Positions 1 to 64,000 of a stretch of 64,000 nucleotides of DNA are shown here, one piece after another. The stretch is taken from NCBI RefSeq assembly GCF_023055435.1, contig NW_025963968.1:5766001-5830000 (forward strand). The letters are read 5' to 3'. Source of the stretch: Haliotis rufescens. Its lineage: Eukaryota. The translations under genes were made by a program, and so were the position numbers. Numbering within the stretch: the first letter of the stretch is position 1; every line of letters begins with the position of its first letter. The notes beneath the pieces were generated by a model. That model worked only from the letters and a program-made list of their open reading frames with translations. It did no database searches and had not been told where the DNA came from.

Positions 1-158
1 TGAGTATGGTTTTACGCCGCTTTTAGCAATATTCCAGCAATATCACGGCGGGGGACACCAGAAATGGGCTTCACGCATTGTACCCATGTCGAGAATCGAA
101 CCCGGGTCTTCGGCGTGACGAGCGAACATTCTAACCACTAGGCTACCCGACCGCCCCC
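1..158 (-). mobile_element. tRNA-derived SINE (family 1), near full length
   Basis: Reverse complement reads ggggcggtcgggtagcctagtggttaga...cccgggttcgattc (A/B boxes) and ends gctggaatattgctaaaagcggcgtaaaaccatactca. Many copies occur in the window. Confidence 0.9.
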
Positions 159-190
159 TTGTACACATGTGATAATATTCATATCAATAT

Positions 191-252
191 GGGGCGGTCG
201 GGTAGCCTAGTGGTTAAAGCGTTCGCTCGTCACGCCGAAGACCCGGGTTCGA
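191..252 (+). mobile_element. SINE family 1, head only (tRNA part), head-to-head with the copy at 1-158
   Basis: ggggcggtcgggtagcctagtggttaaagcgttcgctcgtcacgccgaagacccgggttcga, then the similarity stops. Confidence 0.85.
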
Positions 253-477
253 GTGTAATATCTGTATTTACTGTGTATATAGAAGCATATTGAACACGGG
301 AATTTAATATTTTGAATGGCTAATGACGCATTTGTTCCTATGCATTGCACACCATCAAGAAATGAAATTAGTCTTCCACGACATCAGACAAAAAAAAGTT
401 CCACAGAAAATCTCTGCGCTGGACAGAAATCTCCCTCCAGCCTCACTTTCCAACTGGTGTAAACTACATCTAAACTG

Positions 478-701
478 TGATAGGCATTACTAACGTAGCA
501 AATTTAAGTAGTCCTCACATCTAATTATAACAAGGTAGACACAATTTTGTGGATAACAACTTCTTTAATACTGTAAAAAGCGACGTTTCGGTATAGATCC
601 TTATACCGTTGTCAAGCAATCTTTTTACAGTATTAACGAAGTTGTTATACATAAAATTGTGTCTACCTTGTCATCCACCAACTTCTAAGTAATGCCTATC
701 A
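478..701 (-). mobile_element. Palindromic mini-element with a hammerhead-ribozyme-like core (probable Penelope-like-element remnant)
   Basis: Inverted repeats 478-491/688-701 and 530-580/621-671 enclose, on the minus strand, gc-TTGACAA-c-ggtata(aggatc)tatacc-GAAAC-GTC-gc. Confidence 0.6.
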
Positions 702-949
702 AACAATTTATCTCATCATTAACCCAAACTGTGCATTAATCGCTATACCACATTTTCTGGAAATTATCCCCGAAACGCTGTGTATATGAAGGAGCGACGT
801 CACTCAGGTCATGACGTGGTGTAACCCACGAGCACCAGCATGGCACTGACAGGTCCATCAAACACCAGTCTGTCTGATCCGTCAGATCTTGTATCCCCGC
901 AATGCAGGGTATACACCAAACACAGCAGTGACAATCATCCCAGCTTTGG

Positions 950-1216
950 AGTGTCTGTCCGGAAGTAGGTGGTTCGATTCCCGACCGCATCGGCCAAGGA
1001 CGTTAAAAGATGGTACTTGTTGTTACCTTGCCTTTCACTTGGCATTGAGGGAACACAACAAGGACTAGCCTATGGTCCGTATACCATATCAGAGTGGAGC
1101 ATACATATGTCGCATGGTATCTCAGTGGGCTAGCACAATAAGACCGTGCATGCACGTCGATATGTAAGCGCAATGATCTTGAACGCGACGTTATTACCCA
1201 TTTTACCTCACACATC
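950..1216 (+). mobile_element. SINE family 4 (MetaSINE/RUDI-like), diverged
   Basis: B box ggttcgattccc, central aaagatggtacttgttgttacc...ggcattgaggg and cagtgggctagcac, tail cccattttacctcac. The same family sits in intron 1 of the C genes. Confidence 0.65.
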
Positions 1217-1253
1217 CGATCCTACTTTAAATATGTTTTTGGCATTTTGTTGA

Positions 1254-1535
1254 TTTATCACCCCCTCGGTTTGAAAGACAGGGGGATATAGCGACCACCA
1301 TGTCCGCCCGACCGCTTTCCGTTTCCGGAGCACAACTCCCAAACCGTTGAATATTTCGATATGCAGATGAGTCTAGTGGTGAACCGAACAGCATTATTTT
1401 CTTCTTCACTGAACTGAAGATATCCAATAGTAATGGACCAAAAGAGGGGTATAAGTAGCCAAACTCCATTTCCGGATTGCACCAGATCGGGGGGATATAT
1501 TTCCTGATGACTCGTGTTTGGTCAAGCTAAGACCT
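1254..1535 (+). mobile_element. Possible non-autonomous Helentron-associated (HINE-like) element
   Basis: tttatcacccc...ggggatatag 5' motif, gtccgcccg/gtttccgg/caactcc block and 3' ggggatata repeat resemble mollusc HINE layout. Recognised by eye only. Confidence 0.4.
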
Positions 1536-1604
1536 TTGACCCTCATACACTCCCGTTTGTCTGGTGCAACTGTATGTTTACAAATTCCTTTGAAATTACA
1601 AGGT

Positions 1605-1870
1605 TTTTTGGTTTGTTCTTTAACGCCGCACTCAGCAATATTACAGCTATATGACGGCGGTCTGTAAATAATCGAGTCTGGACAAGACAATACAATGATT
1701 ACTATCATGAGCATCGATCAACGCACTTGGGATCGATGACATGCATCAACAAAGTCAGCGAGCCTGATCACCCGAACCCGTTAGTCGCCAATTACAACAA
1801 GCCTTTTACGGCAAGCATGGGTTGCTGAAGACCTATTCTACCCCGGAATCTTCACGGGTCTTCACGGGCC
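1605..1870 (-). mobile_element. SINE-like family 2
   Basis: Reverse complement of gacccgtgaagat..ggggtagaataggtcttcagcaacccatgcttg...gctgtaatattgctgagtgcggcgttaaa. Homologous to 11620-11872. Confidence 0.8.
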
Positions 1871-1967
1871 TATGGAGACACTTCGTATGATACTAGCCGC
1901 GATCTGCAATGGAGTACCGACAGTCAACACACTGGTGGAGCCAATCACGACTCCCTAAACGCCTGCA

Positions 1968-2128
1968 TGGGTCGGTCGGGTAGTCTAGTGGTTAAAGCCT
2001 TCTCTCGTCACGCCGAATACCCGGGTTCGATTCTCGACGTGGGTACAATGCGTGAAGCCCATTTCTGGTGTCCCCCGCCACGATATTGCTGGAATATTAC
2101 TAAAAGCGGCGTAAAACCACACTCACTC
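1968..2128 (+). mobile_element. SINE family 1
   Basis: Full-length match to the family-1 consensus, ending actcactc. Confidence 0.9.
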
Positions 2129-3634
2129 TAAACACTGCACAGCAGATCTTAAATCCGTTCATCATTCAGGTGAGCTACAAACCCCCGTGACCCTGTTATA
2201 TTGTTATTGATTTATTACGGGTCTGTTTACAATCATCAATAGCAAATAAGGTTGCTCTGAACCAAGAGTGAACGTTCATTATTCACATTACAAAAAACAA
2301 ACACTAACGGAGAAACACTGTGCACAATAAATGGAAACATGACGTCTTCATTCGACTTCAAATGCAGTTTTGAATGATGTCTTGTTATTCATAATCCGTC
2401 CGCCCAACTCATTTAAAAAACAATGAAATCTTATACGATTCCGCAGGTGAGGATGCGATCGTCAGTGTGGCAGGAGCGCAATGTATTATGTTGATGATAC
2501 TTGGATGGCATACAACATTAATATGTGCAATAACAATGACGCCACCGGGCGCCATCTCTCACCCACCGCCCGAGGACACTCGGATGTCACGTGACACTAA
2601 CAGACACAATGACAGGTGCGAGTAACTTACGAGGTGGAGACGGGCCCTGGGGCCTACACGATGTCTGTGCGACAGAATGGATTGCCTATCAATGATGATG
2701 CAATGTTAAGCAGGGTCGACACTGTAACAGTTGACTAATGCGCTAATGTTGGGGATCATATTCTAAAACAAGTCATTTATGAGTTATACTCAGTTTACAT
2801 AAAGGGTAATAAGTACACTTTGGCTTTGATCCAAGGCCTTGTTTCCAGATGGTATTCACTTAAAGTCCGCTCTTAAAAATTAACGTCATGACGTTATTAT
2901 TTTGTTTCTAATAAATGCCGTTCCTTAATCCTTTGAACGTGTTTTTGCAAAATGTCTCCATTATTTTTAGTTAGACGTAATTTATGAGATTTCTGCTCGT
3001 CGCAATCACCTTATTCATTGATGAAATGAGCCAGTAGTTGGATCACGGTTTTGATGTTTGGCAGCCTACTTCAGGCTGTCACGTCGCTTGGTAGAAAAGC
3101 GCTTCCATAATTTGTACACTTCACATCGTGGAAACGGAAACGCCTGAAATTTTTCAAATGTCATTGTCATCACATCTTAGGGATAGTGACATTAACACGT
3201 TGAGCTTTTTGCTTTCTTGCTGGAAATATTGAAGTTGTTTCTTGCGCTTGGATAATGGCGCATGGTGTGTTCAAGACTGATTTAAGCAAGTTCTGCGCTC
3301 ATCGGTAGGGATATTTGACGCCATATTACACGTTATGTCACCATTATAAACCAAACCTATGTAAATCAAAGAGGGTCTTCTACATTCCCAAGTAAATTCA
3401 AAGAATAAACGAGATGATAGCGAGATAAAATCTTTCCTTTTTCAACTAAATTTGCTCATGTGTCTCAGGTGCTGCAGTCATCATGCATGTAGCGTGTCAG
3501 CCGTACACGTAACATACTCCGGTCTGGCCTACGACATCAGACTAACATGCTGTGATATAACTTAAAAACTGTTCAAAGCCTCGTTCCACCTCTGTCATTC
3601 CCTTAATTCAACCAGGCACAAAGTTCTAGACATG

Positions 3635-5788
3635 GGCCATGATCATACACCAACCACGACCTGACTATATCACATCAACTATGACCTGACTGTATCACAT
3701 ATCAACCACGACCTGACTGTATCACACATCAACCATGACCTGACTATATCACACAACACCCCCGACTCAAAAGTATCACACATCAACCACGACCTAACTG
3801 TATCACACATCGACCATGACCTGACTGTATCACACATCAACCATGACCTGACTATATCACACATCATCCACGACCTGATTGTATCACACACCAACCATGA
3901 CCTGACTATGTCACATTTCAATCATGACCTGACTATATCACACATCAACCACAACCTGACTATATCACACATCAACGACAACCTGACTATGTTACACATC
4001 AACCATGACCTGTCTATGTCACACTTCAATCACGACCTGACTGTATCACACATCAACCATGACCTGACTGTATCACACATCAACCACGACCCGACTGTAT
4101 CACACATCAACCACTTCCTGACTGTATCACACATCAACCATGACCTGACTGTATCACACATCAACCACTTCCTGACTGTATCACACACCAACCACGACCT
4201 GACTATATCATACATCAACCATGACCTGACTGTATCACACATCAACCATGACCTGACTGTATCACACATCAACCATGGCCTGACTGTATACCACATCAAC
4301 CACGACCTGACTATATCATACATCAAGCACTTCCTGACTGTATCACACATCAACCACTTCCTGACTGTATCACACATCAACCATGACCTGATCATATCAC
4401 GCATCAACCGTGCCTGACTTTATCACACATCAACCACTACCTGATTGTATCACACATCAATCATGACCTGACTGTATCACACATCAACCACGACCGGACT
4501 GTATCACACATCAATCATGACCTGACTGTATCACACATCAACTATGGCCTGACTGTATACCACATCAACCACGACCTGACTATATTATACATCAACCATG
4601 ACCTGACTGTATCACACATCAACCACGACCGGACTGTATCACACATCAATCATGACCTGACTGTATCACACATCAACCATGACCTGATCATATCACGCAT
4701 CAACCGTGCCTGACTTTATCACACATCAACCACTACCTGATTGTATCACACATCAATCATGACCTGACTGTATCACACATCAACCGTGACCTGACTGTAT
4801 CACACATCAACCATGACCTGACTGTATCACACATCAACCATGGCCTGACTGTATACCACATCAACCACGACCTGACTATATCATACATCAACCACTTCCT
4901 GACTGTATCACACATCAACCACTTCCTGACTGTATCACACATCAACCATGACCTGATCATATCACGCATCAACCGTGCCTGACTTTATCACACATCAACC
5001 ACTACCTGATTGTATCACACATCAATCATGACCTGACTGTATCACACATCAACCACGACCGGACTGTATCACACATCAATCATGACCTGACTGTATCACA
5101 CATCAATCATGACCTGACTGTATCACACATCTACCACGACCGGACTGTATCACACATCAATCATGACCTGACTGTATCACACATCAACTATGGCCTGACT
5201 GTATACCACATCAACCACGACCTGACTATATTATACATCAACCATGACCTGACTGTATCACACATCAACCACGACCGGACTGTATCACACATCAATCATG
5301 ACCTGACTGTATCACACATCAACCATGACCTGACTGTATCACACATCAACCAAGACCTGACTATATCACACATCAACGACAACCTCACTATGTTACACAT
5401 CAACCATGACCAGTCTATGTCACACTTCAATCACGACCTGACTGTATCACACATCAACCACGACCTGACTGTATCACACATCAACCATGACCTGATTATA
5501 TCACACATCAACCATGACCTAACAATATCACACACCAACCACGACCTGACTATATCGAACATCAACCATGACCTGACTTTATCACACGTCAACCACGACC
5601 TAACTGTATCACACATCAACCGTGACCTGACTGTATCACACACCAACCACGACCTGACTATATCATACATCAACCACTACCTGATTGTATCACACATCAA
5701 CCATGACCTGACTGTATCACACATCAAACACGACCTGACTATATCACACATCAACCACGACCTGACTATATCACACATCAAACACGAC
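3635..5788. repeat. 27-bp tandem repeat (accatgacctgactgtatcacacatca), ~2.1 kb
   Basis: Direct periodicity. It explains the HDLTVSHIN / MCDTVRSWL ORFs. Confidence 0.95.
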
Positions 5789-6049
5789 AAGTGGCTATTT
5801 TATGGTGGAATTGTGATCGTTACTACCAAAAGGAAACAGCATATCATACTTATATCATACTTATATCATACTTATCAAGTATAATAATACCCAAGTTTAG
5901 GTCGTCTTGGGGAGTCTGCAACTCTCACAACAGCCGGGCACATAAAGGTACAGCAAAGTACCACGCTGTACCTTACTTCCGGGGTATTTGTGTTTTATTA
6001 AATGCCATCCAGGTTCATTACAGATGGTATACATATACACTCTTCCATA

Positions 6050-9000
6050 TCCACATGATCACACTGTGTTTATTGCAAGTAAACATATACACTCAAACAT
6101 ACCCACATGTTCACACTGTGTTTATTGCAAGTAAACATACACACTCATACATACCCACATGTTCACACTGTGTTTATTGCAAGTTAACATATACACTCAT
6201 ACAGACCCACATGTTCACACTGTGTTTATTGCGAGTAAACATATACACTCATACTTACCCACATGTTCACACTGTGTTTTTTGCAAGTAAACATATACAC
6301 TCATACAGACCCACATGTTCACACTGTGTTTATTGCACGTAAACATATACACTCATACAGACCCATATGTTCACACTGTGTTTATTGCAAGTAAACATAT
6401 ACACTCAGACAGACCCACATGTTCACACTGTGTTTATTGCAAGTAAACATATACACTTATACAGACCCACATGTTCACACTGTGTTTATTGCAAGTAAAC
6501 ATATACACTCATACAGACCCACATGTTCACACTGTGTTTATTGCAAGTAAACATAAACACTCATACAGACCCACATCTTCACACTGTGTTTATTGCAAGT
6601 AAACACATACACTCATACATACCCACATGTTCACACTGTGTTTATTGCAAGTAAACATACTCTCATACATACCCATATGTACACACTGTGTTTATTGCAA
6701 GTAAACATATACACTCATACAGACCCACATCTTCACACTGTGTTTATTGCAAGTAAACATACTCTCATACATACCCATATGTCCACACTGTGTTTATTGC
6801 AAGTAAACATATACACTCATACAGACCCACATGTTCACACTGTGTTTATTGCGAGTACACCTATACACCCATACTTACCCACATGTTCATACTGTGTTTA
6901 TTGCAAGTAAACATATACACTCAGACAGACCCACATGTTCACACTGTGTTTATTGCAAGTAAACATATACACTCATACATACCCACATGTTCACACTGTG
7001 TTTATTGCAAGTTAACATATACACTCATACATACCCACATGTTCACACTGTGTTTATTGCAAGTAAACATATACACTCATACAGACCCACATGTTCACAC
7101 TGTGTTTATTGCGAGTAAACATATACACTCATACTTACCCACATGTTCACACTGTGTTTATTGCAAGTAAACGTATACACTCAGACAGACCCACATGTTC
7201 ACACTGTGTTTATTGCAAGTAAACATATACACTCATACATACCCACATGTTCACACTGTGTTTATTGCAAGTTAACATATACACTCATACAGACCCACAT
7301 GTTCACACTGTGTTTATTGCAAAAAAACATATACACTCATACAGACCCACATGTTCACACTGTGTTTATTGCAAGTAAACACATACACTCATACAGACCC
7401 ACACGTTCACACTGTGTTTATTGCAAGTAAACATACTCTCATACATACCCATATGTCCACACTGTGTTTATTGCAAGTAAACATACACACTCATACATAC
7501 CCACATGTTCACACTGTGTTTATTGCAAGTAAACATATACACTCATACAGACCCACATGTTCACACTGTGTTTATTGCGAGTAAACATATACACTCATAC
7601 AGACCCACATGTTCACACTGTGTTTATTGCAAGTAAACATATACACTCATACAGACCCACATGTTCACACTGTGTTTATTGCGAGTAAACATATACACTC
7701 ATACATACCCACATGTTCACACTGTGTTTATTGCAAGTAAACATATACACTCATACAGACCCACGTGTTCACATTGTGTTTATTGCGAGTAAACATATAC
7801 ACTCATACTTACCCACATGTTCACACTGTGTTTTTTGCAAGTAAACATATACACTCATACAGACCCACATGTTCACACTGTGTTTATTGCAAGTAAACAT
7901 ATACACACAGAGAGACCCACATGTTCACACTGTGTTTTTGCAAGTAAACATATACACTCATACAGACCCATATGTTCACACTGTGTTTATTGCAAGTAAA
8001 CATATACACTCAGACAGACCCACATGTTCACACTGTGTTTATTGCAAGTAAACATATACACTTATACAGACCCACATGTTCACACTGTGTTTATTGCAAG
8101 TAAACATATACACTCATACAGACCCATATGTTCACACTGTGTTTATTGCAAGTAAACATAAACACTCATACAGACCCACATCTTCACACTGTGTTTATTG
8201 CAAGTAAACACATACACTCATACATACCCACATGTTCACACTGTGTTTATTGCGAGTAAACATACTCTCATACATACCCATATGTACACACTGTGTTTAT
8301 TGCAAGTAAACATATACACTCATACAGACCAACATGTTCACACTGTGTTTATTGCAAGTAAACATACTCTCATACATACCCATATGTCCACACTGTGTTT
8401 ATTGCAAGTAAACATATACACTCATACAGACCCACATGTTCACACTGTGTTTATTGCGAGTACACCTATACACCCATACTTACCCACATGTTCATACTGT
8501 GTTTATTGCAAGTAAACATATACACTCAGACAGACCCACATGTTCACACTGTGTTTATTGCAAGTAAACATATACACTCATACATACCCACATGTTCACA
8601 CTGTGTTTATTGCAAGTTAACATATACACTCATACATACCCACATGTTCACACTGTGTTTATTGCAAGTAAACATATACACTCATACAGACCCACATGTT
8701 CACACTGTGTTTATTGCAAGTTAACATATACACTCATACATACCCACATGTTCACACTGTGTTTATTGCAAGTTAACATTTACACTCATACAGACCCACA
8801 TGTTCACACTGTGTTTATTGCAAGTAAACATATACACTTATACAGACCCACATGTTCACACTGTGTTTATTGCAAGTAAACATATACACTCATACTTATC
8901 CACATGTTCACACTGTGTTTATTGCAAGTAAACATATACACTCATACTTATCCACATGTTCACACTGTGTTTATTGCAAGTAAACATATACACTCATACT

Positions 9001-9092
9001 TATCCACATGTTCACACTGTGTTTATTGCAAGTAAACATATACACTCATACAGACCCACATGTTCACACTGTGTTTATTGCAAGTAAACATA
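6050..9092. repeat. 52-bp tandem repeat (cactgtgtttattgcaagtaaacatatacactcatacagacccacatgttca), ~3 kb, with a ~1.6-kb higher-order duplication
   Basis: Direct periodicity. The same run of variant units recurs 1605 bp apart (near-identical ORFs at 6593 and 8198). Confidence 0.95.
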
Positions 9093-9534
9093 ACTGCTTA
9101 TCGGCAGGAGTCGAAGGGTTTATTCGTATATCGAACATTCTTACTTGTGATGTTTTCCTGTTTTCTTAAAAATAACATGTATTAAGCAGATCTTCAGACG
9201 ACAGAAATCGACACAGAATACAATATTAGAGCTTTTTTATTTAGTTTTGTTTTGTTTCATGTGAATTCAATCAGCCGATTAAGAAGAAAACCCTTGGAGA
9301 CGTAGTGCGACATACACGGAGGCTTGGCTCACAAAGTACGCTTTTTTAAAATTAAATGTCGATTTTATACATTTGACACATTTACAGCTAAGCTTTTCAA
9401 TCAAAGTTTCTCCATCAAAGACATGGTCAAGTCTTCCCAGAAATCCACGGCAGACATTCAGAAAACTTGACTGAATCTTGCACGTTTCTTGTCAACATGT
9501 CTATCCCATACTCCGACCTGTACAGGGAGTTTTC

Positions 9535-9672
9535 TTACTTGCACTTACCTTACTCGCTTGAACTTACCTTGCTTGCACTTACCTTACTCGCTTGCACTTA
9601 CCTTACTCGCTTGCACTTACCTTGCTTGCACTTACCTTACTCGCTTGCACTTACCTTATTCAAGTGCACTTA
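9535..9672. repeat. 15/19-bp minisatellite (cttgcacttaccttactcg)
   Basis: About 8 units, visible directly. Confidence 0.85.
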
Positions 9673-10220
9673 CGTAAATGGATCGGGTGGTCATTCTTTG
9701 TTGACTTGGTTCATTGCGCGTGATACCAATCACTGGATTGTCTGGTCCTGATTCGTTTGTTTACATTGTGCCGTCGTATGGCGGGACTATTGCTGTGCTC
9801 GGCGTTAGGCAACAAAGAAACACTTATTTATGCAATTGTGTGAGAGGTGGCTGCTAACGATTGGACAGGAAACGCTCACCCTTTTCGCGAACACCTGGTG
9901 TCATCCATTCATACACTTGTCATCACTGCTTTGTCTCTTACGTCCGAAGCAATCTGTTTTGGAAGATAATCGAAGCTGATATTCTCAGTCCTTGACGTTT
10001 TCAAATGATGAAACACCGAGGTTAAAATGAAACTTTAAACAAAGCCCCAACTCCAGAATATAAATATATGTCAGAATATCACAGCTGCAAAAGTAAGACA
10101 CAATACCCACCTGTTACACCTTGCGCTTTGATCACAGCCGACGTGATGGAATATAATTATTTTGGCAAGGCAATGTTTGTTTGTGTGTTTGTTAGTTGTT
10201 TAACGCCGCACGCAGTAATA

Positions 10221-10570
10221 TTATTTTTTACATATAGCACACTCGGGCTGGTTAGGCTCATCATCAGCCCAGGGCCCTTGCCCCCTCTACACGCAGCCCA
10301 GACAGCGAATGGGACTTCTCCCAGGAAGCGCTGCCTAGTCAAACCCACCCGGAACTATTTCGGAGAATGTGAAGACTCCCCAACACTGCAGCCTTCTGCA
10401 TTACCCAGATTGTCAGTAGGGCTGTACTCCTGGCAACAAACCCGGGTACTCTCCTAATGTCTGGAACAGGGAGGTTCCAAACCATAGGCACCGAGAACAA
10501 TGGGGAGTCGGACAGCTTGGAACATGGGATGCAAGCGATTACTTAATACCAAATCCCTGTCTCAACGATT
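10221..10570 (-). mobile_element. 3' end of an R4/Dong-like non-LTR retrotransposon (RLE C-terminus plus 3' UTR), degraded
   Basis: Minus strand encodes, with frameshifts, PIVLGAYG ... MQKAAVLG SLHILR, resembling the end of R4-clade restriction-like endonuclease ORFs. An A-rich tail follows. Confidence 0.6.
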
Positions 10571-10862
10571 AAACATAATTCTTAATACAATTGAGATACT
10601 TGGGATAAATGGAAATAATAGCAGGTGAATTGAAAGGACAGCATTTTTCAACTTTGTACACCACGTTCTCACACGACGAACTTCAGGATAAGCTTCATTC
10701 CTAGACACCGGGGGTATTTGTTACTAAACGTGGTGGCCATATATATAGTTACACCTCTATCGACAAAGGTTCAGGACAATCAAAGCAAATGTCATCTTAA
10801 ATTTACTGAGAAAACAATATGTGAAAAGTGACTTCCTCCTTTATAACATCTATGTGAAATCT

Positions 10863-11148
10863 GGGGTACGGGTGGCCCAGTCGTCTAAGGCGCCGCGATT
10901 CGCTGTGCAGAGTTGCGTCCCTTGGGCACGCCAGAAACCTATGATTGTGGGTTCGAATCCCGGTTCGCCCGCATTATGTTTCTAGGTTTGTCAGCATCAT
11001 GCCCGTGGTCGTGGGTTTCACCGAAGTGGTAAACGGCCGAGACCTGCATCACTTCGGGCTTTCCTCCCACATTAAGCTGACACGCCGCGATATAACTGGA
11101 ATACTGTTAAAAGCGGCGTTAAACCCAACTCACTCACTCACTCGCTCA
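10863..11148 (+). mobile_element. SINE family 3 (tRNA head with V-domain-like centre)
   Basis: A box tggcccagtcgtctaaggcg, B box gggttcgaatccc, centre gggtttcaccg...gggctttcctcccaca, tail ctggaatactgttaaaagcggcgttaaacccaactcactca. Confidence 0.8.
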
Positions 11149-11369
11149 TCCACTAAATCTAAATCTGGGTACAGCACATTAGGCAGGAGGTAAGTATCCC
11201 GCCCCTCTCTTTGCTGACCTGTTTCTGTATTCATACGAGTCAGAATTTCTGCTCAGGTTAGCAAAATCGACAAAAAAGGACTTTGCCCATGAAGTTTAAC
11301 TTAAGCTTCAGGTAAATTGATGATCTGATATCGCTCAATAATGGGCAAATAGCCATTTTCATTCCTGTA

Positions 11370-11565
11370 ATATACCCACCTGAACCAGAAGGAGATCAGT
11401 GATACCGATTCGTTTGTTTCATATTTAGATTATTACATAAAGATTCAGAGTGACAAATATACTACAACTGTATGACAAGAAGGACGACGTCACCTTTTAA
11501 CCAGTCAACTTTCTCTTTATATCCAGAAATATGCCAGCCTTTGGTGTCTACATTTCACAACTTTT
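11370..11565 (+). mobile_element. Penelope-like element RT C-terminal relic
   Basis: Encodes SFVSYLD...LYDKKDDVTF*PVNFLFISRNMPAFGVYISQL, resembling the LYDKRDDFxFxIVNFPF...YGVYISQL motif of mollusc PLEs. Confidence 0.6.
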
Positions 11566-11619
11566 GAAGTATCATCAAGTACATGTGGAGTACATTTACA
11601 AATTTGATGCAGCATGCAC

Positions 11620-11872
11620 CGTGAAGATCCGGGGTAGAATAGGTCTAACAGGCGACTATGTTGTCGTAAAAGCCGACGAACGGGATCGGATGGTCAGGCT
11701 CGCTGACTTGGTTGATGCATGTCATCGATCCCAATTGCGTGCATCGATGCTCATGATAATAATCACTGGATTGTCTGGTACAGACTCGATTATTTACAGA
11801 CCGCCATCATATAGCTGGAATATTGCTGAGTGCGGCGTAAAACAACAAGCCAACCAACCAACCAACTGCTGT
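11620..11872 (+). mobile_element. SINE-like family 2, inserted in the PLE relic
   Basis: gtgaagatccggggtagaataggtc...gctggaatattgctgagtgcggcgtaaaacaac followed by an (accа-type) caac repeat tail. Confidence 0.8.
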
Positions 11873-13074
11873 GCGCGTAAGGCAACAGTAGACTGGCAAC
11901 AAACATACACTTACTATTTTATGCAAATCGTGAGAATGGCGGGTGCAAAAGGAAGAGCAGGATATGCTTACCCTTATCGCGAACACCTGGAAGATCATTG
12001 ATATAATTCTCAACACTATTTTGCCTTTTACACCTAATGGATTGCGTTCCTGCAGATTGTTGAGACTGATTATTCTCTGGTGTTTATGTTTGGTATTTAT
12101 GAGCACATGCTTATGACACAGTCGGAATCAGAAAATTGAGATTTCTTATGATTATGGAAAGGGTGTTGTCGCTTGTGTCAGTATAAGAGATTTGGAACTA
12201 CTGCATGTTTGCTACTATAACAATTATGCCATAATATTTAATTAAACTGAAATTAAATTATTTTTTAACAAATACATGATCATCATATTGTTATAACACT
12301 TATGCCATATAGGTTATTAAAGCAATATTAAACATAAAATCCATTTTCCTTTACCGTTAAAAAATCATATGATGTTTTTACAGATTTGCTGCAAATACTG
12401 AAATATTTGAATACTTGTATACTTTTCTCTCTCTGTTTTTCATATGAGAATATATAATATATTCTCAATTATATTATTATTATTATTATTAATAATATTG
12501 ATATTATTATTATTATTATAATTATTTGCTCAAATGAAATTCCATGCATAGAAAAGTATATTCGAGTATTTCAGTATATACATAAAATCTGTAAAAAACA
12601 TATTCATCTGATATATATACCCCGTTCAGAGTTAATATAGTCTCCTCGTTTCCATTCAAAGAAGTCCCTAAGTCAGTAAAGCACCGTGTTTATCTCGCGT
12701 CGTTCACGCACCTGTTGCTGAGCGGACGTTGTGTCCCCTTTGCTGAAGGGACATAACTGTCAGTGTTAATGTGTACCGCTCTGGTGACATATGCCAGTCT
12801 TATGCCCGTGGGGGGCTAGGACAATAGGAGTATGGTCTGAAACAATAGAAAAATTAACATTGCAACATATCTTTCTTTCGCCAAACATTGCCGTGATTAA
12901 TTGTTTGGGTTGCCATTGCTAATTGCAATATGTATGTGAATGTGTGTATATGAGAAATTCAAGGTTGAAATATTTGGTGCTTTTGTTTTATTACTGTATA
13001 CAATATGTGTATTTAATAGTTGTTTATTAATTGTGTGTGTGTAATTGTCCCCAAAGTCAGCAAGTAAAATATAT

Positions 13075-13190
13075 GGGGAGTCTTCACATTCTACGAAACG
13101 TTCTGGGTGGGTTCGACTAGGCAGCGCCGTCTGGGCTGGTATAGCGAGGGCAAGGGCCCTGAGCTGATGATGAGCCTAACCAGCCTGATT
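13075..13190 (+). mobile_element. Short 3' fragment of the same R4/Dong-like element
   Basis: ggggagtcttcacattctacgaaacgttctgggtgggttcgactag (GSLHILRNVLGGFD*) plus ggggcaagggccctgagctgatgatgagcctaaccagcc matches the reverse complement of 10245-10380. Confidence 0.65.
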
Positions 13191-13677
13191 TAACCAGGAT
13201 CACCCAAATCCTCATTGCTGCCTTTTGATAGTAAATAATACTATAATCTACGTAGATAATACTACTCGCATCTACGTAGAAGATACTTTCATCTACGTAC
13301 ATTATATAATCATCTACGTAGAAGAAAGTATCACCTACTATCAAATTATCGACTTTGGAAACAATATTTTAAGAGTAATCGACACTAGTTCCGGTCAGGT
13401 ATATGTAACTTCCGGTTTAATTGATAATGTCCGATTTGTTTGATTTTCTACCTTGACGTGTCTTTATTGGGGTACTATTTAAACATTGTATAAGGTATAT
13501 CTTCATTCAATGTGTCGAAGTTACTGGAGCAGGACACACGTTAAAACCGTAAAAAGAGAGCAAAATATTGTTCAAACCACAAGCAAACAAACATACAACT
13601 ATCGGTCATTATTAATTTTTTTAGCGAAATTATATATCAACCATACCATGGCTGAAGTCGGAGAAATCACTCATACA

Positions 13678-14035
13678 CCGTATTCGACGTAAAAAGCGCC
13701 CCGTCCTAATAAGCGCCCACGGCGATATTTGCTAATATATTGGCTAGTGAACAATCCAAATTAACATCCCTTCCAATTGATCATTGTACATAAGACCTAT
13801 TTATTTGTGTATAATACACACTCGTGTGCTATGTGCACCCTTAATTATGGGCAATTAAATTCTGAAAAATATATCTGTCGAGTATAATTTCTTCTGTATC
13901 ACTACAGGCTGTCAGCATAAACCACGAAATTTACGATCTTTCAACTCTCTTTTTGCTCACCAAACTTATACTCTAATAAGAGCCCCCTATTTCTTATTTT
14001 GAGAGCGCCCTAGGCGCTTATTACGTCGAATATAG
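13678..14035. mobile_element. Tc1/mariner-pogo-type MITE
   Basis: TIRs ccgtattcgacgtaaaaagcgcc / ggcgcttattacgtcgaatatag. TA lies at the right end and CA at the left. Confidence 0.65.
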
Positions 14036-14525
14036 TATCTTGATTCTCATGATTTCTCCATTACGGAAATTGGGTTTAAGAGGTGAAACGTGAATAGGAA
14101 GGGGTGAGAATCATCTGAACTTTAACCCTATAGCAAACCAATACTCGTCGTCATCCTATAAAGCACTGAAGGCCAATTCTGCAGTTTGGGCATTTGTTTT
14201 AGCGCTGATTGTTTGACATTTTGAAAAGATCTCAGTAGGTTGTAAAGATACCGAAAGGGACAAATGAAAATAAACAAGCAACATGTTCCCAAACATTTAA
14301 TTAAATTAACAGTAATTAAGTAATTAACTTTATTGAAAAAAAAAAAATGTTTGTTTTAACTAGGCTCGCAACCTTTTGCAATATCAATGTCTGAGTCACG
14401 ATACTTATGATTATATTATCACATACGGAGATGAAAGTATATTCCACGTAGATGAAAGTATTATCTACGTAGATGATAAAAAACCTTTTAGACTGTGGCA
14501 CTTAAACGCTTCCATACGTAAGTGA

Positions 14526-14652
14526 GTGAGTGAGTTGTGTTTAACGCCGCTTTTAACAATATTCCAGTCATATCACGGCGTGTCAGCTTAATGTGGGAGG
14601 AATGCCCCAAGTGATGCCGGTCTTAGACGTTTACCACTTCGGTGAAACCCAC
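14526..14652 (-). mobile_element. 5'-truncated SINE family 3 with a 15-bp TSD
   Basis: TSD tccatacgtaagtga at 14511-14525 and 14653-14667. Confidence 0.85.
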
Positions 14653-14686
14653 TCCATACGTAAGTGAAATGAGGACATTGTTTTAA

Positions 14687-15338
14687 AGGGGAAGTGTACA
14701 CGCAAAAATCACTTTCTTTCTTTTTCTAAACAAAACGCAATTTTAGAATTAATTAGTATCTGTGTTTGAAAATATACACTCATTTTTTTCACAGTGAAAG
14801 TAGGAAGTTCACAATAGTGTGAAAATGATATGCCGTTATGAGGCCTTCGTTTTTCGAGCTAAACAGGCCTGAGTTATCCCCCTTAGATTATGACGTAATT
14901 GGTGCCAATTCAACTGGGTCCCTGTCTATTCTTAACGCAAAAGATATCAAGTACCAGTTTGCGGTAAAACAACATGGCCTACGACACACTCCGGCGCAGT
15001 GGTGACTCAGCATAACACTATGCTGGCTGGCATCTGAGACGCTAGAATCACACACCTAGACCTACACCACGTGAAGCGGCTCTAACAAAGCATGATGACG
15101 TCATAATGTTTATCAATTGGCACCAATGACGTCATATTGCAAGGGGCATAAGCCATGGTGTTTTTGTTGTGGAAATAGAACACTTGGTAAATATGAAAAA
15201 TATAAATCGTTTTAATGCGAAAAATATGTTAATTAATTGTGATATTTTTATACTTTTGTCTATGACACTTCTAGGTTAACACTTTTAATGTGGAAAAAGT
15301 ACAAGAAAAATAGGTTAATTTCCGTGTGAACTTGCCCT
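14687..15338. mobile_element. Kolobok-like non-autonomous DNA transposon
   Basis: TTAA on both sides (14683-14686, 15339-15342). Termini aggggaagtgtacacg / cgtgtgaacttgccct. Inner inverted blocks at ~14872-14910 and 15115-15150. Confidence 0.75.
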
Positions 15339-15495
15339 TTAAATGACTGATATGCAGACTTGTTTGGGTTGATCATGTTGAGGCTGAATTCCTTGGCGTG
15401 GAATGGTAATCAATCTTGGATGTTTTTTGTTTTGGCTGAAACATGAAGAGAACACTACTTAAATTTAGTTTTGACCACACTGAGCAAGACAAAAC

Positions 15496-16157
15496 TACGG
15501 TGGTCCATAAGGGACATGGTGTCTGTTTTTCAATATTTTGATATTTCACTTACTTTCATCGTAACCTTTTGCAAATTAACACAATTTGTCATACAAATAT
15601 GTGATAAATCATGTATAAAAACAACCGAAAACATGGAAAATGTACTTTCAAGTAGCTATTGAATCGCTGAAATGTGAAGCGAAAATGTCAAAAACTAAAA
15701 TGAAAATGTCAAAAACAAAATCGAAAATGTCAACAACTAAAATGAAAATGTCAAAAACAAAAACGAAAATGTCAACATCAAAAGCGAAAATGTCAAAAAC
15801 AAAATCGAAAATGTCAACAACTAAAATGAAAATACAGAAAACTATTTCCACCGCGGTGTAAACAGTTTTCACCGCGGTAGAAATATTATCACCGCGTTGG
15901 AAATAGTTTTCTGTATTTTCATTTTAGTTTTTGACGTTTTCGCTTTTGTTTTTGACATTTTCGTCTTTGTTTTTGACATTTTCATTTTAGTTTTTGACAT
16001 TTTCGCTTCACTTTTCAGCGATTCAATATCTTCTTTATACATGATTTATCATATATTTGTATGACAAATCATGTAAATTTGCAAAAGGTTACTATAACAG
16101 TAAGTGAAATATCAAAATATTGAAAAACAGACTCAATTTCCCTTATGGGCCACCGTA
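15496..16157. mobile_element. IS3EU-like fold-back MITE, copy 1
   Basis: TACGG termini, long TIRs, 6-bp TSD caaaac, internal ~21-bp aaaatgtcaaaaac repeats. Confidence 0.75.
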
Positions 16158-16238
16158 CAAAACGGCTTAATTTCCATTGAGATAACCACACCGACTTTTA
16201 ACTCGGAAAAGTGAATTAATAATAGACTGTCACAAAGG

Positions 16239-16796
16239 TACGGTGGCCCAAAAGGGACATGGAGTCTGTTTTTCCATATTTTGATATTTCACTTACATTT
16301 ATCGTAACCTTTTGCAAATTAACACGATTTGTCTTCAAATATGTAATAAATCATGTGTAAAGAAGATATTGAATCGCTGAAAAAAGAAACGAAAATGTCT
16401 AAAACTAAAATGAAAATACAGAAAACTATTTCTATCGCGGTGATAATATTTCCTACGCGGTGAAAACTATTTCCACCGCGGCGATAATATTTACACTGTG
16501 TATTCATTTTAGTTTTTGACCTTTTCGTTTTGTGTTTTTTTACTTTTCATTTTAGTTTTTGACCTTTTCGTTTTGGTTTTTGACATTTTCATTTTAGTTT
16601 TTGACATTTTCACTTCACATTTCAGCGACTCAATAGCTACATAAAAGTACATTTTCCATGTTTTCGGATGTTTTTATACATGATTTATCACATATTTGTA
16701 TGGCAAATTGTGTTAATTTGCAAAAGGTTACGAAAAAAGTAAGTTAAACATCAAAATATTGAAAAACAGACTCCATGTCCCTTATGGGCCACCGTA
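16239..16796. mobile_element. IS3EU-like fold-back MITE, copy 2 (opposite orientation)
   Basis: TACGG termini and 6-bp TSD caaagg. Confidence 0.75.
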
Positions 16797-17063
16797 CAAA
16801 GGTGATGTTTATGTATATTTTCTGTATATCTAACTATGGAAAAACACAATTTCTTCTCCTTGGATCAAGATGTTAAAAATTCGTGATTATCATTAAACTC
16901 CTTTTTGGAATAGTACATGACTATATGATCTTTAAAGATAACAGAAATTATTATTTAACCTGATTCCTTTTTGACTCATTGCCACAAGCAAACATAATGT
17001 GACTTGTAAGACGTTATACATATTCCCATAACTTGATAACAATGCATACATTGAACTGTCTTG

Positions 17064-17247
17064 CGTCACAGTGGACACTGTGCATTCTCGGTGTGTGACA
17101 GGTGATAGATTCCTCTCCCTCCTCCGTTGTCCGGCCCATCACGATGACTGTTGACGGGTGGACAAGGGAGGTATATAAACCAAGACGGCCGTCACCAGTA
17201 TCATTCCTTCTCCACCCTCGTCAACAGCAGACCAACAACAGCAACTG
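17064..17247 (+). promoter_or_regulatory. Gene A promoter and non-coding exon 1
   Basis: TATATAAA at 17172-17179, Inr-like TCATT at 17201, donor g|GTGAGT after 17247, upstream element cgtcacagtggacactgt at 17064-17081. Conserved in the inverted copy of gene B. Confidence 0.8.
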
Positions 17248-17464
17248 GTGAGTTCAATGATTGCTTGTAGCCGCTTAATATCGCCAATACAGTTCTTCTC
17301 CCAATGGTCCTAGATATTTGGACAAATACTTTGTACATATGACCTTCTGAAACGTAAGACCGAGTTAACGCAGATGTTTCGATACACTAAGAGAAAAGTT
17401 ACAAATGAATGAATGATGTAGAATCATGGCGGCATAAGGTACACTGGGTGTACTCAGGTAGTAA

Positions 17465-18725
17465 TTGTCTACCACGTGTGGTATATGATGTGCTGTATAT
17501 AAGGAAGTTTATTTCCATCCATTCTTCATATATCTGCTAAATTGGTTGGGTAAAGTTATTACCACGTGTGGTATTGGGGGTGCTGTGTTTAAGGAAGCTT
17601 GTATCCAGCCATTCTACATATATCTGCTTACTTGTTTGGATTAAGTTATTACCACGTGTGGTATAGGGTGTTCTGTGTTTAAGGAACCTTGTATCCATCC
17701 ATTCTACATATATCTGCTTACTTGGTTGGATTAAGCTATTACCACGTGTGGTATAGGGTGTGATGTGTTTAAGGAAGCTTGTACCCATCCATTCTACATA
17801 TATCTGCTTACTTGGTTGGATTAAGTTATTACCACGTGTGGTATAGGGTGTGCTGTGTTTAAGGAAGCTTGTACCCATCCATTCTTCATATATCTGCTTA
17901 CTTGTTTGGGTTAAGTTATTACCACGTGTGGTATAGGGTGTGCTGTGTTTAAGGAAGCTTGTACACATCCATTCTACATATATCTGCTTACTTGGTTGGA
18001 TTAAGTTATTACCACGTGTGGTATAGGGTGTGCTGTGTTTAAGGAAGCTTGTACCCATCCATTCTACATATATCTGCTTACTTGGTTGGATTAAGCTATT
18101 ACCACGTGTGGTATAGGGTGTTCTGTGTTTAAGGAAGCTTGTACCCATCCATTCTACATATATCTGCTTACTTGGTTGGATTAAGTTATTACCACGTGTG
18201 GTATAGGGTGTGCTGTGTTTAAGGAAGCTTGTACCCATCCATTCTTCATATATCTGCTTACTTGTTTGGGTTAAGTTATTACCACGTGTGGTATAGGGTG
18301 TGCTGTGTTTAAGGAAGCTTGTACACATCCATTCTACATATATCTGCTTACTTGGTTGGATTAAGTTATTACCACGTGTGGTATAGGGTGTGCTGTGTTT
18401 AAGGAAGCTTGTACCCATCCATTCTTCATATATCTGCTTACTTGTTTGGATTAAGTTATTACCACGTGTGGTATAGGGTGTGCTGTGTTTAAGGAAGCTT
18501 GTACACATCCATTCTACATATATCTGCTTACTTGTTTGGATTAAGTTATTACCACGTGTGGTATAGGGTGTGATGTGTTTAAGGAACCTTGTACCCATCC
18601 ATTCTTCATATATCTGCTTACTTGTTTGGATTAAGTTATTACCACGTGTGGTATAGGGTGCGATGTGTTTAAGGAAGCTTGTACCCATCCATTCTTCATA
18701 TATCTGCTTACTTGGTTGGGTTAAG
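17465..18725. repeat. 90-bp minisatellite (~14 units) in intron 1 of gene A
   Basis: Unit ttaagttattaccacgtgtggtatagggtgtgctgtgtttaaggaagcttgtacccatccattctacatatatctgcttacttggttgga. Confidence 0.95.
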
Positions 18726-18894
18726 TTTTGTACTGGTCATATTTCTAGGTTTACCATATGCGTGTCTTAGAGTTTACGAAAGTGGTAAACATTTGACTTT
18801 CCTCCCACGTGTATATGATCTGATCCATGATATAACTACCTCACTCTTCAGTCTCACGTGTGAAAATTCCCAACACGTGACACAGTGGTTCATG

Positions 18895-19120
18895 GCACTG
18901 TGCAGAGTTGCGTCCCTTTGGCAGACCAGAAACCTATGATTGTTGGTTCGAATCCCAGTTCTCACCTATTATGGTTCTAGGTTGTTAGCACCAGACCTGT
19001 GCTCGTGGATTTCACCAAAGTGATAAACGTCTGAGACATGCATTAATTCAGGCTTTCCAATCTGACACCCGTGATATAACTGGAATACTGTTAACAGCGG
19101 CGTTAAACCTAACTCACTCA
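18895..19120 (+). mobile_element. SINE family 3 in intron 1 of gene A
   Basis: ctgtgcagagttgcgtccc...ggttcgaatccc...ctggaatactgttaacagcggcgttaaacctaactcactca. Confidence 0.75.
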
Positions 19121-19215
19121 ATCGTACCATGGCCACAGGGCGGTCTGTATTAATAAGTTATGTTTCTATATGTTATGTTGTTTGCAGAAAGCCTACCGGA
19201 CAACAAACAGGTGCT

Positions 19216-22200
19216 ATGAGAACGACCACCATCTTGGCCATGGCCGTACTAGGCTGTTGCTGTCTTGTGACCGACGCTTTCGTAATTGGTACGTACATTC
19301 CTACCATGTGTCATCAAGAGCATACTGTTTCCTGAGTTGTCCATAGATCCAGCTGGCATGCGACGGAACTGCTTCATGATGCGGCCATAAAACTGTCTGA
19401 GTTCCCCAGTCGTCTAGGACGTCGGAGACCTCACGTCGGCTTCCCGCCCACATCAAACTAACACGCCATGATATAGCTGGAATACTGTTCAAAACGGCTT
19501 TGAACCAGCCTCACTCACTTTGTGGAGAATATTTCCAAATTTGACGTATCAGTGACTCAAAATTATGTCCGATGCAATTTCCTGTTGTGACATCAGTGGC
19601 GCAGGATAGGCTCACCCAGCATCATCGATATTTGATTGTGATTCATAAGGGTATTTGGCGTCATTTGTAAAAGTATGGTATGCATTATCTTGTATGAAAG
19701 ACTATCTACTTTCTAAGTTCAGGGAGCACAGGCGGCCCAGTCGTGTAAGGCGTCGCACTTCACTGTGCCGAGCCGTGTCCCTTCGGCGCGCACAAATCAT
19801 GTGGTGGTCGGGTTCGAATCAAAGCTTTGCTCTGAAAAACATTCTAGGTGTGTCTGCAGCTTTCACGTGGGCGTCGCCAAAATGGTATTCGTCAAAGATC
19901 TGCATCACCTTGACATCCATTTCAATCCTCTCTTTATTCCCTCATAAGCTTATTTGTCACAATGTAGCTNNNNNNNNNNNNNNNNNNNNNNNNNNNNNNN
20001 NNNNNNNNNNNNNNNNNNNNNNNNNNNNNNNNNNNNNNNNNNNNNNNNNNNNNNNNNNNNNNNNNNNNNNNNNNNNNNNNNNNNNNNNNNNNNNNNNNNN
20101 NNNNNNNNNNNNNNNNNNNNNNNNNNNNNNNNNNNNNNNNNNNNNATTTTCAGTTGTATGAAGATACTGCGCATTGTATCATCAGTCAAACAATACAGAG
20201 ATTAAAACCATAATCAAGCCACTGTATGAAATCAAACGATTTTCATTTATTCGAGTACAGCTGTACTCGGTTCATTAGTGTGCAAACAGGTCATGAGTAT
20301 AATGCGTCGTGAGTACACGTCGGCTTTCCTCCCACATCAAACTTACACGCCATGGTGTAGCTTGAATGCTGATCAAAACGGCGTTGAACCAAGCTCACTC
20401 ACTGACTTTGTGGAGAACAGAAATCAAAAGATTTTCATTAATTCGAGTACCAGCTGTATTCGGTTCAGTGATGTGCAAATAGGTCATACGAATAATGCGG
20501 TGACGAAAAAATGTTCTCAGCCGATTCAGTGGTATTTCCATTTGCATTTTGTAATAATCTGTCAAAGAATTTAACAACAGGTGTTACCGACGGGACAGGA
20601 TGCTCACCTTAGTGAGTAAATATGGTTTTAATTTTACTACAGGTGCCACAGGTGGGTAGGAAATGCTCACCTTAGGGCGAACACCTGGTATCATCACTTC
20701 TGGTAGTGATCCATAAACATATGCCTATCATGTAGTCTGAATCGCACAATGAACTCTGCTTTTAGCTGACATTTCTTATGATTATGAAATAGGGAGTTGT
20801 CGCTTGTACTTAGTTTGAATTTTGGTCTTTTTGCAGGTTCCCAATATGGCACCAATCCTGACAATCAACTGATAAATCGCAGGCAAGTTCCAGGATTTGG
20901 ACGTCAAGTCATCTACAATCCCACTAGGGCAACCCGAGGAAAAGACATAAAGTCCACTCAAGTCAAACAGGTTGCTCCTGCTCGACCAACCCCACAAGCC
21001 CCACAAGCTCAGAAAGTCTACCCTCCAGCCCCACAAGCTCAGAAAGTCTATCCCCCAGCCCCACAAGCTCAGAAAGTCTACCCTCCAGCCCCACAAACTC
21101 AGAAAGTCTATCCCCAAGCCCCACAAGCTCAGAAAGTCTATCCCCCAGCCCCACAAGCTCAGAAAGTCTATCCCCAAGCCCCACAAGCTCAGAAAGTCTA
21201 TCCCCCAGCCCCACAAGCTCAGAAAGTCTATCCCCCAGCCCCACAAGCTCAGAAAGTCTATCCCCCAGCCCCACAAGCTCAGAAAGTCTATTCCCCAACC
21301 CCACAAGCTCAGAAAGTCTATGTCCTAGCCCCACAGCCCCAGTATGTCCTTGCCAATGGCCTACCTGATCACTACGGTTCCCAGATCGATCAAGGATACG
21401 ACACTCAGCCTATATATGCTTCCAACAGAATCACACTTAGACACCAACCCTTCCCCCAGAATACTATCATCATCATCAAGGAGGACTCCCCTAATCCCCG
21501 TGGTGCTTCCGCCCCAGCACAGGCTCAAGCCCCACTCGCGCCAGCCCCTGCTTCAATCGTAATCGATGCCCCTACCCCTGTCTCTGCCCCTGCCCCTTCC
21601 CACATCTCATTAGACCCTTTCTCTGCCCCTCTCCCAACAGACCCTTTCTCAGCCGCTGGTCCAAACTTTGCAGACCCTTTCTCTGCTCCTCTCCCAACGG
21701 ACCCTTTTTCTGCCGCTGGCCCAAACTTTGCAGACCCTTTCTCTGCCCCTCTTCCAACAGACCCTTTCTCAGCCGCTGGCCCAAACTTTGCAGACCCTTT
21801 CTCAGCCTTTTTCCCTGCAGACCCTTTCTTTGATCCCACCACAGCCTCTGCAGACCCTTTCTCCCTATCGTACCCTGTAGATCCACTCGCTGCCCCCACA
21901 TCTGCGCCAGCTAAAACAGCAGCTTCCCCACAGGTACCCATCCCAGAACCCAACTCTCCAGCAGGGGCAGCATCTGGCCTCTACCCTGGTGCTTCCCAAC
22001 GTGGATACGACGCCCTCGACAGCATGTTGAGACTTAACATGCTCGCTGAAATGGAGCTTCCTCACTATGGAGGACATCACAACTTGCACCAGCTCACTGA
22101 AACCCTTGGAGCACCTGCCAGCAAGGGTGCGGCTCAGTATCAAGCTTCCAAGTCCTCTTCCCTGGGTCACCAGAACCAGTACGATCGCTTGTTCTCACAG

Positions 22201-22485
22201 CACCTCGCTGAGGCACTAGACCTTCCTCCACAACAAGGCCACCCAGCGTCAGGTGCTACCCACAATGCACCCCTCGCTAACAACCCCAACGTAGCTGTGT
22301 CACAAGCAGCAGCAGCAGCGGCACCGGCAGCTGCACCAGCACCAGAACCGACAGCAGTAAAGGCAGCATCACCAGCAGCTAAACCAGCTGGAGGTCACCA
22401 TGGTTACAACCCTTATGACCTCTACTCCATGCATCTCCGAGAGGCTCTTGACCTGCCTCCTATGCCCCCTATGCCTCGCGTGTGA
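19216..22485 (+). CDS. Gene A: secreted Pro/Ala/Gln-rich repetitive protein, 573 aa, join(19216..19288,20837..22485)
   Basis: Acceptor tttgcAG before 19188, ATG 19216, signal peptide MRTTTILAMAVLGCCCLVTDA, donor GTACGT at 19289 (phase 1), acceptor ctttttgcAG before 20837 in frame with the 562-aa ORF. Contains 11x PQAQKVYPPA, 3x 20-aa DPFSA repeats and 3 C-terminal LAEALDLP-type motifs. AATAAA at 22669. An N gap lies in intron 2. Confidence 0.9.
19970..20146. other. Assembly gap (177 N) in intron 2 of gene A
   Basis: Run of N. Confidence 1.
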
Positions 22486-23219
22486 TGTGATCTTGCCTTC
22501 ACATGACTGGTCGGTGCTTTAGCTTTCCACCAGTTAGCTCAGGATGATTGGCTCAGATACGTCTCAGATAGATGCATCTGTATTAATTATTTGAGTATGG
22601 TATTTAAAAGGAAACCTAGGTCCAAAGATAGACATGTCACTAGGTCATTGTTGGTGTTTGTGTATGACAATAAACAACTGAGAACGAAACAATATTTGTT
22701 TATCTTTACTTCTACAACTTAAGGTGGACTTCATGTTTAGTTGTTTGGCGTACTATAATTATCAACCTATAGTGACGTCAACCTGTTGTTCTTAAGGTTC
22801 TAAAAGAAGTCTTTAGAATTCGTTTTTGACCGCGACCACTGTTTTCTGTCACTATGAGGTATCCCCATGTTTGTATTTTATATTTCTTCTGGTATTCCTT
22901 CATTCAGACGGTTTATAAGTTGATTAAAACATCCCTACTCGGTTATGGTTGAAAATGATAAACGTCGCTCGCGTAAACACGATGAAGTTCGAGGTCAGGG
23001 TGATAGTGGCATTTCCCCCAAAATTATGTTGACATTTTACGAACATATGATGAAGTCGACCTGCTTTGTGCTTACCTCAGAAGTCCTGGGTGCGATTCCC
23101 AACATGGGTACACTCTGAAGCCCTTATCCGACGTACACCGTCGCGTAAAACCCAACTAACTCACCCACTCACTCACTCACTCACTCACTCACTCACTCAT
23201 GCTTTGACATGCCCCAATG

Positions 23220-24180
23220 ACACATGTACAATACCTGTATACACGACTCACTCCATGTACAATATCTATAGCTGTATACATGACTCACTACATGTACAAT
23301 ACCTATGGCTGTTTACACGAATCACTAAATGTACAATACAGTTGTATACACGACTCACTACATGTACAATACCTATAGCTGTATACACGACTCACTTCAT
23401 GTACAATATCTATAGCTGTATACACGACTCACTACATGTACAATACCTATAGCTGTATACACGACTCACTACATGTACAATACCTATAGCTGTATACACG
23501 ACTCACTACATGTACAATACCTATAGCTGTATACACGACTCACTACATGTACAATACCTATAGCTGTATACACGACTCACTACATGTAAAATGACTATAG
23601 CTGTATACTGACTCACTACATGTACAATACCTATAGCTGTAACACGACTCACTACATGTACAATACCTATAGCTGTATAGACGACTCACTACATGTACAA
23701 TACATACAGCTGTATACACGACTCACTACATGTACAATACCTATGGCTGTATACACGACTCACTACATGTACAATACATATAGCTGTATACATGACTTAC
23801 TGCATGTGATATGCGTATAGCTGAATACATGACTTACTGCATGTGATATGCGTATAGCTGTATACACGACTCACTACATGTACAATACCTATGGCTGTAT
23901 ACATGACTTGCTGCATGTGATATACGTATAGCTGTATACATGACTTACTGCATGTGATATACGTATAGCTGTATACATGACTTACTGCATGTGATATGCG
24001 TATAGCTGAATACATGACTTACTGCATGTGATATACGTATAGCTGAATACACGACTTACTGCATGTGATGTACGTATAGCTGAATACACGACTTACTGCA
24101 TGTGATATACGTATAGCTGAATACATGACTTACTGCATGTGATATACGTATAGCTGTATACATGACTTACTGCATGTGCA
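23220..24180. repeat. 37-bp minisatellite with two subtypes
   Basis: tacaatacctatagctgtatacacgactcactacatg switches near 23790 to tgatatacgtatagctgtatacatgacttactgcatg. Confidence 0.9.
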
Positions 24181-24289
24181 TAAAGAATATCTATCTATGA
24201 CTTGGATGATGACTTTAACGTCTACGTTTAATGTTAGCATGACCACTCATTTCAAAGAGATATTTTCAAGCAAGCATCTCATTGGGGCT

Positions 24290-24722
24290 TAACTCCTCAT
24301 AGGTAATTGCCCTACGTATATAAGTGGTGCTCGCCTCCCCCATCTAACTTTTTAGATGGTGTGTACATAGAAGTTCTTAATGATGTACGGAGATTTATGA
24401 TAGACGTTTCCATCAAGAGGTCCATCAAAGGGAGACAATTTTACATGGTGATTTCAATGTAGATTTGAGTTATTGAATTGTGCTGAAACGCAGAAAGAAA
24501 TATCTGCAAAGAGGGCTCACTAAGCGGGATCTAATTTCTGACGTGCCCCTTGATGTAGATCCTAGTTTCACCTTCACAGGCAAATGTAAAACTGTAAGAA
24601 GTATGATAGGTTATGTGTTCATTAGACTCCAATATGTTAGTAAAGTTGTTGGTTATACATTAGATACTGGAGTTCAATACTCTGTATCTGACCATTGTCC
24701 AATATTCCTGTTTCAGTACTGA
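24290..24722 (+). mobile_element. LINE apurinic-endonuclease domain relic
   Basis: ETILHGDFNVDL (~24433-24468) and, frameshifted, SFTF...SMIGYVF...SDHCPI: the GDFN and SDH motifs of APE domains. Confidence 0.7.
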
Positions 24723-25204
24723 TTCCCAAACACGTCACATATGAACATCCTAACTGGCGTTAAGATAAATGACGCAGACTTTATGTCATACCGATATGAA
24801 ACTGACGTCAGTTTTACCAGACTCAGTACTCACCTCCTCTTGAATACATTGGCAATTATCACGACTATATCCTACAATCGTTACATGCTGCAGTTAAACT
24901 AAGTATACCATTTTCAAAATTCCAGTCTCATTTAAAACCATACTTGAAAAGGGATAATTTAAATACGTTGCATCCATGGGATCCCATGGGATTCGAATCC
25001 ACGATAGAAGGTTTCTGTTAAACCTCTGCAAGGTAAATTTCGGTACTCCAGAAGGCTGGGTCACCCATGCTCTCAAAAGTAAAAAAACCCACGACATTAA
25101 CATTATACCTATACAGTAGCAATGAACACGTAAGGAAAATACCAGTATACTTAAGACGTGAGTGACCTGACGGTCGTAAAAATTAGGTTTCATTTGTAAT
25201 ATAT

Positions 25205-26280
25205 ACATTGTTTAATTATGGTTTTGGTAAATGTATGGTTGATGCAAGATGTCGGAGACTGTGATGTTTTTTATTTATACATTTAAGGAAAGAACAAGAG
25301 ATTTGTTTATTCAAGAATGGTCATATTGTATATCTACTTCAGCAAGGCTAGATTTATATTGCACTTACAAATCCTTACTACAACCTGAAAAATACCTATC
25401 ATCGATTAAGACTGTAACTTAAAAAGATCTTTAACCATATTTAGATGTTGTTCAAATGATTTTAAAACACATAAATATAGAATGTCTAGTGACCAATCTA
25501 TGCAATTTCTGTAAAGAAGACTTAAATGATGAATACCATGCACTATTTATATGTCCAGCTTATGCAAACTTAAGGTTAAGGTATTTGCCCTCGTATTATT
25601 ATCAATGTCCTACCCTGAACATGTTTGTATTGTTACTCAAAACAAATGACGACTGCATATTTATTTCAGCTAGCTCTTTATATTGAAAAAAATGTTTAAA
25701 CTTAGACATTCCAAAGCTAATATTAACTAAAGCGCTCTGTCACAATATGTCAAATGCTAGGTGTTGAAACGTCTACTCCCAATCATGTTGTGCGGGGAGA
25801 GTGTGAAAGATACCCACTGTACATTTCTGCGTATAAACGCTGTATAAAATATTGGTGTAAACTTATGTCCCTCCCAAATTCACGATATCCTAAGAAAAGT
25901 TAGGATATGTTATTTCAGCTAGCCACACATGGTAAAACTAATTGGGCTACAAAAGTCAAAACACTTTTATACAGCCTTGGATTTGGATATATATGGGAGA
26001 ACCAATATGTTATTTGACCTGAATCATTTATTTCCGAATGTGAAGATCGTTTAAAATTTGCTTACGAACAGGATTGGCATTGGTCTTTAGCAAATAGTTC
26101 TAAAATGTTATGGCGGTAAACAATGAAACTGTTATTAGAAATGTTGCAACTTTTATATACCATGCCATGAATGTTAGACTCCAAACACGAAGCCTATAAA
26201 TGTTAATGATGGACCATATATTGTACCATGGGCCGCTGGCCTACACATGTACATGAATAAAGAATTGAATTGATTGAATA
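25205..26280 (+). mobile_element. 3' relic of an RTEX-like LINE
   Basis: FIQEW...YKSLLQPEKYL...LCNFCKEDLNDEYHALFICPAY is homologous to the C-terminus of the LINE at 35988-37782. A 3' end gggccgctggcct...gaataaa followed by a gaatt repeat lies near 26230-26278. Confidence 0.7.
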
Positions 26281-26624
26281 TGTCAAATATTATCCAACCA
26301 TCTTTACTATTGGCCTCATGGCCAGACTATACAATATAAATTCTGTCCTGTTCTGTTTATAATTATAGTACGCCAAGTAACTAAACAGAGGTGTAGATGA
26401 AAAGCTAACCAAATATTGTTTCGTTCTCAAATGTTTATTATCAGACACAAACACCAACGATGACCTAGTGACATGTCAACCTCTGGTCAATTTTTCTTTT
26501 GAAATTATACCATACACAAATAATTAATTCAGACGCATCTATCTGAGACGTATCTGAGCCAATCATCCTGAGCTAACTGGTGGAAAGCTAGAGCACCGAC
26601 CAGTCATGTGAAGGCAAGATCACA

Positions 26625-28799
26625 TCACACGCGAGGCATAGGGGGCATAGGAGGCAGGTCAAGAGCCTCTCGGAGATGCATGGAGTAGAGGTCATAAGGG
26701 TTGTAACCATGGGGACCTCCAGCTGGTTTAGCTGCTGGTGATGCTGCCTTTACTGCTGCCGGTGCCGCTGCTGCTGCTGCTGCTTGTGACACAGCTACGT
26801 TGGGGTTGTTAGCGAGGGGTGCATTGTGGGTAGCACCTGACGCTGGGTGGCCTTGTTGTGGAGGAAGGTCTAGTGCCTCAGCGAGGTGCTGTGAGAACAA
26901 GCGATCGTACTGGTTCTGGTGACCCAGGGAAGAGGACTTGGAAGCTTGATACTGAGCTGCACCCCGGCTGGCAGGTGCTCCAAGGGTTTCAGCGAGCTGG
27001 TGCAAGTTGTGATGTCCTCCATAGTGAGGAAGCTCCATTTCAGCGAGCATGCTGAGTCTCAACATGTTGTCGAGGGCGTCGTATCCACGTTGGGAAGCAC
27101 CAGGGTAGAGGCCAGATGCAGCCCCTGCTGGAGAGTTGGGTTCTGGGATGGGTACCTGTGGGGAAGCTGCTGTTTTAGCTGGCGCAGATGTGGGGGCAGC
27201 CAATGGATCTACAGGGTTAGATAGGGAGAAAGGGTCTGCAGAGGCTGTGGTGGGATCAAAGAAAGGGTCTGCTGGGAAAGGGGCATTGAAAGGGTCTGCA
27301 AAGTTTGGGCCAGCGGCTGAGAAAGGGTCTGTTGGGGTAGGGGCATCGATTACGATTGAAGCAGGGGCTGGGGCGAGTGGGGCTTGAGCCTGTGCAGGGG
27401 CGGAAGCACCACGGGGATTAGGGGAGTCCTCCTTGATGATGATGATAGTATTCTGGGGGAAGGGTTGGTGTCTAAGTGTGTTTCTGTTGGAAGCATGTAT
27501 AGGCTGAGTGTCGTATCCTTGATCGATCTGGGAACCGTAGTGATCAGGTAGGCCATTGGCAACGACATACTGGGGCTGTGGAGCTGGGGGATAGACGTTT
27601 TGAGTTTGTGTGGCTGGGGGATAGACTTTCTGAGCTTGTGGGGCTGGGACATAGACTTTCTGAGCTTGTGGGGCTGGGGGATAGACTTTCTGAGCTTGTG
27701 GGGCTGGTCGAGCAGGAGCAACCTGTTTGACTTGAGTGGACTTGATGGCTTTTCCTCGGATTGCTCTAGTGGGATTGTAGATGACTTGACGTCCAAATCG
27801 TGGAATTTGACGGCGATTTATCAGTTGAATGTAAGGATTGATGCCATATGGGGAACCTGCAAGAAGACCAAAATGCAATGTAGGTACAAGCGACAACTCC
27901 ATATTTCATAATCATAAGAAATGTCGGCTAAAAGCAGAGTCCATTGTACGATTCCGACTACATCAGAAGTGATGATACCAGGTGTTCGCCCTAAGGTGAG
28001 CATTATTACTACCTTAGGCTAAACGCAGAGTCCATTGTACGATTCAGACTACACCAAAGGCATATGTTTATGGATCACTATCAGAAGTGATGATACCAGG
28101 TGTTCGCCCTAGGATGTGCAGGGGCGGTCGGGTAGCCCAGTGGTTAAACCGTTCGCTCGTCACGCCGAAGACCCGGGTTCGATTTCCGACATGGGTACAA
28201 TGCGTGAAGCCCATTTCTGGTGTCCCCCGCCGTGATATTGCTGGAATATTGCTAAAAGCGGCGTAAAACAATACTCACTAAGGTGAGCATCCTGTCCCGT
28301 CGGTAACACCTGTTGTTAAATTCTTTGACAGATTATTACAAAATGCAAATGGTAATACCACTGAATCGGCTGAGAACATTTTTCGTTCCGTATTATCTTC
28401 ATGCACATCCCTGAACTTAATATAGCTGGTACTCGAATTAATGAAAATCTTTTGATTTCTGCTCTCCACAAAGTGAGTGAGTGAATTTGGTTCAACGCCA
28501 TTTTGAACAGTATTCCAGCTATATCATGGCGTGTTAGTTTGATGTGGGAGGAAAACCGACGTGAGGTCTCCGACGTTTATGCACAGCGTGCGACGTCCTA
28601 GACGAAGGGGGAACTCAGACAGAATTATGGCCGCATCATGAAGCAGTTCCGTCGCATGCCAGCTGGATCTATGGACAACTCAGGAAACAGTATGTTCTTG
28701 ATGACACATGGTAGGAATGTACGTACCAATTACGAAAGCGTCGGTCACAAGACAGCAACAGCCTAGTACGGCCATGGCCAAGATGGTGGTCGTTCTCAT
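26625..28799 (-). CDS. Gene B: paralogue of gene A, secreted Pro/Ala/Gln-rich protein, 434 aa, complement(join(26625..27856,28727..28799))
   Basis: The 73-nt coding part of exon 2 is identical to gene A and the splice sites are the same. It has 4 decapeptide repeats and a reduced DPF block. AATAAA (minus) at 26434-26439. Confidence 0.9.
28121..28279 (+). mobile_element. SINE family 1 in intron 2 of gene B (absent from gene A)
   Basis: Full-length copy inserted in gttcgccctaaggtgagc. Confidence 0.9.
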
Positions 28800-29024
28800 A
28801 GCACCTGTTTGTTGTCCGGTAGGCTTTCTGAAAACAACACGTCAACAAATAAAATCAGTACTTGTTAATACTGACCGACCCAAGTGAGTCAGTTACGAGT
28901 GATTCAGTTATATCATGGCTCAGATCTTAAACATGTGGGAGGAAAGTCCAAAATTTTACCACTTTCGTAAACTCTCAGACACGTATATGGTACTGACAAA
29001 CCTCGAAACATGACCAGTACAACA

Positions 29025-29875
29025 CTTAACTCAACCAAGTAAGCAGATATATGTAGAATGGATGGGTACAAGCTTCTTTAAACACAGCACACTATATACC
29101 ACACGTGGTAATAACTTAACCCAACCAAGTAAGCAGATATATGTAGAATGGATGGGTACAAGCTTCTTTAAACACAGCACACTATATACCACACGTGGTA
29201 ATAACTTAACCCAACCAAGTAAGCAGATATATGCTGAGTGAGTGAGTGAGGTTTTACGCCGCTTTTAGCAATATTCCAGCAATGATATATATAGAATGGA
29301 TGGATACACGCTTCCTTAAACACAGCACACTATATACCACATGGTAATAACTTAACCCAAACAAGTAAGCAGATATATGTAGAGTGAGTGAGGTTTTACG
29401 CCGCTTTTAGCGATATTCCAGCAATGATATATATAGAATGGATGGATACAAGCTTCCTTAAACACAGCACACTATATACCACACGTGGTAATAACTTAAC
29501 CCAAACAAGTAAGCAGATATATGCTGAGTGAGTGAGTGAGGTTTTACGCCGCTTTTAGCAATATTCCAGCAATGATATATATAGAATGGATGGAAACAAG
29601 CTTCCTTAAACACAGCACACTATATACCACACGTGGTAATAACTTAACCCAAACAAGTAAGCAGATATATGTAGAGTGAGTGAGGTTTTACGCCGCTTTT
29701 AGCGATATTCCAGCAATGATATATATAGAATGGATGGATACAAGGTTCCTTAAACACAGCACACCCTGTACCACACGTGGTAATAACTTAATCCAAACAA
29801 GTAAGCAGATATATGTAGAATGGATGGATACTAACTTCCTTATATTCAGCATACTAAATACCACATGTGGTTGAT
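29025..29875. repeat. 90-bp minisatellite of gene B intron 1, with captured SINE tails and a 290-bp higher-order repeat
   Basis: Reverse complement of the gene A unit. Four units carry gagtgagtgaggttttacgccgcttttagc(a/g)atattccagcaat. Confidence 0.9.
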
Positions 29876-30089
29876 AATTACTACCAGAGTACCTTATGTC
29901 GTTATGATTCTACATTATCCATTAAGGCTAATTTGTAACTTTTCTCTTAGTGTATCGAAACATCTGCGTTAACTCGGTCTTGCGTTTCAGAAGGTCATAT
30001 GTACAAAGTATTTGTCCAAATATCTAGGACCATTAGGAGAAGAACTGTATTGGCGATATTAAGCGGCTGCAAGCAATCATTGAACTCAC

Positions 30090-30299
30090 CAGTTGCTGTT
30101 GTTGGTCAGCTGTTGACGAGGGTGGAGAAGGAATGATACTGGTGACGGCCGTCTTGGTTTATATACCTCCCTCGTCCACCCGTCAACAGTCATCGTGATG
30201 GGCCGGACAACGGAGGAGGGAGAGGAATCTATCACCTGTCACACAACGAGAATGCACAGTGTCCACTGTGACGCAAGACAGTTCAATGTATGCATTGTT
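30090..30299 (-). promoter_or_regulatory. Gene B promoter and non-coding exon 1
   Basis: Near-identical reverse complement of 17038-17247. TATA at 30158-30165, donor after 30090. Confidence 0.8.
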
Positions 30300-31150
30300 C
30301 CTTTCAGGCTCCTTTCTGCTCCATGTAAATAATGTCATTGAAAGCGCTGTATGATGACACAAGATCTGTGAGACACCCTGTAAATATTTTGTACTGTGTA
30401 TGCAGACAAGTCATAGGGGGGAAGTTTTGGGGATCAGTCAAATCTTTGGGAGAAGTAGTGTTCGACCTTTTCACAACCTAGGCGAAACATCCCCTGTATA
30501 CACAAGAGAATTAAAACAGTGAAGTAAAGTTGTTTTTAACACATGGGAACAGTTTCCAAAAGCGGTTTCGAATACCATCAGGCCATGGCGCCGTATTTGA
30601 TTTGGACTTTTTAATTACCCTTTTCAGGCAATCGGGTGTAATGAAGCACAACAAAGGTGACTTTACTTTGGCATGTACGTCATTATTGTAGTCCTCTATC
30701 AATGGTTCCACGAAGTTGTAGTTGCCGGGTATAGACCACAACTGTTTCCAAAACCTTTCACTGGAAACCATTGTTCGTCTTTTCTCCAACAATGGTCTTA
30801 ACTGCCATTGGTTGCATCTAATTGCCTGTAAAACTCATTTTCATTAGACTTGAACAGTTTATTTTGTTTTATGAAATTGTTTTTCTTGGTCCACCTTCCT
30901 TTTTCTTTCTGTCCAAGCCCTTAACTTTGCCCTCAGAGAATCCTTAGTTTGACTTAGAATTTTCTCTTTTGTTGTCTTGTATTTTGTTTTTAATTTTTTT
31001 CGAAATCTATTTTTGCCGCTTAGACATTGATAAATTTGATATCTTTCCTTGTTTCTATTACTTTATTTGGAACCATTTCTTTCTTTTGATGACTTTGGGT
31101 AGTCCCCTTTTGTGGTTCATTGTCTTTGGAAACTGTATGGAGATCCTACA
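30300..31150 (-). mobile_element. R4/Dong-like retrotransposon RT fragment
   Basis: Minus strand encodes QNKLFKSN, RFWKQLWS, TAPWPDGIRNRFWK and GRTLLLPK..DPQNFPPMTCLHTQYKIFTGCL...EQKG. It is cut off at 30300. Confidence 0.75.
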
Positions 31151-31904
31151 TTGTTCGAGCAGCAGCACACCTCATACATCAGCCCCGAACGCTAAGATTC
31201 GTTTTAATTTAAAATAAAAGCAACAAAACACTTTCCATATTAATTTGAACCAAAAGCAGAACTAAATAAACATGGTAAGTCAGCTGGTATGTTCGATGTT
31301 CTTTTCTTAGATTGCCGCTTGCGTTGAATGGAGAAAGAAATATATATTTATATAATTTTTAGCTACACTCATTTGATTCTCGTCATTATATAAACATAAG
31401 AAATAGCCAAAATTGTTTATCTTGTTTTTTCATATTATATATATTAATTATAATACATGGTAATATATTAATCTGATTTTGCAAGCGAGCTTTAGTGCTA
31501 GGAGCCACACAGGCATCAACAAGTAACAGTACAAGCTTTTAACAATGTCTGAGTGGTACTGTATGTCACGTGAGCTGCTTGCATTTGTAAGGTAAAGAAA
31601 TACAACAGTAAAGGACTGAAAAAATAGTCCTAGTTTAAGTAAAAGGGACAAAACCCTTTCCATAATTATCAGAAATATCTCTTGAAAGTCCATTGTACGA
31701 TTCCGACTATATCATTAGCATGTGTTAATGAATCACTATGAAATAGGGAAAATACCAGGTGTTCGCGAAAAGGTGAGCGTACCCTACATCACCAGTGGCA
31801 CCCATCACAAACACATACACAGGCAACGTAAGTGTTCCATTTCACAAACAACAGAAAATACGGCACATACAGGGACATAAATACACTACCATCTGCTACC
31901 CTTC

Positions 31905-32330
31905 TTAATACAGAAACAAACACACAATCATAGCTCCCCTTCTCACATACAGGAACATACACACAATCATCTTTGCCCTTCTCACATACAGGAACATACA
32001 CACACTCATCTTTGCCCTTCTCACATACAGGAACATACACACAATCATCTTTGCCCTTCTCACATACAGGAACATACACACAATCATCTTTGCCCTTCTC
32101 ACATACAGGAACATACACACAATCATCTTTGCCCTTCTCACATACAGGCACATACTCTGACAATCATCTGCTACCCTTCTTATATACAAGAAGATATAAA
32201 CAAAAAAATCGCTACCCTTCTCAGTTACAGGAATATACACACACAACCAACTGCTACCCCTATACACACACTCATAATATAACAAACAGGAACTTACTCA
32301 CACAATCATCGCTACCCTTCTAGGACACAG
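31905..32330. repeat. 39-bp minisatellite (acatacaggaacatacacacaatcatctttgcccttctc)
   Basis: Five to six near-perfect units plus degenerate flanking units. Confidence 0.9.
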
Positions 32331-33228
32331 GCACATACAAAATATCACCGCAACCCTTTTAAAAGCGGTACCTTTGTGTATAAAAATACAAGATGACACG
32401 GGTGATATTTTCATCCAATTCAATTCTGTGAATACAATGAATCTATCAAAACCTTCAGGCACATACATACACATGCACGTATACACCCATGACCCTGCTA
32501 CCCTTCTTATGTGCGCACACAAACAGAAATCATTTGCTCTGTGCGTGTTTTTTTCTGAAGGATAGATTTGTCAAGGCTTACTTAAGTATTTTGAACCAAA
32601 CTGATTTTCTTTGCAGATGTAAGTGGAGACAAATGTATGTTAATAAAGATATCTTGGACACGGATTCAGATGCAGATATATCGTCTCCTGTTTGAAAATT
32701 CGATCGTCTTTACATATTTCAACTGTACTTCTTTACTGTGTCATAGAACAGAAAGTAATGGCCGGGCAGTCCGATAATTGTACTAACAAGTTTAAACACT
32801 TTTCCATAAGTATGAAAGTGACAATTTCAAGTTGGAAATCTTATAAAATTACATTCAGGAATCATTCATCAGCTGTATACGATGTCAACATTAAAGCAAT
32901 TCATTTTTTTATCTTGTCACGGGTTGTTCTAGGCAAAACTATAGTTTTAACACACTGTGCATTCCTTAAAATCTTTGTATGACAGGCACTCGTGTAAGTC
33001 ACTGTCAATGAATATGTAATTGTAGTTAAATCTATTGATGAACCTGTAATTGTTTTTGTCTAAATTCTGCCTCGGGATATTTTCATCTCGTTGATGGGTA
33101 CAAGGAGGCTTGATTTATGATGGACGTCTTGTCACATGTAAGAACATCGTAACATTTCATTATTACGTCACAAACGAATTTGACTGTCCAACCAATACAG
33201 GCATGGTATTGTCAGGGTAAGTTGCATG

Positions 33229-33356
33229 ACAGTGACCATTGTTACGTCACTGTGTCACGATGCTCCCTGAAGGATGTCCGGCTGGTGTATAAAAGTATTC
33301 CTCATTTCTCTGGACACCATCATTCTCCAATTGTAGCCACAGAGCAGCAGCAACAG
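33229..33356 (+). promoter_or_regulatory. Gene C1 promoter and non-coding exon 1 (equivalent TATA boxes at 41413, 46403, 51571, 56738, 61906)
   Basis: TATAAAA at 33288-33294, Inr-like TCATT at 33320, donor cag|GTGAGC after 33356, CRE-like site upstream. Confidence 0.8.
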
Positions 33357-33499
33357 GTGAGCCAACTGTTTGTTATATTTTCTTGTCAATTTATCTTTTC
33401 TTGTAAACCGACTGTGGAGTCTAATATCGCTTGTATACTTGATGTGATCACGTGTCATGTTCTTCAGCATCCTTATATTATTGTGTATTAAGCACCTGT

Positions 33500-34018
33500 C
33501 CGTTAGAGATCGCCTCGTGGAAACAGCGGAAGGTCCGGGCTTCGATCCTTGGCCGCGTCACACCAAAATACATAAAAAAAAAAGATGATACTTGTTGTTA
33601 CCCTGCCAGGCGCTCGGCATTAAGGGGCTAAAGCAAGGAGTGGTCGGCTCGGAGTCACTATACTGTGTCTGAGTGGGGTATTCATGTCAAGGGACGACCG
33701 GGTAGCCTAGTGGTTAAAGCGTTCGCTCGTCACGCCAAAGCCCCGGGTTCGATTTCCGACATGGGTACAATGTGTGAATCCCATTTCTAGTGTTCCCCGC
33801 CGTGATATTGCTGGAACATTCCTAAAAGTGGCGTAAAACCATACTCACTCACTCACTATTCACGTCAAACTGCGGCAATGCCAGTGGGCTAGCACTATAA
33901 AATCGGCATTAGTCCGGACTAGTACAAGAAAACACACACAAACACACACGTGCATACATGTCACTATATGAGTGCAATAATTTTGAAAGCGACATTAAAC
34001 CCCATTTTACCTCACCAC
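33500..34018 (+). mobile_element. SINE family 4 with a nested family-1 SINE (33691-33857) in intron 1 of C1; equivalent in every C copy
   Basis: TSD attcatgtcaa (33680-33690) / attcacgtcaa (33858-33868) around the inner SINE. Confidence 0.8.
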
Positions 34019-34288
34019 CTGTTCGGGAGATCTAAATATATGTGTGCGAATGTGTCATTTGTTAGCTTTCATAAAATCTCAGTCAGTAAATGTAAATAGT
34101 AAACTCTGAACCAAAGCAAATATAATGGTCGACTAACCATTAATACACCTCGAAGTGTGTTGTCATTATGTTTGTTGATATAACTTGCATTAAATATTAC
34201 TTTTCAATATACTATATCATCTTGCATTTAACATTAATGTTCGTTATACATTCACTTTTACAGAACAGAAATTACAACCACCCGAATC

Positions 34289-35130
34289 ATGAGGACGGCT
34301 ATAATTCTACCTGCTGCCATCCTGGCCTGTTTGTGTGTCATAAGTGATGCCCGTTACATTCGTAAGTATTGAAGTCAATCGCATCGTCAAACTCATTACC
34401 CGGAACAAAAATATGAAATTTATGAATGTCACTCAGCGTCATTTAACTACTCATTACCTCTAGCAAATAGTGGGTATTCTACCTTATTCCTGACTGTTGA
34501 CCTCCTATTATCAGTGTGTTTTAACAATGAATCGTTGATGGAAATCGTTATGATTTTATTGTCTCCATCCTTCTGGACTTTCATGGGCCATACACACCAT
34601 CATGCATACCTCTGAGGAACTGACGGCAGAGGACCAGTATAGTTAAAGCGTTGGCTGTTCAATCCAAAAACTTGGAACATTCTGGGACACCCTTTCTTTT
34701 GGGATCGTAGAAGTAATGTTGCCGAAAACGCCATACTCACTCACTCTAATACCTAAGGGATTTAATTCCAGGTGCTTCAGGATTGCAAGTGCAGCCCAGG
34801 ACTGTCAAAGGGTATGCCAACCAACAACCCAGGGTGATTATCATCAACCAAGACAGACCTAGGCAGGCTGCACGGGCACCTGCTGCTGCACGATCTGGAT
34901 ACGCACAACGACACGACAACGGATACAACAACTTCCTCAACGACTACCTCCTTGCTGATGCCCTTGATATCAACCATCCCGGTCTATTGCACGGCTTCAA
35001 CCAGATTGCCTCCCCTTACGCCCCCTCCGCCCGTAGAGGTAGAAACAGCTACGACCCTCTCTACGCTGCGCTCATCTTGGACCAGCTTGACGCTCAGCCA
35101 ATTGGAGCCAGCTCCGCCATCGTTGGTTAG
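34289..35130 (+). CDS. Gene C1: small secreted protein, 143 aa, join(34289..34361,34772..35130)
   Basis: Signal peptide MRTAIILPAAILACLCVISDA, donor GTAAGT at 34362, acceptor ttccAG before 34772 in frame with the 115-aa ORF, AATAAA at 35223. Confidence 0.9.
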
Positions 35131-35916
35131 ATGATGTGCTTTTAACGAAACATGTTTTCTCGGAGTGACATGAGACGGAGTTTTTGAGATTATGCTTTTG
35201 TGAAATGGTTTCTGTCTAATGAAATAAAATGTTTAATTGACTACCTTGCATTCATTGTTATCGATTGTTCCACCACACTCACTGTATCGGTATGGTCTTG
35301 AATGTATGTATACATATGTATATTTATATCGCACTACTTGTAAATGGGGTGAGAATATTAAAGAGAATTTCATCGCACCGAACACATCATACGAACATAC
35401 ACTACACACTATGAATGAACAGCACATTGCACATTAAACATTATTCATTAAGGTCATACACTACAAGTTAAGTCAAAGCACGTGATGCAGGGAAGATATA
35501 TGTACATATGCTCACACTTATAGACATAGATATGTTCAGTGCATTGGTATACATATATATATATATATAGATATACATATAGACATGCCTATATTTTATT
35601 GACATTAGTGATAAATACTTTTCAATTGAAGGATATTCGCAGTAGTATATTTATATACATAATGTGCATATTCTATTTTCTCTACTAACATTGTGCCATT
35701 GAGTTAAGCTTAAACCGTGGTTTTCAGGTAATGATGGTATGGTTCAATGATTTGTAACTACTTAAACATAAATAATGATAATAATAATAATAATAATAAT
35801 AATAGTTCTGTAATACTACACATAATTCATTACACACCATGCATTGCACTTATATAATTACACACCATGCATTACACTTATATAATTACCCACTCTTAAT
35901 CACACTACCGCACTCT

Positions 35917-38900
35917 AGTGGGCGGAGCTTATACGAGTGATCTGACAGGTCAATATGACGTCATGATAACACACGCACTTCATTGGTCACGTGGTCTTGT
36001 GTATGGCGGCTGTTGTGAATCTGCTCTGAGAAAAAAATTTCTGGATACCGGACTTCGGGACTGTTTTGGACACGTTTTTGTGGTGAATATACACGTTTAT
36101 TGTACACTCTAACGTATCAGTGGATATGGGTATCGATATTGTTGCATGGAGGGTTAAAATAGGATGTTTCAATCCTCACCACACTCGTCCACATGGTATG
36201 CACCCCGGTATAACACTACCCGAGGGGACACGTCTCGGGCTGAGATTTTTCTATTGACTATGACTATGTACTCATCAGTTAAGGCATGTATCAAGACAGA
36301 TAAAGGAATCACTGAATGTTTCAGAACCTCAGCTGGTGTAAGACAGGGCTGTGTACTCAGCCCTGTCCTATTTATATTTTTCATAAATGAACTTGTAACT
36401 GAAATGTATCATGAATGTGATTACGGAGTTTTTGTGTCACAAGATATAATTGATATAATGCTGTTACTATTTGCTGATGATATTGCTTTATTATCATTTT
36501 CAGTTAGTGGCCTCCAGAAACAGTTAAATGTTCTCCAGCTATATTGTGAGAAATGGGGCCTTGAAGTCAATTTGAAAAAGACAAATGTTATTGTTTTCAG
36601 AAAAGGTGGTATTCTAAATAAATTTGAAAAATGGACGTATTGTAACAATACTGTCAATATTGTTTCATATTATAAATGTTTAGGATTGATTGTATCTTCT
36701 CGATTAGCATGGTCAACAGCTTGTAAGCAGTTGGCTCTGCAAGCATCTAAAGCCTTGATTCCTGTCTATAGAGTTTTTAAAGAAAACAAATTTATATCTT
36801 TCCGAGTTGTTTCGGACATTTTTGACAGACAAATAGCACCAATTCTGCTGTATGGTTCAGAAATATGGGGATGTCATTATAATGATTCCATAGAAAAAAT
36901 TCATGCCATGTACTTTAAACGTTTTTTAGGTGTCGGTAAATATGCCTCTAATAAAGCCATTCTAGGAGAAACTGGTCGTACCAGTCTTTTTGTTTCATCC
37001 CAGCTACGGGCAGTTAAATATTGGATAAAGCTACTTCGTATGAATTCAAATAGATTTCCTTTTCATTGTTATAATATGTTAAAAGCCTTGGATGAAAAGG
37101 GTAAATATTGTTTATGGGTGTCTGATATCAGAAATATTCTTTGTATGTCTGGTTTTTCTCTTGCATAAATATCTCAAGATGTTGGAAATGATAAACTATT
37201 TATCTTCATGCTTAAGGAAAGATTAGTTGATATATTTTCACAAGATTGGCTCTGTCAAATATCATCCTCAAGGTTTTTATGCCATTATACGAATATCAAA
37301 TCTTTACTTGTTCCTGAAAAATATGTATCTGTACTTCAGGATAGAACTTTGAGAAGATCTTTGTGTAAATTACGTATATCATTACATAATTTTAATGTTA
37401 ACAATCTCAGAAAGAAAAATGTACAAGATAAAGAAAGTAGTTTATGCCGTTATTGTAATGAAGGCTATGTTGAGGATGAGTTTCATGTACTTCTCATTTG
37501 TAAATATTATCAGTTTCTTAGAAATAGATACCTCCCTATGATTTCAACTATGTACAAAGATGAACAACTGATGAGAAATTTGTTGAACTCCTGCAATGCA
37601 AATACAATATCATCTCTGTCAATATTCCTGAAGAAGATTTTTGAAATTAGATGTTAATAATTTATGTAAACTTATTATTACCTACACGTGACTGTACAAT
37701 GTTGATACAAAAAAACAACACTACTGTACTATAGGTCATATGGCCTAAAATATTGAATAAACTTCTGTGTGTGTGTCTGTCTGCATTTCATTGGTTAACG
37801 CGTAAACGGGTGACGTCATGTAAACACCCACCCGCGTGGACCGTTTGACAACAAGGACGTAAGTTTTAATGGTAATAAATATCTATCAAACGATTCCAAG
37901 ACTTTTCAACAAACGCGTAGGTCTTTGGTTTAAAAACCTACCTCCCATGTCGTCTTCACATCTTCATAAAATGATAGCGCGGAATGTCCACGATTTATCC
38001 AACGCAGTCCAACACAGAACTTATAGATGTTCTCGTTCTGAGCTATATTCTAGATCTCTGGACGAGAACGAAATACGTTTGTCGTGATCAATATGAGCAG
38101 TGTTATTGAACAAAAGACATGTTAAGTGTTACGGCACCAATCGTTATCCTGTGGTGTACGGTATATCTGCAGTTTATAGATAACATTTCTCACAATATAT
38201 ACGGCAATCGGTGATTTCAACAGTGTTTTTCTTCGTTGTGTTCGTCTTGCCGCATCTGGAATCTGGATGACAATGATCGTGTAAAAAACCCTGGTAATGG
38301 TAAAAAATATTTTCAAAGTAGTTTTTTGTCGTTTCCGTGACATTTTTTTATTGCCCAGTAGCAATGTATTTTGGCAAAGTCACACTTGTCCGATGAAGCT
38401 CCTCATGCCGAAGTAACTCGATCCGTGAAACTTGGCGGGTCTCAGTGACCCAGATCCCTGTTGATTGGCATGCCAAGTGGCATTTGCATAAGGCCATCCA
38501 TATTTTTTGTATGTGTTTCTCCCCTCAAGCCTCAACTAACCAGAGAGCGGGTGGACGAAATAAAATATATTACTTATCCAAAAATGTCTTTCAATAATTG
38601 TGTAAGTTATTTTAAGACATTTAAAAAAAGGTTTAACACTTCGTACTAGAATCTAGTCTATGAATTAATTTTTGATGTAGATCGATTCGCTTTGCTTCGG
38701 AAACGAATTTTGAATAAACAACGGAACAAAGATAAAGTTGACCTGGTTCTTTTATGATTGTGCAATGGTAGATCTAGTAGTATTTCTTTTAATAGATTTT
38801 CCACAGCGGCAGCAAAATTGAGACACGAAGACATTATATTATTTTACGTCGGAATGGAGACAAAAATGTTAAAATAAGGACAGCCTCACAGACTTCGAAA

Positions 38901-40661
38901 CGATGCTCAGATAAATATTTGTTCACATTAATTCTGTCATGTGCGTGAAAATGGGTTTCAACATTATTTTCATCAAGCTTACATTCAGGTCGCTGGCTAC
39001 TTCGGCATTAACACATGTTATGTCTCGAAGCTCAAAGCAACAATGTTTCTCTCAGATACATTTTTCTCTCCATCCATGACGACCATCTGTCATAATGTCA
39101 ATGCCTCAACAATCTTCCCGGGCAGTTGAATTCAACGATGTAATACACACTGCCTCATTCACGGCGTCATCGCAAAGATTCCTTCCAAATACCTACCACG
39201 TGATCAGAGTTACGACCTTGGGATAAATTAATAAATTAATTTTGCATTTTTAGAAAAGATTTTTTTTTCGTGAATATTATTATTAAAAAATATCCTGTAC
39301 ATGGTACTTTTGGATTGCACTGCGTATTTCTTTTAATACTTTCTAAAACTTTTTGTTTTCCCCTTTCTGCCCACGCGATCTCCTAGCAACCACGCCCCAT
39401 GAGCGCATCGGGTTGCTGCTTACAACTGTCAAGAACTTTGCAATTTCGCTTGTCTTCAATATGAGAAATAAAACATTTTCATTTGCAGCCTAATTTGACG
39501 AAGAGTTGTTCGAGATAATCAGGGAGCCTTTGGTCATTTCGATTATGACATTGGTGACTTTATCGTGGAGAAAGTTCCAATTCAAGATGACATCATTCCG
39601 ATTCAAAACTCGAATCGACAAGATGGCGCCTCTCTTCCCGCCCTTGCAAGTGCAACGGAAACTTTGATAAATTCAGTGCCGATTCTTGGTATTAGTGAAT
39701 CAGTGTCACAGCTAGATTTCGTTGTGGAACCAGATGAAGCCGAATATGTATGTTCACACGTCTTTTGTCAACCATGCGTGACACGGCACAGGCAATCGCA
39801 GTTAGGGAACGGTGCGGCCACCCTGTTGCAGAAATTCGTCGATTCGAACACATTGCTTCTGGACTGGGCTGAATAAACGAAGTGTTTGGAGAGATCGTAG
39901 ATACTTGGACTTGAAGAAACGGAATTAAACGTTGCAGCAGATGAAGGATTGGTGTGGACAAAACGGGAAAGGGATCCCAGATTGTATTTTAAAACTTGTG
40001 CGCGAAGTGTATCCAAATACCCCGAACAAAAAATACATGGGACAAGTGAGGATCTAATGATCAAACTCAGTTTTGTGTGAAAATTCTGTGAAAGAAAAGG
40101 AAAATCATAATTAAAGTTGTCTTGGAATATGTGTATTGGAATTTTTTGTTTATCGTAAGTACAATATTATCTGGATATGCCTTCTGTAGGTCAAAACATC
40201 TAGTATATTTCGTTACTTATTTACCAGTTGCTTATGTGCATTGTTATGTTGATACACGTGACATATTCATCTAATGTAGTCAAGTAGAGAAATATTGGCG
40301 TAACTTCTGGTGCTTCAAATTAGGCCCCTTCCTAAGCACTAGTTGAAACATCTGTGTAATAATTTAAGTTTTATGAATATAAACTGATTATTGTGTGGCA
40401 CAAATTCAACTGTTGAATGCAAATGACCAAAACTAAACAAATATCTGTAATTTTCGGATTGAACTGATAGAATCGCTATGTCAATTTCGTATTTAAGTAT
40501 CGATACTGTTACATTAACCGAAACTGATGTTCTGCTGCTGTTCTGCCGTAAAAATATACAACACAATACACTTTGACCACAAATGCATTGAATGTGTCAC
40601 ATGTATACATGACCATGTGCTTTGCTATTTATAGCGCAACAGTAAATAAGCTCCGCCCACT
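35917..40661. mobile_element. Element bounded by 16-bp inverted repeats (agtgggcggagcttat); probable degraded DNA transposon, shorter versions in the other spacers (e.g. 44058-45638)
   Basis: IRs at 35917-35932 and 40646-40661. No TSD found. A decayed Cys-rich ORF remnant (CSHVFCQPCVT) lies near 39565-40040. Confidence 0.45.
35988..37782 (+). mobile_element. RTEX-like LINE insertion (partial RT plus CCHC finger), 13-bp TSD
   Basis: GVRQGCVLSP, LLFADD, LLYGSEIWG, CRYC...EFHVLLIC. One in-frame TAA at 37166 splits the ORF. AATAAA plus a (tg)/(tctg) tail. TSD gcacttcattggt 35975-35987 / gcatttcattggt 37783-37795. The site is empty in the other spacers. Confidence 0.9.
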
Positions 40662-42363
40662 GTGATTGATGCAGACGCCAAACACGATCGATTCGATTTT
40701 TTATGATAAAACTACAGAAAATTTATTGACTTATATCTTCATATGGAGCCATTTGTTGTATCCATGGTTTGTCATTCAAGTTGATACGAAGTTTGACGGT
40801 CAATGGTGATCTGGTTCCCGTATGGTTTTCAAAAAACGTCTCCCGACACTCGGTTGTGTTTACATTGTCAGTCATTGTTCGAAACTGAAACACCGCCACC
40901 TTGCGGGCTATTTATAGTAGGGTGGGGCTTTAAACACTTTTCCATAAGTATGAAAGTGACCATTTCAAGTTGGAAATCTTATAAAATTACATTCAGGAAT
41001 CATTCATCAGCTGTATACGATGTCAACATTAAAGCAATTCATTTTTTTATCTTGTCACGGGTTGTTCTAGGCAAAACTATAGTTCTACACACTGTTCATT
41101 CCTTAAAATCTTTGTATGACAGGCACTCGTGTTAGTCACTGTCAATGAATATGTAATTGTAGTTAAATCTATTGATGAACCTGTAATTGTTTTTGTCTAA
41201 ATTCTGCCTCGGGATATTTTCATCTCTTTGATGGGTACAAGGAGGCTTGATTTATGATGGACGTCTTGTTATATGTAAGAACATAGTAGCATTTCATTCT
41301 TACATCACAAACGAATTTGACTGTCCAACCAATACAGGCATGGTATTGTCAGGGTAAGTTGCATGACAGTGACCACTGTGACGTCACTGTGTCACGATGC
41401 TCCCGGCTGGCGTATAAAAGTATTCCTCATTTCTCTGGACACCATCATTCTCCAATTGTAGCCACAGAGAAGCAGCAACAGGTGAGCCAACTGTTCGTTA
41501 TATTTTCTTTTCAATTTATCTTTTCTTGTATACCGACTGTGGAGTCTAATATCGCTTGTATACTTGATGTATTCACGTGTCATGTTCTTCAGCATCCTTA
41601 TATTATTGTGTATTAAGTACCTGTCCGTTAGAGATCGCCTCGTGGAAACAGCGGAAGGTCCGGGCTTCGATCCTTGGCAACGTCAAACCAAAATTTATAA
41701 AAAAGACTATACTTGTTACCCTGTCTGGCGCTCGGCATTAAAGGGCCAAAGCAAGGAGTGGTCGGCTCAGAGTCAGTATACTGTGTCTGAGTGTGGTATT
41801 CATGTCAAGGGACGACCGGGTAGCCCAGTGGTTAAAGCTCATAAGAAATATCGGGTAAAAGCAGAGTCCATTTTGCGATTCAGACAACATACATTGCTAA
41901 AAGCGGCGTAAAACCATACTCACTCACTCACTATTCATGTTAAACTGCGGCAATGCCAGTGGGCTAGCACTATAACATCGGCATTAGTCCGGACTAGTAC
42001 AAGAAAACACACACAAACACACACGTGTATACATGTCACTACATGAGTGCAATAATTTTGAAAGCGACATTAAACCCCATTTTACCTCACCACCTGTTCG
42101 TTAGATGTAAATATCTGTGTGCGAATGTGTCATTTGTTAGCTTTCATAAAATCTCAGTCAGTCAATGTAAATAGTAAACTCTGAACCAAAGCAAATATAA
42201 TAGTCGCCTAACCATAACTACACCTCAAAGTGTGTTGTCATTATGTTTGTTGATATAACTTGCATTAAATATTACTTTTCAATATACTATATCATCTTGC
42301 ATTTAACATTAATGTTCGTTATACATTCACTTTTACAGAACAGAAATTACAACCACCCGAATC

Positions 42364-43219
42364 ATGAGGACGGCTATAATTCTACCTGCTGCCATCCTGG
42401 CCTGTTTGTGTGTCATAAGTGATGCCCGTTACATTCGTAAGTATTGAAGTCAATCGCATCGTCATACTCATTACCCGGCGCAAAAAAATATGAAATTTAT
42501 TGATGTCCCTCTGAGTCGTTTAACTACTCATTACCTCTAGCAAATATTGGGTATTCTTCCTTATTCCTGACTGTTGACCTCCTATCATCAGTGTGTTTTA
42601 ACAATGATTCGTTGATGGAAATCGTTATGATTTTATTGTCTCCATCCTTCTGGACTTTCATGGGCCATACACACCATCATGCATACCTCTGAGGAACTGA
42701 CGGCAGAGGACCAATATAGTTGTTAAACCGTTGGCTGTTCAATCTCAAAACTTTGTTTCCGACATTGAAACAATGTGGGACACCCTTTCTTTTGTGATCG
42801 TAGAAGTCATGTTGCCGAAAACGCCATACTCACTCTAATACCTAGGCGATTTAATTCCAGGTGCCTCAGGATTGCAAGTGCAGCCCAGGACTGTCAAAGG
42901 GTATGCCAACCAACAACCCAGGGTGATTATCATCAACCAAGACAGACCTAGGCAGGCTGCACGGGTACCTACTGCTGCACGATCTGGATACGCACCACGA
43001 CACGGCAACGGATACAACAACTTCCTCAACGACTACCTCCTTGCTGATGCCCTTGATATCAACCATCCCGGTCTATTGCACGGCTTCAACCAGATTGCCT
43101 CCCCTTACGCCCCCTCCGCCCGTACAGGTAGAAACAGCTACGACCCTCTCTACGCTGCGCTCATCTTGGACCAGCTTGACGCTCAGCCAATTGGAGCCAG
43201 CTCCGCCATCGTTGGTTAG
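42364..43219 (+). CDS. Gene C2, 143 aa, join(42364..42436,42861..43219)
   Basis: Same structure as C1, intact frame. Confidence 0.9.
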
Positions 43220-43654
43220 ATGATGTGCTTTTAACGAAAAATGTTTTCTCGGAGTGACATGAGACGGATTTTTTTTAGTTTTGAGTTTTTGAGATTATCC
43301 TTTTGTGTCATGGTTTCTGTCTAATGAAATAAAATGTTTAATTGATTACCTTGCATTCATTGTTATCGATTGTTCCACCACACTCACTGTATCGGTATGG
43401 TCTTGAATGTATGTATACATATGTATATTTATATGGCACTACTTGTAAATGGGGTGAGAATATTAAAGAGAATTTCATCGCACCGAACACATCATACGAA
43501 CATACACTACACACTATGAATCACACAGCACATTACACATTATACATTATACATTAAGGTCATACACTACAAGTTAAGTCAAAGCACGTGATGCAGGGAA
43601 GACATATGTACATATGCTCACACTTATAGACATAGATATGTTCAGTGCATTGGT

Positions 43655-43709
<55 letters not shown>

Positions 43710-44392
43710 TATACATATAGATATGCCTATATTTTATTGACATTAGTGATAAATACTTTTCAATTGAAGGATATTCGCAGTTATATATTTATAAACATAA
43801 TGTGCATATTCTATTTTCTCTACTTACATTGTGCCATTGAGTTAAGCTTAAACCGAGGTTTTCAGGTAATGATGGTATGGTTCAATGATTTGTAACTATT
43901 TAAACATAAATAATAATGATAATAATAATAATAATAATAATAATAATTCTATAATACTACATATAATTCATTACACACCATGCATTGCACTTATATAATT
44001 ACACACCATGCATTACACTTATATAATTACCCACTCTCAATCACACTACCGCACTCTAGTGGGCGGAGCTTATACGAGTGATCTGACAGGTCAATATGAC
44101 GTCTTGATAACACACGCATTTCATTGGTTAATGCCTAACGGGTGACGTCATTTAAACACCCACCCACGTGGACCGTTTGACAACAAGGACGTAAGTTTTA
44201 AAAGTAATAAATATCTATCAAACGATTCCAAGACTTTTCAACAAACGCGTAGGTCTTTGGTTTCAAAACCTTCCTCCCATGTCGTCTTCACACCTTCATA
44301 AAATGATAGCGCGGAATGTCCACGATTTATCCAACGTACTCCAACACAGAACTTATAGATGTTCTCGTTCTGAGCTATATTCTAGATCTCTG

Positions 44393-44506
44393 GACCCGGT
44401 TGTATCAAAGCCTCATTAACTAATCGCTACATTAAACCCTAATGATACATTAAATGCTTAATGCACCATTAGTTAATGCATCATTAAAGTTTGATACAAC
44501 CGGGTC
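44393..44506. mobile_element. 114-bp PIF/Harbinger-type MITE (also 49561-49674, 54728-54841, 59896-60009)
   Basis: TIR gacccggttgtatcaaa, 3-bp TSD CTG. Empty site at 38058-38060 in the first spacer. Confidence 0.8.
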
Positions 44507-47500
44507 CTGGACGAGAACGAAATACGTTTGTCGTGATGAATATGAGCAGTGTAATTGAACATAAAACATAATAAGTGTTACGGCATCAATCGTTATCCTG
44601 TGGTGTACGGTATATATGCAGTTTATAAATAACATTTCTCACAATATATACGGCAATCGGTGATTTCAACAGTGTTTTTCTTCGTTGTGTTCGTCTTGCC
44701 GCATCTAGAATCTGGATGACAATGATCGTGTAAAAAACCCTGGTAATGGTAAAAAATATTTTCAAAGTAGTTTTTTGTCGTTTCCGTGACATTTTTTTAT
44801 TGCCCAGTAGCAATGTATTTTGGTCAAAGTCACACTTGTCCGATGAAGCGCCTCATGCCGAAGTAACTCGATCCGTGAAACTTGGCGGATCTCAGTGACC
44901 CAGATCCCTCTTGATTGGCATGCCAAGTGGCATTTGCATAAGGCCATCCATATTTTTTGTATGTGTTTCTCCCCTCAAGCCTCAACTAACCAGAGAGCGG
45001 GTGGACGAAATAAAATATATTACTTATCAAAAAATGTCTTATTTTAAGTTATTTTAAGACATTTAAAAAAAAGGTTTAACACTTCGTACTAGAATCTAGT
45101 CTATGAATTAATTTATGATGTAGATCGATTCGCTTTGCTTCGGAAACGAATTTTGAATAAACAACGGAACAAAGATAAAGTTGACCTGGTTCTTTTATGA
45201 CGGTGCAATGGTAGATCTAGTAGTATTTCTTTTATTAGATCGGTGCGCAATTTTCCACAGCGGCAGCAAAATTGAGACACGAAGACATTATATTATTTCA
45301 CGTCGGAATGGAGATAAAAATATTTTAAAAAATACGGACAGCCTCACAGACTTCGAAATGATGTTCAGATAAATGTTGACTGTTGAATGCAAATGACCAA
45401 AACTAAACAAATATCTGTAATTTTCGGATTGAACTGATAGAATCGCTATGTCAATTTCGTATTTAAGTATCGTTACTGTTACATGAACCGAAACTGATGT
45501 TCTGCTGCTGTTCTGCCGTAAAAATATACAACACAATACACTTTGACCACAAATGCATTCATTTTTTAATGTGTCACATGTATACATGACCATGTGCTTT
45601 GCTATTTATAGCGCAACCGTAAATAAGCTCCGCCCACTGTGATTGATGCAGACGCCAAACACGATCGATTCGATTTTTTATGATAAAACTACAGAAAATT
45701 TATTGACTTATATCTTGATATGGATCCATTTTTGGGATCCATGGTTTGTCATTCAAGTTGATACGAAGTTTGACGGTCAATGGTGATCTGGTTCCCGTAT
45801 GGTTTTCAAAAGACTTCTCCCGACACTCGGTTGTGTTTACATTGTCAGTCATTGTTCGAAACTGAAACACCGCCACCTTGCGGGCTATTTATAGTCAGGG
45901 TGGGGCTTTAAACACTTTTCCATAAGTATGAAAGTGACCATTTCAAGTTGGAAATCTTATAAAATTACATTCAGGAATCATTCATCAGCTGTATAGGATG
46001 TCAACATTAAAGCAATTCATTTTTTCATCTTGTCACGGGTTGTTCTAGGCAAAACTATAGTTTTACACACTGTGCATTCCTTAAAATCTTTGTATGACAG
46101 GCATTCGTGTTAGTCACTGTCAATGAATATGTAATTGTAGTTAAATCTATTGATGAACCTGTTATTGTTTTTGTCTAAATTCTGCCTCGGGATATTTTCA
46201 TCTCGTTGATGGGTACAAGGAGGCTTGATTTATGATGGACGTCTTGTTATATGTAAGAACATAGTAGCATTTCATACTTACATCACAAACGAATTTGACT
46301 GTCCAACCAATACAGGCATGGTATTGTCAGGGTAAGTTGCATGACAGTGACCACTGTGACGTCACTGTGTCACGATGCTCCCTGAAGGATGTCCGGCTGG
46401 CGTATAAAAGTATTCCTCATTTCTCTGGACACCGTCATTCTCCAATTGTAGCCACAGAGCAGCAGCAACAGGTGAGCCAACTGTTTGTTATATTTTCTTT
46501 TCAATTTATCTTTTCTTGTAAACCGACTGTGGAGTCTAATATCGCTTGTATACTTGATGTATTCACGTGTCATGTTCTTCAGCATCCTTATATTATTGTG
46601 TATTAAGTACCTTTCCGTTAGAGATCGCCCCTTGGAAACAGCGGAAGGTCCGGGCTTCGATCCTTGGCCACGTCAAACCAAAATACACAAAAAAGATGAT
46701 ACTTGTTGTTACCCTGTCTGGCGCTCGGCATTAAGGGGCTAAAGCAAGGAGTGGTCGGCTCAGAGTCAGTATACTGTGTCTGAGTGTGGTATTCATGTCA
46801 AGGGACGACCGGGTAGCCTGGTGGTTAAAGCTCATAAGAAATATCCATTGTGCGATTCAGACTACATCATAGGCATATCTTTATGGATCACTATCAGAAG
46901 TGATGATACCAGGTGTTCGCCCTAGGATTTGCAGGGGCGGTCGGGTAGCCCAGTGTTTAAAACGTTCGCTCGTCACGCCGAAGGCCCGGGTTCGATTTCC
47001 GACATGGGTACAATGTGTGAATCCCATTTCTGATGTTCCCCGCCGTGATATTGCTGGAATATTGCTAAAAGCGGCGTAAAACCATACTCACTCACTCACT
47101 ATTCATGTTAAACTGCGGCAATGCCAGTGGGCTAGCACTATAAAATCGGCATTAGTCCGGACTAGTACAAGCAAACACACACAAACACACACGTGCATAC
47201 ATGTCACTATATGAGTGCAATAATTTTGAAAGCGTCATTAAACCCCATTTTACCTCACCACCTGTTCGGGAGATGTAAATATATGTGTGCGAATGTGTCA
47301 TTTGTTAGCTTTCATAAAATCTCAGTCAGTCAATGTAAATGGTAAACTCTGAACCAAAGCAAATATAATAGTCGCCTAACCATAACTACACTTCAACGTG
47401 TGTTGTCATTATGTTTGTTGATATAACTTGCATTAAATATTACTTTTCAATATACTATATCATCTTGCATTGAACATTATTGTTCGTTATACATTCACTT

Positions 47501-47531
47501 TTACAGAACAGAAATTACAACCACCCGAATC

Positions 47532-48391
47532 ATGAGGACGGCTATAATTCTACCTGCTGCCATCCTGGCCTGTTTGTGTGTCATAAGTGATGCCCGTTAC
47601 ATTCGTAAGTATTGAAGTCAATCGCATCGTCATACTCACTACCCGGAGCAAAAAAATATGAAATTTATTGATGTCCCTCTGAGTCGTTTAACTACTCATT
47701 ACCTCTAGCAAATATTGGGTATTCTTCCTTATTCCTGACTGTTGACCTCCTATCATCAGTGTGTTTTAACAATGAATCGTTGATGGAAATCGTTATGATT
47801 TTATTGTCTCCATCCTTCTGGACTTTCATGGGCCATACACACCATCATGCATACCTCTGAGGAACTGACGGCAGAGGACCAATATAGTTGTTAAACCGTT
47901 GGCTGTTCAATCTCAAAACTTTGTTTCCGACATTGAAACAATGTGGGACACCCTTTCTTTTGTGATCGTAGAAGTCATGTTGCCGAAAACGCCATACTCA
48001 CTCACTCTAATACCTAGGCGATTTAATTCCAGGTGCCTCAGGATTGCAAGTGCAGCCCAGGACTGTCAAAGGGTATGCCAACCAACAACCCAGGGTGATT
48101 ATCATCAACCAAGACAGACCTAGGCAGGCTGCACGGGTACCTACTGCTGCACGATCTGGATACGCACCACGACACGGCAACGGATACAACAACTTCCTCA
48201 ACGACTACCTCCTTGCTGATGCCCTTGATATCAACCATCCCGGTCTATTGCACGGCTTCAACCAGATTGCCTCCCCTTACGCCCCCTCCGCCCGTACAGG
48301 TAGAAACAGCTACGACCCTCTCTACGCTGCGCTCATCTTGGACCAGCTTGACGCTCAGCCAATTGGAGCCAGCTCCGCCATCGTTGGTTAG
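47532..48391 (+). CDS. Gene C3, 143 aa, join(47532..47604,48033..48391)
   Basis: Same structure as C1, intact frame. Confidence 0.9.
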
Positions 48392-48826
48392 ATGATGTGC
48401 TTTTAACGAAATATGTTTTCTCGGAGTGACATGAGACGGATTTTTTTGAGTTTTGAGTTTTTGAGATTATGCTTTTGTGTCATGGTTTCTGTCTGATGAA
48501 ATAAAATGTTTAATTGATTACCTTGCATTCATTGTTATCGATTGTTCCACCACACTCACTGTATCGGTATGGTCTTGAATGTATGTATACATATGTATAT
48601 TTATATGGCACTACTTGTAAATGGGGTGAGAATATTAAAGAGAATTTCATCGCACCGAACACATCATACGAACATACACTACACACTATGAATCACACAG
48701 CACATTACACATTATACATTATACATTAAGGTCATACACTACAAGTTAAGTCAAAGCACGTGATGCAGGGAAGACATATGTACATATGCTCACACTTATA
48801 GACATAGATATGTTCAGTGCATTGGT

Positions 48827-48880
<54 letters not shown>

Positions 48881-51800
48881 ATATATATATAGATATACAT
48901 ATAGATATGCCTATATTTTATTGACATTAGTGATAAATACTTTTCAATTGAAGGATATTCGCAGTTATATATTTATAAACATAATGTGCATATTCTATTT
49001 TCTCTACTTACATTGTGCCATTGAGTTAAGCTTAAACCGAGGTTTTCAGGTAATGATGGTATGGTTCAATGATTTGTAACTATTTAAACATAAATAATAA
49101 TGATAATAATAATAATAATAATAATAATAATTCTATAATACTACACATAATTCATTACACACCATGCATTGCACTTATATAATTACACACCATGCATTAC
49201 ACTTATATAATTACCCACTCTTAATCACACTACCGCACTCTAGTGGGCGGAGCTTATACGAGTGATCTGACAGGTCAATATGACGTCTTGATAACACACG
49301 CATTTCATTGGTTAATGCCTAACGGGAGACGTCATTTAAACACCCACCCACGTGGACCGTTTGACAACAAGGACGTAAGTTTTAAAAGTAATAAATATCT
49401 ATCAAACGATTCCAAGACTTTTCAACAAACGCGTAGGTCTTTGGTTTCAAAACCTTCACACCTTCATAAAATGATAGCGCGGAATGTCCACGATTTATCC
49501 AACGTACTCCAACACAGAACTTATAGATGTTCTCGTTCTGAGCTATATTCTAGATCTCTGGACCCGGTTGTATCAAAGCCTCATTAACTAATCGCTACAT
49601 TAAACCCTAATGATACATTAAATGCTTAATGCACCATTAGTTAATGCATCATTAAAGTTTGATACAACCGGGTCCTGGACGAGAACGAAATACGTTTGTC
49701 GTGATGAATATGAGCAGTGTAATTGAACATAAAACATAATAAGTGTTACGGCATCAATCGTTATCCTGTGGTGTACGGTATATATGCAGTTTATAAATAA
49801 CATTTCTCACAATATATACGGCAATCGGTGATTTCAACAGTGTTTTTCTTCGTTGTGTTCGTCTTGCCGCATCTGGAATCTGGATGACAATGATCGTGTA
49901 AAAAACCCTGGTAATGGTAAAAAATATTTTCAAAGTAGTTTTTTGTCGTTTCCGTGACATTTTTTTATTGCCCAGTAGCAATGTATTTTGGTCAAAGTCA
50001 CACTTGTCCGATGAAGCGCCTCATGCCGAAGTAACTCGATCCGTGAAACTTGGCGGATCTCAGTGACCCAGATCCCTCTTGATTGGCATGCCAAGTGGCA
50101 TTTGCATAAGGCCATCCATATTTTTTGTATGTGTTTCTCCCCTCAAGCCTCAACTAACCAGAGAGCGGGTGGACGAAATAAAATATATTACTTATCAAAA
50201 AATGTCTTATTTTAAGTTATTTTAAGACATTTAAAAAAAAGGTTTAACACTTCGTACTAGAATCTAGTCTATGAATTAATTTTTGATGTAGATCGATTCG
50301 CTTTGCTTCGGAAACGAATTTTGAATAAACAACGGAACAAAGATAAAGTTGACCTGGTTCTTTTATGACGGTGCAATGGTAGATCTAGTAGTATTTCTTT
50401 TATTAGATCGGTGCGCAATTTTCCACAGCGGCAGCAAAATTGAGACACGAAGACATTATATTATTTCACGTCGGAATGGAGATAAAAATATTTTAAAAAA
50501 TACGGACAGCCTCACAGACTTCGAAATGATGTTCAGATAAATGTTGACTGTTGAATGCAAATGACCAAAACTAAACAAATATCTGTAATTTTCGGATTAA
50601 ACTGATAGAATCGCTATGTCAATTTCGTATTTAAGTATCGTTACTGTTACATGAACCGAAACTGATGTTCTGCTGCAGTTCTGCCGTAAAAATATACAAC
50701 ACAATACACTTTGACCACAAATGCATTCATTTTTTAATGTGTCACATGTATACATGACCATGTGCTTTGCTATTTATAGCGCAACCGTAAATAAGCTCCG
50801 CCCACTGTGATTGATGCAGACGCCAAACACGATCGATTCGATTTTTTATGATAAAACTACAGAAAATTTATTGACTTATATCTTGATATGGATCCATTTT
50901 TGGGATCCATGGTTTGTCATTCAAGTTAATACGAAGTTTGACGGTCAATGGTGATCTGGTTCCCGTATGGTTTTCAAAAGACTTCTCCCGACACTCGGTT
51001 GTGTTTACATTGTCAGTCATTGTTCGAAACTGAAACACCGCCACCTTGCGGGCTATTTATAGTCAGGGTGGGGCTTTAAACACTTTTCCATAAGTATGAA
51101 AGTGACCATTTCAAGTTGGAAATCTTATAAAATTACATTCAGGAATCATTCATCAGCTGTATAGGATGTCAACATTAAAGCAATTCATTTTTTCATCTTG
51201 TCACGGGTTGTTCTAGGCAAAACTATAGTTTTACACACTGTGCATTCCTTAAAATCTTTGTATGACAGGCATTCGTGTTAGTCACTGTCAATGAATATGT
51301 AATTGTAGTTAAATCTATTGATGAACCTGTAATTGTTTTTGTCTAAATCCTGCCTCGGGATATTTTCATCTCGTTGATGGGTACAAGGAGGCTTGATTTA
51401 TGATGGACGTCTTGTTATATGTAAGAACATAGTAGCATTTCATACTTACATCACAAACGAATTTGACTGTCCAACCAATACAGGCATGGTATTGTCAGGG
51501 TAAGTTGCATGACAGTGACCACTGTGACGTCACTGTGTCACGATGCTCCCTGAAGGATGTCCGGCTGGCGTATAAAAGTATTCCTCATTTCTCTGGACAC
51601 CATCATTCTCCAATTGTAGCCACAGAGCAGCAGCAACAGGTGAGCCAACTGTTTGTTATATTTTCTTTTCAATTTATCTTTTCTTGTAAACCGACTGTGG
51701 AGTCTAATATCGCTTGTATACTTGATGTATTCACGTGTCATGTTCTTCAGCATCCTTATATTATTGTGTATTAAGTACCTTTCCGTTAGAGATCGCCCCT

Positions 51801-52699
51801 TGGAAACAGCGGAAGGTCCGGGCTTCGATCCTTGGCCACGTCAAACCAAAATACACAAAAAAGATGATACTTGTTGTTACCCTGTCTGGCGCTCGGCATT
51901 AAGGGGCTAAAGCAAGGAGTGGTCGGCTCAGAGTCAGTATACTGTGTCTGAGTGTGGTATTCATGTCAAGGGACGACCGGGTAGCCTGGTGGTTAAAGCT
52001 CATAAGAAATATCCATTGTGCGATTCAGACTACATCATAGGCATATCTTTATGGATCACTATCAGAAGTGATGATACCAGGTGTTCGCCCTAGGATTTGC
52101 AGGGGCGGTCGGGTAGCCCAGTGGTTAAAACGTTCGCTCGTCACGCCGAAGGCCCGGGTTCGATTTCCGACATGGGTACAATGTGTGAATCCCATTTCTG
52201 ATGTTCCCCGCCGTGATATTGCTGGAATATTGCTAAAAGCGGCGTAAAACCATACTCACTCACTCACTATTCATGTTAAACTGCGGCAGTGCCAGTGGGC
52301 TAGCACTATAAAATCGGCATTAGTCCGGACTAGTACAAGCAAACACACACAAACACACACGTGCATACATGTCACTATATGAGTGCAATAATTTTGAAAG
52401 CGTCATTAAACCCCATTTTACCTCACCACCTGTTCGGGAGATGTAAATATATGTGTGCGAATGTGTCATTTGTTAGCTTTCATAAAATCTCAGTCAGTCA
52501 ATGTAAATGGTAAACTCTGAACCAAAGCAAATATAATAGTCGCCTAACCATAACTACACTTCAACGTGTGTTGTCATTATGTTTGTTGATATAACTTGCA
52601 TTAAATATTACTTTTCAATATGCTATATCATCTTGCATTGAACATTATTGTTCGTTATACATTCACTTTTACAGAACAGAAATTACAACCACCCGAATC

Positions 52700-53559
52700 A
52701 TGAGGACGGCTATAATTCTACCTGCTGCCATCCTGGCCTGTTTGTGTGTCATAAGTGATGCCCGTTACATTCGTAAGTATTGAAGTCAATCGCATCGTCA
52801 TACTCACTACCCGGAGCAAAAAAATATGAAATTTATTGATGTCCCTCTGAGTCGTTTAACTACTCATTACCTCTAGCAAATATTGGGTATTCTTCCTTAT
52901 TCCTGACTGTTGACCTCCTATCATCAGTGTGTTTTAACAATGATTCGTTGATGGAAATCGTTATGATTTTATTGTCTCCATCCTTCTGGACTTTCATGGG
53001 CCATACACACTATCATGCATACCTCTGAGGAACTGACGGCAGAGGACCAATATAGTTGTTAAACCGTTGGCTGTTCAATCTCAAAACTTTGTTTCCGACA
53101 TTGAAACAATGTGGGACACCCTTTCTTTTGTGATCGTAGAAGTCATGTTGCCGAAAACGCCATACTCACTCACTCTAATACCTAGGCGATTTAATTCCAG
53201 GTGCCTCAGGATTGCAAGTGCAGCCCAGGACTGTCAAAGGGTATGCCAACCAACAACCCAGGGTGATTATCATCAACCAAGACAAACCTAGGCAGGCTGC
53301 ACGGGTACCTACTGCTGCACGATCTGGATACGCACCACGACACGGCAACGGATACAACAACTTCCTCAACGACTACCTCCTTGCTGATGCCCTTGATATC
53401 AACCATCCCGGTCTATTGCACGGCTTCAACCAGATTGCCTCCCCTTACGCCCCCTCCGCCCGTACAGGTAGAAACAGCTACGACCCTCTCTACGCTGCGC
53501 TCATCTTGGACCAGCTTGACGCTCAGCCAATTGGAGCCAGCTCCGCCATCGTTGGTTAG
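52700..53559 (+). CDS. Gene C4, 143 aa, join(52700..52772,53201..53559)
   Basis: Same structure; carries the QDKP variant. Confidence 0.9.
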
Positions 53560-53994
53560 ATGATGTGCTTTCAACGAAAAATGTTTTCTCGGAGTGACAT
53601 GAGACGGATTTTTTTTAGTTTTGAGTTTTTGAGATTATGCTTTTGTGTCATGGTTTCTGTCTAATGAAATAAAATGTTTAATTGATTACCTTGCATTCAT
53701 TGTTATCGATTGTTCCACCACACTCACTGTATCGGTATGGTCTTGAATGTATGTATACATATGTATATTTATATGGCACTACTTGTAAATGGGGTGAGAA
53801 TATTAAAGAGAATTTCATCGCACCGAACACATCATACGAACATACACTACACACTATGAATCACACAGCACATTACACATTATACATTATACATTAAGGT
53901 CATACACTACAAGTTAAGTCAAAGCACGTGATGCAGGGAAGACATATGTACATATGCTCACACTTATAGACATAGATATGTTCAGTGCATTGGT

Positions 53995-54051
<57 letters not shown>

Positions 54052-54266
54052 TATACATATACATATAGATATGCCTATATTTTATTGACATTAGTGATAA
54101 ATACTTTTCAATTGAAGGATATTCGCAGTTATATATTTATAAACATAATGTGCATATTCTATTTTCTCTACTTACATTGTGCCATTGAGTTAAGCTTAAA
54201 CCGAGGTTTTCAGGTAATGATGGTATGGTTCAATGATTTGTAACTATTTAAACATAAATAATAATG

Positions 54267-54298
<32 letters not shown>

Positions 54299-57200
54299 TC
54301 TATAATACTACACATAATTCATTACACACCATGCATTGCACTTATATAATTACACACCATGCATTACACTTATATAATTACCCACTCTTAATCACACTAC
54401 CGCACTCTAGTGGGCGGAGCTTATACGAGTGATCTGACAGGTCAATATGACGTCTTGATAACACACGCATTTCATTGGTTAATGCCTAACGGGTGACGTC
54501 ATTTAAACACCCACCCACGTGGACCGTTTGACAACAAGGACGTAAGTTTTAAAAGTAATAAATATCTATCAAACGATTCCAAGACTTTTCAACAAACGCG
54601 TAGGTCTTTGGTTTCAAAACCTTCACACCTTCATAAAATGATAGCGCGGAATGTCCACGATTTATCCAACGTACTCCAACACAGAACTTATAGATGTTCT
54701 CGTTCTGAGCTATATTCTAGATCTCTGGACCCGGTTGTATCAAAGCCTCATTAACTAATCGCTACATTAAACCCTAATGATACATTAAATGCTTAATGCA
54801 CCATTAGTTAATGCATCATTAAAGTTTGATACAACCGGGTCCTGGACGAGAACGAAATACGTTTGTCGTGATGAATATGAGCAGTGTAATTGAACATAAA
54901 ACATAATAAGTGTTACGGCATCAATCGTTATCCTGTGGTGTACGGTATATATGCAGTTTATAAATAACATTTCTCACAATATATACGGCAATCGGTGATT
55001 TCAACAGTGTTTTTCTTCGTTGTGTTCGTCTTGCCGCATCTAGAATCTGGATGACAATGATCGTGTAAAAAACCCTGGTAATGGTAAAAAATATTTTCAA
55101 AGTAGTTTTTTGTCGTTTCCGTGACATTTTTTTATTGCCCAGTAGCAATGTATTTTGGTCAAAGTCACACTTGTCCGATGAAGCGCCTCATGCCGAAGTA
55201 ACTCGATCCGTGAAACTTGGCGGATCTCAGTGACCCAGATCCCTCTTGATTGGCATGCCAAGTGGCATTTGCATAAGGCCATCCATATTTTTTGTATGTG
55301 TTTCTCCCCTCAAGCCTCAACTAACCAGAGAGCGGGTGGACGAAATAAAATATATTACTTATCAAAAAATGTCTTATTTTAAGTTATTTTAAGACATTTA
55401 AAAAAAAGGTTTAACACTTCGTACTAGAATCTAGTCTATGAATTAATTTATGATGTAGATCGATTCGCTTTGCTTCGGAAACGAATTTTGAATAAACAAC
55501 GGAACAAAGATAAAGTTGACCTGGTTCTTTTATGACGGTGCAATGGTAGATCTAGTAGTATTTCTTTTATTAGATCGGTGCGCAATTTTCCACAGCGGCA
55601 GCAAAATTGAGACACGAAGACATTATATTATTTCACGTCGGAATGGAGATAAAAATATTTTAAAAAATACGGACAGCCTCACAGACTTCGAAATGATGTT
55701 CAGATAAATGTTGACTGTTGAATGCAAATGACCAAAACTAAACAAATATCTGTAATTTTCGGATTGAACTGATAGAATCGCTATGTCAATTTCGTATTTA
55801 AGTATCGTTACTGTTACATGAACCGAAACTGATGTTCTGCTGCTGTTCTGCCGTAAAAATATACAACACAATACACTTTGACCACAAATGCATTCATTTT
55901 TTAATGTGTCACATGTATACATGACCATGTGCTTTGCTATTTATAGCGCAACCGTAAATAAGCTCCGCCCACTGTGATTGATGCAGACGCCAAACACGAT
56001 CGATTCGATTTTTTATGATAAAACTACAGAAAATTTATTGACTTATATCTTGATATGGATCCATTTTTGGGATCCATGGTTTGTCATTCAAGTTGATACG
56101 AAGTTTGACGGTCAATGGTGATCTGGTTCCCGTATGGTTTTCAAAAGACTTCTCCCGACACTCGGTTGTGTTTACATTGTCAGTCATTGTTCGAAACTGA
56201 AACACCGCCACCTTGCGGGCTATTTATAGTCAGGGTGGGGCTTTAAACACTTTTCCATAAGTATGAAAGTGACCATTTCAAGTTGGAAATCTTATAAAAT
56301 TACATTCAGGAATCATTCATCAGCTGTATAGGATGTCAACATTAAAGCAATTCATTTTTTCATCTTGTCACGGGTTGTTCTAGGCAAAACTATAGTTTTA
56401 CACACTGTGCATTCCTTAAAATCTTTGTATGACAGGCATTCGTGTTAGTCACTGTCAATGAATATGTAATTGTAGTTAAATCTATTGATGAACCTGTAAT
56501 TGTTTTTGTCTAAATCCTGCCTCGGGATATTTTCATCTCGTTGATGGGTACAAGGAGGCTTGATTTATGATGGACGTCTTGTTATATGTAAGAACATAGT
56601 AGCATTTCATACTTACATCACAAACGAATTTGACTGTCCAACCAATACAGGCATGGTATTGTCAGGGTAAGTTGCATGACAGTGACCACTGTGACGTCAC
56701 TGTGTCACGATGCTCCCTGAAGGATGTCCGGCTGGCGTATAAAAGTATTCCTCATTTCTCTGGACACCATCATTCTCCAATTGTAGCCACAGAGCAGCAG
56801 CAACAGGTGAGCCAACTGTTTGTTATATTTTCTTTTCAATTTATCTTTTCTTGTAAACCGACTGTGGAGTCTAATATCGCTTGTATACTTGATGTATTCA
56901 CGTGTCATGTTCTTCAGCATCCTTATATTATTGTGTATTAAGTACCTTTCCGTTAGAGATCGCCCCTTGGAAACAGCGGAAGGTCCGGGCTTCGATCCTT
57001 GGCCACGTCAAACCAAAATACACAAAAAAGATGATACTTGTTGTTACCCTGTCTGGCGCTCGGCATTAAGGGGCTAAAGCAAGGAGTGGTCGGCTCAGAG
57101 TCAGTATACTGTGTCTGAGTGTGGTATTCATGTCAAGGGACGACCGGGTAGCCTGGTGGTTAAAGCTCATAAGAAATATCCATTGTGCGATTCAGACTAC

Positions 57201-57866
57201 ATCATAGGCATATCTTTATGGATCACTATCAGAAGTGATGATACCAGGTGTTCGCCCTAGGATTTGCAGGGGCGGTCGGGTAGCCCAGTGGTTAAAACGT
57301 TCGCTCGTCACGCCGAAGGCCCGGGTTCGATTTCCGACATGGGTACAATGTGTGAATCCCATTTCTGATGTTCCCCGCCGTGATATTGCTGGAATATTGC
57401 TAAAAGCGGCGTAAAACCATACTCACTCACTCACTATTCATGTTAAACTGCGGCAATGCCAGTGGGCTAGCACTATAAAATCGGCATTAGTCCGGACTAG
57501 TACAAGCAAACACACACAAACACACACGTGCATACATGTCACTATATGAGTGCAATAATTTTGAAAGCGTCATTAAACCCCATTTTACCTCACCACCTGT
57601 TCGGGAGATGTAAATATATGTGTGCGAATGTGTCATTTGTTAGCTTTCATAAAATCTCAGTCAGTCAATGTAAATGGTAAACTCTGAACCAAAGCAAATA
57701 TAATAGTCGCCTAACCATAACTACACTTCAACGTGTGTTGTCATTATGTTTGTTGATATAACTTGCATTAAATATTACTTTTCAATATACTATATCATCT
57801 TGCATTGAACATTATTGTTCGTTATACATTCACTTTTACAGAACAGAAATTACAACCACCCGAATC

Positions 57867-58726
57867 ATGAGGACGGCTATAATTCTACCTGCTGCCATCC
57901 TGGCCTGTTTGTGTGTCATAAGTGATGCCCGTTACATTCGTAAGTATTGAAGTCAATCGCATCGTCATACTCACTACCCGGAGCAAAAAAATATGAAATT
58001 TATTGATGTCCCTCTGAGTCGTTTAACTACTCATTACCTCTAGCAAATATTGGGTATTCTTCCTTATTCCTGACTGTTGACCTCCTATCATCAGTGTGTT
58101 TTAACAATGATTCGTTGATGGAAATCGTTATGATTTTATTGTCTCCATCCTTCTGGACTTTCATGGGCCATACACACTATCATGCATACCTCTGAGGAAC
58201 TGACGGCAGAGGACCAATATAGTTGTTAAACCGTTGGCTGTTCAATCTCAAAACTTTGTTTCCGACATTGAAACAATGTGGGACACCCTTTCTTTTGTGA
58301 TCGTAGAAGTCATGTTGCCGAAAACGCCATACTCACTCACTCTAATACCTAGGCGATTTAATTCCAGGTGCCTCAGGATTGCAAGTGCAGCCCAGGACTG
58401 TCAAAGGGTATGCCAACCAACAACCCAGGGTGATTATCATCAACCAAGACAAACCTAGGCAGGCTGCACGGGTACCTACTGCTGCACGATCTGGATACGC
58501 ACCACGACACGGCAACGGATACAACAACTTCCTCAACGACTACCTCCTTGCTGATGCCCTTGATATCAACCATCCCGGTCTATTGCACGGCTTCAACCAG
58601 ATTGCCTCCCCTTACGCCCCCTCCGCCCGTACAGGTAGAAACAGCTACGACCCTCTCTACGCTGCGCTCATCTTGGACCAGCTTGACGCTCAGCCAATTG
58701 GAGCCAGCTCCGCCATCGTTGGTTAG
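57867..58726 (+). CDS. Gene C5, 143 aa, join(57867..57939,58368..58726)
   Basis: Same structure; carries the QDKP variant. Confidence 0.9.
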
Positions 58727-59161
58727 ATGATGTGCTTTTAACGAAAAATGTTTTCTCGGAGTGACATGAGACGGATTTTTTTTAGTTTTGAGTTTTTGAG
58801 ATTATGCTTTTGTGTCATGGTTTCTGTCTAATGAAATAAAATGTTTAATTGATTACCTTGCATTCATTGTTATCGATTGTTCCACCACACTCACTGTATC
58901 GGTATGGTCTTGAATGTATGTATACATATGTATATTTATATGGCACTACTTGTAAATGGGGTGAGAATATTAAAGAGAATTTCATCGCACCGAACACATC
59001 ATACGAACATACACTACACACTATGAATCACACAGCACATTACACATTATACATTATACATTAAGGTCATACACTACAAGTTAAGTCAAAGCACGTGATG
59101 CAGGGAAGACATATGTACATATGCTCACACTTATAGACATAGATATGTTCAGTGCATTGGT

Positions 59162-59216
<55 letters not shown>

Positions 59217-59425
59217 TATACATATAGATATGCCTATATTTTATTGACATTAGTGATAAATACTTTTCAATTGAAGGATATTCGCAGTTATATATTTATA
59301 AACATAATGTGCATATTCTATTTTCTCTACTTACATTGTGCCATTGAGTTAAGCTTAAACCGAGGTTTTCAGGTAATGATGGTATGGTTCAATGATTTGT
59401 AACTATTTAAACATAAATAATAATG

Positions 59426-59466
<41 letters not shown>

Positions 59467-62400
59467 TCTATAATACTACACATAATTCATTACACACCAT
59501 GCATTGCACTTATATAATTACACACCATGCATTACACTTATATAATTACCCACTCTTAATCACACTACCGCACTCTAGTGGGCGGAGCTTATACGAGTGA
59601 TCTGGCAGGTCAATATGACGTCTTGATAACACACGCATTTCATTGGTTAATGCCTAACGGGTGACGTCATTTAAACACCCACCCACGTGGACCGTTTGAC
59701 AACAAGGACGTAAGTTTTAAAAGTAATAAATATCTATCAAACGATTCCAAGACTTTTCAACAAACGCGTAGGTCTTTGGTTTCAAAACCTTCACACCTTC
59801 ATAAAATGATAGCGCGGAATGTCCACGATTTATCCAACGTACTCCAACACAGAACTTATAGATGTTCTCGTTCTGAGCTATATTCTAGATCTCTGGACCC
59901 GGTTGTATCAAAGCCTCATTAACTAATCGCTACATTAAACCCTAATGATACATTAAATGCTTAATGCACCATTAGTTAATGCATCATTAAAGTTTGATAC
60001 AACCGGGTCCTGGACGAGAACGAAATACGTTTGTCGTGATGAATATGAGCAGTGTAATTGAACATAAAACATAATAAGTGTTACGGCATCAATCGTTATC
60101 CTGTGGTGTACGGTATATATGCAGTTTATAAATAACATTTCTCACAATATATACGGCAATCGGTGATTTCAACAGTGTTTTTCTTCGTTGTGTTCGTCTT
60201 GCCGCATCTAGAATCTGGATGACAATGATCGTGTAAAAAACCCTGGTAATGGTAAAAAATATTTTCAAAGTAGTTTTTTGTCGTTTCCGTGACATTTTTT
60301 TATTGCCCAGTAGCAATGTATTTTGGTCAAAGTCACACTTGTCCGATGAAGCGCCTCATGCCGAAGTAACTCGATCCGTGAAACTTGGCGGATCTCAGTG
60401 ACCCAGATCCCTCTTGATTGGCATGCCAAGTGGCATTTGCATAAGGCCATCCATATTTTTTGTATGTGTTTCTCCCCTCAAGCCTCAACTAACCAGAGAG
60501 CGGGTGGACGAAATAAAATATATTACTTATCAAAAAATGTCTTATTTTAAGTTATTTTAAGACATTTAAAAAAAAGGTTTAACACTTCGTACTAGAATCT
60601 AGTCTATGAATTAATTTATGATGTAGATCGATTCGCTTTGCTTCGGAAACGAATTTTGAATAAACAACGGAACAAAGATAAAGTTGACCTGGTTCTTTTA
60701 TGACGGTGCAATGGTAGATCTAGTAGTATTTCTTTTATTAGATCGGTGCGCAATTTTCCACAGCGGCAGCAAAATTGAGACACGAAGACATTATATTATT
60801 TCACGTCGGAATGGAGATAAAAATATTTTAAAAAATACGGACAGCCTCACAGACTTCGAAATGATGTTCAGATAAATGTTGACTGTTGAATGCAAATGAC
60901 CAAAACTAAACAAATATCTGTAATTTTCGGATTGAACTGATAGAATCGCTATGTCAATTTCGTATTTAAGTATCGTTACTGTTACATTAACCGAAACTGA
61001 TGTTCTGCTGCTGTTCTGCCGTAAAAATATACAACACAATACACTTTGACCACAAATGCATTCATTTTTTAATGTGTCACATGTATACATGACCATGTGC
61101 TTTGCTATTTATAGCGCAACCGTAAATAAGCTCCGCCCACTGTGATTGATGCAGACGCCAAACACGATCGATTCGATTTTTTATGATAAAACTACAGAAA
61201 ATTTATTGACTTATATCTTGATATGGATCCATTTTTGGGATCCATGGTTTGTCATTCAAGTTGATACGAAGTTTGACGGTCAATGGTGATCTGGTTCCCG
61301 TATGGTTTTCAAAAGACTTCTCCCGACACTCGGTTGTGTTTACATTGTCAGTCATTGTTCGAAACTGAAACACCGCCACCTTGCGGGCTATTTATAGTCA
61401 GGGTGGGGCTTTAAACACTTTTCCATAAGTATGAAAGTGACCATTTCAAGTTGGAAATCTTATAAAATTACATTCAGGAATCATTCATCAGCTGTATAGG
61501 ATGTCAACATTAAAGCAATTCATTTTTTCATCTTGTCACGGGTTGTTCTAGGCAAAACTATAGTTTTACACACTGTGCATTCCTTAAAATCTTTGTATGA
61601 CAGGCATTCGTGTTAGTCACTGTCAATGAATATGTAATTGTTGTTAAATCTATTGATGAACCTGTAATTGTTTTTGTCTAAATTCTGCCTCGGGATATTT
61701 TCATCTCGTTGATGGGTACAAGGAGGCTTGATTTATGATGGACGTCTTGTTATATGTAAGAACATAGTAGCATTTCATACTTACATCACAAACGAATTTG
61801 ACTGTCCAACCAATACAGGCATGGTATTGTCAGGGTAAGTTGCATGACAGTGACCACTGTGACGTCACTGTGTCACGATGCTCCCTGAAGGATGTCCGGC
61901 TGGCGTATAAAAGTATTCCTCATTTCTCTGGACACCATCATTCTCCAATTGTAGCCACAGAGCAGCAGCAACAGGTGAGCCAACTGTTTGTTATATTTTC
62001 TTTTCAATTTATCTTTTCTTGTAAACCGACTGTGGAGTCTAATATCGCTTGTATACTTGATGTATTCACGTGTCATGTTCTTCAGCATCCTTATATTATT
62101 GTGTATTAAGTACCTTTCCGTTAGAGATCGCCCCTTGGAAACAGCGGAAGGTCCGGGCTTCGATCCTTGGCCACGTCAAACCAAAATACACAAAAAAGAT
62201 GATACTTGTTGTTACCCTGTCTGGCGCTCGGCATTAAGGGGCTAAAGCAAGGACTGGTCGGCTCAGAGTCAGTATAATGTGTCTGAGTGTGGTATTCATG
62301 TCAAGGGACGACCGGGTAGCCTGGTGGTTAAAGCTCATAAGAAATATCCATTGTGCGATTCAGACTACATCATAGGCATATCTTTATGGATCACTATCAG

Positions 62401-63034
62401 AAGTGATGATACCAGGTGTTCGCCCTAGGATGTGCAGGGGCGGTCGGGTAGCCCAGTGGTTAAAACGTTCGCTCGTCACGCCGAAGGCCCGGGTTCGATT
62501 TCCGACATGGGTACAATGTGTGAATCCCATTTCTGATGTTCCCCGCCGTGATATTGCTGGAATATTGCTAAAAGCGGCGTAAAACCATATTCACTCACTC
62601 ACTATTCATGTTAAACTGCGGCAATGCCAGTGGGCTAGCACTATAAAATCGGCATTAGTCCGGACTAGTACAAGCAAATACACAGAAACACACACGTGCA
62701 TACATGTCACTATATGAGTGCAATAATTTTGAAAGCGACATTAAACCCCATTTTACCTCACCACCTGTTCGGGAGATGTAAATATCTGTGTGCGAATGTG
62801 TCATTTGTTAGCTTTCATAAAATCTCAGTCAGTCAATGTAAATAGTAAACTCTGAACCAAAGCAAATATAATAGTCGCCTAACCATAACTACACCTCAAC
62901 GTGTGTTGTCATTATGTTTGTTGATATAACTTGCATTAAATATTACTTTTCAATATACTATATCATCTTGCATTTAACATTAATGTTCGTTATACATTCA
63001 CTTTTACAGAACAGAAATTACAACCACCCGAATC

Positions 63035-63894
63035 ATGAGGACGGCTATAATTCTACCTGCTGCCATCCTGGCCTGTTTGTGTGTCATAAGTGATGCCCGT
63101 TACATTCGTAAGTATTGAAGTCAATCGCATCGTCATACTCATTACCCGGAGCAAAAAAATATGAAATTTATTGATGTCCCTCTGAGTCGTTTAACTACTC
63201 ATTACCTCTAGCAAATATTGGGTATTCTTCCTTATTCCTGACTGTTGACCTCCTATCATCAGTGTGTTTTAACAATGATTCGTTGATGGAAATCGTTATG
63301 ATTTTATTGTCTCCATCCTTCTGGACTTTCATGGGCCATACACACTATCATGCATACCTCTGAGGAACTGACGGCAGAGGACCAATATAGCTGTTAAACC
63401 GTTGGCTGTTCAATCTCAAAACTTTGTTTCCGACATTGAAACAATGTGGGACACCCTTTCTTTTGTGATCGTAGAAGTCATGTTGCCGAAAACGCCATAC
63501 TCACTCACTCTAATACCTAGGCGATTTAATTCCAGGTGCCTCAGGATTGCAAGTGCAGCCCAGGACTGTCAAAGGGTATGCCAACCAACAACCAAGGGTG
63601 ATTATCATCAACCAAGACAAACCTAGGCAGGCTGCACGGGTACCTACTGCTGCACGATCTGGATACGCACCACGACACGGCAACGGATACAACAACTTCC
63701 TCAACGACTACCTCCTTGCTGATGCCCTTGATATCAACCATCCCGGTCTATTGCACGGCTTCAACCAGATTGCCTCCCCTTACGCCCCCTCCGCCCGTAC
63801 AGGTAGAAACAGCTACGACCCTCTCTACGCTGCGCTCATCTTGGACCAGCTTGACGCTCAGCCAATTGGAGCCAGCTCCGCCATCGTTGGTTAG
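63035..63894 (+). CDS. Gene C6, 143 aa, join(63035..63107,63536..63894)
   Basis: Same structure, QDKP variant. The 3' UTR is cut by the window end. Confidence 0.9.
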
Positions 63895-64000
63895 ATGATG
63901 TGCTTTTAACGAAAAATGTTTTCTCGGAGTGACATGAGACGGATTTTTTTGAGTTTTGAGTTTTTGAGATTATGCTTTTGTGTCATGGTTTCTGTCTAAT

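What the first reader, a model, noticed from the sequence alone, without database searches (positions are those of the whole stretch)
17064..63894. Eight-gene cluster of one hidden secreted-protein family: two long and six short members with identical architecture
Seen in the sequence: genes A, B and C1-C6 all have TATA ~30 nt before a TCATT Inr, and a non-coding exon 1 ending agcaac(t/a)g|GTGAG. Each has exactly 73 coding nt in exon 2 (MRTTTILAMAVLGCCCLVTDA-FVI vs MRTAIILPAAILACLCVISDA-RYI), a phase-1 intron and a single terminal exon. The mature chains lack Cys and Trp and share a P-x-x-IIII/III-x-(E/Q)-D-x-P segment followed by an Ala/Pro linker (PQNTIIIIKEDSPNPRGASAPAQA vs PRVIIINQDRPRQAARAPAAA). 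Inference: this is a single lineage-specific family, probably a co-expressed two-component extracellular material (long scaffold plus dosage-amplified short partner), such as shell matrix, periostracum, mucus or adhesive. I recognise no known domain or gene name.
Basis: partly seen in the sequence, partly recalled or inferred. Interest (0 to 1): 0.85.

Follow-up and report, generated by a model that had tools for sequence, protein, structure and literature searches.

The report
Abalone-only secreted disordered-protein gene cluster
The window holds eight intact three-exon genes (part of a 13-gene, single-locus cluster in red abalone) for secreted, cysteine-free, mostly disordered proteins found only in abalones; the gene models are right and already in RefSeq as uncharacterised proteins, but what the proteins do is still unknown.

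Summary
All eight genes have a TATA box 31-34 nt before a TCATTC start. Each has a short non-coding exon 1, a signal-peptide exon with exactly 73 coding nt, a phase-1 intron and one open terminal exon. The genome is Haliotis rufescens. The assembly gap lies inside intron 2 of gene A, and both its sides are colinear with gene B, so no coding frame depends on it.

The cluster extends past the window: 4 long and 9 short genes in about 90 kb, and none elsewhere in the genome. Relatives were found only in other Haliotis species, with no Pfam, PDB or Atlas match.

That long and short genes form one family is likely but not proven. The 5' architecture, signal exon, a palindromic promoter element and colinear hhalign hits support it. 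BLAST and every HMMER profile test fail.

Both forms are predicted to be disordered, with an Ile-run box and 2-3 short amphipathic helices. An extracellular structural or adhesive role is plausible but untested. The one read-laying run was inconclusive on co-expression, and I found no shell-proteome or literature link.

Verdict: a new member of a known kind, the lineage-restricted molluscan secreted low-complexity proteins.

The parts
17067..17082 (.). Palindromic promoter element CACAGTG-NN-CACTGTG of gene A. Equivalents lie at 30255 (B) and at 41365, 46343, 51511, 56678 and 61846 (C2-C6, next to a TGACGTCA site). C1 has a more diverged copy.
   Evidence: 10 matches with at most 1 mismatch in 124 kb, all upstream of family genes, against 0 in 20 shuffles.
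17203..17247 (+). Gene A exon 1 (non-coding; predicted start at TCATTC, TATA 31 nt upstream)
19188..19288 (+). Gene A exon 2: 28 nt of 5'UTR plus 73 coding nt (signal peptide), donor GT
19970..20145 (.). Assembly gap, inside intron 2 of gene A, within an A-specific insert of about 790 nt (19529-20315)
20837..22485 (+). Gene A terminal exon (548 codons plus stop). It has 11.3 decapeptide repeats (20997-21335), 3.6 DPF repeats of 20 aa (21612-21829) and three C-terminal helix motifs. The poly(A) signal is at 22669.
26625..27856 (-). Gene B terminal exon (409 codons plus stop); poly(A) signal at 26439
   Evidence: (identical to RefSeq model P0004).
28727..28827 (-). Gene B exon 2 (signal peptide, 73 coding nt)
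30090..30134 (-). Gene B exon 1 (non-coding)
33322..33356 (+). Gene C1 exon 1 (non-coding, 35 nt)
34264..34361 (+). Gene C1 exon 2 (signal peptide, 73 coding nt)
34772..35130 (+). Gene C1 terminal exon (118 codons plus stop); poly(A) signal at 35223
41447..43219 (+). Gene C2: exon 1 41447-41481, exon 2 42339-42436, terminal exon 42861-43219
46437..48391 (+). Gene C3: exon 1 46437-46471, exon 2 47507-47604, terminal exon 48033-48391
51605..53559 (+). Gene C4: exon 1 51605-51639, exon 2 52675-52772, terminal exon 53201-53559
56772..58726 (+). Gene C5: exon 1 56772-56806, exon 2 57842-57939, terminal exon 58368-58726
61940..63894 (+). Gene C6: exon 1 61940-61974, exon 2 63010-63107, terminal exon 63536-63894. 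The 3'UTR runs off the window.
41893..64000 (+). Tandem array of 5168-bp units carrying C2-C6, about 99% identical. It continues beyond the window with C7.

Best explanation
The region is the left two-thirds of a single-locus, abalone-restricted gene cluster in Haliotis rufescens. The whole cluster has 13 genes in about 90 kb: four long genes (A and B in the window, D and E beyond it) and nine short genes (C1-C6 in the window, C7-C9 beyond it).

Shown:
- Every gene has a TATA/Inr promoter, a tiny non-coding exon 1, a 73-nt signal-peptide exon, a phase-1 intron and one terminal exon.
- The products are secreted, Cys/Trp-free, Pro/Ala/Gln-rich chains without known domains.
- They are predicted to be disordered except for short amphipathic helices, each ending in an LD-(L/I/A)-(P/N/Q) cap.
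- The long proteins are block-like. They have a basic N-terminus, a variable Lys/Tyr/Pro decapeptide array (about 4 to 27 copies), an Ile-run box (IIIIKED), acidic DPF repeats and three helix motifs.

Inferred (about 0.8): the long and short genes descend from one ancestral gene. On this reading the short protein is a reduced version that keeps the Ile-run box and two helix motifs. C2-C7 were amplified recently as 5.2-kb tandem units.

Inferred (about 0.5): the proteins are abundant extracellular structural or adhesive matrix components. They would self-associate through the Ile-run and helix modules, and the Tyr/Lys/Pro repeats of the long forms would be candidates for cross-linking. Tissue, partners and modifications are unknown.
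For: - Gene anatomy. RefSeq models agree with it.
- Cluster size and the lack of members elsewhere in the genome.
- Restriction to Haliotis.
- No known domain or structure.
- Composition and blocks.
- Predicted helices fall exactly on the motifs, and the rest has low pLDDT; the motifs themselves are listed.
- Common origin of long and short: signal exon 39/73 nt, with codon positions 1 and 2 conserved and position 3 at random level. Signal peptides are 12/24 identical, and the h-region shuffle gives p = 0.004. The promoter palindrome is shared. hhalign gives two colinear hits, P = 9e-4 and 2.4e-3, and 0 of 150 shuffles reach them.
- Selection: a 24-residue core of the short protein is invariant between H. 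rufescens and H. asinina although overall identity is 61%. The C1 and C2 coding regions differ by 1.7%, against about 5% in the flanks.
Against: - HMMER profiles do not connect the long and short forms. The C profile against 1.84 billion representatives found no long protein. The long profile against the genome found no C exon at E <= 1. A helix-motif HMM built from long proteins does not score the C motifs. BLASTP gives E about 1.
- There is no expression or proteome evidence for any tissue. Runs X1-X4 hold the C exon, but on B they show only four low-depth pieces and no splice joints, and they are not even certain to be RNA.
- Family motifs were absent from the searchable text of three abalone shell/mantle data sets.
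- The structure models have low confidence (pLDDT 48-52).
Confidence: 0.55

Rival explanations
1. The long and short genes are not homologous over their mature chains. A duplicated 5' module (promoter, exon 1, signal exon) was joined to an unrelated terminal exon. On this view the Ile-run and helix resemblances are compositional or convergent.
For: BLASTP gives E about 1. The C profile finds no long protein. The long profile finds no C exon. The long-derived motif HMM misses the C motifs. hhalign probabilities are only 12-22%.
Against: The two hhalign hits are colinear, in the same order as in the long proteins, and exceed every one of 150 column shuffles. The H. asinina short protein has IIIKED-x-P-x-P, which is closer to the long-form box. 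The second motifs share N-x-Y-D-x-L ... LD-x-x-P.
Confidence: 0.2
2. The proteins are soluble secreted effectors rather than a structural material. Candidates are host-defence peptides or proteins, proline-rich binders of dietary algal polyphenols (like mammalian salivary PRPs), or reproductive secretions.
For: The short proteins are small and basic (pI about 9.5) with amphipathic helices. Tandem amplification and fast divergence are also typical of defence, dietary and reproductive genes. No family motifs were found in the shell-proteome texts.
Against: There are no conserved processing sites and no similarity to known defence or reproductive families. The long forms have the block-repeat architecture typical of structural proteins.
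Confidence: 0.25
3. One reading: long scaffold and short partner are co-expressed and co-assemble as a two-component material.
For: The promoter palindrome is shared. The Ile-run and helix modules are shared. The genes are tightly linked.
Against: In four runs chosen because they hold the C exon, B is barely represented. There are no interaction or expression data.
Confidence: 0.15

Closest known systems
Lineage-restricted secreted repetitive low-complexity proteins of molluscan secretomes (for example H. asinina mantle genes such as Has-vm2; Jackson et al. 2006/2007, PMC1676022, PMC2034539)
   Same: They have a signal peptide, proline-rich tandem repeats, no homologues outside the genus, fast divergence and tandem gene duplication.
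   Different: There is no sequence similarity. Has-vm2 has 20 Leu/Pro/Ser/Ile motifs directly after the signal peptide. No mantle expression or shell-proteome evidence exists for the present family.
Mussel foot protein 1 / adhesive plaque matrix protein (the RefSeq name given to gene E)
   Same: It is secreted and has a tandem decapeptide array with a Tyr-Pro-Pro core and Lys (Mfp-1 consensus AKPSYPPTYK from established knowledge).
   Different: The consensus is different, with one Tyr and one Lys per repeat. There are only 4-27 repeats, and extra domains are present (Ile box, DPF repeats, helices). No mussel protein was retrieved. DOPA and hydroxyproline are untested.
Vertebrate SCPP genes (amelogenin, enamelin, caseins, salivary proteins)
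   Same: It is a tandem cluster of genes for secreted, Pro/Gln-rich disordered proteins. Exon 1 is non-coding and the signal peptide sits in exon 2. Long and short paralogues occur.
   Different: The lineage is unrelated. SCPP introns are phase 0 (established knowledge), whereas here the intron is phase 1. There is no sequence similarity. This is an analogy only.
Plant/algal hydroxyproline-rich glycoproteins (extensin, Chlamydomonas GP1; RefSeq names of B and the H. rubra homologue)
   Same: Only the Pro/Ala-rich composition.
   Different: There are no Ser-Pro(n) motifs. The names are automatic composition-driven labels.

Membership tests
One family comprising long (A/B/D/E) and short (C1-C9) genes | Same exon-intron architecture: non-coding exon 1, 73-nt coding signal exon, phase-1 intron, single terminal exon | tested here: met
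   all 13 genes have the 73-nt signal exon followed by GT; exon 1 and the promoter were mapped for the eight genes in the window.
One family comprising long (A/B/D/E) and short (C1-C9) genes | Significant sequence or profile similarity of the mature chains | tested here: inconclusive
   hhalign gives P = 9e-4 and 2.4e-3, colinear, with 0 of 150 shuffles reaching them. BLASTP gives E about 1, and the HMMER profiles are negative.
One family comprising long (A/B/D/E) and short (C1-C9) genes | Homologous 5' module (signal exon, exon-1 donor context, promoter element) | tested here: met
   Signal exon 39/73 nt, matching at codon positions 1 and 2. Signal peptides 12/24 identical. Shared exon-1 donor context. 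Shared palindrome.
Mussel foot protein 1 (adhesive plaque matrix protein) | Long tandem array of AKPSYPPTYK-type decapeptides | tested here: not met
   A 30-nt repeat is present (11.3 copies in A, 4.4 in B), but the unit is QAQKVYPPAP-like, and no mussel homologue was retrieved.
Mussel foot protein 1 (adhesive plaque matrix protein) | Tyr to DOPA and Pro to Hyp modification; foot-gland expression | not testable with these tools
   This needs protein chemistry and tissue data.
Molluscan shell matrix proteins | Protein identified in a shell proteome | tested here: inconclusive
   Diagnostic motifs were absent from the H. laevigata supplements (files truncated), the H. asinina shell-proteome text and the mantle-secretome supplements.
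Molluscan shell matrix proteins | Expression in mantle epithelium | not testable with these tools
   Run names are coded and no tissue label was available.
Plant/algal HRGP (extensin, GP1) | Ser-Pro(3-5) repeats | tested here: not met
   No such motif occurs in the translations, and there is no Pfam hit.
Vertebrate SCPP | All introns phase 0; vertebrate SPARCL1-derived cluster | tested here: not met
   The intron after the signal exon is phase 1 (73 coding nt), and the organism is a gastropod.

The most novel reading that the evidence does not exclude
The short proteins are dosage-amplified 'mini' paralogues that keep only the association modules (the Ile-run box and two capped amphipathic helices). 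They dock onto the long block-copolymer proteins and act as chain partners or terminators. Together they would form an abalone-specific two-component self-assembling extracellular material, for example periostracum or a pedal adhesive. Its Tyr/Lys/Pro decapeptides would be enzymatically cross-linked, and the shared palindromic/CRE-like promoter element would co-regulate the genes.
Probability: 0.12. Interest if true: 0.6.

Novelty: new member of a known kind. Interest (0 to 1): 0.35.

Why it matters
If the function were established, this would be a compact, genus-specific model of how a secreted material gene family is born, shortened and dosage-amplified at one locus. It might also be a new source of sequence motifs for biomaterials (Tyr/Lys/Pro decapeptides, capped amphipathic helices). 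As it stands, it is a correctly read but functionally anonymous orphan family, of a type that is common in molluscan genomes and is already present in RefSeq as uncharacterised proteins.

Tried and rejected
- Pfam, the ESM Atlas and PDB sequence profiles gave nothing.
- The profile search of 1.84 billion representatives gave only the query's own cluster and two spurious repeat proteins, a bacterial cadherin-like repeat protein and another repetitive protein.
It showed only repeat-element depth plus four low-depth exonic pieces and no splice joints.
- Run names are coded, so no tissue could be read.
- Literature searches by peptide strings, LOC numbers and RefSeq names found nothing.
- Shell and mantle data sets had no motif hits, and one paper had no supplements held as text.
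- I rejected a neuropeptide-precursor reading. The RR...FGR site in the long N-terminus is not conserved, C-terminal Gly is not conserved in H. asinina, and the bulk of each chain is Pro/Ala-rich.
- dN/dS among the C copies rests on too few changes to interpret.
All searches used terminal exons by reference, and full-length proteins were taken only from the RefSeq models the tools returned.


Full report
**1. Observation**

A six-frame scan finds eight signal-peptide exons. The ATGs are at 19216(+), 28799(-), 34289, 42364, 47532, 52700, 57867 and 63035. In each, 73 coding nt are followed by GT. The string AGCAAC(T/A)G|GTGAG occurs exactly eight times, once upstream of each of them.

A TATA box starts 31 nt (A, B) or 34 nt (C1-C6) before the A of TCATTC. 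This implies a non-coding exon 1 of 45 or 35 nt. The acceptors at 20837, 27856 and 34772, and the equivalents in C2-C6, read ttgcag|G or ttccag|G and continue the open frames listed. Poly(A) signals follow the stops by about 110-190 nt.

The mature chains have no Cys or Trp and are Pro/Ala/Gln-rich.

**2. The gap**

N 19970-20145 lies in intron 2 of gene A. The promoter, exon 1, intron-1 satellite, exon 2, both ends of intron 2 and the terminal exon of A align colinearly and in one orientation with gene B. The gap sits in an A-specific insert of about 790 nt (19529-20315). No coding frame crosses it. The frame between exon 2 and the terminal exon is set by the 73-nt exon, exactly as in B. I did not look for the missing letters.

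**3. Identity of the genome and independent gene models**

The terminal exon of C2 hits a 143-aa RefSeq protein of Haliotis rufescens at 99% identity. It also hits a 148-aa protein of H. asinina at 61%.

The C-terminal half of A hits five Haliotis proteins (rufescens, cracherodii, rubra). One of them, P0004, is 434 aa and is named "vegetative cell wall protein gp1-like". P0001 does the same for the C genes.

Accessions and automatic names are: XP_046340766-771, -773, -776, -777, and XP_048258576 and -577. The window is contig C190:5766001-5830000 of this assembly.

No protein corresponding to A, or to the long gene D, was returned. These two may be unannotated.

All searches used terminal exons by reference.

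**4. Extent of the cluster**

Whole-genome searches with single proteins and with profiles find the family only at this locus. After fetching 60 kb beyond the window, the map is as follows:
- A(+) and B(-), placed tail to tail.
- C1-C7(+), then C8(-) and C9(-).
- D(-), with a terminal open frame of 655 aa and about 27 decapeptides.
- E(-), which is P0005, named "adhesive plaque matrix protein-like".

All 13 genes have the 73-nt signal exon followed by GT.

C2-C6 (and C7) are tandem units of 5168 bp at about 99% identity. C1 is 94-96% identical to them, and a LINE reverse-transcriptase fragment separates it from C2.

**5. Are long and short genes one family?**

Evidence for:
- The 5' architecture is identical.
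- The signal exons align without gaps at 39/73 nt. Matches are 15/24 and 17/24 at codon positions 1 and 2, and 7/24 at position 3.
- The signal peptides are 12/24 identical, including two Cys at the same h-region positions. A within-region shuffle gives p = 0.004.
- The exon-1 donor context is shared.
- A palindrome, CACAGTG-NN-CACTGTG, occurs 10 times in 124 kb with at most 1 mismatch. Every copy is upstream of a family gene (A, B, C2-C7, and two copies before D). None occurs in shuffles.
- Profile-profile comparison gives two colinear local hits. The Ile-run box scores P = 9e-4, and the region with the two helix motifs scores P = 2.4e-3. Both exceed all 150 column shuffles: top score 30.3 against 13.1 +/- 2.2.

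Evidence against:
- BLASTP gives E about 1.
- The C profile does not retrieve any long protein from 1.84 billion representatives.
- The long profile does not hit the C exons in the genome at E <= 1.
- A motif HMM trained only on long proteins misses the C motifs.

I put common descent at about 0.8. The main rival is a shared 5' module joined to an unrelated terminal exon.

**6. What the proteins look like**

The long proteins are built in blocks:
- a basic N-terminus (pI 11);
- a Lys/Tyr/Pro decapeptide array, 11.3 copies in A and 4.4 in B;
- a neutral middle part with the IIIIKED box;
- an acidic DPF-repeat block (pI 4);
- a His/Tyr-containing C-terminal region.

The C-terminal region holds three copies of a motif that ends ...L-(A/R)-E-(A/M)-(L/E)-(D/L)-L-P. 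The short proteins keep a related Ile-run box and two such motifs...ADALDIN and ...DQLDAQP.

AlphaFold models are of low confidence (pLDDT 48 and 52). They place helices exactly on the motifs (residues 53-67 and 95-106 of C; 37-55, 95-109 and 175-186 of the A C-terminal region), and apart from one further short helix and two three-residue strands in the C model they leave the rest without structure.

Between H. rufescens and H. asinina, the first motif of the short protein is invariant over 24 residues, while overall identity is 61%. This points to constraint on the motif.

**7. Function**

Nothing known matches: Pfam, the Atlas and the PDB all gave nothing.

Expression could not be established. 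The run search returned coded names without tissues. Four runs of the same species hold 66-83% of the C-exon words, but they are only guessed to be RNA. Laid on gene B, these runs show huge depth on intronic repeats. In unique sequence they show only four low-depth pieces, all within the terminal exon or 3'UTR of B, and no splice joints. That is weakly compatible with low B expression, but it says nothing firm about co-expression.

Family motifs were not found in the searchable text of the H. laevigata and H. asinina shell proteomes or of the mantle secretome. Searches by name and by LOC number gave no paper.

My best reading is by inference from several features: the signal peptide, the disorder, the block repeats, the Mfp-1-like Tyr-Pro-Pro/Lys decapeptides, the amplification of the short gene, and the pattern usual for molluscan secretomes (PMC1676022, PMC2034539). 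On that basis I read it as an extracellular structural or adhesive matrix family whose members associate through the Ile-run and helix modules. I give this about 0.5. A soluble effector role (defence, dietary polyphenol binding, reproduction) remains open.

**8. Comparison and novelty**

The RefSeq names (gp1-like, adhesive plaque matrix protein-like, extensin-like) are composition-driven. The defining motifs of those families are not present.

The closest kind is the class of lineage-restricted, tandemly duplicated, secreted low-complexity proteins of molluscs. The vertebrate SCPP cluster is an architectural analogue only.

The genes themselves are already annotated. What is new here:
- the full 13-gene map;
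- the likely long/short relationship;
- the shared promoter palindrome;
- the capped-helix motif.

Verdict: a real, well-read, functionally anonymous orphan family of modest interest.

Noticed in passing
window 17470-18727 and 29024-29819: A 90-bp satellite (14 copies in intron 1 of A) recurs in intron 1 of B, where it is organised with 148/290-bp higher-order periods. The introns of the two paralogues thus carry the same satellite with different copy numbers.
   Followed up: partly
window 28118-28391, 29214-29350, 29488-29624: Short interspersed elements in the introns of gene B have k-mer depths of 10^4 to 10^6 in the contig sets of runs X1-X4. They are therefore extremely abundant repeats of this genome or transcriptome.
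   Followed up: no
window 36164-37657: A LINE-type reverse-transcriptase fragment (Pfam RVT_1, E = 5e-17) lies between C1 and C2. It explains the 8075-bp spacing there, against 5168 bp elsewhere in the array.
   Followed up: yes
window 3642-5788, 6027-9092 and 23231-24177: Three large non-coding satellites: a 27-bp unit x 80, a 52-bp unit x 59 with strong negative GC skew, and a 37-bp unit x 26 between genes A and B.
   Followed up: partly
window 19529-20315: An A-specific insert of about 790 nt in intron 2 contains the assembly gap. About 100 nt of intron sequence (the counterpart of B 28563-28463) appears on both sides of it, which suggests an insertion with a local duplication or an assembly problem confined to the intron.
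   Followed up: partly
window 20839-20990 and 27705-27854(-): The N-terminus of the long proteins carries RR followed a few residues later by F-G-R (for example RRQIPRFGR in B). Formally this resembles a dibasic-cleavage plus amidation site for an RFamide-like pentapeptide. It is not conserved (PGFGR in A, absent in D) and is probably coincidental.
   Followed up: partly
G000:C190:5834708-5871970 (beyond the window end): Five more family genes lie here: C7(+), C8(-), C9(-) (137-aa products lacking six C-terminal residues), D(-) with about 27 NVYPPAPRAQ repeats and apparently no RefSeq protein, and E(-).
   Followed up: yes
G000:C334:43152167-43155524 and other contigs: Weak profile hits (E = 1e-3 to 1) cover only the decapeptide-repeat part of the long-protein profile, and many have in-frame stops. 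They look like unrelated proline-rich repeats or decayed copies, not family members.
   Followed up: no

What the first reader, a model, noticed from the sequence alone, without database searches (positions are those of the whole stretch)
22003..22458. Repeated acidic-hydrophobic motif shared by long and short proteins
A and B carry three copies: GYDALD(S/N)MLRL(N/S)MLAEMELP, QYDRLFSQHLAEALDLP and PYDLYSMHLREALDLP. C carries two: GYNNFLNDYLLADALDI (34921-34971) and SYDPLYAALILDQLDA (35047-35094). The rough consensus is Y-D/N-x-L/F-(F/Y/L)-x(3-4)-L-x-(E/D)-x-L-D. These are the only likely ordered segments in otherwise disordered chains. Inference: a short amphipathic helix used for self- or hetero-assembly or for ion/mineral binding, possibly an undescribed motif.
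Basis: partly seen in the sequence, partly recalled or inferred. Interest (0 to 1): 0.7.

Follow-up and report, generated by a model that had tools for sequence, protein, structure and literature searches.

The report
Abalone secreted helix-motif protein family
The repeated motif is real and marks a cluster of 13 related abalone genes for predicted secreted, mostly floppy proteins, in which two or three short conserved acidic-hydrophobic stretches likely act as sticky patches that would let the chains clump into an extracellular material; where the proteins go and what they bind is untested.

Summary
The long (A, B) and short (C) proteins share them by descent. They are paralogues with the same 73-base signal exon, intron phase and a second conserved IIIxED island. 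The cluster holds 4 long and 9 short genes (8 in the window); B is identical to an NCBI Haliotis rufescens protein. C is spliced in RNA-type contigs. Relatives turned up only in Haliotis: 3 hits among 1.84 billion cluster representatives, no Pfam match. The motifs are more conserved than their flanks (pN/pS 0.26-0.36 against 0.57-0.76) and are the only long helices in low-confidence models. The first long-form motif resembles the other two no more than chance. The whole proteins are basic, and no family peptide was found in the adult H. laevigata shell-proteome supplements, so mineral binding is weak. Best reading: hydrophobic stickers on basic Pro/Ala/Gln spacers that assemble an extracellular organic material outside the adult mineral layers. 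Binding could not be modelled. An undescribed family of a familiar kind.

The parts
19216..19288 (+). Gene A signal-peptide exon, coding part (73 bases, phase-1 intron follows)
   Evidence: signal peptide judged by eye, no predictor run
20837..22485 (+). Gene A last exon; 573-aa precursor with QKVYPPAPQA-type decapeptide repeats, IIIIKED island, DPF repeats and three motifs
22003..22062 (+). A motif 1 (subtype 1, positional homologue of C motif 1)
22177..22227 (+). A motif 2 (subtype 2, homologue of C motif 2)
22411..22458 (+). A motif 3 (likely duplicate of motif 2)
26625..27856 (-). Gene B last exon; 434-aa precursor identical to P0004 (XP_046340766.2); motifs at 27086-27027, 26912-26862, 26699-26652
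28727..28799 (-). Gene B signal-peptide exon, identical to A's; A and B form an inverted duplication
33288..33356 (+). TATA-like box and inferred non-coding first exon of C1
   Evidence: sequence only; not covered by the contigs laid
34289..34361 (+). Gene C1 signal-peptide exon (73 coding bases, same phase as A and B)
34772..35130 (+). Gene C1 last exon; 143-aa precursor; motifs at 34921-34971 and 35047-35094
   Evidence: (joined to 34361 in an RNA-type contig)
42364..43219 (+). Gene C2, start to stop
47532..48391 (+). Gene C3, start to stop
52700..53559 (+). Gene C4, start to stop
57867..58726 (+). Gene C5, start to stop
63035..63894 (+). Gene C6, start to stop; C7-C9 and long genes D and E follow beyond the window (G000:C190:5834205-5871970)

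Best explanation
The motifs are the conserved core of a family of predicted secreted, mostly disordered proteins encoded by a 13-gene abalone cluster, and they likely fold into short Leu/Met-rich acidic helices that would stick to one another and to the basic spacers, so that chains with two or three such patches assemble into an extracellular organic material. Shown: gene structure, paralogy, splicing of C, conservation, charge pattern. Predicted: helices, secretion. Inferred: sticker-driven assembly, later Tyr cross-linking through the KVYP repeats of the long forms, and a destination other than the adult mineral layers (periostracum, early shell, a chitinous cuticle or mucus). Amplification of the short gene would supply a high dose.
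For: Shared 73-base signal exon and intron phase in long and short genes. Held-out profile test 2 and 0 of 3000 shuffles; pairwise local alignments of short against long reach at most 2 of 500 shuffles in 7 of 12 pairs. Motif identity above flank identity in 6 of 6 pairs, Fisher p<0.01 in 4 of 6; pN/pS 0.26-0.36 against 0.57-0.76 in three non-independent paralogue pairs. L+M+F make up 26-37% of motif residues against 4-8% elsewhere; motifs net -3 to -8, the rest positive in 9 of 11 proteins. Helices predicted on all five motifs modelled. No Cys or Trp in the six mature chains counted; Pro, Ala and Gln dominate the long forms, a make-up like Lottia shell proteins (PMC3374290, PMC7489238, passages). 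A GAAP shell-protein gene lies about 18 kb beyond the cluster and chitin-synthase exons about 50 kb before it.
Against: No family peptide among 12 short motifs sought in the H. laevigata shell-proteome supplements, where the GAAP control was found in 13 of 27 files. Models are poor (mean pLDDT 46 and 53, pTM 0.14-0.15) and show no fold. The helices are not clearly amphipathic. Conservation was not significant in 2 of 6 pairs (p 0.057 and 0.17), and 2 of 12 pairwise alignments were near chance (48 and 178 of 500). No tissue or stage is known. Neighbouring genes are weak evidence.
Confidence: 0.45

Rival explanations
1. The motifs are docking helices that fold on a separate folded partner (a matrix, chitin-binding or cell-surface protein), and the chains are flexible multivalent tethers.
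For: Short conserved hydrophobic stretches in disordered chains under purifying selection; two distinct subtypes kept in both gene classes would suit specific partners.
Against: No partner gene identified; near-identical amplification of C (0-3 differences in 432 coding bases among C2-C7) suits bulk material better than a specific adaptor.
Confidence: 0.22
2. The acidic helices bind calcium or a calcium-carbonate surface and the proteins are true shell-matrix proteins, perhaps of the larval or juvenile shell.
For: Conserved D/E at both ends of each motif; GAAP shell gene next door; shell genes restricted to early stages exist in abalone (PMC2034539, passages).
Against: Only -1 to -4 net charge per motif, whole proteins basic; not found in adult nacre or prismatic peptide tables, though that database may lack the transcripts.
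Confidence: 0.15
3. The proteins are precursors from which the motifs are cut out as signalling or defence peptides.
For: Signal peptide, repeated short conserved segments with loose spacers; a conserved RR site near the start of the long forms.
Against: No conserved basic sites flank the motifs: the R before motif 1 is H in H. rubra and H. asinina, motifs 2 and 3 have none, and the RR before C motif 2 is in 1 of 9 copies. No amidation Gly; hundreds of residues of Pro-rich repeats.
Confidence: 0.08
4. The helices insert into lipid membranes or air-water or substrate interfaces, as in a mucus surfactant or adhesive primer.
For: Mildly hydrophobic helices; motif 2 of A has a moment of 0.44 (shuffle p 0.049); Tyr/Lys/Pro decapeptides recall mussel adhesive repeats (recalled).
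Against: C motifs have almost no hydrophobic moment; acidic charge disfavours anionic membranes.
Confidence: 0.1

Closest known systems
RefSeq-predicted Haliotis proteins XP_046340766.2, XP_046340773.2, XP_046340768.1 and relatives (H. cracherodii, H. rubra, H. asinina)
   Same: These are the genes themselves or their orthologues.
   Different: They carry only automatic names (uncharacterized, extensin-like, adhesive plaque matrix protein-like); long and short forms are not linked by those names, and no paper on them was found.
Lineage-restricted, low-complexity secreted proteins of mollusc shells (H. asinina UP1-UP4, GAAP, QRP; Pro/Ala/Gln-rich Lottia proteins such as Lotgi1|235497)
   Same: Signal peptide, predicted disorder, P/A/Q bias, short repeats, basic pI, genus-restricted range (PMC6003135 and PMC3374290, passages).
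   Different: No sequence homology found; this family was not found in the H. laevigata shell peptide tables; it has ordered acidic-hydrophobic motifs shared by two size classes.
Has-vm2 (H. asinina veliger mantle 2)
   Same: Secreted, proline-rich repeats, early mantle expression would fit the absence from adult shell (PMC2034539, section 14).
   Different: 20 repeats directly after the signal with conserved L, P, S, I, V, E, R/K in 319 aa; ours are Q/K/V/Y/P/A decapeptides further in. Its sequence is in a figure and could not be compared.
Mussel foot protein 1, plant Pro-rich wall proteins and low-complexity insect cuticle proteins (recalled, not tested)
   Same: Tandem Pro/Tyr/Lys repeats that are cross-linked through Tyr; Ala/Pro linkers.
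   Different: Compositional likeness only; none is known to me to carry these helical motifs; no profile hit.

Membership tests
Abalone shell-matrix proteins | Peptides recovered from cleaned shell | tested here: not met
   No family peptide in PMC6003135 supplements: 8 family motifs sought in all 27 files, 4 more in files 1-24; the EALDL and YDLY hits were unrelated proteins; GAAP control found. Adult H. laevigata only; database from adult tissues; long cells are cut.
Abalone shell-matrix proteins | Expression in shell-forming mantle | not testable with these tools
   Runs are coded and carry no tissue.
Secreted repetitive low-complexity structural proteins of molluscs | N-terminal signal peptide | tested here: met
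   Hydrophobic 21-residue leader ending S/T-D-A in all 13 genes; judged by eye, no predictor.
Secreted repetitive low-complexity structural proteins of molluscs | Biased, repetitive, predicted disordered chain without a known domain | tested here: met
   Composition, pTM 0.14-0.15, no Pfam match above cut-off.
Secreted repetitive low-complexity structural proteins of molluscs | Narrow taxonomic range | tested here: met
   All hits named Haliotis; other vetigastropods may be thinly sampled.
Secreted repetitive low-complexity structural proteins of molluscs | Part of an extracellular material | not testable with these tools
   Needs proteomics or localisation.
Amphipathic helix | Hydrophobic moment above that of shuffled sequence | tested here: not met
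   1 of 13 instances at p<=0.05; both C motifs below most shuffles.
Acidic calcium-binding biomineral proteins | Asp/Glu-rich chain with low pI | tested here: not met
   pI 8.4-9.8; D+E at most 8% in six chains.
Neuropeptide-type precursors | Conserved basic cleavage sites flanking each repeated peptide | tested here: not met
Has-vm2 | Sequence identity with DQ298397 | not testable with these tools
   Sequence is in a figure; the described architecture does not fit.

The most novel reading that the evidence does not exclude
An undescribed abalone-only two-component assembly system: short two-sticker proteins, dosed by a recently amplified gene array, and long three-sticker elastic proteins co-assemble through a shared acidic Leu/Met helix into a charge-patterned coacervate that is then tyrosine-tanned into a non-mineral tissue. 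The 16-residue helix would be a new, portable cross-linking element for protein materials.
Probability: 0.2. Interest if true: 0.65.

Novelty: new member of a known kind. Interest (0 to 1): 0.35.

Why it matters
Mollusc secretomes are full of genus-specific disordered proteins whose working parts cannot be picked out. Here selection marks the working parts: 16-residue motifs kept across abalone species while the spacers vary from about 120 to 650 residues. That gives cheap peptide-level tests of how such proteins assemble, and links genes that automatic annotation names as unrelated. It does not overturn anything known, and the range found is one genus.

Tried and rejected
Complex prediction of A with C was not available, so there is no binding verdict. 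Pfam: only a weak PKMT hit on A at E 0.098, below cut-off; none for three orthologues. PDB sequences: one hit at E 0.57. ESM Atlas: best feature score 0.85 for C, no usable feature hit for the B C-terminal part, all TM-scores at or below 0.36. No fold search was run because the models are too poor. No run holding C is on record as RNA; contigs cannot give level or tissue. The last exon of A was covered only by short pieces in the four runs laid, which says nothing on expression. Own-genome searches with C, the A C-terminus and H. asinina C found only this cluster (loose seeds, lower bounds). Accession and motif searches of papers found nothing relevant; motif searches of the supplements of PMC4944945 and PMC5400390 found nothing; those of PMC1676022 (H. 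asinina mantle ESTs) could not be read and may bear on expression. The first ungapped profile test gave long-to-short values of 123-186 of 5000 for the best site and was followed by gapped tests. Rejected: independent origin of the motif in unrelated proteins (shared exons), assembly artefact as the whole story (copies differ; three short H. asinina records exist), Has-vm2 identity (architecture differs; unresolved). Earlier scan notes: none near or alike; those listed concern other genes.

Full report
Observation. The three motifs of gene A (22003-22062, 22177-22227, 22411-22458), their copies in B on the minus strand and the two motifs of C (34921-34971, 35047-35094) are in the sequence as described. 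The window holds six copies of C, five of them on a unit of about 5.17 kb that is about 99% identical.

What the genes are. Protein B is identical to an NCBI Haliotis rufescens protein, and C is 95% identical to another. In 264 kb around the window there are 13 genes: four long (A 573, B 434, D 673, E 457 aa) and nine short (137-143 aa). All 13 begin with a hydrophobic leader. In the seven genes printed it lies on a 73-base coding exon followed by a phase-1 GT intron, and all 13 translate open with that exon joined to one last exon. Contigs of RNA-type runs cover the two C exons and not the intron; one contig from a related organism holds 34264-34361 and 34772-35228 end to end. So C is a spliced, transcribed gene; tissue and level cannot be read.

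Long and short are paralogues. Besides the leader they share an island P-x-x-I-I-I-x-x-D in all 11 proteins examined and a colinear stretch of motif 1, a His/Gly linker and motif 2. A profile built only from six long-form segments scores both held-out short proteins above nearly all shuffles (2 and 0 of 3000). Local alignments of 2 short against 6 long proteins reach at most 2 of 500 shuffles in 7 pairs, 15-17 in 3, and 48 and 178 in 2. H. asinina has short forms and two long genes fused in one annotation, on contigs of the same length. A tree of the core splits short from long with full support and groups D with the second H. asinina long gene at 94/96, just under the bar.

Is it one motif? 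Partly. Short-form motifs find long proteins above chance (0, 17, 0, 10 of 1000), through motifs 2 and 3. Isolated long-form motifs find short proteins only weakly (250 and 284 of 2000). Motifs 2 and 3 do not find motif 1 (227, 1000, 122, 33 of 1000). I read this as two subtypes: motif 1 matches C motif 1 by position, and motifs 2 and 3 match C motif 2. A profile of all motifs separates the 13 family ORFs (57-116 bits) from the other ORFs among 6700 (13 bits or less), but this is circular because it was trained on the family.

Selection. Motif identity exceeds flank identity in 6 of 6 comparisons (Fisher p 0.0017, 0.0062, 0.0032, 0.0057, 0.17, 0.057). Between D and the other three long genes, pN/pS is 0.26-0.36 in motifs and 0.57-0.76 outside, with equal synonymous divergence; these three pairs are not independent.

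Physical nature. AlphaFold2 puts helices on all five motifs modelled and almost nowhere else, at low confidence (C: mean pLDDT 46, pTM 0.14; A C-terminus: 53, 0.15). The helices are hydrophobic and mildly acidic rather than faced: 1 of 13 instances has a moment above 95% of shuffles, and C's two are below 83-91% of shuffles. Leu, Met and Phe are concentrated in the motifs (26-37% against 4-8%); the motifs sum to -3 to -8 while the rest of the chain is positive in 9 of 11 proteins. The long forms add 4-22 Val-Tyr-containing decapeptide units and 0-9 DPF repeats.

Range and print. A profile of the core found 3 proteins among 1.84 billion cluster representatives, all Haliotis and all already in hand. 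Word-seeded searches gave 2, 5 and 1 proteins, all Haliotis; two of them scored only the top 8000 or so candidates. Pfam, PDB and the ESM Atlas gave nothing usable. Full-text searches for accession stems and motif strings found no relevant paper. Other vetigastropods may be poorly represented, so the true range could be wider.

Shell or not. The cluster is flanked by a gene matching the shell protein GAAP about 18 kb beyond E and by chitin-synthase exons about 50 kb before A. Yet no family peptide appeared in the supplements of the adult H. laevigata nacre and prism proteome, while GAAP did. That database came from adult haemolymph, tentacle and mantle, and four of the terms were not sought in files 25-27, so this counts against a major adult shell role only.

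Mechanism. I favour stickers and spacers (0.45): after secretion the acidic-hydrophobic helices would associate with each other and with the basic spacers; chains with two or three stickers would form a network, and the Tyr/Lys repeats could then be tanned. The assembly and tanning steps are inference. Rivals are docking on a folded partner (0.22), mineral binding in early shell (0.15), interface binding (0.10) and peptide release (0.08).

Papers seen. PMC6003135: passages, term searches of the supplements, part 1 of 3 of file 20. PMC3374290 and PMC7489238: passages. PMC2034539: passages and section 14. PMC4944945 and PMC5400390: supplement searches only. PMC1676022: listing only, supplements unreadable. 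Comparisons with mussel, plant and insect proteins are recalled.

Verdict. A real, selected, apparently undescribed motif pair that defines an abalone gene family of a familiar kind: lineage-restricted secreted low-complexity proteins in a tandem cluster. Interest 0.35.

Noticed in passing
window 41893-64000, continuing to G000:C190:5835061: Tandem array of about 5.17-kb units, about 99% identical, each with one intact C gene; C4 and C5 have identical coding sequence and intron. Recent amplification or homogenisation; copy number may vary.
   Followed up: partly
window 17038-22719 and 26389-30299: A and B lie in an inverted duplication facing each other, including upstream repeats.
   Followed up: partly
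window 21572-21880: The DPF repeat block of the long forms begins, in H. rubra and H. asinina, with a stretch much like C motif 2 (it scored 21 bits on the short-form profile): possibly a proline-broken extra copy of the motif.
   Followed up: partly
window 21463-21486 and 34831-34851: Second conserved island, a run of Ile followed by K/N-E/Q-D, in all 11 family proteins examined; a candidate beta-strand sticker.
   Followed up: partly
window 20837-20930: Long forms keep an N-terminal N-P-Y-like stretch followed by RR and I-I-Y-N-P-T, a possible propeptide cut site.
   Followed up: no
G000:C190:5890067-5891302 (L007): GAAP-like shell-protein exon, closely matching H. laevigata CLC_21 as printed in PMC6003135.
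   Followed up: partly
G000:C190:5711552-5733615 (L011, L013): Chitin-synthase exons; the last has Pfam Chitin_synth_2 at E 1.7e-14.
   Followed up: partly
window 36158-37657: Broken LINE-type reverse-transcriptase fragment (RVT_1, E 4.9e-17) between C1 and C2.
   Followed up: no
window 33690-33857: Very abundant short interspersed repeat in the first intron of C1, with thousands of contigs laid on it.
   Followed up: no
window 3640-5790, 6027-9092, 17470-18727, 23222-24182: Minisatellite arrays (units of about 27, 52, 90 and 37 bases) that give long spurious ORFs.
   Followed up: no
PMC6003135 supplementary file 20, entry CLC_12027: This Gly/Met-rich shell protein ends in a short Met/Leu-rich stretch with N-M-I and A-E-M at the same spacing as motif 1; seen by eye, not tested.
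   Followed up: no
P0015 (H. asinina): The annotation appears to fuse two neighbouring long genes into one 992-aa protein.
   Followed up: partly
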